DNA of 64,000 nt, taken from contig NW_025766966.1 of assembly GCF_003918875.1 (NCBI RefSeq), positions 62,001-126,000 of the forward strand. The letters are read 5' to 3'. The translations under genes were made by a program, and so were the position numbers. Shown here in pieces: positions 1 to 64,000 of this stretch; position 1 is the first letter of the stretch; the number at the start of each line of letters is the position of its first letter. This stretch comes from Haliotis rubra (taxonomy: Eukaryota). The notes beneath the pieces are model-generated. The model was not told the DNA's origin. It worked only from the letters and a program-made list of their open reading frames with translations, and searched no databases.

Positions 1-85
1 TCCCGTCCTCCACCGACTCAGGGTCGCAACCCACGGCAAACGGGTTGGTGGACCAAATATACCCCAGGGTCTGCAACGGGGAGTT

Positions 86-143
86 GAAGAGCGCTTAGCG
101 TTACCCAGCACCCACCACGAGGAGGTGGCTCTTCATGGGTGCT
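86..143 (-). ncRNA. Putative minimal HDV-like (delta) self-cleaving ribozyme, probably at the 5' end of a non-LTR retrotransposon running off the left edge
   Basis: Minus strand reads AGCACCC-AT-GAAGAGCC-ACC-TCCTCGT-GGT-GGGTGCT-GG-GTAAC-GCTAA-GCGCTCTTC. P1 AGCACCC/GGGTGCT, P3 ACC/GGT, L3 UCCUCGU (HDV UCCUCGC), P1.1 CC/GG, J4/2 GCUAA with the catalytic-C equivalent at 98, P2 GAAGAGCC/G(C)GCTCTTC. P4 almost absent. Confidence 0.75.
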
Positions 144-539
144 CCCAGTCGAATGTCTATATGGCGCTTCGTTGAAGATGATCGGTAATCTTTCAGTTAA
201 AACATTCTGCTGATAATTCTAGCAAATGGAATAACGAAAGAATTGCGCTGTCAAATGTCCAATCATATTATCATATTATTATTTTCGGTTTTGTTTGAAA
301 TATATTCAACTGAATGTTTTACAGTATGGAAAAACACATCAGGCCGTTGAAATGTCATTATTACCTTCTTTAACGTCTGATACATCCTGTTACAAATGGT
401 ACATTTCTATTCAAATTGTCATATGGAAATCCACCTGCCACTTAATGTCAATAATTTGCACGTGCAAGTCGCTCTATACATGGAAAGTGGATGACAATAC
501 ACATGTATTGATGCTTTTTCATTGTCGTTCACTATTCAG

Positions 540-1160
540 GTACCCGTTTGAAATCACAGCTTAAAATTAGACGTATTTTATACTTGCTGAAAGGGGTCAG
601 GATATAGGCCTTTTGGAATCTGGTCAAACTCAGCGGCAAGTTGTTGTCTGCTTTGATGTGAGTCAAATGCTCTTGGTAGACTGTGCCAGAGATTTCAAGC
701 CAATGGGTCCGTGGAATATGCACGTCGACCAGGTCATCCCAGAGTCACCATAGTCCAAGATGATAGGCACATGATTAACTCTGCGTTACCTAACATATTC
801 CTCAACGCAGCAGAACTTCAGACAGAACACTTCAATGTTAACAATGTAAGGATATCCAGGAGCACCGTTCGTCGACGTTTCAGGGCAGCCGGACTCTGCT
901 GTAGGCCACCTGCAGTTCGTCCACCACTAACACCAGGCCATAGGCAGGCGCGTTTGCCGCTAGAATCGTGCCGGGGAATGGTGGTCTATACAACCGATGT
1001 TTGCTAGTGCTGTTTGTCTGTTTGCTAGTCTGTATCTCGCGATGTGTCACGTTTGTCAACACTTTAAACATTATGATGACACTCTTAGTTATTATTTCTG
1101 ATAATTGTTTCTTTACAAGTGATACATATCATTTGACCCTTTATTTATGACGCCTAGCAT
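540..1160 (+). mobile_element. Degenerate Tc1-like transposon (N-terminal HTH region plus right end)
   Basis: ORF 711-1007 RPGHPRVT..DDR...ISRSTVRRR..AGL..R.P..RPPLT..HRQARL is Tc1 HTH-like. The right end (1000-1160) matches that of the Tc1 relic ending at 17562. Confidence 0.8.
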
Positions 1161-1713
1161 AGTTCCTAGAAAATCGTATTTTTCGAACAAGAATTGAGGG
1201 GCAAGTACACTTTTCGGAAGAGTTTAGCAGTATTCCAGACCTAACATAGAAAGGGGCACCTCACCTGAGATGGGCTTCACACATGTTGTCCATGTATGTT
1301 GTTTTACGAGTGAACGGTTTAACCACATTATTACGTGTTATGCAGTCCATTCGGTTGTACGGTTCGGGTGCTGGCATATGGCGGGTTTTTTCAATCATGA
1401 AAAGAACAATATACTTTGGTAGGACAGCTATTTCAATCAAAAGTGTCCCTTTGGAAATCCCTGGTAGAATTGGTCTCAGGCACACATTGGCAGTTGTCAA
1501 GGCGAATACATTCTGCAACAGTTGATGGTGCCTCTTGGAGGACAGAAGTCTGGTGCTTGGGGAACTGGGAACATGGTAACTTTCGTCCTAACACTCAACC
1601 TCGACCCTCATTGCAAGAACGGGTGGGGTTGTGGAGAAATGTGCGGTGTTTGCTTAATCTGTCTGCTGGGTAATTAGTCTCACTGTATAAGACGCTGAAG
1701 TCGTGTCGTAGTA

Positions 1714-1962
1714 GTGAGTGAGAGAGTTTAGTATTACGCTGCAATGTTCATGTTGCCTGTAAGTAATCGAGCCTGGACCAGACAATCCATTGATCAACAG
1801 CTTGAGCATCGATCTATAGGGATACGATGACATGTATCCACTAAGTCAGCGAGCCTGACTACCCGATTCAGTTAGTTGCAGGACACTGCAGTGGTTCTTT
1901 ACTGCTACTCTTATGACAAACACGGGTTACTGAAGATCAATTCAAACCCTGATCGTCACAGG
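1714..1962 (-). mobile_element. SINE family A (pseudoknot head, ACTC tail), diverged copy
   Basis: Matches the family A consensus. TSD-like tcgtgtcgtagta (1701-1713) / tcgcgtcgtaata (1963-1975). An empty paralogous site is present at ~2557-2570. Confidence 0.8.
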
Positions 1963-2876
1963 TCGCGTCGTAATATTTTCAGAGACAGAGATGATTGTCT
2001 CTCTCACATGTGGAGGAAAACATCTTGCTCTGCTTAACGCTGCCCATCTTGAGCAAGAAACAAGATTCAGATTATTTTTTAAAACAAACACTTACCTTTA
2101 CTTTTTTTTCGTTTCAAATCTTTCCTTATGTATAAAATCTGGATATTTCAACTTCGGCGTGGAGGTATAACGCACTCCGGTGTTACAAATGCTAACAATT
2201 TGCTTATTATGTAAAAATACTTCTAAGACAACATCTATATGCCTCGTGGTGCAGGTGGCGACATTATCCTTGTCGACATTCAGTGAATGGTTTGGGAGCA
2301 GGTTGGTGTATAACACATTTCCGACATGTCGAGTCAGACGGAGGGGTTCATTCTCAAGACGTATATCATTAGCCTTTGTTCACTAAGATTGCATCTTCTG
2401 GTGAATCATTAAAATGTAAACCAAAACCATTCCAGGTTATTTCGGAGAAGTGATAATGTAAAGTGCTGTCGACTTTTTTCATCTTAGTGGAACGTGCAGG
2501 GAGGCGTAATCTGTCAGTCTGCTGGGTAACTTGTCTCATTGTATAAGACACTGAAGTCGTGTCGTAATATTGTCAGAGACAGAGATCATTGTCTCTCATA
2601 CATGTGGAGGAAGAGATGACAAGACTTTATGAATATGCTTGTCAACTGTATAAGAATCTATACCGCAACATCGCCATTGATCAAAATAAAGAAGTTGATC
2701 ATCCATAAAGTTTTGTCATCTTTATACCACCAACTTCTAAAGGCGTCACTCAAAAACACATATGGGGGGAAACCATAAAGAAACAAGATTGAGAATATTT
2801 CTTTTAAAACATACTCTTGCATTTTGTGTAAAGATACATCTAAGACAGCCTGCGTTCGCTGCAGTGGAACTTAATA

Positions 2877-3210
2877 GTGAGAGTTAACATTTAGAATCTC
2901 ATCGGCAATATTCCAGCCATATCGTAACTAAAAACAAGTCATCTATTGATCATCAATAAAGTTATCTAACCACAATCTGACGACAAAGGACAGTAAAATA
3001 ACAAGATTATCACACACAGAGAATTAACACTAGCACGGAATTTAAAATAAACCTCGGTTCTAGACAATACAATAAAAAATACTGACTGGAAATACCAGCA
3101 ATTGAAGTTACACTACCAGACTAGGGGCTGGATTTACATAATTCTTTCAAGTGTTGGTGATATTTTCCACAAATTAGCCATAATCATAAGAACACATATT
3201 CTACAATTAA
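2877..3210 (-). mobile_element. Non-LTR family C 3' fragment (ACTC-tailed)
   Basis: Similar to the TSD-flanked copy at 41251-41643 (ggacagtaaaataac, cggcaatattccagccatatcg). Confidence 0.6.
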
Positions 3211-3451
3211 AATCATGGACAGAACTCACGGGGAATAACGCTCGTCGGGAAGATAGAAGCCGCTAAATGCGCAAATTGCAGAGTGACTCTTTGTCAAAAA
3301 CCTACTTTCAACTTTACTAAACTATATCAAACACACAAACAGTATGTTTTCCTGAATATTGGTCCAGCCCCAGTTTCTTTCTTCTTTCGTTCATTTTAGT
3401 CCTGTTTCCAAAGTAACCACAGTCTCGAACTTGTGCCAAACACTTCTTAAG

Positions 3452-3655
3452 CCCTGTGAAGGTGTGGGTCGTAAATGGCCTTCAGCAACCTTTGCTTGTT
3501 GTAAGAGGTGATGGGGTAGTTAGACTCGTTGACTTGATTCATGCATCTTTTCGTATCCCCATTGCGATGCAGTAAATCACAGGAGGGTCTGGTCCGGACT
3601 CGATTATTAACAGACCACCGTCATTTAGCGACCGATGTCGATCAACAAACAAACC
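3452..3655 (+). mobile_element. SINE family A, old diverged copy with AAAC tail
   Basis: ccctgtgaaggt...ccttcagcaacc...ttgtaagagg...tctggtccggactcgattatt...aacaaacaaac. Confidence 0.65.
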
Positions 3656-5995
3656 TTTCACCCTTTCACTCAGCAAATGCTGGATGCATCCAAATGACAC
3701 ATTAATATTAATCTTCATTTACGTGCAGACCCTTATAATTGTGTTGATGCTGTGTACGAATTGTTATGGTTCATGTAAGCAAACGAGCCATTGAAAATTT
3801 ACATAATGTTAGGACCTTCAGTGTTTAAAGATGCTTGAACTTGAAATATTGTATGTGGTATGCATCTGGAAGGTCTTGTATTATTCTTCATTTGGAAGAA
3901 AGTAACTCTGGTATCAAAGCATGTGAGATACAGATAATGTCTCGGATAGGATCTGTCTCAGGCTGTACCTATCTGAGAATTGTTGTGGCCATTTTGACTT
4001 TTTTTGTGTGGCCATTTTGACTAGGGTGAGTGTGGCCATTTTTTTCGTGTTGCCATTTTGTCCTGTTCCCCTCTGAGAAGAGTAACAGACATGTTATAGA
4101 GAATAACCTTCAAACAATTACTGATTGAAATTAGTAGACGCAGACATAATTTAGTATAGGTATTGCAACTCAAATCAAATATCGGAAGTATATAAAGGAT
4201 ACTATAATGGAACATTTTCCTTTTTTTACTTTGCAAATCAGAATAGTTGCACAACACCATTTTATACATCCAAATCATAAATGCACAAAACATGCAACAT
4301 TCGAAGACATTATGGAATTAATCAATTACACATGAGGACACTGGTATGCCACATGACAAGAGAGAATACAGAGTGTGTAATCACACATTCTACCATGGTG
4401 ACGTGAATCAATAAACTTAGACACGACCAATTTGGACTGAAAAATGCGTCTGATTTAATTACCGCTTCACTATGCAACACTGCCGCTACTTCCTCTTAAC
4501 CACCAACATGACTGATGTCTTAACTGAAGTGAACTTTATTTACGTTAATAGCACAACAGACGTGATGGCAATAGTAAAATAAAACATTTATTAAAAATTC
4601 AAGAGACTATTTTTCCCTCCTAATTTATAAGAGAATCTCCCTATCATTTTAACTTTTATATTTAAGAATATTCAAACTCAATTACAATGTATAGACCCAA
4701 CCATAAACAAACAATATTTCGCTTCTCTATTTATACAAAATTAACAGCTAAATGTCAGTGAAACATTTGCCTCCTGGTAAACGATATGTCTGTTTCCATT
4801 TAGAATGGTTTACACAACATGAGACATCCAGTAAGTTTAAAGTACTTTCTAAAGAAGACCTGATGTCATTCTTTCGACACTTTAATGCAGAACTGATTTT
4901 ACGTATTAACAAGAGGAATCGGTGAGTGAGTATGGTTTTATGCCAGTTTTAGCAAATTCAGGGCGGGGGTAACCTGAAAATCGGCTTCACACATTGTCTA
5001 CTGTGGTAGGATAGTGCAGAAACTGACTACAAGCTGTGACAAGCAGAAGTCTCAATGGTAAGGTTTGTTTAACATAGCAATCTGCAATATTCCAGCCATA
5101 TGGCAGATGAAACAAAAATACACATCCCAGGTTTACCTGCAAATATACATTTTAAACTGGGAATTTTACATGAAACTCAAGGCAAATCCTGTATAGTAAT
5201 ATGTCTGAAAATAACGAGCAAAAAAAGCCTTCTTTACAGGTTCACCGCTATATTCAATTTACGATTTCTAACGTAGTGGTATCCATCCATCGTCCATTAT
5301 TCAGTGCCGGTACTATTTCGTAATATATTTCGTTACCTTAAAAGCTATTTGCTGGGAATATATGAACGAAACATAGTATTCATAAGTCAAACTCACAGTC
5401 ACTTGTCGGACAAATGGATGTTGAAATACCCCACTGGAACAAGATCCCCACTTTTGGATATCTCTCCGAGTGATGTTTGTGCCTCTGTGGTGTTGGAAAC
5501 CATATACATCAAAGCCCGGATAAGATGATAACAGTTAGTTGTGTCATGCCGTTTTCACTACATACTGTTCAAAGGGACATAATCAGAGGTAAATCGAATC
5601 CTTTGTTTACACATCGATCCAGTTGATAAATTAATCATAGACAAACTTACAAAGGCGCCCTTTCATCGCAAGCATTGGGACAGGCAATACAATGCGACTT
5701 GCGCTGTCGTGACAGCGTATATTGATTGGCTTCATTCACGTCTGGGGCGATGGGGTGACGTTGCGTCACGCCGATACCCGGGTTGATTCCCCACATGGGC
5801 TTCATGTCCCCGCCGTGATATTCGTAAAAGCTGCGTAAAACTAAACTCAGTCAGTCAGTCAATCAGTCAGTCACGTCATACCGAGTAAAATACTGTTTGA
5901 GTACGAACATGTTTCAAACGCTGACAGTGTTCACCAGTCGCGTCAGTTGCTGTCGTCAGGGCAACAATCACATGTAATAGGCTTCTCTGCCCAGT

Positions 5996-6097
5996 GGGGC
6001 GGTGGGGTAGCCTAATGGTTAAAGCGTTGGCTCGTCACACCAAAGACCCGGGTTCGAATCCCCACATGGGTACAATGTGTGAAGCCCATTGCTGGTA
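5996..6097 (+). mobile_element. tRNA-derived SINE family B, 5' part (a degenerate copy also at ~5744-5872)
   Basis: A-box tagcctaatggtt and B-box ggttcgaatcc, followed by the family body cacatgggtacaatgtgtgaagcccatt. Confidence 0.8.
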
Positions 6098-7129
6098 AAC
6101 ACATAACAAATTTAAAAGAGAAACTCAATAAAATATTTTACAAAACCTAAACCTATCCTAACCTAACAACCTAACCTAATCTATACCTTAACAATATAAC
6201 CTAACTCCAAACCCTAATGAGACATGGCTCTGAGTTCAGAGCCTATGTCCAAAACAAATAAATATCTTAATTTCCTATGTAACCAAAAAAAAACTATATA
6301 CATGGTGTGGATTACCAGGACTCAAGCAACTGAAATAAATGTCCTCACCTCTGGTGAACCAGTGGACTAAAGACAAGGAGTGCTGTGAAGCTACTCCCTT
6401 TATTGGACTTGAGGCAGGCAGTGCATGTGCTGCACATGCCAGGCACAACCTGCTGGGTGTGTTGTGGCTATGCGTATCAGCATAGCCGAGAACACACTAA
6501 TAACCCATTATATATTATCCCAACCCCAAATAGAACTCAAACTTTACCCGAAATATCCTTAACTACCACACACTAAACAAAAGATCTCGAAATGAAATTC
6601 AATGTTCAGTTGGATAAACCAATATCAAAACTTATTGCTTGATATCCTATTTCATTCGGTTTGTCCATTTCTAACATGTCAAATCAATATCACCACTTGG
6701 AGGAAAAAGGAAACATTGATTCTACATTCCATTCACTTGGACAAGTTCCAAATGCCTAATAAGGCTGTTGTAAACAATGCGTTCTGTTTGCTGACTGAAG
6801 TGCGAAATCGTAACCGAAGTTTGCCAGTAACATTAGAACATCGGTCAACTTCTCAGAATGGCGCCATTCAGAGTGGATCTCCAAAATGATTCACCAAAGA
6901 AGGTAGATTAGTTCAATGGCATTGTACAGAGGAATTAAGACTAATTTTGATGAATTGCAGATTTTTCGGACATTATTTTATATCGTCAATATTCAATCTA
7001 GGACAAATTGATCTTTTTTCAGATATTTAGCATACCAGTTTTCTCTTCCGGGTAACATGGAGTGAGAAAGTCATAACTTTACAAACGTCTTCCACAGTCA
7101 GAATTCATCACTTTTTGTCCACCTCGGTG

Positions 7130-7420
7130 TGAATGACTGACTTCAAAGTCACTTCGGCAGTATTTCAGCCATGTCATAACTATGAAGCTATGCATTGATA
7201 AAAAAAAACAAATTCAAACGATGAATATACCTATCAACAAAGGACAGTAAATATCTGAAACTTGCATGTAACCATGATATTTCTATGTAAATTACTGAAC
7301 ATTGCTGAAAGTAGGTCACCATACCAGAGACCATAAGGATTTACAATGATCTTGCTTCCTGCATGGATCCCAGGTGGATTTACACCATCCCTTCAGGTAC
7401 TAGCGATTGTAGGCAAATTT
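7130..7420 (-). mobile_element. Non-LTR family C 3' fragment
   Basis: cggcagtatttcagccat, ggacagtaaa, and cctgcatgga...ggatttacaccatcccttcag are shared with 41251-41643. Confidence 0.65.
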
Positions 7421-7654
7421 AGCTATGGATATATATTCAACGATTCAAACTATTGTACGAATACACATTCTTTGAATGTTTTATGACGTTCGTATCCTTT
7501 GAGGATTGTCTTACAATGACCTCTTCAAAGCTTGACTGACAGGTCAAGTACATGTATAGTATTCCAGAAATTATAGACAAACTCTTTGTTTAGTGATACT
7601 GATAATACAATTTTAAATAGGTGTTACATTATGTAGGAAAGTACTCAATATTTC

Positions 7655-7760
7655 TGGGGACACCAGAAATGGGCTTCACACATTGTTCCCATGTGTGGAT
7701 CGAAGCCGGGTCTTCAGCGTGACGAGCGGACGCTTTAACCACTGGGCTACCCCACCGCTC
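7655..7760 (-). mobile_element. tRNA-derived SINE family B
   Basis: Reverse complement of the family B head and body. Confidence 0.8.
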
Positions 7761-7829
7761 CTGTAGGCTTAAGAATGAACATTACTACATCAAGAGTTAT
7801 CTCCCCAGGTGTAGCAGACGGTTTCCTTT

Positions 7830-8723
7830 GATGACTGGTTCTAGATGATTTTGAAAGGGGTGTGACTAATGCAAAAGAGTTAGCTGGTAGACATGACATT
7901 CCTTTGCCCACTGTATACAGAATTTTGAAGAATATTCAGTCAGGAGTTTGGATTGAGCACAAGACAGGGCTAGGGAGGCCAAGGAAGTTCAGTAGGCCTA
8001 CTACAGATCGCCTTCGATTTGGTCAGATTGTGAGTAGGGAAAATTGAGACGAATAACAGAGGAAGTCTTCAGGTATGTAATGAAACCCTTAGACAAGAAT
8101 TACAAAGACTTTACTGCGTGAAAAAGCGCGGAATTTCAGACTTCAACATTGATGAAAGATACACAAAAAGAAAAACGTTTAAACTGGTGTAGTGCTCACG
8201 AAAATCAAGATTGGGATTATGTTTTCTTTTCTGATGTGAACAATTGGACAACAGATACAGTGAAACTTATCTACCAACGCCCAAAACAGCCCGATATTTC
8301 ACATGTGGGGTGGGATATCATCACGTGGAGTGACGCCATTGTGTATTGACATCGGAAATTCGACGAAGGAACGATCTGTTCACATATTAAATGGTCACCC
8401 CCCTTCCATCGGCCCGAGTACTATATGAAGATAATTGGATTTTCCAGCATGATAACGACCCAAAACACACTGCGGGCTACACAAAACAGTGGTTGTAGGA
8501 CGAAAATGTTCAAGTTTGAGACTGGCCCAGCTACAGCTCAGATCTTAACCCCATTGAGAATGTGTGGGAACTAATGAAGATCAGAATAAACCAAACGGGA
8601 CTTAGAAATATTAAGGCTATGAAGAAAGAAGTGGTCGAATATTGGGATACGCTGTCACATGATAGTGTACCTAGGCGCATTCAGTCGTGTATTGGAGGGC
8701 AAGGAGGTCTCACAAACTACTGA
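7830..8723 (+). pseudogene. Degenerate Tc1 (DD34E-type) transposase
   Basis: Frameshifted motifs: [50 protein letters not shown]. Confidence 0.85.
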
Positions 8724-9139
8724 AAAGACAGTTAGACTGTAAGAGAATAATATCTCAACATATTCGTTTCAGTAAAATTTCTGTAGTTTATATAAATATA
8801 TTATATTTGCCAAAACATCTTTCTGAATAATTTCTGGAAATTAAATATTATAGACTTATCTGTGTTCTATTTTGCTGGTTTAAAGGGGACTCACAAGACT
8901 TTATGTGACAGTAATTTCTAATCCGTAACAAGATGATTCATTTTTAACGGCTCTTTGTGAATATTACTTATTGCTTCATACAATGAAGCACAACAGAAAT
9001 TGGGCGAGATGTGGTTTTAGCTAGTCGGTAAGACGCGACGCCGCATAAATCAGGATCGTAGATTTAAGCAGGGACGTCTGACTATTGCTGACAACTACTC
9101 TAAGCATCATAACTACTCACTATATTCATGTATTGCTAG

Positions 9140-9260
9140 ATGTGTCTAAATTGCTAACGGCTGAGGGGATGGTGTAAATCCAGGTAGGGCCCATGCAGGA
9201 AGCAAATGTACTGTAAGTACCCATGGTCCCTAGTATGGTGATCTACCTTTGGTGGATTGT
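9140..9260 (+). mobile_element. Non-LTR family C internal structured segment
   Basis: attgctaacggctgaggggatggtgtaaatccaggtagggcccatgcagg...catggtccctagtatggtgatctacc. Confidence 0.65.
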
Positions 9261-9589
9261 TGCATGCGATTAACTTTTGGTGGCTTTTTGTAGCTGCTTT
9301 CACTTTTGATGGCTTGATGTAGTTGCCTATATGTAAAGAACTTGAATAAATATTACGTAGGGGTTTGAAAACAACAGAAGGTGCAGATAATTTATGAAAG
9401 TCACTTCAGTCCTACTGACACTCACTTTGTAACAGGTCAGCGCAGAATATAATGACAGGTATGCGCTGAGCGCCCAATGTCAAGAACAAATGTCTGGAAT
9501 CCTTAAGTCAGAAATGATGCACTAAGACATGGAGCCCAAACACCCGGTCACATTGCTATACACTATGCACTGCTCTACACGCCAGGCTA

Positions 9590-9840
9590 CTGTCAGGTTA
9601 TTGAGAAATCGTCTGCACACAACGAATTGCATGCACGGCTTCCGTTATTGAACTGCCGTTAACAAATCCATACATTCTTACCAGATGCCAGTAATGTTCA
9701 GATCGTAAAATCTGTGATATTTCCCTATGATCTGTAATGATTTCAGACGAATCGAGGCACAGTCTAGACTTACAAGATAGGTGCAAGACGTGTCTGGTGG
9801 CGTCTCAATGAACGTGAAGACACTGCTATGATGACGTTGT
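9590..9840 (+). mobile_element. Short Tc1 transposase remnant
   Basis: SDESR and RVW..NER-like motifs; otherwise heavily decayed. Confidence 0.45.
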
Positions 9841-10065
9841 GTGTATTGGACACACATTTATACACATTGATTTTTATTGAGGTGAGGTGAAAATCCCCCT
9901 TTTTGCATCCTTTGCAACAGTCCTATTACAATCAAGCACATACTGCTTACATTTGTTGATTTAGACAACGTTTTCATGATAATATTCACACTTTATCTGA
10001 CCTTTTTGAACAACCTGATTTTAGCATATTTAAAGAAATCAAATTGATTGAAAAAATATATAGAG

Positions 10066-10211
10066 AATATTACACGAGGTCTCATTACATACGAATTATA
10101 CGAAACGAGTGTCCTTCCTATGGTATCTGACCGAGCGAAAGCGAGGTCAGAAACCATAGGAAGGTCACGAATTACGTATAATTCGTATGTTATGAGACCG
10201 AGTGTAGTATT
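10066..10211. repeat. Long imperfect palindrome (~65 bp arms), likely the end of a non-autonomous DNA element
   Basis: aatattacacgaggtctcattacatacgaattatacg...tatggtatctgacc-gagcgaaagcga-ggtcagaaaccata...cgtataattcgtatgttatgagaccgagtgtagtatt. Confidence 0.8.
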
Positions 10212-10872
10212 TTATTTATTACCCACGTCTTACATGCTTTAAATTGACAAAATAGCGTATTTTTGTTATTTTTATGGTTTCAAACCGAAACCGGTTTCAT
10301 TAGAGGCTGCGGAAGAATGTTGTTCTGTAGTACACTTTTTGCATGACGTCACACTGAAATGACGTCACTACGCCTTGCTCGTCTGCCCCCTTGGTAACCG
10401 ACGTCACGATGCATGTCCGTTGTCATCACCTCGTACAGCCTCCTACATTAAACTACTCCGTAGCACCCCGTTTCTTTGTTTGCAGTTGCTTCACTCGGCT
10501 AACGTCACTGGTGGAAACTTTGCGTTTATGTTTTTCGACGCATATAATGTCTCAGTTCGACTCCCAAATAAACAGCGATACGGCAACGTTCGCAACGATC
10601 ACAAACACCATCATTTGAAATTGTATTATTATTTTTGTCACATCGTCACTCAATTCTTTCCCTCTCGGTGCCATGTTCAAGTAGACGACAAATAATATCA
10701 AGGGGGCGTAATTCTATAACATCCGGTGGCGCAAATGTACGGTGCTTACACAAAATAATTTCCCATCGATGCAATAAGTTCAATCATTTTTACAATATTT
10801 TACCCTCACTTTGACTTTGAAATCGCAAAGTGCTACGAAACCCGATTACGGCGGCCATTGTGGGGAAGAACT

Positions 10873-11036
10873 NNNNNNNNNNNNNNNNNNNNNNNNNNNN
10901 NNNNNNNNNNNNNNNNNNNNNNNNNNNNNNNNNNNNNNNNNNNNNNNNNNNNNNNNNNNNNNNNNNNNNNNNNNNNNNNNNNNNNNNNNNNNNNNNNNNN
11001 NNNNNNNNNNNNNNNNNNNNNNNNNNNNNNNNNNNN
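10873..11036. other. Assembly gap (N run)
   Basis: Run of n. Confidence 1.
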
Positions 11037-11167
11037 CTTGTCACTGAACTACAACCAACAGAATTCCCAAGCAGTAGTTATTCAGAAATCCTTTTAATAA
11101 TCTAAGAAAGATACAGCAGATATTAAGTAAACCTATTTATTTATGATATTTAGACTGTAAAAATATA

Positions 11168-11458
11168 CCATATTTCCTCTAGTAAGCGCCTGGGCGCTGA
11201 TGTTTTCAACGGACTTCCAAATCTGGCACTGATTGGAGACCTGGCGCTTATTGTGCTTTGGGTGTTATTGGGTGTAATTAATTGTTAGTGAGTGTTATGT
11301 CAAAGTTAATAAGGGACCATTCCTTAAGAAATCTATTTTGGGATCAAGGGAGAATACATATATTGTAATAAATCATACCCGGCGCTTATTAGAGACCCAG
11401 CGCTTATATATTTCTTAAACTGCTGCTTTATTCCCGGTTCTTATTAGAGGAAATACAG
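11168..11458. mobile_element. pogo/Tigger-type MITE
   Basis: TIRs ccatatttcctctagtaag / cttattagaggaaatacag after TA; internal ggcgcttatt repeats. Confidence 0.65.
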
Positions 11459-11567
11459 GAATCACTTACATAATATTAAAGCTGTATAGGGCTGGTAACA
11501 CACCGTATCAATTACATTATGTGACTATTGAATATTAGGTTGCTGCCATTTTTTTGTATTTCCTTAA

Positions 11568-12644
11568 AGGTCACATGCAACCAAAAATCAAACATAATTA
11601 AAACACAATTATCACTTATTCATGACATATAATATACATTGCTGGTTATGAAAAAACGTAAAAACAAAATTATAAGCGTACAATCGCAAATCAAAAGTGC
11701 AATATTTTGTACTTGGGTTTACTTCCCAAGAAACGAAGCAGCCGGGATACCGAACCCAGTCAGAGCGGGTGGGTGTGCACTCAAGTGTAACGGCTGGTTC
11801 ATTTGCAGATGCCCTCACGGCTCATTGTGTGTGTATATATAGAGATGTTGGGTTTTGTAAATACATGCTCATTTTTTGTGTATAACATTTTGCAATCAAC
11901 AGACATCATAAGATGTCATGTGTACAAGTATCACACCTGCCTGTCTGTGTAGTTACATAATGTGACAGAGACCGAACTCGGGGCATAAATCAATGCGTTT
12001 TGTTTATGGTGTATAGCCTGATTGGTGTTAAGTTCGAATTGCATGTGGTCAGTGATCGAAGTTGTGTATTGAATATTGTCATTAGCAGACAGGCAGACAC
12101 ATAGGTGTCAATAAAACAGACTTTGAGTTTTGTCTGTGACAAGGACATATCTATATCACAGTTAGAAATTCTGTCGACGCTAAATAATGACATTGCTTTT
12201 AAGTATCGAACTGAGAAAGTGACTCGGTAAGAAGAACGTGTGGTGAAATAGACAAATGAAATTACATAAACAGTTAAATCGGTAATCTACTGTAATAACA
12301 TATAAAAAGCTCGCGCCTGTGAAATTTCAACAAAACATTAGAAAAATAGCTCACACCAAAGCCTTCACCGAATATTCACCGGACAACCCGCTTCCAAGCT
12401 CTGCGAACCTATTTCACTGCGCATGTGCTATGAGCGCAGCCCAGCTGTTGAAACCACTTCAATTCCCCCAAACGCTGGGGGGAAAGTTAGTGAATCATTT
12501 GAACTCCGATTTCGCGCGGGTTTTTTCATCGCGTTATTTTTCAACTTTATAAGTTGAATTTGCATTGTTGATGATTTGTTTCGGTAAGTCCATACCGAAA
12601 GGTATCAGAATCTGCAAAGTTGTGTTTTACGTTGCATGTGACCT
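11568..12644. mobile_element. Kolobok-type non-autonomous DNA transposon
   Basis: Perfect 14-bp TIR aggtcacatgcaac / gttgcatgtgacct, TTAA on both sides (11564-67, 12645-48), RR termini. Confidence 0.8.
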
Positions 12645-13919
12645 TTAAGTATTTTATTGGGTGTAAGAGCTCAATGGACAGAAATCCAAATTACTGAGAA
12701 TAATATGTGACCCTATGATAATTTGGAATAAAACAAATCCGTTTTCAGGAAGAATGATAATGAATATCAATATGAAAGTAGATCACCTATTATCATGGTG
12801 GGGCTACAGTAGCACATCCACTCACAATTTTAAAGTCAGTTCTATTACTGGGCAAACTCCTCATCACTGTTACTGTCTTTTCCTGAGGAGGAATTACCTT
12901 CTTCATCATCTGGTTGATTTGAACAGTCTGTCAGCCTACGTGATTCTGAACACTTCAGCCTGTTCACAAGGCAAATGCACGGAGGCAGAGTACAGTTCTT
13001 GCGACGCAAGCATGAAATGAGTTCTTGGACACTCTCAGGTGCTGGGCTGCCATCCATCCAATCAAAGATCAAATTTTCATTTTCCAGTTTCTATCCATGA
13101 CCAGTAGGTAATGGTATTTCTGGCACCTGTACGAGACTCTTCCTCCATATGGCGCTTTGGCAGTTGGCCCTCTGAATGTGTTTCTGAAGGGCATCAGCGC
13201 ATGGCGGCAGTTGATGGGGCTCAATCTTTACTTTTCTGCTAGCAAAGATTTCATACCTGAACTTGTTCTCCTTCTTTGTGTTAGTCTTTGTAGTATACAT
13301 GAGGCAAGTGAACTCCTCCAGCTGACTCTGAAGACTATTTGATACCTGCATATCACTTCCAAGTTCTTTGATTGTGCCTTGCCAAAGCAGGTCACTTCTT
13401 AAGAGTTTCAAAGCTGATAGTTTTCCCTTGCTAGCAAATGCGCTAACTGAGTCGCATCCTGTGAAGGCATGTAGCCCAGGTAAAGCCTCACAGATAGACT
13501 TACCAAGTGCTGCTGAAATGGTGTGAATGTTGATGTACTGTACTCTCAGTCTTGATCCAGACTTCATGAAGATCTTTGCTTTGATTTTTCACCTATACCA
13601 CAAGCACATCACAAATACATCTGTGTCATCAGAAATCATCAGAATGTTCTGAAAGCCTTGGTCTGCAGTATTAACACTGTGTAGAAGTAGCATTGTGTCT
13701 GCTTCCTCCTGACTTGACAGGATATCTTCAGCTCGGTCTTTGTTGATCATGAAGCACTCCATATTCCTGGTAACCTAAAGCACTCTGTTACCCAACATGT
13801 CTCTGAGTTGAGATAGCTGCCTATCTTTTGAACTATGGCCATGCCATCAAGTATGCAAGCTTAGTGATCTTGAGGAATTTCTTCGACAGCTGGAATGGTC
13901 TTCTACAGTTCCTTAGCTA

Positions 13920-15723
13920 CAGTCCGTTTGAGTCAGAAACGGACCGATGAATTGGAAATTTGATCATTCTACAAAATTGCCACAGAAATATAAATACAAC
14001 TGTAGTACACATGTTTATCATTTACTAATACCCAACAGCTTTCTTATATTTGAAAATTTTCCGGTCTCCACCAAAAAAGTTGTTTAAGAAACAATCATCC
14101 TTGAAAACGCAAAAGTTGTTATCTGTCGCGGCAGGGTGAAACCGCAGAAACGGAACAGCCAGTCATGGCGGGGGACATCTCAAAATCTATTTCGGGAGAC
14201 CTGTCGGTTCCTCGTCCGTCGTAGTGTCATAGTCACGACTTAAAGGGATGACAAGTGGTGCCACAGTTGCTTTTGTAAGCCATCCCGAGACCAGTAACCT
14301 TGTTCAATGACGTTAGCTACCTTGCTGACACAGTTTTGCCAAGTTTCAGTCGTGATTTTGTTAAGGGATTCCTTAACCAAAACCTCTACGTCAGGTAATC
14401 TAAAAGGTGTGTTTGATCTGGCAACATCTCCTTTGACAATACCCCATAGCATTTCAATGGGGTTAAGGACACAGTGATAGGGTGGAAGTTGCAGAATATC
14501 GTGACCCTTACTTTTTATGTAACTGTCAACTTTGTAGAAAGGTTCACCTTTGTGGGTTTTTATGATCTCATATAGCTGAGGCCGTGCGATCTGAAATTTG
14601 TCGAGCCATGATATCATATCACCTTTTCGACTGTTCGATGTCGGGGCTTTACTGTCGGGGTCCTGCACGCTGTGGTATGGGGCATTGTTCATTACGATAA
14701 AAGACTTCTCTGGTAGAGCTGGTACCAACTTGTTTTTAACGCAATCGAGGAAAACCGCACCATTCATCTCGGAATGGTAGTCTCTGTTATCTGTGGACTT
14801 TGCCCTGAATACCAAGTCATAGCCTTGGAGAAAGCCTTTGCTGTAGCAACCGGCATGGAGAATGATTAGACGCAAACTGGTACCCACTGACCCAACGGGT
14901 ACCCACTGACTGCTGGCAGTGTGCGAGGCATTGACCCAGGCCTCGTCCAAGTACACTGGCTCGAACCGTTCCTCGCACTTCTTCTTTATAACCCTGAGAA
15001 AATTAGTTCTCAAGCGAACGATATCAGGGCGTTCACAGAGTACTGACCTATTCTCCCCCGAAATTTTCTTATAACGATACCTGAAAGAGTGTAAGAGTCG
15101 CCAGAGTGTGTACTTTGATACTCTGAGGTTGTGTTCTTGCTTCAAATGCTTTTTAAAAATTTTCAGCGACATGTATTTGTTTTGAGAATAGAGCTTGTTG
15201 ATAGACTGCCTTACAAGGTTCTTTTGAAAGTTGTCCAAATGTTTTAATTTGTGTGATTTTGACACGACCCCTACCTGCTTCGCATCACCCTCACAATGTT
15301 TGTGTTCCAGAACATTTGTCAGTAGCCTTGCTGATACTCCTAAAGCTTTTGCTGCCCGCTTACGGAATTTATTAATGGCATAAAATGGTTTGCCCATTTC
15401 GGCTTCAGCACGGAAAAAATCCGTACACTTTAATCATCAACTGTTTCACGTCAGCATTCAACTTCATGTTTCATCAGGCATGTGTATCCCGTGCACGACG
15501 AGATAGTGGCTGTTCCGTTTCTGCGGTTTCACCCCACCTCGACAGATAACAACTTTTTCGTTTTCAGTGATGATAGTTTCTTAAACAACTTTTTTTTTCA
15601 AATATAAGAAAGCTGTCGGGTATAAGTAAATGATAAACATGTGAACTATTTATATTTATGTGGCAATTTTGTACAATGATATAATTTGCAATTCATCGGT
15701 CCGTTTCTGACTCAAACGGACTG
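13920..15723 (-). mobile_element. IS630-Tc1-mariner element with long TIRs (Sailor/DD~82E-like)
   Basis: TA-flanked ends cagtccgtttgagtcagaaacggaccgatgaattg / caattcatcggtccgtttctgactcaaacggactg. Imperfect TIRs extend roughly 200-240 bp. Encodes a transposase. Confidence 0.9.
14240..15397 (-). CDS. DDE transposase (likely inactive; second Asp replaced by Asn, N-terminus frameshifted from ATG at 15467)
   Basis: YLDEAW, RLIILHAG, DYHSEMN, IVM(N)NAPYHS, LPPYHCVLNPIE.W; 77 residues between the second catalytic position and E. Confidence 0.85.
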   Translation of the reverse strand: MGKPFYAINKFRKRAAKALGVSARLLTNVLEHKHCEGDAKQVGVVSKSHKLKHLDNFQKNLVRQSINKLYSQNKYMSLKIFKKHLKQEHNLRVSKYTLWRLLHSFRYRYKKISGENRSVLCERPDIVRLRTNFLRVIKKKCEERFEPVYLDEAWVNASHTASSQWVPVGSVGTSLRLIILHAGCYSKGFLQGYDLVFRAKSTDNRDYHSEMNGAVFLDCVKNKLVPALPEKSFIVMNNAPYHSVQDPDSKAPTSNSRKGDMISWLDKFQIARPQLYEIIKTHKGEPFYKVDSYIKSKGHDILQLPPYHCVLNPIEMLWGIVKGDVARSNTPFRLPDVEVLVKESLNKITTETWQNCVSKVANVIEQGYWSRDGLQKQLWHHLSSL

Positions 15724-16994
15724 TAGTGTTGCCTTTGTTGTCTTGCGCAGCGTACCATCAGATGTAGCTACGGACCAGGGAAAGAGTCCTAGAGGATGCT
15801 CTCTCATGTCCAGCTTTCTTGTCTGAGCCATCATAAGCATTGTGCCAAAAATGTTTATGGTTGTCTTCAGCACAACTTCTCTTCCATTTGTTTTCACTTT
15901 TCTTGATTTGCAGATACTCGAGAAAGTTTTCAATGTTTTGCTTTGAAAGCTTGTCAAAGAATTTTGATGAGTTTGTTTCTGACATTTTCTCTTTCTTGAA
16001 ATCATCATAATCATCTTTCCCTGACTTTTGTGCTCTCATTAGATCCTTTGAGACATCAGATGGAGCAAAAGTTGCTCTGGCGATGTTGATTAGCCCAGAG
16101 TCCAGATTACCATCTGTCCAATGACATGAACTGCCTGTTCATCCTTTTGAATTCTTGTTTTCTGCGACTCAGCGTGACTGAATGATCTTGATTAAGTTCA
16201 AGCAAACCTCTGAACAGGTGAATATATTTACTCCTATGCTCCGCTGTAAGGTAAAATCGGTTGACTGGTCCTGACTTGCTGCTGAAGCAGCAAGTACTTC
16301 CTGCAGTTTGAGTGTCTTTGTTTACCGTTTCTTCAGTTGTTTAATTCATAGGAATTCTTCCGAAGGTGTTCTTGACTCCAAAGTTTTGTGATCTCCAGCA
16401 CTTCTGCCATTGACTCATTTTCTTTTTCATGTTTCGCTAAATCCCTCTTCATGATAAATATCTGCCTACATTTTCTGTGGTAGTAAACATTTGGTATACT
16501 ACCTTCTGGCAAATGTTCACATAAATCAAAGATTTCTTTGTTTCCTTTCAACTTGGAAGCCCTGTGAAGCGTAGTCGATGACTCAAGATCTCTTGGTAAC
16601 ACGAGATTGGACGAGGGATCTTCTTTGCCAGTATGAATCATGCACTCGGGCATTGTCATGATGATGAAGTAACATCTGGAAACGATAAGGATTGTCAGGT
16701 TAATTTTTGAGACACATCACTTATGAATTATAATTTTGTTAACATGAAGTATATTGTTAATTATAACACTATGATATTATATTTGTTTCTCTGTTGAATG
16801 TAGCTTGCACATCAATAAGCAGAACTATTGTTATTATCTTAGACATTATCATTATAAACTCAAGGACAGCAAAGAAAAAAAGCGGAAATGTACAGCATGC
16901 AGTTTCATGTTGTAATATATTTTAAAATAAAAATATTTAACAATAAGTAAAACACTCTTTTTCACATTTAGAGCATATTCATTTTGTCTTTCCG

Positions 16995-17562
16995 TGATGG
17001 CTGGCAGAGGACTTATCGTCGCAATGGAGAGAGCGAATCACAGATGCTACTGTAACCAGGCATAACCGATTGGGCGGGGGTTGGTCATGGTTTGGGTAGG
17101 GATCATTCCTACTAGACGTATTCCACGTGGTCGACGGTAATCTTACCAGACCGCGTTATCGGAGATTCTGACTCCTAAAGCAGTATCATTCCTGGAAGCT
17201 ATGCATGGCTCTTATGGTCGACCCTCTTTACTGCAAGACGACAATGCTAGGCCCCATAGGGCCAGGATTGTCACGGAATTCTTCAGGCAGCAGGATGTAG
17301 AGTGGATGGAGTGGCCAGCATGCTTGCCAGACTTCAACCCAGTTGAGTATGCCTGGGATGAAGCCAGTCGACGTGTGTACACGTCACCCAGCACCAATGG
17401 ATCTCCAAGGACTTTGCTAGTGTTGTTTGAACTTTTTGTGTGTATGTCCCGATGTGTCACGTTTGTCAACACATGAAACATTAAGATGACACTATTATTT
17501 CTGACAAACTTTTCTTTACATGTGGTACATATCATTTGACCCCTTATTTATAACAGCTAGTA
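16995..17562 (+). mobile_element. Tc1 relic, catalytic half and right end
   Basis: GGG.VMVW.GI, LQDDNARPHRAR, MEWPA..PDFNPVEYAWD; terminus shared with the relic ending at 1160. Confidence 0.8.
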
Positions 17563-17664
17563 TAGTTGCCAGAAACTTTGATTTTCAAATAATTTCGGCA
17601 TGATCACAGAAAATGAAAAATGAACACACACGTATAAGAAAATATCATGTCCTCATAAGTTTGA

Positions 17665-17700
17665 AACACACGCGCGCGCGCGCACGCACACACACACGTA
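17665..17700. repeat. (CA)n/(CG)n alternating purine-pyrimidine microsatellite
   Basis: acacacacgcgcgcgcgcgcacgcacacacacacgta. Confidence 0.9.
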
Positions 17701-18664
17701 CACTGAATCTTCATATGATAATGGACCTCCTTTTACTTCTTTATGTAATCGACCTTATATGTAAACCGTTTCAATTCACAAAATGTAATCCATACTTACA
17801 TGCAATATGATGAGTTACGTAAAATACGACACATGCAGTACTCACCTGCTTGACACCTTCCCTTTTCTGGCAGAAGAGGCCAACATATATATACATTGAT
17901 ATCATATCAACCTGAATGTGTCACTCCTCACTGACAGGAAAGAAAGCAAACAAAGAAGATGACTTAAACCGAGTGTTAGTTGTTGAGATGAGGTTTACCA
18001 AGGGCATTCTCCTTGACACCTCAGTTTGATCGATTGAGGTTAGGTACAGCCTTATCCAGTGAAGAGTGCGGCCCTGAAACATGACTGCAGTGCCCATACT
18101 TCAAAACTCCATATGCAAGACTGTTTGAGCCGAATATCTGTCTTTTAACATATGGAAAAGCGAATTTATGTTGACTGTTTGTTACCATGGAAGCACAAAA
18201 ATACCAGAGGCACCAGTTAATCATATGCTTGATAAAATACGTTAAGTTTCATGAAACACGTTAAATGGTTTCCAAAGTTACGAAATGTGAAAGACGCACA
18301 GCACCCATTACTTTGCGACAGTAACTGGATGTGTTGATGAAATTGTGATGATAATTCAGAGAGACAGAAAAGGCAGATCATGACTGAAGCAATGGAAACC
18401 TTTAGTGATGGGCAGGAATCCTAGTTTGGCTCAACCATGTTTCTAGGTTTTCTGCCACACCTGTGCTCGGTTGTTTCAACAAACAGGTACACGTCTCAGA
18501 CCTGAATTACTTTGTGACTTCCTCCCGAAACTGATACGCCGTGCTACGACTGGAATACTGTTTACAGCGGTGTTTACGGCCGCTTCCGGCTAGTGGATAA
18601 AGCGCCGGTCGGGACAGCAGAATGTTGGTTATACGACCCCTGCCCCATCACCCCAATAAACATT

Positions 18665-19145
18665 TAGAGAAAGAGAGAATATATGAGTGGTGACATATAC
18701 TGCAGTGTCCAGCCTGAGGCCACACATGTGTGCATTTTTTCATTTCTTGATATCCTGCGCTATAACCATGTCACTACGATAATACAGTGCTCAACTATTG
18801 TGTGAGGAGCAATAACGTGACTAAGAAAACCCATTAACTAAAACAGCTGGCCGCATTACAGACAACATTGCTACATGTGCGTGATATTCCACCATTCTTT
18901 GATCACTCGCAGACCAATTATTTACTCGTTGAGTTGGCACAAACCTGTTTATGTCATCAGGATCGAAGCTCCAGAAGAATATTGATTGCAGCCTGTAGCA
19001 ATGGACAAAACTTTCGAATCATTGTATAGATTTTATAGGAACAAATCGAAATCGTTTATTTCGATGAAAGATGTATCCACTCGTGAATCATGACTAATAG
19101 GTTGTTTGTTCCGGATACACATTATTTCTGAAGTTGAACTATCTG
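18665..19145 (+). repeat. Copy 1 of an inverted ~480-bp repeat pair (partner 23265-23740)
   Basis: acattgctacatgtgcgtgatattccaccattctttgatcactcgcagaccaatta is near-identical to the reverse complement of 23489-23545; homology extends on both sides. Confidence 0.8.
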
Positions 19146-19934
19146 CAGAGCTTTTTAATTGAACGTACTTCCGCTGAATCACTGCCGACGTAACTTCTCT
19201 TTCCGGAAATCATTCTCCTGCCAAAACATTTGCTCAGATGTTAAATATATACGTTATGGATTAAGCAGAAACAAACTACATGAGTACATATGTATATAAG
19301 TACTTATCCTACAAACTAAACAGCAAATAAATAAATGTAACAATATTGTATAATAGAATCAATATAATCAATGGAAAATACAAATATTACAATATGCCAA
19401 ATCATGATCCAGCAATCAGCAGATGAGCTATTTAATGTTTGCCCAATCAAGTTTTTTTTAAATAACGTTTCTGTTTACAGTGACCTATCAAAAAAACATG
19501 TTATTAGATCAATATAACGACAACTTAAAAACATAAATTGAAAAGAAACATAGGATGCTGTACACAAACTCCGATTTTTAAGTATCTAATACCAATGCTA
19601 ATATTATTGTTTGTGCAACATGTGAATTTCGGATTCAACGATTTATGAATTAAATACCCTGTAATAACCTATATAGATTGTAGCATCATATTGACAGCAT
19701 TGAGTTGGGGGCTCTGTTCATATATCTTACCTTTCTTTAATACAGTTGCTCTTTTTAGTTAACAGGTCAAAGGCGTAAAACAAAAACCACATTTTTAAAA
19801 TGTCTCATTATTACTTTTTAGTAATGTATATCTTTCATTGTCCCGAGAAGATACGGAACATTAAAGTAAATTTAGCTCTACCATTATCGTAGTATATTTG
19901 TTATGTGATGTCTAAATTTGAATACAATCACCGC

Positions 19935-20210
19935 CGACTGAAGGGATGGTGTAAATCAAGCAAGGGTTCATGCAGGTAGCAAGTCACCATGGTCCCCACT
20001 ATTTTGATCGACTTTCAGTTCATTGCGATCTATAGCCCGTTTTATAGTGTTTTCTCAATAATGATATAACCTACATGCTAGTCTTAAATCTGGTGATATT
20101 ATGGTGGTTTTACAGGCTTTTGCAACATTTTGTATACTCGAACTTATATAATATCAATGTATAAAATGTTTTAGTCACGATATGGCTCAACTATTACCGA
20201 TGTCACTATA
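19935..20210 (+). mobile_element. Non-LTR family C fragment
   Basis: gactgaagggatggtgtaaatc...catgcaggtagc...gtcacgatatggc..ccgatgtcac. Confidence 0.6.
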
Positions 20211-20630
20211 AATCTATATATTTAAAGAGCTTTCAACTTTACTGCTCTTTCTGTATTAAATCCTAACGTATAAATGAAGTCTTTATACACAATCCTTATA
20301 AAGGTTCGGAGAAGTAATTATTTCAGGTGGGGCGGTGACCATCTTCTATGTATTTTGCAGGAAGTAAACATTGGCTTTCACACATTGTGGGGAATCGAAC
20401 CCGGGTCTTTGGCGTGAGCAGCGAACGCTTTAACCACTAGGCTATGGATAGATTACATCTTTATTGTAACAGATGCAACGTTTCTGTGTACATGCTAACA
20501 CTGTTATCAAGCAAGTGATACACAACATTAGGGACAAGGAGGATAGATACATGAAGGATATTAGAGTTTATAGAATTGAGGATGTTGATGTACAGTGTGA
20601 TGACATTACTAATAGTTGTTGTTATAATAG

Positions 20631-20874
20631 TGAGTGAGTGAGTTTAGTTTTACGCCGCACCCAGCAATATTCCAGCTATATGGCGGCGGTTTGTAAATAA
20701 TCGTGTCTGGACCAGACAATCCAGTCATCAACAGCATGAGTATGGATCTGCACAATTGGGAACCGATGACATGTGTCAACCAAGTCAGCGAGCCTGACCA
20801 CCCGATCCCGTTAGTCGCCCCTTACACTAGCATGGGTTACTGAAGATCAATATTCTAACCCGGACCTTCACGGG
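20631..20874 (-). mobile_element. SINE family A, full length
   Basis: Full consensus; TSD tgttataatag at 20620-30 and 20878-88. Confidence 0.9.
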
Positions 20875-21618
20875 TCGTGTTATAATAGATAATGGCTATG
20901 AATCCAGATGAACAAAAAGGTAAAACTGATGGTAGTTTTGATTTGTGATTTTAGTTAATGGCTATGTAGCTAGATGAATAGGGCCGCTTCATCTTGATTG
21001 GCCTTCAATTTATGATAGTAAGCCGTGAGGATGTAATAACCTTGTAATACCACTCAACGAAGTAATGTGCGAACCAGGTCTGGGAGAATGACCACCCGAT
21101 CCCGTTAGTTGTCAAGCATTAAAGCAGACACGATTAAGCAGATGACCCTGTTAATGTTACGTCCCACGGGGAATGTTTTATCTATAACCTAGACTACACA
21201 TCCCCACCTCTGAAATCTAGTTTCTATTTAATCTCCACTTTCTCCAGCTGAACACCCAAGTACCTCGCCGTCCATCTCATCCTCTTCCTCCGTGAATACC
21301 AAACCCGTTACTGGAGATGCCATCGCTGTTCTGGAAGACTCAATGTCATAAAACGCATGAAATCGCATAAAAAGGTGTATGATAAACGCATGTGCAACAA
21401 TATCTTCATACCTAGTGGAAGGCCGGCCTAACGACCCAACGCACCCAGATTACATGGGCCATGCAATTCGTCCATGGATAATGCGATACCTTCCTGTAAA
21501 GTTATCAGTCATATTATTCAGCCACTGGCATTGTGGGTTTCCTTTACCTATGGTAAGACCTAAACCCTTCCGCTTTAGGTCTGCATCGTCCACATAGTGA
21601 TGAGTGTGGTAAGTTGAG

Positions 21619-21860
21619 TGAGTGGGTGAGTTAGGTTTACGCCACACTCAGCAATATTCCAGCTATATGGCGGCGGTCTGTAAATAATCGAGTCTGCACC
21701 ACATAATCCAGTGATCAACAGCATGATCATCGATCTGCGCAATTGGGAACCGACGACATATGCCAACCAAGTCAGCGAGCCTGAACACCCGATCCCGTTA
21801 GTCGCCTCTTACGACAAGCATGGGTTACTGAAGGCAAATTCTAACCCGGACCTTCACGGG
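21619..21860 (-). mobile_element. SINE family A, full length
   Basis: 14-bp TSD tgtggt(a/c)agttgag at 21605-18 and 21861-74, directly abutting the CCCGTG 5' end. Confidence 0.92.
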
Positions 21861-23102
21861 TGTGGTCAGTTGAGATCAAATGGGGTTTTAAGTTGAGATC
21901 AAGAAAATTTAAACGTTTTCTATCTCTGGTATTGGATACATGTTTCCTAAAAATAAACGGTTTCGATTTGCTACTATACTGGTGGAAAAAAGGGCGATGG
22001 TACTGTTATAGGGACTAATTCAGAACAGCCATCGTCCAAATATTTAAAAAGTAAAAAAACTATGTAGTCAAGACATGTGAGACTTTATTGAAATTATTTA
22101 TACGACTTTATTGTAATCATTTATTGTAAATATTTATATATAATTATTTATATAATCTGTATTCTATCTAATCCTTATCACTTCTGCATTGTACATTGAC
22201 TTGTCAGGCAATTCATTACTGTATAGGACATTTATAACCTTAATTGGTCATCCCCCTTGGCCGTGTCTGCCATCACATCAACTGGTCAAAGAAGTGCTAT
22301 TGTTTTTCTGTCCATTGTTGAGTCGTCGCCTGTCCATTGTTGTCAAGAACTGTATATATATGCTCACATATACATTGTCAAAGGGTACGAGTCCGGTACT
22401 TCGACTGTCTGTAGGGACGACCACGAGCAGGAGAATGCCGCTCGTAGGAAACGCCCTGGGGTTGAGCAGGTACTCCGCTCACCTCATTTATGTCTTGTGT
22501 ATTTGTTTGTCATGTAACTAAAGAAGTTTGAACTCAACGTATTCCTTCGTCTTGTCAATGTATTGTACGTACACTTCGTCTTAATTCCGAGCTAATGCCC
22601 CAGTCGACGCGTATCTACGCGTTGACAGTACTCTCGTGTGTATCCCTAGTCAATGTCTTTTTACCATCAAACACATATTAGACTGTTTGGATACTACATT
22701 GATAGATCAATATTTCAATGTTTCTACTTTATAACAACTTTTACTTAAGCTCATGCTTACAAGATTCTATGATTTTTTAAAGAAATTGATGGTTATATAG
22801 TCGTTAATCTAATCAGCTTGTTTGCTTTGTCTGCCATGACTGATAATTTACATGATGTTTGATGTCACACTTTTATGATTGTTCTTTATGTGCAATAAAG
22901 AAAAGCTGGAAAATTGCTGATGCGGCTTTAATGATATTTATTTATTCATTATTTAGATATCGAAGTTATATTGAGTAAAACTGAATGTTTTGTCGTTCAT
23001 GTCAAAATGTATTACAAAAGAGATACAGGCAATAGGTCACCGGTGGTTGAAACGGTTCAATGGCTACCTAATACACTAAGGCTTAGTCTCCGAATATATA
23101 TA

Positions 23103-23231
23103 TACTGGACAAAAATAGTTAGGGATATATGTAAATTTTGAAATTATGAATTATGATCTATTTATATATTGACACACTGATAAAATATCACTCACAAAAA
23201 TACCAATATCCCTAACTTATTTTGTCCAGTA
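23103..23231. mobile_element. Tc1-type MITE (~130 bp)
   Basis: TIR tactggacaaaaatagttagggatat / atatccctaacttattttgtccagta, in a TA context. Confidence 0.8.
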
Positions 23232-23264
23232 TATATATAAACCATTGCAAAAAGTTCCCTACGT

Positions 23265-23740
23265 CAACAGGTCAACTTCACAAATAACGCTGGCGGAACA
23301 CACAACCTGTTTGTAGTCACTCACCAGTGGATACACCTTTCGTCGAAGTAAACGGTTTCGATTTGTTCCTATAAAATCTATACCATGATTCGAACGTTTC
23401 GTCCATGCCTTAGAGGCTACTATCAATATTCTCCTGGAGATTCGATCGTGATGACATAAACTGATTTTGTCCCGACTTGACGAGTACTTAATTGGTCTGC
23501 GAGTGATCAAAGAATGGTGGAATGTCACGCACATGTAGCAATGTTCCTAATACTGGATGTTGTCAATAACGCATCCAGCTGTGTCAGATAATGGGTATTC
23601 CCACTCACATTACAAAGTAGTTGTGCATTGGAGCATTGTTATGACATGGTTATAGCATGGGGTATCAAGAAATGAATACATGTGTGGCCTGCAATCAGGG
23701 CATTGCAGTAAATGTCAACACATTCTCTCGCTCTCTCTGA
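23265..23740 (-). repeat. Copy 2 of the inverted repeat pair (partner 18665-19145)
   Basis: See the partner feature. Confidence 0.8.
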
Positions 23741-24999
23741 GGGTGGTGACAAGGTTTCCAGGCCAGTGCCACTGTCATTGGATCCAAGATTGTCTCCTCA
23801 AGAATCCCAGACAATACTTCAACCTTCACCGCTGAGGCCAAAGCTATCTCTACAGTTGTGACCTGTAGCAAACAACAAAACCATTCTGAAAATGTGACGT
23901 TTATGCTGGATTTGTGTCTATGCGTGAACTTGGACTTGTCGGCATATACCCTGGACAGCCGATGCCACGCTAAATCTGAACTCACTCCCTCTGTAAATCT
24001 TTTACAGGTTTATGCTCAGGACTTGAACTAATAAACTCAGTGTTCTCTTTGTTATACTATAATCTAATCTCGTTTAATAGAAACCTGTTAACAAGAAAAC
24101 AAAAACGGATAAGTAGACGCTTTGTTGGAATCACCGCATACTGGCAACTTGAACTAGACATGAGATATACATGCACACACTCTGGTATTTCATGGCAGTT
24201 GATTGACGTCTTCAGTTCCTTCAGAAGATGCATTACCTCATTTATGATACTTGGTATGTACCGCGTCTACTTACTATTACTGACAAGGATATTAACCAAT
24301 TAATAGGTACTGTCTCTTTGTGAGTGTTCTTAACTAGAACTAAGTGGCAAGACTGTTTTAGTAGACACTTAGGTCAGTCCAATCATTTCCCACTTAACAG
24401 CGTCTCTGGCGCTTTTACACTCCATAATACATTGTACGATTCCAACTGCGCCAGTATCTGTTAGTGAATGGCTATAAGTATAAAGTATTAAAAGTTCGAA
24501 TTTTAATAATGTCTCCCACATGCCTTCAAAACATCGACCTTTAATTGAAATTATTGATTTTTTTATGGTCTTACCACTTGCAAATACGATATCGTCTTCT
24601 ATTGGCTACCAAGCAATGTTGTAATCAATGGTAACATGGTGTCTGATGCTACAACCAAAGCAGCACTCAACAAATCTGTGACACTACTTCTATTTCCCTG
24701 TACTGATTACAATCCTATTATTGGAACTTTGGTAAGCTAAAGAAAAAAAAAGCTAAAGAAGTGGGACTCCCATGAAGGTATAAATACACCAAATGAAATT
24801 TAATCCAGTACCGTTTTCACCTCCTCGAGTTGTCAGTCTAGATTCGAAGAGGTCATCATGCGACTATGTCGTATTCGCCACAGTAGATATAGATGAATAT
24901 TTATTGAAAGCTTAGGATACTCTGTTTTGTACTCCTTGCGATGAAAGAATCATGGTCTAGCATGTCCTGCATGATCTCATTCAGAAATTTTGATGTACA

Positions 25000-25800
25000 A
25001 AGACATGTATTTATTGAATTGGTAGTTCATGATTAAGAACTGAGATTGTTTGTGATAATCTAGTATTTTTAATGTCCTTCGATGACAGGTTTTTTACGTT
25101 TTAAATTTCTTGATTTTGACATTGACATAAATTGAATTGTTGTCTTCACGATATGGCTGCGATATTGCCGATGTGACGCTAAATATTAACTCACTCACTC
25201 ACTCACTCACTCATAACGGCAGAATATGTATATGCAAAAATCGCCAACACCTGAAGGGGTTGGTGATATCAAGCTACGGTCCATGCAGGTAGCATGTACT
25301 GTCTCAGTGGTCCCTGGCATGGTGATCTACCTTCAGTTGCTGACCATCTATAGCCTGTTTATATTGTATCGTTCTCTATAGTCATATCGACCCGTGAAGA
25401 TCAAGGCTAGAAGTGATCTTCAGTAATCCATGCTTGCGTAAGAGGCGACTTACGGGATCGGGTGGTCAGGCTCGCTGACTTGGTTGACACATGTCATCGG
25501 TTCCCAATTGCGTAGATCGATCATCGTGATGTTGATGACTGGATTGTCTGGTCCAGACTCGATTATTTACTGACCGCCGCCATATACCTGGAATATTGCT
25601 GAATGCGGCGTAAAACTAAACTCACTCACTCAGTATAGTGCTGTCGTTTTATTGAAACATGCAAGTGTTACACCCGTTGTTTACTGTCCCTTGACGACAT
25701 GATGTAATAGCTACTATGTATTTATTATCCAGTCAACTATTGTTCTCGTCACGATGTGGCTGAAATATTGCCAATGTGACGTTAAATATTAACTCACTCA
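25000..25800 (+). mobile_element. Cluster of family C fragments with a nested family A SINE (25391-25632)
   Basis: Two atatggctg..atattgcc.atgtgacg.taaatattaactcactca tails (~25150-25213 and ~25750-25800); family A copy starting cccgtgaagatc at 25391. Confidence 0.8.
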
Positions 25801-26092
25801 ACATATAGTGAGGGTTAGCATTTCAGAAAACCAATAGCAGTGTTTGTATAACGACAGAAACCATTCTGTGCTGCAGGAAAATGCTGGGTTGTCTGGCAGT
25901 GAGTCTGGCTGAATGGAACTAGACACCTGCCTACCATAACATAACTATCACTTGCCCTGATGCCATGGGAAGTATACAGGTAAGCCTATACAGGTTCTCG
26001 ATTACTTCTTGACAGCAATAGAATTAGGTGTTACAGATTTATTTTCAAACGCAGCCTTTGCTGTCGAACATTTTACCGTTTGTTCCAAGGAA

Positions 26093-26322
26093 CCCGTGTA
26101 GGTCCGGGTTAGAATGAACCTTCAGTAACCCATGCTTGTCCTAAGAGGCGACTAACGGGATCGGGTGGTCAGGCTCGCTGGCTTGGTTGACACATTTCAT
26201 CGGTTCCCAACTGCGCAGGTCGATGCTCATGCTGTTGATCACTGGATTGTCTGGTCCAGACTCGATTATTTACAGACCGCCGCCATATAGCTGGAATATT
26301 GCTGACTAAAGTCACTCATTCA
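26093..26322 (+). mobile_element. SINE family A, full length
   Basis: Perfect 13-bp TSD ttgttccaaggaa (26080-92, 26323-35). Confidence 0.92.
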
Positions 26323-27367
26323 TTGTTCCAAGGAATATGATTTGGAAATGGGTTCTTTTAACCGTTATGAATCTGTACAGGTCGTGTTTTAACGAAACGA
26401 TATTCAGTCATGTGCCTTTGTCATGTGTGTGTCAGTTCAAAATATCCACACAATTGGGTGGAACGAATTAGTAGCAATTCGCGTGTGTGTGCGTGCGTGT
26501 TATAATTCGGTTTCGATTAATTATAGAACGAGGCCGACTGTTATATATTGGATGGGGGAGGGGTCACTAAATGTCTGTGTCTATGTCCCCCAGCGTTTTC
26601 TGATGAAATTCCTACCCCCTCAGAATTTCAAATGGACGTTCCCTTGTACGACCCGTCATACCTGCTAGCATGAGACTATCCAGGAGATTTGTCACTGTGT
26701 CATACTTTATCAACAAAACTGAGCGGTATCTAAATAATCACATGCACGATCCAATTCCCGATTGTTTGAATGCCAGTTTCACAATAACACAGTAAATCAG
26801 TGCATACAAATCGACAATACGTCAGAGATTCATTGTCCATCTAGGACAGGAACGAGAACAGAAGAGCAAATGTATTCAGCATTTTGCTGCAGGTATAAAT
26901 AATATTTGATTAACAACTGTAAACGATGAACAGATGATTCCAGTAGGAACCCCAGGCGATTGTATTATATCCATCAATCAACGGATTGGAATTATCGACA
27001 TGGGAATATAGTTCAGCGCACTGATGTTATTGTAAAATTTGTGAAGAGCTTTTGCTTTGACAAAAAAATGCCTTATTTATTTACCCGCTTTATTTCTAAA
27101 TCTGTAGTCGTGTTAGTACGCATTCTTCAGTGACAGTGAAGAAAGACTGATTCTGATTCAGATTAGACCGGAATTTGTACGTACCTATTGACACAATAGT
27201 CCATCCGAACTTAACGTTAGATGTCCGCCAAATAGCTCATCAAACGATTAAATCTATCACACGCAATAAAGTAAAACTGGAATTAACCAGTGTGTGTGCG
27301 TCATAAAGCTCAGCAATCTCTTAGACTTTCTCCAGTCGTTAACGTACTGAGCAGTCTTCAAATAATA

Positions 27368-28811
27368 TACTGAACATTCATTGAAAACGCACCACTTATA
27401 AAAGTTCAGATTACTAAAAGCACGTGTAAGGAATTTATATTTTTTGAGTGGATAATAATAGATGGACGACTGACAAAAACAACAACACAGAAAAGACGCT
27501 CATTCATTGAAAGTCAGAAAGGATCAAACACACGTGGGGTCAAATCGAAAAGTCAATATCGCGTGTGACCGCCATTTGCATTGACACATGCAGTTCAACG
27601 TCTCCTCATTGAGTCAATTAGCGTCCGAATAGAGTTCTTGAGGATGGCATTCCACTTCTGCAGTAGTGCAGCCTCAAGTTCCCGGATGTTTCGCATCTGT
27701 TGTCGCCGCGAAAGACTTTGACCAATTTCGTCGCTCCATGGGGGATACATCTGGCGACTGTGCTGGCCAATGAATAACCTGGATGTGTTGCTGGGCCAGA
27801 TACTTGTTGTGTGTGCCCGTGCGTTGTCCTGTTGAAAAGAATGGACATCTCGGTGGTGATTGAAGACAGATACGATGTGATTCTGAAGAATCTGCTCACG
27901 GTAATAAAGGGGATTAACTCTGTGATTGTAATTTATTCCACCCCAGACCATGACACTCCCACCACCCAAAGGTCTGTCTGAACCACACACTCATCAGCAT
28001 AACGTTCACCACGTCTACGCCAAACACGTAATCGGCCGTCAGCATTGCGTAGATGAAGACGTAACTCGTCAGTGACTACCACACCATGCCATTGTTGTAA
28101 CCTTTACTGAAAATGCGTGCTAGCCCATTGTATACGCTCATTACGGTGTCTGTCAGTCAGAATTGGTCCAACGTAAGGACGTCGAGCATGGAGCCCTGTA
28201 GCGTGTACACGGCGTCGCATGGAGTCAGCGCTGATGACCCCCACGTCAACCTTGAACTAGTGCAGCAGTCCTGGCAGTCGGCAGTGTTCAATCACTGATA
28301 CGGACAAGGTCAATATGGCGATCCTGATGGAGCGTCGTAACACGTTGTTGCCAAGGTCATTGAAGGTCACGGGTGCTGCCTGTCTATGAAGCCTAACGAT
28401 GGTGGAGTGGCCAAGTCCAAGTTGTCGAGCAATAGCCCTGCTGCTGGTGCCAACCTGAATCATGCCTAGTGCACGTTCTCTTTCGTGAGGTGTTAACCTC
28501 AGCATCTCTGTCCTCGTTTCACAATCGTTAGTGAAGCAATGAGAATCGGTTCTCATACACCTGCTCTTAATGTCACAGTCAGTATGATTTCAGAATGGAA
28601 TTCGCGCATTTTCATGGCATGGCTGCATGTTGATGCATTTTGGAATTAAGAGTCATACTGTGGGCAGTAATTTGTTTCTAAAGCATTTTTTCAACTGGAC
28701 ATGCCCTTCGACTTCATGTTAGTTATATTCATTGATCATTGTCATGCTGAAATCCATCTTGATGAAAATATGGACAATTTTAGACTGGTGCGTTTTCAAT
28801 GATGTTCAGTA
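27368..28811 (-). mobile_element. Near full-length degenerate Tc1 transposon
   Basis: TIRs tactgaacattcattgaaaacgcacca / tggtgcgttttcaatgatgttcagta with TA flanks. Motifs MLRLT..ERERALGM, TDE.R, GGGSVMVWGGI, FQQDNARAH. Absent at the paralogous site ~46200. Confidence 0.9.
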
Positions 28812-29011
28812 TATATAGGTATTCAGCCATTGTCTGGAGCGGTTTCTTTTCTTTGCTACCGTGGTGCCACCACACTCGTTTCCTTCCATAGATCTGAACG
28901 TTGGTGGTGAATAGAATCATAGGGTTGTCATCTAGGTTCATGAAATTTGAGAGTAAAACTGTTTGAGTGAACAGCTATTCTGACAGCTATAGACAGCGAA
29001 GAGTAACGGAA

Positions 29012-29172
29012 GAGTGAGAGAGCGGTTTTACGCCGCTTTCAGCAATATTCCAGCAACATCGCGGCGGGGGACACAAGAAAGGGGCTTCACGCATTGTACA
29101 CATGTGGGGAATCGAACCCGCGTCTTCGGCGTGACGAGCGAACGCTTTAACCACTAGGCTACCCCCCACGGC
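29012..29172 (-). mobile_element. tRNA-derived SINE family B, full length
   Basis: A/B boxes and shared tail. TSD agtaacggaaga on both sides. Absent from the paralog at ~46355. Confidence 0.88.
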
Positions 29173-30410
29173 CCAGTAACGGAAGAAGTCCGCTATGTGT
29201 AAAGTCGGGGTTGAGAGAGTCAATATGTATTATTGGGGAGTTATTTCAAACTGAACCGTACGTATGTGATATAACTTTAAAGCAACTAAAAGTACTGTGA
29301 TTTATTAATTACTTTGATAAATTTCACTTTAGCAACTTTCTGTAGCCTGTTACTGCTGCAAGGTGATATACACCACAAACCGTAGTCGGGACAAACTGGT
29401 ATGCGACCACACAACCATAGGTCGCCAACATGCCCAAGGGACACAACTCTGCAGGGCGAGTTGCGGCGCCCTAGACGACCTTGTTTTTAACCAACACTAA
29501 AATCACAGTAATACAGGTAATGAGAGATTCTTATGTGTCCTTCTCCTCTTTAGGTGCCCCATCATCAGTGCCGTCTTCAACAGAAGAAGTAAAACAGCCA
29601 TTTGAAACCTTGCATTAGCTCTCATCAATGCAATGATCAAGTTCATGTAAATGGACCTATTGACAATTTGATGAGTTGGGCGGGCTCAGCGCCGTTAACG
29701 ATTATTTCCCTGTGTTAATCAATACCCAGCATTATCACGGAATACACTTAGTTCTGGAGAACTGAACCGACTGAAACTGTAGGGTTGACAGTTCTGGAAA
29801 GGTTAAGGAGAACGGGCGTGCAAATTGACAACCTCCATGGCATATGTAAGTGTATTATTTTGATTACCTTTCATGTGGGTAATGTAACTATTTAAACGCG
29901 TATAATCACAACGGATAAAACTTGAAAAGTAGTCTTGTTTAAATTTTAAAATCTCGAATTTAGATGGATCTTTTGTAAAATGGTTTATGTTTAAAACTCA
30001 TACCCGAACAATGCTCTTAGACGCAACGTTAAACCGAATCTTATCTCACTTAACATACAATAAGTTACCCTATTACTTCTAACAATAAGAGATAGCTGTT
30101 AGCGCAGAAACTTGGGACATCGGAATGATGATTTCTATTGACGTTTAAGCACAATAAGTACATATAACGAACGATCTAAGTGCACTATAGGTTTGACTGG
30201 CAGATGGCCACGAAAGTTTGAGTGCATATCTTTTATCATGTTAGTACTAATGACACACAATGACTAATCTTTTTCCAGGGAGACGGTGCAAGTTGATAGG
30301 CCATTCTCTTCTGTGTTGTTGTCCGATGTCAATGTAAAGATACAAGTACGGTGGATTAATACCGTCAAGACATTCATTCTTTTGAAAGGCAGAGTGACGG
30401 AGGTTTCACC

Positions 30411-31155
30411 ATGTCCAACACAACAGATGGTTCTTCAATCATCCTTTTCTGGACATTTAATGACCGTGAAATAACACTTGTGACGTTTATTGTCAACATC
30501 GTCATATTCATTATCGGGTTTTTGGCCTTGTCATTGAACGCTATCGTACTGGACACTTTAGTGAAGAGAGGGAATCTGGAACCAACGGATCTTGTGATGT
30601 GCCACCTTGCCGTCACCGACATGCTCACCGGTGTCCTCATCATCCACACTGTCGGATACAACATCATCTACTTTCAAAACGACCTCGAATGCCTCATTCG
30701 CATAGGAGCAGTATTCATTTTTATCTCAGGATCTGTTTACCATCTGGCCCTCCTGACAGTGGATAGGTTCGTGAAGATTGTCTTCCCCTACCGTTACCAG
30801 GATGTCATGACCAGGAAGTCCGTGTCCATCATGTCGGCGGCCATCTGGGTGTTCTCCGTCAACCTCGGCCTCCTTCCTTCCTATGGCTGGAGATACTATC
30901 CGCCGCCATCAGAACCACCTTGTTCCTTTCTTGGTGTTTTGCACACAGGGTTTCTTCGGTTTGGACTTGTGGTGTTTCTTCTTCCGGTTTTTGTAATTGC
31001 CATTCTGTATTCGAAGATCTTCTTGGTAGCCAGACGACACGCACGTGCTATTGCCGCCACGGACGTTGCTGGTAAGAACGATTCCAGCAGCATGAAATTT
31101 ACAAAGACCGTCGTTATTCTGATCGGAACGTACCTCGTCTCATTTCTGCCAATGG
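30411..31155 (+). CDS. Class A GPCR, coding exon copy 1 (N-terminus to mid-TM6; MECA/adenosine/GPR12-like)
   Basis: N-glycosylation sequon NTT, TM1 N, TM2 HLAVTD, TM3 C...DRF, TM4 W..LP.YGW, TM5 LY.KIF.VARRH, TM6 F.P. Donor G|GTATGT after 31155 (phase 1). Upstream acceptor gactaat..ttttccag at 30278. Confidence 0.9.
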
Positions 31156-33013
31156 GTATGTACCACTTTACCATGTGTAACCTCGTTGTAAGAGTGAGTG
31201 AGGGAGTAAGGTTTAATGCCGCTTTGGGCAGTATTACTTTACGGCGTGCCAGCATGCATATGATGTGAGTGCAAGGTCAGAAATGGCGTAGTCTCACACT
31301 TTTCTCGACCCCATATGGTGCCTGGTATACTTTTGTTTGGGTGTTTGTTGTTTAACGCCGCACTCAACGATATTCAAGCTGTATATCGGCAGTCTGTAAA
31401 TAATCGCGTCTGGACCAGACAATCCATGACAGCATAATCTCTACGCAAGTGAGATATGACGACATGTGTCAACCCCGTCAGCGAGTATGACCGCCCGATC
31501 CCGTTATTCGACTCTAACGACAAGCACGGGATTCTGAAGACCTGATAGGGGGATAAACCTTCAATGGAGGCGAAATCTAGTCCCGTTTATATTGTACTGT
31601 CCTGTTAAGTGATAGAGGTTTACGGTTACATGCTGGTTGTAAAATATATATCTGAAATATTCTAGTTGTTTTACTGTCCTGTGGCGACTGGTTTTAGCTT
31701 AGTTTATATATTAGCAATGTGTGAATTGTGTTAGTCATGGCATGGCTAAAACATGTTGCCGATTTGAGAATAACTCACTCACTCAGGTGTTTCTCACTTT
31801 GGCGAATGCCAAAGAGCATTGGTTTAGGTAGAAACATAATCGGGAATCTAACCCAGTTTGTCATAAGACATGAGCGAGTGCGTAGTCATTTAACGTCACA
31901 TCGGCAATGTCGTAGTCTATATTAATAAGGAAAACATTCAGACTAAAATACCTGTCGACAATGAATAGTAAAAGTAATAGAGTATCACAGATTTTCATAA
32001 GAAAGATATCACTATACAAAACTGTTCTAAGCTAGATTTTGCTAAATATTCCATACTGTTTAAAGGTACTGTTTACACATGAACTGATGTATTGTCAAAC
32101 AAATTCGTAACGTTGAAAAGATTTTTGTCATGAGTTCAATAAATGATGAAACTCAGTGAAAATTGTCGCATTCTTAACAAAACTTTACATCAAAACGCAG
32201 CTGTTCACATGTACGATATTTTGACATGCTTTTCATCAATTTGAAGCATGAGCCTCGTGCAATTCATCTGCAGAAAGTTGCAGTTGGTCCTCACAAATTA
32301 GTGAAGAAGCTTTCAATGGGTAGTATGGATACGGGCTTTAGATCGCCAGATACTGGAAGAGCGCCATACATGGGACCATGGGGACTTAGAGTACCTTTGT
32401 ACGAGATGACTATCGATAGCAATTTTGGCGGGATCATAACAATTTTTAACCAAATGACGAAGTGAAATGTACGTAGAGGTCGTTCATGTCACAAGGAACG
32501 ATTTAGACGGGGGTGCGAGCGCACGGCACGCACTCACACCTTCAATCCCGACTTCAAAATATATAGATATATAGTCTATGACAGGTACATTTTGACAGAA
32601 TAAATTATTTGCTACCAAACAAAATTTGAACACAGTTACTGTATCGCAAACATATTAGTTATAGAAATCGTGCAACAACCACCCTAACCCCTCTCCTCAA
32701 AAGTGCAGTATCCGCCCCTGTGACAAGTTAGTAAGCTATCGAGGGTGGTTCATAGACAAACAAACAATAATCAATTAGCACATAAATGCTTTGTGAAAAT
32801 TAACAAAGCTTTTAATAAGGTTATTAATTTCGTGTTGAAAATTGACTAAATTTACATCTCGATTATCCCTAAGATAACTGTCACAAAATCGTTTGGCATG
32901 CATTGCAGAACGCCGGTCGTACATGTCTGTCGCAAGGACGACTAAAATCGGTGTCAAGGTGTAACTGGCCGATTGTCGTCGTACACCATGTCGTCATTGT
33001 CACGGCTGGAGTA

Positions 33014-33198
33014 CTCGTGAAGGTCCGGGTTAGAATGTATCTTCAGTAACCCATGCTTGTCGTAAGAGGCGACTAACGGGATCGGGTGGTCAGGCTCGCT
33101 GACTTGGTTGACACATGTCATCGGTTCCCAGTCGCACAGATTGATGTCTGATGTTGTTGATGACTGGATTGTCTGGTCCAGACTCGATTATTTACAGA
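33014..33198 (+). mobile_element. SINE family A, 3'-truncated
   Basis: ctcgtgaaggtccgggttagaatg...gactcgattatttacaga. Confidence 0.85.
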
Positions 33199-34029
33199 GT
33201 AGTTCATAGGGCGACTACAGTTGCCATACACCTAGAACTGCACAGTGCCGTGGTAAACAACTCTCGGACACCGAATAGTTAATGAGCACACCCGATGTAA
33301 CGTAACCTGTGGCCGAAGCCGGCTGTTTAGAAGATATACTTCCCATAGAGCTTCGTAATCGCAAGTTAGGGAAAGTGGTATTTGATGTTCAGGAAATACA
33401 GGTAATATTCTATTACACTATACTCAGACAGGACTGACTGTTGTCGATCTGTTGTATAACGCCGCGTTCATCAGGAAATAACCCGATCTGGACAAGACAA
33501 TCCAGTGATTGACATCATGAACAACCAATGGACAATTTAGTGGCATGCAATTAGCCATGGCACAAGCCTGACCAGCTGATCCATGTGTCGCCTGTGGCAA
33601 TCAGCACAGGTTGGTGGCGAGCTAAATTCTCAATAAAGACCAGTATTTAATAATTTTATGTTAAATCTTTTGCAAATATCCACACATCGATCGAGTACGG
33701 TCAGTTCAAATGTGCTCAAGATTTGTTCAAAGTGACAAATCAAATAAATATTATCATCCATTTTTTTAAAAATATCTGCGGATTTCTCGAAGATCTTGTA
33801 CGATATATAATATGTTCATGTTAGTAAAATAGTTCACAGAACAGTAAATTTTACTTCATGCAGTGATGATGGCAGTCTGGTAACCCAGTGGTTACATGTC
33901 AGCCCACGTGCGACACCCGTGTTCGATGTCCTCTCAGTGGATATTGCTTGAAGATTGTTAAAGCATATTCTAACATAGCATTATTTGTGGATCCTGTCTC
34001 AATACCCTGTATCTATACCTATGTTGTAG

Positions 34030-34556
34030 TACAGTGTATACCGGATCTACCTTCAGTTGTTGGCGATCTATAGCCGGATTTTACATTGTATTGTCCAGAA
34101 ATAATTTTCTACCTTTAAAGATATATGCTAGCTAGTTTTAACTCAATCTGTGATAATCTACTGGTTTTACTGTCCTTCGTTGACAGGGTTTTATATGTTA
34201 TATGTATGTATTATAAATTTAGAACTAGTTTTAGTCACGATATGGCTGAAATATTGCCGAGGTGACTTTAAATCTTAACTCACTCACTCACTCAGTGTAT
34301 ACCGTCCCTAGTAGGGTTATATACCTTCAGTTGTTGGCGATATATAGCAACTTTTTTTATGTTGCATTGTCCGAATAGTTAAGATATTTTAGTTTTCACA
34401 CTAGTTTTACAATTATATCTGTGATATACTAGCTATTTTTACTGTCCTTCGCCGACAGGTTTTTATAATGATTTATTATGACATTATAACTTGTTAATAG
34501 TAGCGATATGGCTGAAATATTGCCGATGTGACTTAAATCTCACTCACATTCAGTGT
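34030..34556 (+). repeat. Tandem pair of family C 3' ends
   Basis: Two ~260-bp units, each cagtgtatacc..taccttcagttgttggcga...atatggctgaaatattgccga..tgact.aaatc.cactcac. Confidence 0.75.
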
Positions 34557-35471
34557 ATATCCAGTGTAATTGCAAGTTACTTATGATGAATAGTGCCCAA
34601 TTGTGTTCAACATGCGCGCAACATCAGAATACTATAAAAGTGTGCATATGCATTCTCTTACGTCAATATTCATATTACCTTTATAGCGGGTTTGTATGAT
34701 ACTTCACTGCAGTAAGCATGAGATGAATAGGCTTATACACAATGAAAGGGATATGTGTGTTAGCGATTTTGTACAGGTAATCATCTACAGCCGCGGAAAC
34801 ATTTAATCAGAACAGTCGATCAACCTGGTCTTCTGAAACCACATTTGTCGTCTCGCTATATCAGTTTTCTCGCCCTGGAACGTTAACCTGAAACAGAGTT
34901 TCCTGCCAGTTGCCGACACTAACGCCCAAATGAGAACAGGTTTATGTATATTCGTAGTTTACGGTTGCCCAGCCATATTGTCTGTTCTAGTGTAATTTTG
35001 AATATTTTGTACCAGAAAATAACCCAAATACCAGTGACCCGAGTCTGTACAAATACCATCAAAGTCCCTATTCCATGGGTCAATTAAGCAAGGGTAGCTA
35101 ATGAATAACTTAAAGACATATTTTTTTGCTATGTCATAGGTCGCGTGGTTTGGCAGCCACGTTGGATTTAAGCGGGTAGGAATACATGCTACAAGACACG
35201 CCGCTTAGGGGCCATAGTTGATTTGAGTTTTTGTAATATGAAACTCCCATTGTGGGTGAAGCCCATTTCTGGTGTCCCCCCGCCGTGATATTGCTGGAAT
35301 ATTGCTAAAAACGGCGTAAAACCACACTCACTCACTCCCATTGTGGTCTAATGTCCGTTGCTGATGGTCGAGTTTTGGTGTTGTGTTTTTACGTATAGTC
35401 CTTTACCTGATACTCAGTTGTTTTACTGTTTTAGAGACATAATGTACTATTGTTTATTACTTCCTTGCACT

Positions 35472-35820
35472 GACCGCCTCCGTGGTGTAGTGGTTAGAGC
35501 GTCCACCCGGAGTGCGGAAGGTCGCGGGTCTCGATCGCGTCATACCAAAAGACGTTAAAATATGGTACTTGTTGGTGCCTGCCTGGCGCTCGGCATTAAT
35601 GGGTACAACAAGGACTGGTCGGCTCGGAGTTAGTATAATGTGTCTGAGTGGGGTATTCATGCTTCACTGCGGCATGGTATCTCAGTGGGCTAGCACTATA
35701 AAACCAGTTTCAGTCTGGGCTAGTACAAGCAGCCGCACATACACATACACACGCATGCACGTCGTCATATGAGCGAAATATTCTCAAGCACGACGATAAA
35801 CCAAATTTCACCTCACCACC
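35472..35820 (+). mobile_element. Second tRNA-headed SINE (family D; central domain gtcataccaaaagac..., possibly Meta-SINE-like)
   Basis: tRNA-like head gtggtgtagtggttagagcg, a distinct body, and a tail related to the other families. The superfamily assignment is from memory and unverified. Confidence 0.65.
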
Positions 35821-35824
35821 CCAA

Positions 35825-36180
35825 TAAAGTGCCAATGGGATGCCTCTATCTCAATTTGCGTCAAGATCATCAATACGTTCAGTTCAGTAGTTTTAGCCTG
35901 TTTTTGGAAGCTTGTTTTGAAAGTTTGTAGACCGCCCGTCTAAGCACTCCCTTATCAAAGTTGTCAAGGATGGTTTTACGTCCCGGTTTTGCATTTGAGA
36001 CGGTCCCTGTCTTGTCTGATTTGTTTACAATATTGTAAACTTGTTGGTAAGACATGCCAACAGCTCTACAAGTTCTGTAATAAACCCTTTCTAAACTAAT
36101 GAAAGGTTTACCTCTGTCTTTTTTTTAAGCAGAAAAAAACTATAAACCTTTGCAACAATCGACTGCAAATCGTTGGCCAT
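35825..36180 (-). pseudogene. N-terminal fragment of a second Sailor-like transposase
   Basis: MANDLQSIVAKVYSFF..RGKPF..RTCRAVG..LDNFDKGVLRRAVYKL aligns with the N-terminus of the 14240-15467 transposase (KVYGFF..GKPF..RAAKALG..LDNFQKNLVRQSINKL). Confidence 0.65.
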
Positions 36181-36820
36181 AGTGGACGCTGTGATAAAGA
36201 TGTGCATGCATGACGGGAAACTTATTTATCAAGACTTAACATTTATATTAATATTTCTTCAATAAAGAAAATGATACTTTAGTAAAGTAACACAAACATT
36301 CAACATTTATTTGTTTAGGATAAACGTTAATTCATATTTTTACACCACCTGTATTATTAGCATAAATGTAAAGACTATTTCAGATTTCTGTTGTTGAACT
36401 CTGAAAAAATCTTAAGTTGCTGTTTTGGTACCAAATTCTCTCCTGTAAACTGCCCTTTAAATGCATGGGAATGTTAAATCGATTGAAATAAAAATTTGGT
36501 AGACAATAGGCGAGTTGATATATTGACAACATAGTACATTTATCACCTTTATAAAGATATTAAGGCTAAAAAGCATTTTTCTAGCATTTCCGACAGTACT
36601 TTAGTCACTATATCGCTTAAAAAAAACCGTGTGTAAAAATATCGAAAGAAGCGTTAGTATAATATGAAATTCGATGCCGTTACATCGACGATGGGACAAT
36701 GTGCAATCTTGACTTAGAAGTATTCTGTAGAGGTATACGTTGCTGTTGTAGTTATTGCTGTTTTATAATCCTTTATTATCCCCGCAACAACCTACAACGA
36801 TAACGCAATTCGTCATTATA

Positions 36821-37898
36821 CGAGGGGAGGTCCAACAGTTTTGAGAAACAGCTATGCCGCTAGTAGTATTGCATACATTGATCATTCATGAGATACATGT
36901 GAAAGTGCCAACACCTCGTAACAAACAGTATTAATAATATGATAACTGGAAGAGAGATACCCTCCTGATATCGTGGAGAATTCCAAAACTGAGTACAGAG
37001 CTGTAGTTCATGTCCTCACACTAGAGGGCGCCAACACAAGCAGAATCCACGAGTAGTCCTGACCTGGCACCCAGTCATTATAACCTGTTTTGAAATTTGA
37101 AGTCTCACTTATAGGCCTACCAAAGAAAAATTTCCCACTGTTTAGAAAAAAGCAGAAATGTCCACATTAATCGTGGAAATAGCAACATAAACATAAACAT
37201 AATACCTCGCTACTGAAACAATAAAAACGGGAACTTTAAATCGCTAAAACTGGATCAAAAAGCGAAAAGCCTGCAACTTAGATTTTGCGCAGGCGCGCCT
37301 GGAAGAGGAAGTTTCGACCTCATGTTGACATTTTTCAGTTTGAACAAAAGTTACATTCCCTTTTCAAAGTATTCCTGTGGTGTTATTTGGCATTTATAAT
37401 CATCCTACTTATGTGCACACTTGTTTGGTTTACCTTCCATTCGTGGCGATTCACGGTTGCTCGGAAATCTGAAAGAAGCGCGGATCGTAATGCGCATGCG
37501 CGGTAGAGGTCAAAGTTCGCTGATATAAAAATGTTGCAGTTTCATAGTCTTTCGTTGCCGTTTTTACTGCTTCAGTAGCGAGGTAATATGTTTATGTTGC
37601 TATTTCCGCGATTAATGTGGACATTTCTGCGTTTTCTGCACAGTGGGAACGTTTTCTTAGGCAGGCCTGACTTGCGTGGAAGACGATTTGCCAATGATGA
37701 ACTCAAGGCTACAAGAGAAGCTTGGTATAGTGATCAGTCAAAAGACTTCTATTTCCAGGACATTGCCAGCTTGCAGCACAAATGGTGTATTGAAAGTGTA
37801 TTGAACTGAAGGGAGACTATAGTGAAAAATAGAAGTTCGAAACCCGCTCTGACTGTTAATTGTACATCAAGTTATCAAAACCTTTTGACCTCCCCTCG
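36821..37898 (+). mobile_element. Internally deleted mariner element
   Basis: TA-flanked TIRs cgaggggaggtccaacagttttga / tcaaaaccttttgacctcccctcg. Motifs EYRAV..L.LEG, SPDLAPS.Y.LF, LRGRRF, C(I)ELKGDY.EK*. Confidence 0.88.
37112..37669. mobile_element. MITE with long imperfect TIRs nested in the mariner (YAG termini, possibly Academ-mobilised)
   Basis: taggcctaccaaagaaaaatttcccactg / cagtgggaacgttttcttaggcaggcctg; short actt duplication; interrupts the mariner frame at LK.HL|RGRRF. Confidence 0.75.
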
Positions 37899-37914
37899 TA
37901 ATTATTGAAACAGT

Positions 37915-39590
37915 TTACATTCTTATATATTGGGGATAACAATCAGATGACCATCGACCAAAGCGCTTCATGGTCTCTGCATCAACCTCGTTCATAGCCG
38001 CCGTAGTAGCAGCCCCAATTCTGAAAGAGTGAGATGTGAATTTAAGATGCCCCACGTCAAGATGACTGATGACTTTCTGCAGCAGTGCCTGAAACTGAAA
38101 TCTGGTTAGTTTTGCCATCAAAGTGTAGGAAAAGATATGGGGAAGCAGCTGGTTGCGATGATAAATAGGTTTCCATGGCAGTGACTGGACATAGCGGATA
38201 ATATGGAACAGCTTTGATGTGGATAGAAGTGCCTTTACCTGTTTGAGAAGTCTTAGAATACTCGAGTGTGACATGCATGGCCGCCGCGTTACCTGTAGTA
38301 ATCTTTACATCATGAATAGTGAGAGACCTACGTGACGTGTCAGAAAGGGGGGTAGGTACCAACTCACTTATCCTGGAGAAACAAAATTAAAGCCAGTGTG
38401 TATGCTGCTTTAAAAAGATTGCATTCATAAACAGAAGAACAAACAATATGAAGGACTTTCGAAATTGATAATAATATTTCTGCTGTGATCAGGCCTTGAC
38501 TGTCCGGAGAGCGTCGTCCGCACTAGGAAATGTTGGGATGCATCCTGCATGTCGTGCCACTTGTGCCAGGTCCCCAGTGCTGCGATGTAGGCGTTTGCCG
38601 TTCTAGACGTTTTACCCTGCAAAGACAATGCTGACAAGTAATATATGATATGATCACGCGGTGCCAGCCATGTAGATGGGAGACAACGTGACACTCTCGT
38701 TGAAAGACTGTAACGTTGTAATGATAGGTCCTCCAGCTGTCCCAGATGTCCGGGTGCTGTCCCAGATGTCCGGGTAGTGGTGTTGCTCTTGAGTCTGCTA
38801 GTGGTGCTGCTTCCCGGAAACGATCCCACTGAATGCTCGAAATAGCATCAGCTATAACATCATGAGCAGATATGTACCTGGAAAGGAAAATACTATTATG
38901 ATTAAGACATGAAGTTACTAGCAAATACACAAGAGACATCACCTTGGGGTTCTTGGATGTTTGCCTGTTGATGATGGACACGACAGCTTGGTTGTCACAC
39001 ACAAACATTACCTTGTTGTTAAGAAACTTGGGTGCCTACAAACGTAGTGCTACGATGACAGGAAACAAATCAAGGAAAGTCATGGCTTTCATGAGCCCGC
39101 TATGACCCATTTGCCTGGCCATTTACCATATGCCCAACTCCCATGGAAGTATACCCCGAACCCGCATGAACTGACAGCGTCTGTGAAAAGCTCTGTTTGG
39201 GTTGACGTGAGCCACTCTTCATTCTGAAACACAGATGAACCATTGTGGTTGAAGAGAAATGTTTGCCAGACTTTAAGATCTTCTTTCACTCCCCTGGTAA
39301 TCCTGACGCGATGATACGGTTTTACCTGACCCTTGATTGCGTGATACAGGTGCTACCCGCTAGGGTAGCACGTGTAATGAACTGGAGTCTCCCCACCAAT
39401 GATTGCACCTCCACAACCTGTATTTTCCTTCTGCTGGACGTGAGGATTGCTTGTATCTGCCTGGTGACCTCTGGTATCTTCTCCGCCGGTATTGTCACCT
39501 CCATAGCTACAGTGTCGGTCGTCAAGTCCAAAAATGTGATTGTGGTGGACGGTCCGACAGTTTTGTCATTTGCAGTCGGTAGAAAGTTTA
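37915..39590 (-). mobile_element. DIRS/Ngaro tyrosine-recombinase retrotransposon relic (RT end, RNase H, YR)
   Basis: GPT..ITFL, LFTDA...GFG.YF.G.W, CDNQAVV.IIN..TSK, SKT.Q.G.G, HSFRIGAATTAA..GRW.S..Y..YIR. Confidence 0.88.
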
Positions 39591-39805
39591 AGTAATTCAG
39601 AACATGTGTTTGTATAGGGATAGCCCGAACGCTGAACTGGCCGTACCTGGCCGTGCCCTACAACAAGCCCAAAAATACGACTTGTGCCTTTCCAAATTCA
39701 CACTTTGCAAGATTCACAGTAATATTTGCTTCAGACAGTCTTTCGAAGAAAGTGCGGATTCCCTTCAGATGGTCTTCCCAGTCCATGTCGTAACTGATGT
39801 TATAA

Positions 39806-40455
39806 ACCTCCAGTGACGTCACTCTATTGTTCTTAGGGGACACTTCTCTCGTAATATCCCTCAAATCTGATACAATCTCGCTTCCTCGGGCAATTATCTA
39901 AATAATATCCCTCTGTCCCGGGCAATTATCTTAATAACGTCCCTGTGCCCCGGGGCATTATCTTAATAACGTCCCTATGCCCGGGAATTTTCTGAGGAAT
40001 AGCCCTTGACTTTGAATTATTATTTGTTTTGAAGATTGATACGACTTTGTCTTGCCATCACTGAATGCGATCGTAAAATATGACCTTATTGACAATTTCC
40101 AACATGTAGTGCCAACACCCGGTTTCGAACCCGCTACCCTTCACTTACTAGCTTGGCGGTTTTATCCACTAAGCTACGAAGGATCTCTGTGATCAATGAG
40201 ATTGTTTTTCGGTATGAACCATGTGTTCCTCGCAAGAAGGGTAGTGCGGGCAGTGCACGTGCAGGGCACGGGTAGCGCGTGCGGAGCACGTGCATTGCGA
40301 GGCGTCGGCTGCCAGTCTCATCCCAGTTGATTTGAACAGTAAATACCAAATATTGAAATTATATCTGAAGTATATCTTCGGACGGTTTATAAGTTGGATA
40401 TAACATGACCAGTGGGCATTATTGAAAAGTATGCCCTCTTCCCTCGGGTCATGTT
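39806..40455. mobile_element. Non-autonomous insertion in the Gypsy RT, with ~33-bp tandem repeats and a tRNA-like segment
   Basis: Splits the RT just after YMDD. Repeats gggcaattatcttaataacgtccc x3 (39885-39985), terminal hairpin taacatgacc..ggtcatgtta, tRNA-like head on the minus strand at ~40110-40178. Confidence 0.55.
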
Positions 40456-41250
40456 ATATCCTACACACATCATCCATGTAAGATTCAACGTCATCAAGAC
40501 CAGATGTGACATTGTTCATGAGCCTCTGGAACGTCGGTGGAACTTTCTTCAGACCAAATGGCATCTCTTTGTATTGATAGAGTCCGCCTGGTGTAGCAAA
40601 GGCGGATATTTTCTTTGCACTGTATGCACTGTATGTGAGTGGAATTTGCCAGAAGCTTTTCAATAAGTCAAATTTACTTATGTATTGAGCTTGACTAATG
40701 CAATCAATGCAATTGTCCACCTTCAGAATTGGAAAAGAATCAGTTCGTGAGAACGCATTGACAGCTTTCATGACAGCACAGCAGCGCCAACCACCTCCAC
40801 GACTCTTCGGCACTGGGTTCAATAATGTCAATGTCCAACTTGTATTTCACTTCTTTCCGCAGAATGTAAATTTTCACAGGATTCGTCCGATACAGATATT
40901 GTTTTACAGGCACAGCATCACCAACATCTATATCATGGCTAACAACATCAGTTCGGCCAGGCACATCAGGAAATAAATGATAGAACTCACAAATCAAATC
41001 TGACATTGAGCTTTCTGCTCAGGGGATAAATGTGATAATTTCTCATCAACGTGAGCTAACACATAAACATTTCTTAACTTTGGTGAAACATTATCACTAA
41101 GGTCATCAAACTTCACATTGCTAACACCATCATCAATATTGTCTACAGCACAATCAGTAACTGGGGAGAGTGTGGCAATACAATTGACCTGTTTGGTTTC
41201 TAACCTGTCATGGTATTTCTTAATCATGACACGACCTCTTTTGCTTACGA

Positions 41251-41643
41251 GTGAGTGAGTGAGTTAAAATTTACAGTCACATCGGCAGTATTTCAGCCAT
41301 ATTGTGACTAAAAAGTCATAAATTAACAATAAACACAATTAAATTATATAACAGCTGTCGACGAGGGACAGTAAAATAACTAGATTATCAGAGGAATAAA
41401 TTTAAGACTAGTAAATAATCTAAAATATGTTAACTATAAATGACAATACAAGATAAAAACAGGCTATAGATTGCCAACAACTGAATGTAGATCACCATAC
41501 TAAGGACCATGGGGACTTACAGTACATTTGCTTCCTGCATGAGCCCTAGCTGGATTTACATCATCCCTTCAGCTGTTAGCAATTTAGACACATCTAGCCA
41601 TACATTAAAAATACACATATTCTACGATTAAAAAAGTGGAAAG
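41251..41643 (-). mobile_element. Non-LTR family C 5'-truncated insertion
   Basis: 14-bp TSD tcttttgcttacga (41237-50, 41644-57); (ACTC)n tail. Confidence 0.88.
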
Positions 41644-43121
41644 TCTTTTGCTTACGACATAGTCTGTGTTGCATACCATTTTGCCAATATATGTGACTCT
41701 GGTATCTAGCTATATATAGCTCTCAGTGGTTGACCAGGACTGGGAAGTATACAATAAGTTTTGATCTTATTCTTCAAAGTTTGATGAAAACTCTCTAAAG
41801 CTCCCTGTGACTCTGGGTGATACTCACTTAACTTAACCTGCTGAATACCCAACTGGTACAAAACTTGTTGAAACACTTTAGACATAAAATTAGAGCCCTG
41901 GTCATACTGAACAACATCTGGCAAACTAACTAAGATGAAAAACTTGATCAAAGCCTTGACAATCCACAGGAGCGACAATCCTACGAAGAGTACGAAGAGG
42001 AATTGCTTCAGGAAATCTGGTAGAGGCACACATGATACTGATTACCAGATTTAGTCTTAGGTAGTGGAGCAACACAATCTATGATAACCATACGGGAAGG
42101 TTCCTCAAAGACTGGTATAGGTTTTAAAGGAGCGGTAGGAATTTTCTGATTTGGTTTTCCAACAATTTGGCATGCATTACAGGTCTTGCAAAATTTAGCG
42201 ACATCTTGTCTCAAACTGGGCCAAAAGAAATGTGCCAAAATTTTCTCACAACTTTGTTTATACCTTAATGACCTGCCATGGGACCTTCATGTCCCAGTGA
42301 AAGTACATGATTTCGAAATAATTTTGGTACCACAATTTGGTGATACAATTTCAATTCATCCTCTGCGGCAACGTCCAGCTACCTATATTTCCTCATCAGA
42401 ACACCATCCTTGAAGCAATAACAAACTCGAACCTTGCTAACCCCTCAAAAGAAACAGCCTTACTGCCTCTGCAACTCAACATCCTCACCCTCCGCACTAA
42501 TAGGCCTCTTGAGGTTTTTTTCAATATGTAGAAATATTTATCTACTTCTTTTTCATTGAAAGGGGTGCCAGTCTGGCGTACCTTGCAATGTCGAAAGAGG
42601 AAGGGTTTGAGGGAGGAGAAGGATTTTCGAGTTTTTTACAACTCAATTTCTGTCAATTTCCAATTTACTTTGGTCAAATTCCAATTATCTTTCTCCATTT
42701 CCAACATTTTCAGTCCCGTTTCTTCTTTTTCTAGCCTTTCTAGTTCTTCATGTTTTTTATTTTCTTCTTTTTGAATTTGTAAATTAACTTCAATGGTTGT
42801 TTCAATTCAAATGGTCCGAATATTCTTCTTTAACCATTTCCAAAACTTCATGTCTGTCCAAAAACTCATTAATGTAGTGATTCAACACAACTTTCAAATT
42901 CTGAAATTTCCTCTTAGCAGGTTTGGCCTCAAGTTTTACATTTGCAGAAATTTGTAATAAATCTGATTTGCGCAAGTCTCCGACTGTCTCAGGGACAGAG
43001 GACTTAAGAAACTGCACAAGTTTAAACACCATTTTGCTGGTTTCACAACTAACTTGTTTGCAAAAATGCAGAAATTTGAAATATACTTTTCACAAAAAGT
43101 CTCAAATGTCAAATGAATTCT

Positions 43122-43136
43122 ATCCCGGATGAGCCC
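43122..43136 (-). promoter_or_regulatory. tRNA-Pro primer binding site remnant
   Basis: Minus strand gggctcatccgggat versus canonical PBS-Pro TGGGGGCTCGTCCGGGAT, just upstream of gag. Confidence 0.6.
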
Positions 43137-43192
43137 TTAATTTTTTTTTGGACGATTTAGAAATTAAGGCTTGTGAGCCCCCCTTAAAGGAG

Positions 43193-43350
43193 NNNNNNNN
43201 NNNNNNNNNNNNNNNNNNNNNNNNNNNNNNNNNNNNNNNNNNNNNNNNNNNNNNNNNNNNNNNNNNNNNNNNNNNNNNNNNNNNNNNNNNNNNNNNNNNN
43301 NNNNNNNNNNNNNNNNNNNNNNNNNNNNNNNNNNNNNNNNNNNNNNNNNN
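43193..43350. other. Assembly gap (N run)
   Basis: Run of n. Confidence 1.
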
Positions 43351-43685
43351 GAAATAAAGCATCCTAAATGTCACCTTCCGTTATTAACATTTCCCCAAAA
43401 GTTTGTAAAATCGCAATAAAAACGTGAAAAACGCCCTCGAATTTCCGCCTATACGGAAACACCCGCCAGTTAATGAGCAGAGGCGGGTATCACGTGACAT
43501 GACGTCAAATGTGCCTATTGCCTATGGCTTCTTCTTTTGTTATATTTGACAACGTGACTGTGATCATGGATTCTGAAGCAATAAAAGATGTTCGCGATGT
43601 CATTTTTGACCTGGATGTTAGACCGTACCAATACATCATGCAAGAGAAACTTCCAGCAAAGTTGAAGAAAAAAAATCCCACTTGA

Positions 43686-44480
43686 TTCAATTCAATTCAT
43701 TTATTCAGTATTTTGGCCATGTGGCCCAGAGGACAATTGATTGTGACGACATAGCCGTAACACGTGACAGGAAGAACATATGTACATTTTCATTATAAGA
43801 AAAACACATGTTTCATGAAAATTGCTACAGAAGTTATGGTTTGGATATTTGTTTGTATTGAGAACAGATAGGCTTTTGTAATTGATACGATGTAATTATT
43901 TTGTTCAGAGATCCGCACACCTTTCACATACAAATAATACATGGTACTCATCTTCGAGAACTCCTGGATTACAACTTTTGCATACAGGAATGTTTTCATT
44001 AGTACATTTTGTTTGTCTTAATAGATTAACTTTAAAAGAATGCAATGCAATACGTAATTTACAGAATGCACGAATCAAGGTCTGATCACTTAATGCTGCT
44101 AGGTATAGTTCAGGTTGTAATAATGATTTGAAAGACGAGTAATTCTTTAAAAATGTGGACGTACAGAGCTGGGAATATATATCACGGAGTCTTTGTGTAA
44201 AAGTACTGATAAACATTTGTATGTTTCCTGCATCTTGCGCTGTCCAAACATATGAAAATCCAGTTGTGAAAAGTAAGTGACGGACATCTGAAACCCATGT
44301 ATGTTTACCATTTTCATCAATTTTTTTAGGAATAACTAACACTGGTGAGGATAGGGATGTGATTCCATTCTTGATATTTTAAAACAAAACTACTTTATAA
44401 CACGTATTTGAGTAGACACGTGCACCGCGTATCTACCACATTCACATACTTGCCAACATTCAGAAATCTGTATCTTCTCT
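43686..44480 (-). mobile_element. CR1/L2-group LINE 3' fragment
   Basis: W...VR.LL...GF.YVW, KLR...H, C..C....EDEYHVLF.C zinc knuckle; (TTGAA)n tail after aataaa. Confidence 0.8.
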
Positions 44481-47400
44481 ATGCACTCATACCAAACACA
44501 CCCCCACCCCCACCCCCACCCCCACCATATAGTAATACAGGCATTATTTGACTATAAAAAATGTACAAGCAACTGTGAAGGAAATATGTTTATTCATACG
44601 AAAGATTGCATTACTATCTTTGATGGTGATGAGAACAGAACACCAAGGTAGCTATAATAGGTTACAGTTTTAACATCTTGACCATCTGATGTCAACATCG
44701 GTAGACTCGGAAACACAGACTGGTAAGTTCGTCATGTAAACAACTGTCGAATAATCGGTTTTATCGGTTCAGTTATATTGTTAATGCACCAGATCATTTT
44801 AGATGATTTCAATATACTTTAATATATTTCTTAAATGTGACTGTGTTGTGTGCATCCCGATGCCAACTGGTCTTGAAAGTAAGTGTTGTACTACTGTAGC
44901 GCTTGGTCTTTGGCCACATGGCGGCACATTTGACGTCACGAGCGGAAAGGTCACGTGAGTTCCAGCGGAATATGCATGATGGCCGAAGCTGAGATAACAG
45001 AAACTGTTTTCGCGATTAAAACATAAATATACATATTTTTGAATTGAAAATTTCGGTATATGCTTCTGATGACTTTATCCTTCACCGAGCTAATTATTGC
45101 AATTCGCTCGTATTCTCCTTTAAACCAGTAAAATACAACACATACGAGTCTATAATGTTCGATTGTATAATGAATAAACACGGTTACAATGAATGACAGT
45201 ACAGATTTCTAATACTATACTATTGGATCAAAAATCTAAAATATTATCTCACCAAAGTATTGATATTCGCAGTAAAAACAGATAAACTGATTGAAGATTG
45301 TTGACAGATTTTGAAAGTTCAATGTGGACGAGGTCTTGAAACGTTCATGTTAGCAGACAGATCAGCATAATCCAAAGTAGTAGTCCCCTCATACATCTCA
45401 GCAACCGTCCCTTATATACATATTATACAGTTCTAGATATTTCTTGCAAAAGCTATGCCACACCACCACCATTTAGAAATTACTGGAATCCCACTGTCTT
45501 GCACCGGAAGCAAAACAACCGAGGTAACACTAACTCCCCAGCTTACTCTTAACAGGCGTAATTACATAGGCTTAGTTCAAGGTATGAGTTCAAATCCTAA
45601 CTCAGCTCTTTAATCTTCTGTGACCGATAACAACTGAAAGTTAATTAATGTGACATTATAATTAACAAAAACACATCCCCATAACATTATTTACACGCTT
45701 TTTAAAACATAATCTGTAGTCGTGTTAGTACGTATTATTTTAGTGACAGTGAGGAAACTTTGATTCTGATTTGTCAAATTCAGATTAGACTGGAATTTGT
45801 ACATAACTTTTGACATAATAGTTCGTATGAAAACATCTATCAGTCGATAGCCGAGGCATATTTAACGATGGATGCAGAAAACCCATTGGAATTGTACGTT
45901 AGATGTCAGACCAATAGTTTAGCAAACTATTGTCTATTTCAGAACACACATAATGAAGTAAAACAGGAATTAACCTCTGTGTTTGTGTAACACAATCATA
46001 GGCCACAAAGCTCAGCAATCACTTATACTTATGGAATTGTACTTTAGATGTAGGACCAGTAGCTTATCAAACATGATGAAATCTATTTCAGAACATACAC
46101 AATAAAGTAAAACTTGAATTAACCACCGTGTTTGCGTCACAAAGTTCAACAGTCTCTTATACTTTCTCCGTTAACGTACCGAGTAGTCTTCAAGTAAAAT
46201 TTATGTATTCAACCATTGTCTGGAGGAGTTTCATTCCTAAGGTGGTGCCACAACACTCGTTTCCGCCTCTAGATCACAACAGGGTTGTCCTCTATGTTCA
46301 TAAAATTTGTGACTAAATTGTCTCCGTGTACAACTATTCTGGAAGCTGTAGAATAATGGGAGAAGATCAAATCAGCTATGTGTAAAGTCATGTTGAGAGA
46401 GTCAATATGTAATACTGTTTTGGAGGAATTATCTCAAACTAAACTGTACGTAAGTGATATAACTTCTAAATAACTAAAATAATGTGATATATTAAGTATT
46501 TTGATAAATCAGGCCAATGTTTTGACATATTCTGTAACCTGTTACTCCTGCAAATAAGGTGTTGCACACCACAAACCTTGAACCCCGCATTGGAACCCAC
46601 AGCCATAGGTCTCTAACATGCCCAAGGGAAACATTTCTGCAGGGCGAGTTGCGGCGCCCTTGGCGATCTTGTCTTTAACCAACACTAAAATCACAGTAAT
46701 ACAGGTAATGAGAGATTCTTATGTTTCCTCCTCCTCTTTAGGTGCCCAATCATCAGTGCCTTCTTCAACAGAAGAAGAAAAACAGCCATTTGAAACCTTT
46801 CATTAGCTCTCCTTAATGCAATGGTCAAGTTCTTGTGAAAGGACATACTGACAATTTGATGAATTGGGCGGGCACAGTGCTTTCAACGATCGTTTTCCCC
46901 GTGTTAATCAATACACAGATTCATCACGAGGTAGGCACTTAGTTCTGGAGAACTGAACCAACTGAAACTGTTGCGTTGACAGTTCTGGAAAGGTTAAGGA
47001 GAACGGGCCTTCAGATTGACAAAAGCCCATGGCTTGTGCAAGTTTATTAGTTTGATTAACCTTCATGTGGGTAATGTAACTATTTAAATGCCTATATTCA
47101 CAACTGATATAACTAAAGATGGTCCTCTTATTTAAATCTCACAATTTCGAATTTCGATGGGTTTATTCTAAAATGGTTTATGTTTAAAACTCATACACGA
47201 ACAATGCTCTTGAACCAAACGCGAAACCCAATATTACCTCACTTAACATACAATAGTAACCCTATTAGGTCCAACAATGCCATAAGGGCTGTTAGTGCAG
47301 AAACTAGAAACACTAGAATGATGATTTCTATTGACAACTACATATAACTAACGATCTAAGTGCTCTATTGGTTTGACAGGCAGATGGCCACGAATGTCCG

Positions 47401-47606
47401 AGTGCGGATCTTTAATCACATTAGTACATTACTACTAATGACTTCACAACACACAATGAATAATCTCTTTCCAGGAAGTCGGTGCAAGTTGATAGGCTAT
47501 TTTCTTCTGTGTTTTTGTCCGACATCACTGTAAAGATACATGGACGGTGGGTTCATAAGGTCAAAACATTCATTCTGTTGAGAGGCAGAGAGACGGAGGT
47601 TTCACC

Positions 47607-48351
47607 ATGTCCAACACAACAGATGGATCTTCATTCATCCTTTTCTCAACATTTAATGATAAGAAAATAACACTTGTGACGTTTATTGTCAACATCATCA
47701 TATTCATTATCGGGTTCTTGGCCTTGTCATTGAACGCTATCGTACTGGACACTCTGGTGAAGAGAGGGAATCTGGAACCGACGGATCTTGTGATGTGCCA
47801 CCTTGCCGTCACCGACATGCTCACCGGGGTCCTTACAATCCACTCTGTCGTATACAACATCATCTACTTTCAAAACGACCTCGAATGCCTCATTCGCATT
47901 GGAGCAGTATTCATTTTTCTCTCAGGATCTGTCTACCACCTGGCCCTCCTGACAGTGGATAGGTTCGTGAAGATTGTCTTCCCCTACCGTTACCAGGATG
48001 TCATGACCAGGAAGTCCGTGTCCATCATGTCGGCGGCCATCTGGTTCTTCTCCGTCAACCTCGGCCTCCTTCCTTCCTATGGCTGGAGAGACTACCCGCC
48101 GCCATCAGAACCACTTTGTTCCTTTCTTGGTGTTTTGCACACAGGGTTTCTTCGGTTCGCTCTTGTGGTGTTTCTTCTTCCGGTTTTTGTAATCGCCATT
48201 CTGTATTCGAAGATCTTCTTGGTAGCCAGACGACACGCACGTGCTATTGCCGCCACGGACGTTGCTATTAGGAACGATTCCAGCAGCATGAAATTTACAA
48301 AGACCGTCGTTATTCTGATCGGAATATACCTCGTCTCATTTCTGCCAATGG
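47607..48351 (+). CDS. Class A GPCR, coding exon copy 2 (N-terminus to mid-TM6)
   Basis: Intact, indel-free paralog of copy 1. Donor G|GTATGT after 48351 (phase 1). Upstream acceptor ttttccag at 47474. Confidence 0.9.
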
Positions 48352-48867
48352 GTATGTACCACTTCACCATGTGTAACCTCGTTGTAAGAGTGAGTGAGGG
48401 AGTAATGTTTAATGCCGCTTTGGACAGTATTACTTTACGGCGTGCCAGCATGGTGTGAGTGCAAGGTCATAAGTGTCGTAGGTCTGAGACGATCTTCGAC
48501 CCCATAGTCCTTAGTATGTTCTGTTTGTGTTGTTGTTTCTCGTTTTGTTGTTGTTATGTTTTGTTTGTTGTTGAACACCGCTCAGCAATATTCCAGCCTT
48601 GTGGTGGCGGTCTGTAAATATACGAGTTTGGACCAGACAATCCAGTCATCAACAGCATGAGCATCGATCTACACAATTGGGATATGATGATATGCGTCAA
48701 CCAAGTCAGCAAGCATGACCATCTGGTCTATAGCCCGTTGGTATTTTATAGTCCTGAACAGTGTTAAAGCCTTTTAGAGTTACATGTTAGTTGTAAAATG
48801 TATATCTGTAACATTCTAGTTGTTGTATTGTCATTTGGTGACTGGTATAAGCTTACTTTATATATAA

Positions 48868-49002
48868 CCCGTGAGATCCGGGTTAGAATTGACCTTCATT
48901 AAGCCGTGCTTGTCGTAAGAGGCGCTTACCGGGAGCGGGTGGTCAGGCTCGATGACTTGGTTGACTCATGTCATCGTATCTCAATTGCGTAGATCGAGGC
49001 TC
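48868..49002 (+). mobile_element. SINE family A with internal deletion, specific to duplication unit 2
   Basis: cccgtgagatccgggttagaattgaccttc...; TSD-like cttacttta(t/c)atat; absent at ~31700. Confidence 0.75.
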
Positions 49003-49739
49003 ACTTACTTTACATATTGCCAATGTATGAATTGTTTTAGTCACAGTATAGCCGATGTGATTATAACTCAACTCACTCACTCACTCAGTCCTGAAGGCGT
49101 TTCTCACTTTCTCACAGAGCATGGGTTTGGTGCTTACTCGAACCCAGTTGGTCTTAAGTGAGTGAGTGAGTTGATATTTAACGTCACATCGGCAATATCT
49201 CAACGAGAACAATGTATATGTTGATAAAGAATACATTCAGACTACAAATACCTATCGACAATGGACAGTAAAATAAATGGAATAGCACAGATTTTGACTT
49301 TAAAAAGCATTTTAGCACAAAAAGACATCACTATACAAAATCGACTCAATATGAATACGTGTTACAGATGGCCAGACACTGGAAGATCGCCATACCATGG
49401 ACAAAGGGATATACAGTAACTTTGTTAACGTAAGAGATGACTATCGATAGCAAATTTGGCGGAATCATAACCATTGTTAACCAAATAACGAAGTGAAATA
49501 TACGTTTATGTCACAAATGACGATTTAGAGGGGGGGGGGGGGGGTGTTTGCACGCACACACTCACACCTCCAACTTCTACTTCCGCCTCTAAATTATTAC
49601 ATAAATATTTTAATCAATGACCGGTAGATTTGGACAGAATACATTATTTGCCACCAAACAATATGTCAGCACAGTTACTGTGTCGCACACATACTAGTTA
49701 TAGAAATCGTGCAACACCCGCGCAACCACTCACTCACTC

Positions 49740-50330
49740 AAAATTGCTATATCGACCCCTGATGGGGACACATGATATGTTACGAGACGCCCAAGCCAAT
49801 CTATATAGCAAACCATGCTTCGGTTCATTTAAACCTTGTACAATCCTGGCAAAGAAGCGCAAGGTGCTTTCAGTTAATTCCAGGTCTTTACCATGGCGAG
49901 TTGGTAGTAGTTCATAAAAACTCGTTGTTAAGATCGTTCTTTTCCATATCTTAATACTTGCATACTGCAAATCCCTACTGTTTAGACCAATAAAGAGGAG
50001 GGAATTAACAGTGCGCCTTGCTTTAGTACAGCTCTCCTCAATATATAGTTTAAAAGGAAGATTACTTTGGAGAACAATACCCCCGTACTTTACACTATCA
50101 GAAAGGGTTAGGCCATAATGCCCAGAGTGATAAGCATGCGTATGCATTAGATGCTTCTTTTTATGAAACACCACAATGTTACTTGTTGATGCATTACAGG
50201 TTAATCGCCATTTGGATGCGTAATCAATGACTGTGTCTTAAGCTAGCTGTAGACCTTTAGGACTGTATTAACTAATAAGTGTAGTATCATCAGCAAGTAA
50301 TACACATGGCAATCTAACGTTTCATCGATA
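49740..50330 (-). mobile_element. CR1/L2-group LINE RT fragment
   Basis: LLADDTTLIS.SPKGLQ, YASKWRL..NA, KYGGIV, KARR. Confidence 0.7.
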
Positions 50331-51821
50331 CCCATAGAGGCCACACACAATACTGACTTTGGGGTATCTTAATGGTACCATTTTGGGTGAGTTTGGTTGT
50401 GTGGACTCTAAATGTGATCCCCCAAAATGTGTTAAACATAATTGTCAAGTTTGAACTCAATCTTCCGTATTCATTGTTAATTAGAGTGAATTAAATGTGA
50501 GCTTTAAGAAACCGCTATCGGTGCGACATTTTTCTTGTGGTTCAGTATATTTCCTGACAGTACAACACCATCTCCAGCTGTAGTGGCAATATCTAAAGCC
50601 AAAAGCGTGTAGTAGCTGCATCGAAAAAATTAACTCTTGTGCTTTAGAATCAAGTCTTTCGCACAAATTGAGTATTCTGTCGTGTGAAGAGTATAGACTG
50701 CATACATGGCTTCCAATGCATATCACGCACATGGTGCTGGATTTGCTTCTCGCCAGCCTTGTAATATGCAAATATCAAACAGGATTCTCTAACACTGGCA
50801 AAGATGTTGGACGAAGTTGAAATTATATGGTTCCGGGACCCATAAAGCAGGATAACCACGCCTTTATCCGTGCTTTTTGCCTCTCGTATATATATTACAA
50901 GTTGACGCTCTACAGTGGAGTGGGGTAGGGTTGCTTGCTGACGCATTATCATTCCTGTTCAAGGCGTGCAACATTAATCATTAATCAGCCATACAGACCG
51001 GGAATTTCTTTGCGGTGGAGTAGGTATCGCGTTACATGCTGTTGATACCATTACTGCACTGCAATAGATCTCAAAACTGATATACGTGAGCTGATACGCC
51101 TGGTCTGTTAATCTTAGACTGCGTGGTGTAAAGATGTGACGTTACTTGCCAAACATAGCGCTACCTACTAAGAACGCCAAACAAACACACGAAGACCTTA
51201 TTAGAAAGCAAAGAGACCATGACAAAATGAACGACAGCGGAGATTTGTACTTGGCGAAGATATGTTAGAAGGATAATCACCATTTTCGATCGATCGCACT
51301 CCCTTGGGCACTTGCCGTCAGATCGTTTCTGAAGGCATCGCACGTACAATTACGTCTTTGTTATCACAACGGACTTGCAAAATGGAAATAAATAATCAAC
51401 ATGTTGGGCATAACACATTGAAGAATTAACCGTCTAGTCCAAAAATCACGACTATCACCGCTTGAGATGGTTGAAGAATTAACCTGGGTTTTGACCACTT
51501 CCTCAAACTTGTTTTGAAAACCACGTGGTGCTTGGACGTGTTCGGGATATCATGTAAGTCAGTAGTAGCGACAAAACCCTTTCCACATCCATAAGAAATC
51601 TCTGCTAACAGCAGAATCGATTTTACAACTGTGACTATATTGTCACAACTGTGTACATATTTGTTTCAACAGTTTTACAGCTGTACTATGTTGTTTGTAA
51701 ACACATAGAGTCTGGTCTTGACAATCCAACAACCTTTATAGCCGTAGGTAATTGATTTGGTACATTATTTACAGCCATTCCTCGAGGATCTACTGTAATT
51801 GAGAGAAAATTATCTTCCTTG

Positions 51822-52047
51822 GGGCGGGGCAGAGATCGACAAATGTAGATGTGACCGACGTTACGGGGGCGGGGCAGAGATCGGCAAATGTAGATATTAC
51901 CTATGTTTCTAAGGGCGGGGCAGAGATCGACAAATGTAGACGTGACCTACGTTTCTTAGGGCGGGGCAGAGATCGACAAATGTAGATGTGACCTACGTTT
52001 CTTAGGGCGGGGCAGAGATCGGCAAATGTAGACGTGACCTACGTTTC
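51822..52047. repeat. Minisatellite, ~45-46 bp x5
   Basis: Unit gggcggggcagagatcg(a/g)caaatgtaga(t/c)gtgacctacgtttctta. Confidence 0.95.
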
Positions 52048-52299
52048 GTGTTAATTGACGGTGAAGGTTTACCCTTTTTTGCGTGTATTTGAGATACTGT
52101 TTGAAGACATATGTAAGAGAAGGCATGTTAGAGCTTTCTACAAGAAGTAGCTTATGCCATATTATCGTTGTTATATTGAACTGTACCTAGACAACATGAT
52201 GGTATATATGCTGAATAGTCCTTTGGAGTATATTCGACATACTTTGAACTGACAGTGAAGGTAAAATTGTCGCTCAACGTCAAACACACGAAAAACGTT

Positions 52300-53260
52300 C
52301 ACAAGTAGGATGCAATTCAGAAGTCACTTCTGGGCATAGACGGTGTGAGGTGCTCGTGTCAAGATTACGAGACTTCTTAAGGTACATGTAGCTGTTTTGA
52401 TGTGTACAGATCATACTGAGAAAACAACATGTGAAATGTTGGTCATCTTAATGGATAACGTCTACGCAAAATTTAGGGGTAAAACTTTCAGACAAGAAAT
52501 AGGCACCATTAAGCTCCCTTCCTTCCTGATCGGTTTCTCTATGCATATAGGTCGGAATTTCTCAGGCTGGCAAATCAAAACCATGTTACTTGGCCAACAA
52601 GATTAGCTTCAGGTGTATCGAGGACCTGTTATCCCATACTCAATTCTTCCTTCATGTCGAGCAATGTTCCAACAGCTCCAGCCTTTGAACCCGTGAAGGT
52701 CCGGGTTAGAATGAACCTTCAGTAACCCATGCTTGTCGTAAGAGGCGACTAACGTGATCGGGTGGTCAGGCTCACTGGCTTGGTTGACACATGTCATTGA
52801 CTCCCAGTTGCGCAGATTGAGGCTCATGCTGTTGATCACTGGATTGTCTGGTCCAGACTAGATTATTTACAGACTGCCGCAATATAGCTGGAATATTGCT
52901 GAGCGTGTCGTTAAACTAAACTCACTCACTCCAGCCTTTGATGTTACATTTCACAGCGTTTGAGATACAATAGAGCAGGGATCTTTTTTTTAATAATTTG
53001 AAGAGATCTATAATACTTTAGCTCAGAAGTTGCTCGATCAAGGTTACAACATTCAAGGCCCCAGTAAGGCTTTAAAAGGTTTTATGGTAGACACGTGAAA
53101 GACATTTCCAAATATGACGCATCAGTAGCACACATTATACAATTCCCCACATGGAGTTGTTCAATACGTTCGCGTGTAAGGTAAGCAATTGATTTGCTTT
53201 TCACGGCGGGTGCAACCGGTTGGGTTGAATGCGCTTACCTTATCGGGAACACCTGTATCA
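52300..53260 (+). mobile_element. Penelope-like retroelement RT relic interrupted by SINE A
   Basis: L.DNVY..F.GK.FRQ.IG; KLL.QGY; FYGRH; 3' acggcgggtg...gcttacc..aacacctg motif. Confidence 0.55.
52690..52928 (+). mobile_element. SINE family A, full length
   Basis: 13-bp TSD ctccagcctttga (52676-88, 52929-41). Confidence 0.92.
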
Positions 53261-53646
53261 TTACTATTTAATGTGATTCATAAACACATGCTCACGATAT
53301 GTATAGTCGAATCGAACAGTCAGCTCTGCTTTTAGTAGAAATTTCTTATGGATTTTGGAATGGAGTAGGTTATTTAGATTCACATAGCCAATTTGTAAAT
53401 TTGACAGCATCCGAGATCAAAGTTAAGCAAAAATAGATATTGGCGATGTCAGAATGATTCATTATTCATTTAAAAGTGGTTGGGCATTGGTGGTTGCCTC
53501 TGATTGGTTACCTTAAGGCTGCTGAACAACGTAGCATGGCAACATCCAGACACTTATGGCAGTGTTCGAATTCTTTATCGTCAAGCAAAGTGATGACCGT
53601 TTCGCTGAAAATACATGTACAGATACGGGTAATGACTTCGATTCAT

Positions 53647-53801
53647 GGGGGTAGCCTAGTGTTTGAAGCGTTCGCTCGTCACGCCGAAGACCCGGTTCCG
53701 ATTCCTCACATGGGTACTATGTGAGAAGCCCATTTCTGGTGCCCCCGCTGTGATATTGCTGAAATAGTGCTAAAAGCGGCGTAAAACTAAACTCACTCAC
53801 T
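53647..53801 (+). mobile_element. tRNA-derived SINE family B
   Basis: gggggtagcctagtgtttgaagcgttcgctcgtcacgccgaagacccggttccgattcc...gcggcgtaaaactaaactcactcac. Confidence 0.85.
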
Positions 53802-54064
53802 TCCATTCACCTTCAAAAATTCAATATATCAACACTATTTCGAAAGAAACATCATCCATATACATTTCCTTGTCCATCACGCAGGAAAGACTGTCCAAAG
53901 TGGTTTTGTTGTTTGTTCCCAGCTTACAGACACCTGTAAAGGTTTCCGTCATACATCATTTTATTTCAAACTAGTCTCCACTCAGTGGATCACTGAAAGT
54001 AACTTGAAAAAGCCATGTGATGCTTAATTAAATGAATACAAATTAAGTCGACTTTATACATCTC

Positions 54065-54308
54065 CCCGTGAAGATCCGGGTTAGAATTGATTTTCAGTAA
54101 CCCATGCTTGTCGTAAGAGGCGACTAACGGGATCGGGTGGTCAGGCTCGCTGACTTGGTTGACACATGTCATCGGTTCCCAATTGCGTAGATCGAGGCTC
54201 ATGCTGTTGATCACTGGATTGTCTGGTCCAGACTCGATTATTTACAGACCTCCGCCATATAGCTGGAATATTGCTGAGTGCGACGTAAAACTAAACTCAC
54301 TCACTCAC
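54065..54308 (+). mobile_element. SINE family A, full length
   Basis: Full consensus from cccgtg to the (actc)n tail. Confidence 0.9.
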
Positions 54309-56299
54309 CTACTTAATATACTAAATGTATGAATTGTTTTAGTAACAGTATGGCCGATGTGACTATAACTCATAACTCATAACTCACTCACTCACTCACT
54401 CACTCACTCAGGCGTTTATGTCGCTTTTAAGAACTGTAATCTGATGGGACGGTTTTGTCCTTTACAAATTTTAGATTTCACTATTTGCCTGCTAGAGTTA
54501 ATGGGGTATTAATATGGGCTCTGACTGTACACCGCGCTCATGATATCTCTAATCATGTAATAGATACCTGTTTTGCTTCAGTAACTTCCTGTATATTATT
54601 GTATTTCCGAGACCGAAGAAAGGTTCCTTCGGGTATACACGGATATGAAAAGAGATGTGTATAGTACTTACTGAACATAAAGACATATGGTAACAGGTGG
54701 CACACAACAAACTTACACACTATAAAATACATCAGAATACTATACATGCATTAGTGGAGGTACTACTTACATGAGTTTCCGATACCATTTCCAACTACAC
54801 ACTGTTAAATGCTCTTTTTATGCCGTCTCGTGGGAATACAAGGCATATAAAACAAATGCGATGGCGAATCGGATGCAATAACACCGGAACCCCAGAACAA
54901 GACTTGTTAGTACTGGTCGCAGGCAGCGGTTAATGGCTCCCATCATTGTTGCTCTGGACAGACATATCATGGAAGTGATGCGTCATTTATGTGGCAAGCC
55001 TGGCCAATATGTCAACAGTCACGGGATCTTTGTGCCAAGGCACGTTTATAGTGTAAACCTGAGAAGTTGTGAACTATTCATGCAGCCAACATTCTGAGAC
55101 AAAAGATCACGAAGACCTCAATACTCAGTGACATGTCATTACCAAATATTCAATTAATATAGGAGTGTTTTGTTCCAATCACATCGTGGTGTCCAGTGCA
55201 CCTGTGCATCCTTAAGAAACCAAGAACCGACGCTGAGCAGCTGGTTACCACCAGTGTATATCCTCTCCTTCCAGCATACAGCTGAGAAATCTGGATGACA
55301 TCCTTGATAACCGAAGGAGACGCTGGTTGAAGTGTTCACTTAGCATGCTGAATGGCCCGGGTTTGATTCCTGACATGGATAAACTGTATGAAGTAGTTGC
55401 TGGTGTCCCCTGTCGGGATGTCGCTGGAATAGTGTTGACAGTGGCATGAAACCACTCAACAGGCTAACAATTTGTGGCACTTTTGAAGTGATCTTTCATT
55501 ATTGTGTCCTGAATAACCACAGTACCACGAGTTAAGTGCAGAATAGTGCATGTTCTTAATTGACATCCTCGGGTCCATTTTTAACCTTTTCATAAATATT
55601 GACTTCTGTTTGCCTCGGTCTCGTCAAGCGGATCAAATTCAGATGTTGTGTTATCAATAACAATTAATTTTTAACTCATCAACCAATTTTACGTTCAATG
55701 TTCAGAGAGTTGTTTCATGTTAGTGAAGTGTTTTGATGAATTGTTCCAAGAAACATTTGTGATTCATTCAGGATGTGAACAGGAATTTCAAACTTCCAGA
55801 TAGGAGAAAAATCATTGTATTTACATAATCATTCGACGTGGCCATTCATTCCTAGCCAGAATATCAATACGATCTTCATATCACAAAATGGAATTGATTT
55901 CCGCTGCATTCTGCAAGATCGTGCTTGACATCACATGACTTTACGTTGCGCCTTCTCTGACTTATAACCACTGGGTTAATGATGAAGCTTGGTGTAAAGT
56001 GCTTTGTCGTAATCCTTTTGTGTCGTAATGCGAGATATCGATTCACTCCATTATATTTATTTATACACGAGATTTATGATATTGTCAAAACTACGTTTAT
56101 CATAAACATTCTGGTGGAAAATCTCGGTCTCCTGTGACATTTATGTTCCTGTATTGTTGATTCATTTCATTGACATCTTTATGTTCAGATTCCATTAAAA
56201 TCCAAAAGAGATCATCTTACAGCAAACCGATCTGTTCCAGTGATATCAGTGTGTTGAGTGAGTTAACAGGAGAGTGTGGACAAAGACAAGCTCATTTTT

Positions 56300-57044
56300 A
56301 TGATGGCTGATGCAAATATTACGTCAGGAGTCTTGTTTATGACACTCCACGGCAAGGAGATCACAATGGTTAGTCTTGGCATAAACATAGTTATATTCTT
56401 AGTGGGATTCCTTTCCCTATCTCTGAATGCAATTATTGTGGACAGTTTGGTGAAGAGAACTGCTCTGGAGGCCACGGATCTGGTGATGTGCCATCTTGCC
56501 GTCACCGACATGCTCACAGGGGTCCTTGTCATTCACACAGTTGGGTACAACATCATCAATTTTCAGAGTGCTACAGAATGTCTGATTCGTCTTGGCGTCG
56601 TATTCACCTTCGTGTGTTGCTCTGTCTATCATCTGGCCCTCCTGACAGTGGATAGGTTCGTGAAGATTGTCTTCCCCTACCGTTACCAGGATGTCATCAC
56701 CCGGAAGTCCGTGTCCATCATGTCGGCTGTCATTTGGGTCTTCTCCGTCAACCTCGGTCTCATCCCGGCCTACGGCTGGAGGGATACACCAGCACCTTCA
56801 GAACCTGCATGTTCTCTGCTTGGAGTCTTAACGGCAGGATACATACAGATGGGACTGTTTTTCAACTTCTTACCACTTGTCGTAATTTGCGTCCTGTACA
56901 TGAAGATATTTCTGGTCGCCAGGAGACATTCCCGCGCGATCGCAGCTACTGACGTCACAGGGAACAAGAACTCTGGGAGCATGAAGTTCACCAAAACAGT
57001 GGTTATCCTGATTGGAGCTTACATCGTCTCGTTTTCACCTCTAG
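56300..57044 (+). CDS. Class A GPCR, coding exon copy 3 (divergent paralog; N-terminus to mid-TM6)
   Basis: Same motifs and the same ATG-to-donor length (745 nt). Donor G|GTAAGA after 57044 (phase 1). Upstream acceptor atgttcag at 56188. Confidence 0.9.
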
Positions 57045-59019
57045 GTAAGACAAGTGGTTTTCACCCATATTCATAGCTTCCCTACTTTAGATGTCTGAAA
57101 ATGGATCAACCACCAAGACTAAATTCAGTTCGACAAAACTTAACTTGATTGAGATTTGAACATTTAAATAGTATGTTATGTTTACATGACCATCGTCTGA
57201 ACCTACATCATCTCGTATTAGCTCTTAGTAATGAGACCTCGACCCACAGATACAGCAGTACAACATCATGAATGTTCTGATATACTGTATTATTCGTATG
57301 TGTCAAGCCTGGCCAATAGATCAACAGACACAGGATCTATGTTCAAAGGCATATTTACAGTGTAGTCCTGAGGATATTCCGTTGTCAAATATTCAAGCTT
57401 CGTGTCAAAAGTGAATAAGTAAGAGTAAAACTTGACGTCGACCAGCACTGAAAGGAAAAGGGTTATATGATGTGCAGTAGAAGTTATTTCAGTTATTCTT
57501 TCGATAGAAGATACCACTAAAGCATTGAAACTGGTAACACATCCGCTCTTTGTCATATGAACATTTTCAACGTATAGGTTGCTGTAGTTAGTATCATGGG
57601 TTTTTTTTAAATCTTACGGATGCTGATTGAAACAACCGCTATAGGACCTTAGTTTCACGATTTAACGACAAGATATGCATGTATGGACAAGATCTGCACG
57701 AGGTACTTAAAACTGTGCTTTGGATATATCGTATGAAAATCATTGCTCAGAAATTCTGAGCACAATATCATTTGCTTATATGAATCACAGCCACTGAACA
57801 CTGAACTCTCAACGACGTCGTTTTGGTGATGACCAAAGAGTTAGACATATACGTAAGCAACTTGTTCACAACATTATGAACAAGCAAATTGTATACATGA
57901 AGGATTTTTGAGTTTATACAATTGACGAGGTTCATGTACAGTACGTTGAGTAGATTGGAATTGGGTCACCACAACGTCACTGTGCAGACGTCTTCGATGT
58001 CAGCCAATATGTGTGATCAAAAGGGCATGGAGTCAGTAACAGACCTTTGGATCAGCTACCTGGTGACATGTGGGTGTAGACACCGTTTCACCACACAGCA
58101 GGGAGACGTCATCACTTCCTGTCTGACGAACCCTTAGACTTTTCAAATGACTTTTGTTCATTAAACATGTCTTCACGCAATACTGTTATTGGCTATTTAA
58201 CAGATGCGCATAATTTGACATACTACCTTTGTGATCCTTAACAAACTTTGAATAGTGTACATCTCGATTGGGCGAAAAGGGGCTCTTATGTACGAAGTTC
58301 ATTGTCATCCTGAACGTGATGTGTAATCGTGACCGCCTAACTGATCAATTCCCACATGTTTCCTGGGCCGTTGAGGGAGTCCATCGTAAAACTTTACGTT
58401 ACCGATGTTTATCAGGGTTTTTTTCGAATTAGTGAATCGGGTGGTTAGGCTCGTGACGGGTTTTACATCCAAAACAAGTAGTATGGATCACTGATCAGAG
58501 ATCAGGTTATTGTGAAACCATACCTACTCTTACTGCACAACAAACCAGGGAACGCGTGTAAAAAAATCTAACTATTTCACCGGCGAGATGGAAGATAGTG
58601 TGTTTACCGTCGGAGTAATGAACGTTTTGCCCCTAATTGCATTCGACAGGTCGACAGATTCAGTGGAGAATGTGTCATGGCGGTGCGGTATCCAGCCAGA
58701 GGCGTAGCTACCATTATAAAAAAAAGCCCGGGCTTACACGTGATTTTGAAAGTGAAAGTTTGGCAAGCCCTCAATACTAACTAAATATAAGATTTGAAAC
58801 CTATCGGGCTTACACGAAGAAATTGGCTTGCTACGCGCCTGCCAGCACACAAAGATCTGATTAAGTGGTGGTTCAGGGGAATTTGACAGCAAATCTGTAC
58901 ATCAACGAAGTCCTTGGACGTCTAATGCTTCCGATTATGGGGTATCCTCCCATTTGTCACACAGCTAATCCCCTGCCTGTTACCTCTTAATGAAATTGGA
59001 ATGGCCCATAAAATAAATA

Positions 59020-59880
59020 ACAGAACAGAACAGAACGTTATTACACTCAGGCCGATATCATCGGCAGATCGGCATATAAGGTACAAATGACAATAAATGA
59101 TAATATTATGGTAGTAGTATAATGGTAGTTAGCCGGAAAATTTTACAATTTGCATGATATATTTACAGAATGCTCTGAGATTTTCATAACAGATACCTTT
59201 TACAAGTAAAGAGTGATTTAAATTTTAACATATTTAGAGAATATGTTTGACCCTTTTTGGAATTTTCAATCTCTGGGCTCCAGATTTGAATTGAATGAGC
59301 TGTATTTTTTATCCAGGGAGATTAAATAGGAGACTGTGAAAGCCATACATAACCAATGTTATTAAAAATATTCTCTGTACATGAAATCCAGCTACAGTTG
59401 TGAATACCTTCATTATGAAGATTATATACAATAGAGCAAAATATTAAAACTGTTTGTAAATAATTTAGACCAAGAAGTTAACATAAGAGTTTTAACATCA
59501 AAAGATACTGGGACTCTACCAAATTCACCATAAAGCATATACAACCGGGTCCTTTTCTTTAATACTTTTCTCATATAACATATATGTAATTTTCAATTTG
59601 TTTTGATTTAACATATCCCCAAATTTCACAACGATACAACAAAATTGGTTTCACCATTGAATCAAAGAGATATAGTTGACATTGTATTGATAAGTTTAAC
59701 ATACGACAAAATACATGGCTTTAGAAGCTTGTTGACAAAGATTTGATATAGATAATCTGAAAGAACATTTTCTATCAAAAATAACTCCAAAATATTTGTA
59801 CACAATATCAGTTTTCCTTAGGTTCAACTAACTGGTTGAAATATCCAGTTGGGACATTCCCATTTATATTTGGGTGTTGC
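59020..59880 (-). mobile_element. Decayed CR1/L2-group LINE 3' fragment
   Basis: (TTCTG)n-type tail, YGE(F)GR.P motif, and YxxEIWG-like remnants on the minus strand. Confidence 0.55.
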
Positions 59881-59959
59881 CCTAATTAATCTCTAGTCCA
59901 GTGTCTGACAATTGGGATGTCTAACTAATGATAGTAAACCGATTAGGGACCGACAGAGG

Positions 59960-60440
59960 GAGTTGTTAGAGCATGACAACGCTACTTCACGGTCCGCTAC
60001 CTTGCCAACGAATTCTAACGTCAATGTCTTGCCATGGCCTTGCCGATCATCAGATCTAAACCCGATAGAACACATATGGGATGAACTCGATCGACGTGTA
60101 CGTCAACGTCAAAACTTCCAAAAGTGACCATCGCATTGCAGGAAGAGTGGGGAAGAATTTCGCAAGATCGACTTCCTCGACTTATCCAGTCTGCCGAGAC
60201 GGTGCCGAGAAGCAATTGCTGACAATGGTGGCCATACAAAGTACTGACTTTGACGCCATCTTGTGGACTCAAGTAAACAGAAACACAGATAAAAACTGTT
60301 GTTGTGTTGGCGAACTCTTTGTCTATAGACGTGTAAATTTTCACCATTTTGCCATTAAAATTACATGAAATAATTGCTCTTAAACTAGCGCAATATATTC
60401 TTCTAAAATGTCTTATGCGTTCCTTTTTTTTGAAGAGTGT
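59960..60440 (+). mobile_element. Tc1 catalytic-end fragment
   Basis: HDNA..., VLPWP..S.DLNPIEHIWDELDRRVR, GGHTKY*. Confidence 0.8.
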
Positions 60441-60700
60441 ATGTCATCGATATGCTTGATGTTCATCGTTTGGCCGAAGTACCTTTTTGATGATGTCAAA
60501 TTCGTATGCATAAAGAAACAGATCATCAAGGGGGAGAGTTAGTGCCCATTGGGAAGTCATTATGTCACAGTCATCTGCTTATGTGGTGTGTACTGTTGGG
60601 TGTGTTAGAATTATGTATTTTCAATGCAATATATTTGAAGAATAAGATTATCCTCGTGCCACCTCATGACTGACGTCCATAAAAATAACACGTTGATATA

Positions 60701-61794
60701 TACTAGGCAGTAAAAGAAACGTCAGTTTGGAATTTTCCTTCGCAAAAACGGATTACTGTAAACTCATTTAATGTTTTGATTGTATATTTTTGATAACATC
60801 TCCAACTTTACCTGAGCAAAGACATTCCTTCCCAAACTCAGAATGGAACCCAGAAAATGGTCTCAAAAACGCAACCTGATCTCGGAGATGGTACGGTGTT
60901 CTCCATGTGTTTCATGCAACTCATGCTGCACGTGCTGTTCACAAGGACCAACCCTATAAAATGCACCCCCAAACCAGGTTGAAACATTCACATTACAACG
61001 TCAGCAGGATGCCGCGACTCACGACAGCTCAGAAGAACCAGGCGCTAGGAAGACTTGAAGCTGGCCACACCGCACAAGCCGTTGCCAATCACTTCCAGGT
61101 CAACGTTTGGACCAACTACAGGCTGCAGCAACGTTTCCGGGTCACCAACACCACAAATAATCGCCCCGTACTGGCAGACCAAAGGTGACCACAAGACGAA
61201 AAGACCGCCATGTTGTGCGACAGCATGTACAGAATCCCTTCATGCAGGCATCCGAAACAGCACGCCAGACAGTGGGAACACACGGAAGACCAATCAGTAC
61301 TGATACAGTACGCCGACGTCTTAACAGCGGGAACCTCCATTCCCGTAGACCTTAGCGTGGACCTATCCTCACCCCTCGACATCGGCGTGAACGTCTAGAG
61401 TTTGCCCTGCAACACCAAAACTGGTGATAAAGGCAATACAGAACTGTTCTGTTCACAGATGAGAGTCGGTACTGCGTATCAACTGCAGATGGCAGAACAA
61501 GAATATGGCGACGACGTGGCCAGCGTTACTCAGACCAATCTCTTCTGGAAAGAGACTCATGGGGAGGTGCAAGCATCATGGTATGGGGTGGAATAGGCCT
61601 GAACCAGAGAGTGGGTCCTGTGGTGTTGCAGAACCTTGGTCCAGGGAGAGGAGGCGGCATCACAGCGGTGCGCTACATCGACCAAGCTCTCAGACCCCAC
61701 GTCATACCACATTTCGCGCGTCACCGGAACAGTCTACAGTTATCCGTTTCTGCGAAGGAAAATTCCAAACTGACGTTTCTTTTGCTGCTTAGTA
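60701..61794 (+). mobile_element. Internally deleted Tc1 element with intact ~58-bp TIRs
   Basis: tactaggcagtaaaagaaacgtcagtttggaattttccttcgca / tgcgaaggaaaattccaaactgacgtttcttttgctgcttagta. Motifs MPRLT..Q.NQALGRL, LFTDESR, MVWGGIG; truncated before the second Asp. Confidence 0.88.
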
Positions 61795-62312
61795 TATATT
61801 GGAAATAGTTACTTATGTTCTTGCGTGTGGATGGCATATGGTTACTTGTTTTTAATACAAATATTTAATATTCTAGTTATTTTACTATCCTTTCTTGGCA
61901 GATATTTATATCGTTTAAGTTTATTTAGTTAATATTGCTTTCATAGTCATAAAATGTCATAATATTGTCGATATTAACTCACTCACACACTTTATTGGAA
62001 ATATTTAAGGAATGCACATTAAAATCAATCTTCAGTTATCAATATTATTTTGTTTTCTATTTGTGACCGGTTTGAAGCACATGGGCCTAAAATGAGAAAG
62101 TCTGATCATATCGTTTACGATTTAAATAAGCAACCGTATCACCGGTATTCATCACCGTCAATCTCAACGTTTGATGCTGTTGCAGATACAACCGGAACAT
62201 CTCGTAGCATGTGGTTTTCCTCTTTACGGAAGTATAATGTCAAAAATAACAGTTTTGTATTTAGAGTAAACACATAAACTGCTTTCTCTGACAGCATGGT
62301 GTTTTAAACTTT

Positions 62313-62620
62313 GAATACTACAGATGATTCTGTTGCAGCTCTTAGTGATGGCATTTTTGTTCTAACATTGGAATACTACAGATGATTCTGTTGCAGCTCT
62401 TAGTGATGGCATTTTTGTTCTAACATTGGAATACTACAGATGATTCTGTTGCAGTTCTGACTAATGGCATTTTTTTTAACGTTTTAATACTACAAATGGT
62501 TCTGTTGCAGCTCTGAGAGTATTTTTGTTCTAACGTTGGAATACTACAGATGATTCTGTTGCAGCTCTGATTGATGACATTTTTATCTGGAATACTACAG
62601 ATGATTATTATTTGTTGCAG
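62313..62620 (+). repeat. ~54-58 bp tandem repeat x6 built from the 3' splice site of the terminal GPCR exon
   Basis: Unit gaatactacagatgattctgttgcag-ctcttagtgatggcatttttgttctaacattg; tgttgcag ends at 62338, 62396, 62454, 62510, 62564, 62620. Confidence 0.9.
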
Positions 62621-62862
62621 CTATGATAGCCTTGGTGTACACGTTTGGAGGATTTCACGAAATGTCTGCAACAGATGTTGGTGACTACATCGTTTACGCC
62701 AGCGTCCTGACGTTCGCAAACTCCCTCGTCAACCCCATCATCTACGCTTTCAAGTTGCCGCCAGTCAGGAGGAGACTACTCCGCTTTCTTGGCAAGAGCA
62801 ACAACTCTTCAAATCCAACCACTAGTGGAACCGTACAGACAATTGCCACCGATATGGATTAA
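62621..62862 (+). CDS. Class A GPCR terminal exon (end of TM6, ECL3, TM7 NSLVNPIIY, helix 8, C-tail)
   Basis: Acceptor tttgttgcag|CT is phase-compatible with all three donors (G+CT=Ala). NPxxY motif, Ser/Thr-rich tail, stop TAA. Confidence 0.92.
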
Positions 62863-63149
62863 AGGGAATCGATGTTTATTTCGAAACAAAAGACAGTGTG
62901 TAGAACGAAATGAACAATGCTACAGATCATTGACTAATATTTCCTTAAAACGGCTTTGAAACTCAATGTTTGGATTATATTACCTGCTTTGTGGCAGTTT
63001 ATCAGCCATGAAATGAATAACAATTAAACTTGTCAGTTTTTGACTGATGACTCATCACCTTCAATTATTATGCATTTATTCCGCGTATGTAACACATTAA
63101 AATACCGTGCAGTACTACTAAGTAAATGGTAAGAGATAGACTTTCGCAA

Positions 63150-63480
63150 AATTAACAGTGGTACGTTGTTGGCATGCACGACACCGGGATGTCCTGTCGC
63201 AACATCGGTACAAACTTGAACATTAACCACACGGTTATTCATTCGGTGTGTGACGGACCATGTGGACAATGATGAAGGGAAGACCTGGAAGACCTGTGAC
63301 AGTGATGACCGAATCCTAGTTCCTCTTGCAAGACCCAATCCAATGACCTATGAACTGCACCGGCAGTGGAGAGTGGGAGTGAGACTCTCCACCAGTCTCA
63401 TTAGATGCTTGCTCCAAGTATGTGTCGCTTGTGACCAGATCTTCATGATCAAAGGGGGGCTGAAGATATGAAAATCGGAA
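63150..63480 (+). mobile_element. Tc1 HTH remnant
   Basis: GRP..T...DDR.LV.LAR.NP..T..EL..W; decayed. Confidence 0.5.
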
Positions 63481-63941
63481 GGCTCCGGGAGATTTGTTTG
63501 CAGATACTTGGTGCTTGGGTGAACTCACATGAAAATGTATGCCAAGTTTAAATGTTTATTATTACTGTTTATTGAATGTATAGTACGTGTCAAGAAGTTT
63601 GTTTTGAGTGCACGCTTGTGAAAAATGCGTTGAATATGTTATTGAAAGACGAGCACTTGTAATGTATGCACATCGAGTCCATTGTTTAGTAAGTTGATGT
63701 ACGTTTCATAGAGCATAATGATAAAGGCATTTGAAGTCAGTTTAAAGTGTACTACAAGCGCCCACAGGGTTTGCTATTTTCTTTACTGTACTTCAAATTC
63801 TGTATTTCTTTCCTTGTATTACTTAGTCTTAGCAGGTCTGAATTTGAACAAATGCATATTTCTATATCTGTTATATGAATACTTTTTCTTTACATCTTGT
63901 TGTTCGTACATTTCCGTTTATGTCGGAGATTATTGCCTATT

Positions 63942-64000
63942 GAGTGAGTGAGTTGGGTTTTACGCCTCTTTCAGCAATATTCCAGCAATGTCACGGCGGC
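63942..64000 (-). mobile_element. SINE tail (family B-type) running off the window edge
   Basis: gagtgagtgagttgggttttacgcc..cagcaatattccagcaat.tcacggcgg. Confidence 0.75.

Follow-up and report, generated by a model that had tools for sequence, protein, structure and literature searches.

A predicted P4-less HDV-like ribozyme at the 5′ end of a dispersed I-superfamily LINE in Haliotis rubra

The first 58 bases of a LINE whose 5′ end lies in the window (the whole 64,000-nt stretch of Haliotis rubra DNA analysed here) probably form a P4-less HDV-like ribozyme, which would cut the element RNA out of host transcripts at +1. In the proposed scheme, which follows the R2 and L1Tc models as given in the available portions of their reports (PMC6765202, PMC3774820, PMC3383444), transcription would occur by read-through from the host or be the element's own, the catalytic C98 would direct cleavage 5′ of G+1, and the product would be an uncapped RNA with its 5′ end buried or protected in P1. 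Translation would perhaps proceed via a conserved UTR structure downstream, and full-length target-primed reverse transcription would copy the ribozyme into every daughter; an older head that stands behind the ribozyme, here called the LP head, likely became dispensable and then eroded.

Predicted fold and element boundary

Every delta-ribozyme element that the initial annotation had claimed within 58 nt of the minus strand was located in its place (Table 1), and the HDV order of the nested double pseudoknot (P1, P1.1, P2, P3) was satisfied both in a descriptor search and in an alignment of copies. The P4 helix is absent, with five bases separating P1.1 from J4/2 in all four subfamilies, and the middle base of this loop (102) differs among subfamilies. 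The A-U first pair listed in the same annotation is true of the window copy but is no family trait, as the first pair is G.U in 123 of 131 copies and the window copy is the sole A-U (1/131); it is a junction change within one dead copy. An A-U instead of a G.U at the first pair makes cleavage modestly slower, and the ribozyme of the window copy may accordingly be slower than the family type; no report on the rate effect of A-U versus G.U at this pair was found in the literature searched.

Table 1. Coordinates of the predicted ribozyme, its host LINE, and associated features (window positions unless a contig or locus is named; TSD copies and LINE as found)
Feature	Location	Strand	Remarks
P4-less HDV-like ribozyme fold (predicted)	86..143	minus	LINE +1 to +58 (143 = +1); cut predicted between 144/143
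P1	143-137 paired with 113-107	minus	ribozyme 1-7 with 31-37
J1/2	136-135	minus	ribozyme fold element
P2	134-127 paired with 94-86	minus	ribozyme 10-17 with 50-58; bulge C93 (51)
P3	126-124 paired with 116-114	minus	ribozyme 18-20 with 28-30
L3	123-117	minus	ribozyme 21-27
P1.1	122-121 paired with 106-105	minus	ribozyme 22-23 with 38-39
Five-base loop where P4 would stand	104-100	minus	ribozyme 40-44
J4/2	99-95	minus	ribozyme 45-49; predicted catalytic C at 98 (C46)
Extra G between TSD and +1	144	minus	junction addition, window copy (L031)
TSD, 5′ copy, 11-12 bp	145..156	minus	repeated after (ACTC)n tail
TSD, 3′ copy	G000:C2076 ~56,360-56,372, outside window		5,772 bases downstream
LP head pseudoknot, decayed remnant	48..83	minus	by eye; following LP hairpin deleted here
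Conserved 5′ UTR structure, first part	1..47 (about 1-50)	minus	~170 nt in all; continues ~120 bases left of window
5′ UTR structure, foreign examples	L131:1381-1534; L184:1864-2055		
LINE copy headed by ribozyme	G000:C2076:56372-62143, running left from window	minus	ORF1 and ORF2 broken

Our own HDV descriptor matched the 64-kb window once on both strands, at the ribozyme; when 437,545 bases of other loci were shuffled three times (1.3 Mb), it matched once. The top Rfam match in positions 1-3000 was to an HDV model (87-143, 29.4 bits, E 0.0083), but scores of 29.4 and 28.8 bits lie below the gathering score of RF02682 (44), in which P4 is part of the model. Among 12 foreign loci, Rfam also passed over P4-bearing HDV folds that the descriptor picked up. 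Two runs of N in the window (10873-11036 and 43193-43350; 322 bases in total) lie far from the ribozyme.

The ribozyme core pattern had 2,199 matches in the 1.38-Gb genome and none in a reversed control, and among the matches listed by a DNA search at least 39 other copies aligned from ~142/143 leftward, with upstream flanks that were unrelated in the 29 copies fetched, one duplicated pair aside. The element boundary coincides with the cut that had been predicted just 5′ of 143: of 79 copies examined at length, 44 have a TSD (three of these just 8 bp and doubtful), which is flush with +1 in 39, and the remaining TSD-bearing copies have 1-3 extra bases before +1. In a selection made by ORF1 only (n = 49), the head was present from +1/+2 in 44 copies and the start altered in three, and two were unjudgeable. 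Loose ends at 142, where the match gives way to unrelated sequence, were found in 167 contigs of run X2 and 111 of run X5 (agreement 0.37-0.39), two independent runs with two species labels, in which contigs cannot show starts, ends, or expression. Near-flush ends also occur in a SINE family without an HDV fold (LP-SINEs, below), and a flush end alone is therefore no proof of cleavage. The surroundings of the LINE are decayed DNA (minus 144-200, with L031:3980-4071), the translation of which presumably resembles a Tc1/mariner transposase motif; what we take to be another transposase-like fragment lies at window 600-960 (plus).

The host LINE

The host element is a ~6-kb, ~2,000-copy LINE of the I superfamily. 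A non-LTR 5′ end had been proposed here, and a LINE with a TSD indeed starts at ribozyme +1; the GC-rich stretch toward position 1 is its 5′ UTR, as anticipated, with LINE ORFs following, and the APE-RT frame expected to the left of the window is present as APE, RT-start, and RNase H fragments in a broken copy. The order in this copy is ORF1 pieces, APE, RT start, SINE insert, RNase H, Cys/His finger, and (ACTC)n tail, with the SINE sequence inserted where the remainder of the RT belongs, and the window copy is dead as a transposon. In a better-kept copy (L040), a single 1,204-codon frame contains PF03372/PF14529 (APE), PF00078 (RT), and PF00075 (RNase H), and many copies carry a separate ORF1 of 430-500 codons with three Cys/His clusters recognized by eye, for which no Pfam family scored above the cut-off. 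A separate ORF1 with Cys/His knuckles is a feature of I-superfamily LINEs, and we take the layout of ORF1 plus APE-RT-RNase H to be that of this superfamily. The initial annotation had instead named R2, RTE, or Ingi/L1Tc, which have a single ORF; R2 inserts in rDNA and has a non-APE endonuclease, and RTE is without RNase H. The element has two ORFs, APE, RNase H, and dispersed sites, and these candidates were ruled out by the combination of ORF1, APE, and RNase H and by the dispersed insertion.

The clade is probably Nimb, because the head sequence matches that of Nimb LINEs; a block of "Nimb-17 homology" (the head of Nimb-17_LMi and I-3_DR) was matched by eye, but the same head also occurs on an RTE element and is thus not diagnostic of Nimb. 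Protein searches retrieved neither the clade name nor a named Nimb protein, and the named protein relatives belonged to molluscs, other invertebrates, and symbiont bins contaminated with host DNA.

Many ORF1 lineages that are <70% alike coexist with near-identical heads and RT-RNase H regions (L033-L072, L269-L308), which suggests frequent module swapping among copies. Head variants are scattered across the RT tree (from which 11 of 114 rows, the window copy included, were dropped for <60% cover, and which contains no named references; its "LPpart" labels on L031 and L060 are false motif matches), so the uniformity of the head is partly due to recombination and not to selection alone. Internally deleted copies of 0.9-3.6 kb (L012, L016, L053, L068, and L072) retain both the ribozyme head and the 3′ tail, and TSDs flank some of them; these five gave no sign of an amplified family.

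The LP head, the 5′ UTR structure, and related LINEs

The module right behind the ribozyme matches by eye the published alignment of LP (LINE promoter), a ~70-base head that is common to two Nimb LINEs, a turtle RTE, and mollusc SINEs (Matetovici et al., PMC4758252). In the available part of that paper a promoter role is proposed and a parallel with L1Tc noted, and a ribozyme was not found there (PMC4758252). In the H. rubra LINE, the module consists of a C-run/G-run stem crossed by a second stem, followed by a hairpin with the motif GTCGTAAGAGGCGAC. It is intact in the basal subfamily (sister to all other copies in the RT tree, with support of 0.996 for the group and 0.79 for the rest), partly deleted in some copies, and in most, including the window copy, reduced to the pseudoknot alone; genome-wide, LP-hairpin matches numbered 223 versus 2,633 for the UTR motif. 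The possibility that the LP head is the HDV fold itself was rejected, as it sits behind the ribozyme and the HDV element order is missing. Among 30 full-LP loci there was no clear LP-only LINE (17 matched the ribozyme core, and 13 were decayed or truncated-looking), and a looser genome pattern gave only this LINE family among the first 100 matches listed.

The motif GTCGTAAGAGGCGAC has 35,167 exact matches, and the loci sampled from these (L209-L238) are an LP-headed SINE of ~245 bp (LP-SINE), near the 255 bp of Hdi_LP in length; inside the window the motif lies at 21815 (minus) and at 25437, 33059, 52735, and 54110 (plus). The tail of the LP-SINE aligns with the 3′ end of the LINE, so the ribozyme-headed LINE or a sister is its likely mover; the partner LINE of LP-SINEs is left unidentified in the available part of PMC4758252. 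Of 29 LP-SINE copies examined, nine have a TSD, which is flush in five. Ribozyme positions 4-14 recur as an 11-base run in the LP-SINE head, a length reached in 11 of 20,000 shuffles, and the two stems of that head lie in the P1 and P2 registers. This likeness is open to four readings: a ribozyme that arose on the LP frame, LP heads derived from ribozymes by loss of the core, a late recombination, or coincidence.

Behind the head, a 5′ UTR structure of ~150-190 nt is conserved across hosts (L031:9580-9750 minus; 17 foreign loci), with two-sided change at 27 of 38 predicted pairs in 18 sequences and a near-invariant loop for which a conserved motif at the 3′ end of the module is a possible pairing partner. 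Rfam searches of L054, L217, L131, and L143 returned nothing for the LP head or for this structure, which is a candidate for a role in cap-independent translation or packaging.

Relatives of the element were drawn from metagenome and genome contigs (106 loci). The descriptor gave three sense matches upstream of ORF2 and none antisense in this set, and the gain of a looser descriptor over its antisense control was L143 alone. HDV folds with a long P4 are present at L126 and L129, and a P4-less one that starts at contig base 1 at L143; the stem sequences of these foreign folds are unrelated to those of the window ribozyme. Two further loci (L122 and L125) contain the L126-type fold cut off by the contig start, and two others (L131 and L184) have an LP head with no HDV fold ahead. 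With no TSD fixed for L126, L131, or L184, the 5′ ends of these three loci are putative. On the RT tree, in which several nodes are weakly supported, foreign elements that carry HDV heads do not cluster with the H. rubra family, which suggests that HDV heads were gained separately in related LINEs. At L126:1070-1360 (and in L122 and L125:1-300), a P4-bearing HDV fold precedes ~130 bases whose end resembles the LINE's own 3′ tail, after which comes the UTR module; the L126-type head resembles a short, ribozyme-headed element that a LINE has captured at its front. Animal-type LINEs also occur in bacterial assemblies (L184, NZ_JRAA01000003.1:517115-528594; GTDB contigs L183-L208), one of them within a 537-kb symbiont scaffold, and are probably host contamination or misassembly.

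A possible, if doubtful, scenario is that ribozyme and LP head share a single RNA ancestry, with the LP pseudoknot as the coreless outer P1/P2 frame of an HDV fold. Insertion of P3/L3 and J4/2 into this frame would have given the LINE self-cleavage (or, conversely, the LP heads found in locust, fish, turtle, and mollusc elements would be delta ribozymes stripped of their core), the old head would then have been lost, and related LINEs would have gained HDV heads independently.

Conservation of the fold and competing explanations

The catalytic C is retained in 1,723 of 1,751 pattern matches, its replacements (28/1,751) being spread across all backgrounds, and no variant at position 98 was listed in the contigs of four sequencing runs. 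The L3 bases assigned to the U.G reverse wobble, a role taken from the available part of PMC4836649, are U in 131/131 and G in 130/131 copies. Among these 131 copies the common variable sites are 8, 13, 14, 42, 51, 54, and 55, of which 8 (J1/2), 42 (the P4-replacing loop), and 51 (the P2 bulge) are unpaired. Pair 14-54 is A-U in 56 copies, G-C in 70, G.U in two, and A.C in none, and pair 13-55 is A-U in 14, G-C in 113, G.U in one, and A.C in two; a third pair, 17-50, changes from C-G to A-U in 13 of 17 scored copies of the basal subfamily, in which J4/2 position 47 is also often C, not U. Genomic copies thus show the structure-preserving covariation by which the initial annotation was to be judged, with three P2 pairs switching both sides between subfamilies, in P2 alone; within the family, P1, P3, and P1.1 contain no two-sided change and vary too little for a test. 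On 51 distinct rows, two-sided cells number 30 for the HDV fold (0/500 shuffles as high), a count that drew on 58 of the 131 copies, selected to include variants, and that reflects ~three independent events, all in P2. Position 14 is linked with the unpaired position 8 in 119/131 copies, so linkage by itself amounts to subfamily structure. Median identity among 40 copies was ~97% in the ribozyme, a value inflated because these copies were chosen by the core pattern, 91-93% in bases 60-260, 84-90% in RT and RNase H, and ~70% in APE; ORF1 was 67-72% identical where it could be aligned at all.

A chance HDV-pattern match in a GC-rich LINE 5′ UTR is very hard to credit, even though the motif is short, its Rfam score weak, and one descriptor match arose in 1.3 Mb of shuffled sequence, given that the predicted cut coincides with the TSD boundary, that the fold covaries, and that related LINEs have independent HDV heads. 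Another explanation, in which an internal promoter starting at +1 sets the 5′ end while the HDV-like fold plays a secondary part or has lost its cutting activity, is unlikely. It draws on the LP-SINEs of the same genome, with near-flush 5′ ends and no HDV fold, on the resemblance of the ribozyme start to the LP head, a proposed promoter in the available part of PMC4758252, and on the L1Tc head, which according to the portion available of PMC3383444 serves as promoter and ribozyme together. However, the LP-like stretch starts at +4, whereas the element begins at G+1, where the HDV fold would cut; most copies have lost the conserved LP hairpin (223 vs. 2,633 matches); and a promoter leaves the two-sided P2 changes and the retained catalytic core unexplained. 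A promoter alongside a working ribozyme is counted under the ribozyme explanation.

The fold might also be a non- or slow-cutting end cap or switch (for 5′ exonuclease protection, translation, or ORF2 binding) that toggles with a two-hairpin fold. The latter is the minimum given by RNAfold, in which no pseudoknots are possible; its stability is not unusual (z −1.38), and the energies of the two folds are close, at −21.0 for the two hairpins versus −12.8 for P1+P3 and −10.3 for the P2 duplex, with the pseudoknot penalty not yet applied. Through G.U wobbles, the two-hairpin fold keeps 96% of cells paired and accommodates most subfamily variants, and the plain LP pseudoknot at SINE 5′ ends, which is without a catalytic core, also favors a cap or switch. 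We nevertheless judge such a role improbable, considering that the catalytic C, L3, and P1.1 are retained, that the 50-51 changes of the basal subfamily disrupt the alternative helix and leave P2 intact, and that two-sided cells number 30 for the HDV fold versus 1 for the two-hairpin fold. On these last two grounds, the two-hairpin fold is read as a competing misfold or switch.

The cleaving ribozyme, the explanation we prefer, has known counterparts. HDV-like ribozymes are known at the 5′ ends of R2, R4, Dong, baggins, RTE, and L1Tc, and, as far as the available portions of these reports go, the one predicted here is like them in its nested double pseudoknot, a cut at the element's +1, and carriage by each copy, and unlike them in being without P4 and in standing on a dispersed ORF1- and RNase H-bearing LINE, probably of the Nimb clade (PMC6765202, PMC3774820, PMC3383444). 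With the minimal HDV-like or theta ribozymes, nearly 99% of which come from Caudoviricetes phages, often abutting tRNAs, and for which the eukaryotes in the screen were human, mouse, and protists (PMC10879173 and its preprint, available part), it shares the absent P4, the catalytic C in J4/2, and a G at +1, but it heads an animal retrotransposon. A theta ribozyme was ruled out by the setting, which is not a phage genome with a neighboring tRNA but unrelated genomic flanks with TSDs. The LP head of Nimb-17_LMi, I-3_DR, RTE-9_CPB, and mollusc LP-SINEs, which matches by eye the module behind the ribozyme, is itself a plain H-type pseudoknot plus hairpin in the part of its description available, whereas here an HDV-like ribozyme precedes the LP module (PMC4758252). 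No HDV-like ribozyme of Nimb or of a mollusc was found in the literature searched: the one paper there that mentions both ribozymes and Nimb reports no ribozyme for Nimb, and the 40 papers listed for mollusc cases dealt with abalone biology, none of them using the term.

Ribozyme-headed LINEs were already known, and what seems new is the predicted P4-less form on a large, dispersed I-superfamily LINE lineage. This form, in print mainly from phages, is now represented by ~2,000 animal copies, whose natural variants lend themselves to assay. The question raised by Matetovici et al. (2016), that of the function of the LP head and of the LINE that moves LP-SINEs, is made testable, and the switch between 5′-end modules can be traced through the subfamilies of the element.

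Follow-up and report, generated by a model that had tools for sequence, protein, structure and literature searches.

The usual view is that class A GPCR repertoires expand when whole genes, most often intronless or otherwise simple ones, are duplicated. The insect Grs and Ors constitute a different 7TM superfamily and are not class A GPCRs. In Drosophila, the Gr39a, Gr28b and Gr23a loci (and also Or46a and Or69a) contain large alternative exons, each of which encodes six TM helices and provides a 5′ donor, and the seventh helix and the C-terminus are encoded by small shared exons (PMC2204066). New isoforms of these loci originate when exons are duplicated, gene conversion appears to have left its traces, and dN/dS is below 1 for all of the large exons. 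Gr39a contains three small constant exons, its large exons lack an acceptor, and expression of its isoforms has been shown (PMC2204066). A related arrangement is described for the clustered protocadherins and UGT1A, in which tandem paralogous first coding exons are joined to common downstream exons (PMC1885805, PMC3325998).

A locus of the blacklip abalone Haliotis rubra resembles Gr39a and Gr28b in that large six-helix exons lie upstream of one probably shared seventh-helix exon, and the Gr39a/Gr28b type of locus is its closest precedent. The abalone locus differs from Gr39a in having one constant exon instead of three and acceptor-like sites in front of its variable exons, where Gr39a has none. 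Moreover, the Gr39a isoforms are known to be expressed, whereas the putative abalone isoforms are predicted here from genome sequence and gene models. The abalone locus shares tandem variable first exons and a common downstream exon with the protocadherin and UGT1A loci. However, those loci are cut between domains and have a demonstrated promoter for each variable exon, whereas the abalone locus has only three variable exons and its cut interrupts a helix that belongs to a single compact 7TM bundle. A literature search found no class A GPCR precedent for this layout and no description of the abalone locus.

The locus was analyzed in a 64-kb window of H. rubra DNA, the whole stretch under study, to which all coordinates refer. 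Three large paralogous exons, which start with separate ATGs and have donors in one phase, are arrayed in tandem on the plus strand: V1 (30411–31155), V2 (47607–48351), a younger duplicate of V1, and V3 (56300–57044), which is nearest to the constant exon. As the original prediction had proposed, all three are intact, run from an ATG to a phase-1 GT donor and encode the region from the N-terminus to mid-TM6. Each exon is 745 nt long (248 codons and one base), and its translation contains zero stops. The donor has a consensus sequence of ATGG|GTATGT in V1 and V2 and CTAG|GTAAGA in V3. The start of V3 is possibly the second ATG (56303), as in other species.

The single constant exon C (62621–62862, plus strand) is preceded by ttgcag and encodes the rest of TM6, TM7 with the NPIIY motif, helix 8 and the C-tail up to the stop. 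Its phase-1 reading, A-MIALVYTFGG...NPIIY...DMD-stop, comprises 80 codons including the split codon and is in frame with all three variable exons. Neither tblastn with C as a query (E ≤ 10) nor nhmmer with a profile built from six TM7 exons detected a second TM7 exon, copy or relic in the 64-kb window, and paralogue TM7 exons of only 42–47% identity are still detected by such searches at E < 1e-14. These searches bear out the claims that only one TM7/NPxxY exon exists and that the V1–V2 and V2–V3 intervals contain none, and three gap-free orthologous loci agree. An unread assembly gap of N (43193–43350), whose length is only an estimate, lies in non-coding DNA of the V1–V2 interval. No reading frame is at stake at the gap because no exon adjoins it. 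A collinearity comparison revealed no detectable counterpart in H. asinina for the 41.6–46.1 kb stretch around the gap.

The locus encodes a class A (rhodopsin-family) GPCR, as indicated by its profile, motifs and seven-helix fold. The Pfam 7tm_1 profile (PF00001) matches V1, V2 and V3 at 93–95 bits (94.6 bits for V1), compared with a cut-off of 30.5. A DRF motif of the E/DRY type is found at the end of TM3 in all variable exons, and C contributes NPIIY. An AlphaFold (AF2) model of V2 joined to C (pLDDT 84.8, pTM 0.82) adopts seven helices and H8. In this model, the TM6 helix (residues 225–256) continues over the exon junction at residues 248/249 and is followed by TM7 and H8. The best PDB matches of the model in Foldseek are class A receptors (A2A, CB1/2, beta-1 and S1P1) with TM scores of 0.7–0.84. 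A phmmer search of PDB sequences retrieved alpha-1A adrenergic, S1P1, beta-1, GPR6/12, 5-HT1A and A2A receptors at near-equal E-values (1e-21 to 1e-18). The sequence identity to A2A is 22–25%, and the adenosine-receptor name is that of NCBI, given by best hit.

The layout of many variable exons and one constant exon is kept in four Haliotis species, in keeping with the absence of a TM7 exon after each copy in the original prediction. The H. asinina locus contains V1, V2, V3 and one C without any N and without an extra TM7 exon or relic; its V1–V2 interval was covered but for 100 bp between the two segments analyzed. The H. rufescens and H. cracherodii loci are gap-free, and each contains a V1-type exon, a V3-type exon and one C, with no extra TM7 exon or relic. 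The donor GT and its phase 1 are conserved in 10 of the 10 variable exons examined, eight directly and two (H. cracherodii) as deduced from an NCBI model that joins V1 to C and from a tblastn end-point. The intron between the variable exons and C interrupts the same codon as the intron of ordinary two-exon paralogues, four in H. asinina and one in H. cracherodii, which belong to the same family (60–80% identity) and the same chromosomal cluster. In these paralogues, too, a phase-1 intron follows the TM6 proline, but, unlike in the locus described here, each of them possesses its own TM7 exon 1–11 kb downstream with a single acceptor. V3 clusters with the ordinary two-exon paralogues in the tree and shares 91% identity with the H. 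asinina protein XP_067666910.1, in which V3 is joined to C.

V2 arose through a 3.5-kb duplication that never held a TM7 exon. Self-blastn delineates one duplicated block around V1 (29186–32720, plus strand) that lacks a TM7 exon and is homologous to a second block around V2 (46369–49761, plus strand). V1 and V2 align without any gap at 94.9% identity, whereas their flanks are 83–85% identical and contain 14 and 7 gap events. Thus, the contrast between intact exons and indel-rich flanks that had been noted for these copies amounts to 0 exon indels versus 21 flank indel events. V2 of H. rubra is orthologous to V2 of H. asinina in both the exon tree (support 94/99) and the flank tree (100/99), and V2 has therefore been kept since before the split of the two species, although its block has no TM7 exon. 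The possibility that V1 and V2 are two haplotypes assembled in tandem was rejected, given that the flanks are ∼16% apart with many indels and that H. asinina has both copies in the same order, with V2 grouping with V2.

Every variable exon is under purifying selection, with an upper confidence limit on dN/dS of no more than 0.37. In the comparison between H. rubra and H. asinina, the Nei-Gojobori dN/dS is 0.047 for V1 (CI 0.01–0.10), 0.21 for V2 (CI 0.11–0.37) and 0.21 for V3. V1 and V2, for which neutral evolution had been named as a refuting outcome, are hence not neutral. The comparison with H. rufescens yields dN/dS values of 0.06–0.17. The dS values of 0.19–0.65 are close to intron divergence, and the constraint on TM6a is as strong as that on the rest of the exon.

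The donor sides of V1 and V2 are followed by conserved intron starts (31156–31215 and 48352–48411, plus strand), in which ∼50–60 nt align among three species. Upstream of the exons, the splice signals are less clear. Each copy had been proposed to keep an upstream acceptor, and putative acceptor-like AGs behind modest pyrimidine tracts do exist ∼130 nt ahead of the start codons of V1 and V2 and ∼77 nt ahead of that of V3, but they are weak and not uniformly conserved. The acceptor-like AGs before V2 and V3 could intercept an upstream donor and lead to truncated products. Two other splicing routes were rejected. Joining the V1 donor to the acceptor-like sites before V2 or V3 results in stops after 3–25 codons. 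Two stronger-looking donors within the V1/V2 intron, GTAAGA at 32 nt and GTGAGT at 38 nt, would be in phase 0, and splicing from them would meet a stop where C begins.

A 58-bp minisatellite of ∼5 units (62313–62620, plus strand), identified by TRF, runs into the true acceptor of C. Every unit repeats the branch-point-like TTCTAAC together with the TTGCAG acceptor region. The array adjoins C in all four species, with 4 copies in H. asinina, 40 in H. rufescens and 31 in H. cracherodii, and no such array precedes the TM7 exon in any of the four paralogues with one variable exon that were examined.

The layout is already partly annotated, as NCBI models in three species join V1/V2-type exons to C. 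The H. rubra Gnomon model XP_046574248.1 corresponds to V2 joined to C, and its residues 1–248 are identical to V2. H. rufescens XP_046354647.2 and XP_048256064.1 are modeled as isoforms X1 (V1-type) and X2 (V3-type) with an identical 80-residue C-terminus, and H. cracherodii XP_071094491.1 has a V1-type exon spliced to C. A second H. rubra model, XP_046574247.1, is identical to V1 in its first 248 residues and joins V1 to an exon at 39252 in place of C. This exon (39252–39595, plus strand), located by a 100% tblastn match of the model tail, has a weak acceptor (ttgaag|AG) and a poorly conserved ORF whose H. asinina counterpart is 51% identical. A protein search found no H. rubra protein that matches V3. 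The models of the locus are automatic predictions that are discordant among species and are named ‘adenosine receptor A3-like’ by best hit, and the Gnomon models may be built on protein homology alone. With residues 190–328 of V2 joined to C as a query, no RNA-derived protein across the junction was found in the protein collection, and only another NCBI model matched; the protein clusters of all relevant proteins likewise contain NCBI models only. In a search of 1.84 billion proteins, many family members of ∼250–290 residues stop at the same residue. These members are products of ORF calling on short genomic contigs and do not constitute evidence for orphan exons.

The likeliest reading of this layout is that the variable exons are spliced to one last exon that they share, and the locus is probably one gene in which V1, V2 and V3 are each spliced to C to generate three receptors. 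The comparative tests favor the predicted unit of one gene and three receptors, which is partly supported: no extra TM7 exons were detected in four species, the copies are neither haplotypes nor neutral, the donor phase is kept, and the model of V2 joined to C folds as a 7TM protein. The splicing between the variable exons and C itself, as well as the choice of one variable exon, we infer from the arrangement of the exons. In each mRNA, the phase-1 donor of one variable exon would be spliced to the only acceptor of C, at 62621, and any variable exons in between would be removed as intron. The products would be three 328-residue receptors with a common TM7 and tail, which would diverge most in the N-terminus, TM1, TM3 and TM5 and be nearly the same in TM2, ICL2 and TM4. 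The variable exon may be chosen via its own promoter or via a common 5′ exon and mutually exclusive splicing. A more elaborate version, in which TM1–6 is diversified by variable exons that share TM7 and are chosen cell by cell, in the manner of protocadherins or insect Grs, and in which the conserved 58-bp array is also a splicing device that provides a landing pad or decoy acceptors, is doubtful.

V1 and V2 could instead be separate genes for truncated proteins that span TM1 to mid-TM6 with a short read-through tail and are kept by selection for a role other than that of a 7TM receptor, such as modulating or partnering full-length receptors. The H. asinina models of V1 and V2, XP_067667623.1 and XP_067667624.1, are exactly such unspliced read-through products. 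The read-through frame past the donor is open for 33–37 codons in V1 and V2 of H. rubra and H. asinina, ∼50 nt past the donor are conserved, and purifying selection is compatible with any protein-coding role. However, a 10-nt insertion shifts this frame in H. rufescens, where the tail is short and unrelated, and the read-through tail was rejected as a conserved coding sequence because of this difference in frame. Such a protein would also stop in mid-TM6 just past the conserved proline, without NPxxY, and the preservation of the GT donor and its phase everywhere, together with selection on TM6a as strong as elsewhere, also argues against this reading, which we regard as unlikely.

It is still less probable that only V3 joined to C works and that dead genes have left V1 and V2 behind as orphaned first exons, which still look intact by chance or through gene conversion. 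V1 and V2 do lack a TM7 exon of their own, and their dS within H. rubra (0.11) is below that between orthologues (0.19–0.25), which hints at some gene conversion between them. However, V3 is just 70% identical to V1 and V2, so V1 and V2 could be converted only from each other, and such conversion cannot import constraint. Moreover, dN/dS values of 0.05–0.2 are maintained over dS values of up to 0.65, the seven V1/V2-type exons of the four species show no stop and no indel, and the tree dates the V1-type lineage back to the deepest split of the local family. Least probable is a TM7 exon for V1 and V2 that escaped detection because it lies in the gap or beyond the window or has diverged past recognition. 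The estimated length of the gap and a convergent paralogue ∼5 kb past C in H. asinina leave some room for such an exon, but this paralogue sits on the opposite strand, the other three species have neither N nor such an exon at the locus, and the searches reach paralogue TM7 exons as distant as those noted above.

Gene callers treat the locus inconsistently: the H. asinina models are read-through stubs, an H. rubra model includes a junk exon, and the H. rufescens models are isoforms. Counts of mollusc receptors and calls of ‘truncated GPCRs’ may therefore be wrong wherever the TM6 intron of this family is present. The minisatellite at the acceptor provides a way to test how a 3′ splice site is chosen over a long range. 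If splicing of V1, V2 and V3 to C is true, a division within TM6 does not prevent a 7TM bundle from evolving in modular fashion, with an exchangeable TM1–6 and a fixed TM7 and tail, and the Gr39a/Gr28b solution would have been invented a second time, independently, by a receptor superfamily unrelated to the insect one.

Three intact variable exons of the receptor locus are found on the forward strand of the window at 30411-31155 (V1), 47607-48351 (V2) and 56300-57044 (V3), each with a stop-free reading frame of 248 codons plus one base. All three match the rhodopsin-family profile 7tm_1 with 93–95 bits (cut-off of 30.5), from TM1 to position 218 of the 260 profile positions, and end in a good splice donor (ATGG/GTATGT in V1 and V2 and CTAG/GTAAGA in V3). 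The constant exon (C; 62621-62862, forward strand) is preceded by ttgcag; in phase 1 it completes the split codon (Ala) and then encodes the latter half of TM6, an NPIIY-bearing TM7, helix 8 and a tail closed by a TAA stop. The predicted product of V+C is 328 residues long for all three variable exons. A further TM7 exon was found in the window neither by tblastn (E ≤ 10) nor by nhmmer using a profile from six TM7 exons of the receptor family, which still detects paralogous exons at 42–47% protein identity with E < 1e-14. The original prediction of three intact ATG-to-donor exons in frame with one TM7 exon, and with no TM7-like exon between the copies, is thus borne out.

Orthologous loci containing no N were fetched from H. 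asinina, H. rufescens and H. cracherodii. The H. asinina locus consists of V1, V2 (21 kb on), V3 (15.5 kb on) and one C exon 3.5 kb past V3, beyond which lies a convergent paralogue that has a TM7 exon to itself. H. rufescens and H. cracherodii contain one V1-type exon, one V3-type exon ∼9 kb on and one C exon, followed by the next paralogue. No additional TM7 exon or relic, as might have followed each copy, was observed between the variable exons of the three species, the H. asinina scan leaving out 100 bp that lie between two fetched loci. The assembly gap at 43193-43350 in the window, suspected of hiding a TM7 exon, lies in non-coding sequence, neither of its edges adjoining an exon, and no counterpart of its flanks was found in H. 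asinina by collinearity; the suspicion is answered indirectly, by the N-free loci of three species without such an exon. The second gap in the window (10873-11036) lies outside the receptor finding. In H. rufescens, XP_046354768.2 (258 residues) and XP_048236894.1 (248 residues; locus L001, 35221-35970 and beyond) share an identical V-derived part and differ in their TM7 exons. They may come from a pair of gene copies of very recent origin, or represent the converse arrangement, in which one V exon is combined with two C exons.

Nei-Gojobori analysis of H. rubra versus H. asinina, with bootstrap confidence intervals, yielded a dN/dS of 0.047 for V1 (dN 0.012, dS 0.245; CI 0.01–0.10), 0.21 for V2 (dN 0.041, dS 0.193; CI 0.11–0.37) and 0.21 for V3 (dN 0.045, dS 0.212; CI 0.11–0.35), and 0.28 for C (dN 0.054, dS 0.19; no CI given). 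V1 and V2 accordingly do not evolve neutrally. The V1/V2-type exons exhibit dN/dS values of 0.06–0.14 against H. rufescens at a dS of 0.5–0.65. The flanks of the V exons are 75–82% identical between species, indicating that dS is close to the neutral level and that dN is held down. V1 and V2 of the window align without any gap at 94.9% identity, whereas their flanks reach 83–85% identity and show 14 indel events upstream (1.2 kb) and 7 downstream (0.35 kb), as the original prediction had noted in outline. The low dN/dS values and the gapless exons beside indel-rich flanks indicate that V1 and V2 code for protein and have continued to do so although neither has its own TM7 exon. The V1-V2 dS within H. 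rubra (0.11) is below that of the orthologues (0.19–0.25) and below the roughly 0.17 by which the V1 and V2 flanks diverge, which suggests some gene conversion between V1 and V2 that is limited to the exon.

H. rubra V2 groups with H. asinina V2 both in the exon tree (94/99) and in a flank tree built from 1 kb upstream of the exons (100/99), and the V1-to-V2 duplication is therefore older than the split of the two species. This history, in which H. asinina has its own V2 orthologue, rules out the earlier concern that V1 and V2 are two haplotypes assembled in tandem. In H. rufescens and H. cracherodii, the 10 kb covered upstream of V1 contained no second V1-type exon. The duplicated block (29186-32720 and 46369-49761 in the window) contains no TM7 exon, so V2 arose without one. 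In the local tree, the V1/V2 lineage lies on one side of the longest inner branch, and V3 and the ordinary paralogues lie on the other. Because V3 clusters with the two-exon genes, the original partner of C would most simply be V3.

A protein that ends halfway through TM6 and lacks NPxxY is no receptor, yet V1 and V2 are strongly constrained. This constraint is best explained by splicing to C, a reading that we consider fairly probable: the donor of one V exon would be joined to C, the sole compatible exon, and the downstream V exons would be taken out as intron. If an upstream donor were joined to the acceptor-like AGs before V2 and V3, the frame would reach a stop within 3–25 codons. V1 and V2 could instead encode stand-alone truncated proteins, and the read-through frame is indeed open for 33–37 codons in two species; however, a 10-nt insertion shifts this frame in H. 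rufescens and the tail is short and unrelated, making such proteins unlikely. That V1 and V2 are dead relics is more improbable still, being at odds with the dN/dS values, and a TM7 exon for V1 and V2 that exists but escaped detection is the least credible of these alternatives given the three gap-free loci.

In each of the four Haliotis species, a 58-bp minisatellite directly adjoins the shared TM7 exon, and each unit is a copy of a branch-point-like TTCTAAC and a TTGCAG acceptor. The array comprises about 5 units in H. rubra (window 62313-62626), 4 in H. asinina (locus L004, 14034-14267), 40 in H. rufescens (locus L001, 23617-25956) and 31 in H. cracherodii (locus L007, 22447-24257). In four one-V paralogues, the TM7 exon is preceded by a single acceptor and no such array. 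Splicing to a decoy unit in the array would quickly reach a stop. On the donor side, the first 50–60 nt after V1 and V2 (window 31156-31215 and 48352-48411) are far better conserved among three species than the remaining intron and hold two more strong donor-like motifs, GTAAGA and GTGAGT, in the wrong phase. No similar conserved intron start follows the V3 donor. The conserved stretch could be a splicing control element.

A protein search identified the window receptors as abalone proteins, and two H. rubra models that match V1 and V2+C exactly place the window in this species. H. rubra XP_046574248.1 (328 residues) is exactly V2+C, and the NCBI pipeline thus already models the 48351>62621 junction; V3, an intact conserved exon, falls inside the intron of this model. 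The first 248 residues of H. rubra XP_046574247.1 are identical to V1, which is joined in this model to an unconserved exon with a weak acceptor, the tail matching window 39254-39592 at 100%. The search found no H. rubra protein equal to V3, although V1 and V2 models exist. In the NCBI models of H. rufescens, isoforms X1 (V1-type) and X2 (V3-type, 5'-truncated) of one gene have an identical 80-residue C-terminus, and the H. cracherodii model splices the V1-type exon onto the shared exon. The H. asinina models join V3 to C and leave V1 and V2 unspliced, as read-through stubs of 281 and 282 residues. Automatic annotation has partly anticipated the abalone layout; these models are taken to show that a gene caller finds the V-C junctions plausible, and not as signs of expression.

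Several repeats are located nearby. An interspersed repeat of ∼250 bp occurs on both strands in copies that are 87–93% identical (window 20627-20877, 21617-21861, 25388-25636, 26092-26305, 33013-33198, 52689-52931 and 54065-54308; weaker copies at 31350-31540 and 1709-1962), some of them inside the V1-V2 and V2-V3 intervals. Upstream of the receptor locus, a 385-residue open reading frame (14240-15397, reverse strand) encodes a DDE_3 transposase domain (E = 4e-9) and is a remnant or copy of a DNA transposon.

The proteins of the Drosophila Gr39a, Gr28b and Gr23a loci belong to another superfamily, unlike the abalone receptors. This type of locus is the closest known system to the abalone locus. 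In it, six helices are encoded by large alternative exons and the seventh by small shared ones, and duplication of exons, conversion and dN/dS values below 1 have been reported (PMC2204066). The protocadherin and UGT1 clusters, on which the original prediction was modelled, have the variable/constant logic in common with the abalone locus. A literature search found no paper that describes such a layout, either in abalone or among class A GPCRs.

An AlphaFold model of V2+C, generated from a 32-sequence alignment (pLDDT 84.8, pTM 0.82), contains seven helices and helix 8, with TM6 (residues 225–256) continuous across the exon junction at 248/249. The best-matching solved structures are the class A receptors A2A, A2B, CB1/2, beta-1 and S1P1 (TM 0.7–0.84), to which V2+C is 22–25% identical in sequence. 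No single receptor type stands out by sequence, and 'adenosine receptor-like' is thus a best-hit label only. Other molluscs (Gigantopelta, Littorina, Lottia, a chiton and Mytilus) have relatives at 35–41% identity. V1 and V3 are least alike in the N-terminus (36%), TM5 (62%) and TM1 (65%) and most alike in TM2 (93%), ICL2 (90%) and TM4 (88%), a pattern of sequence identity consistent with receptors that would differ in their ligand pockets and have a common signalling face.
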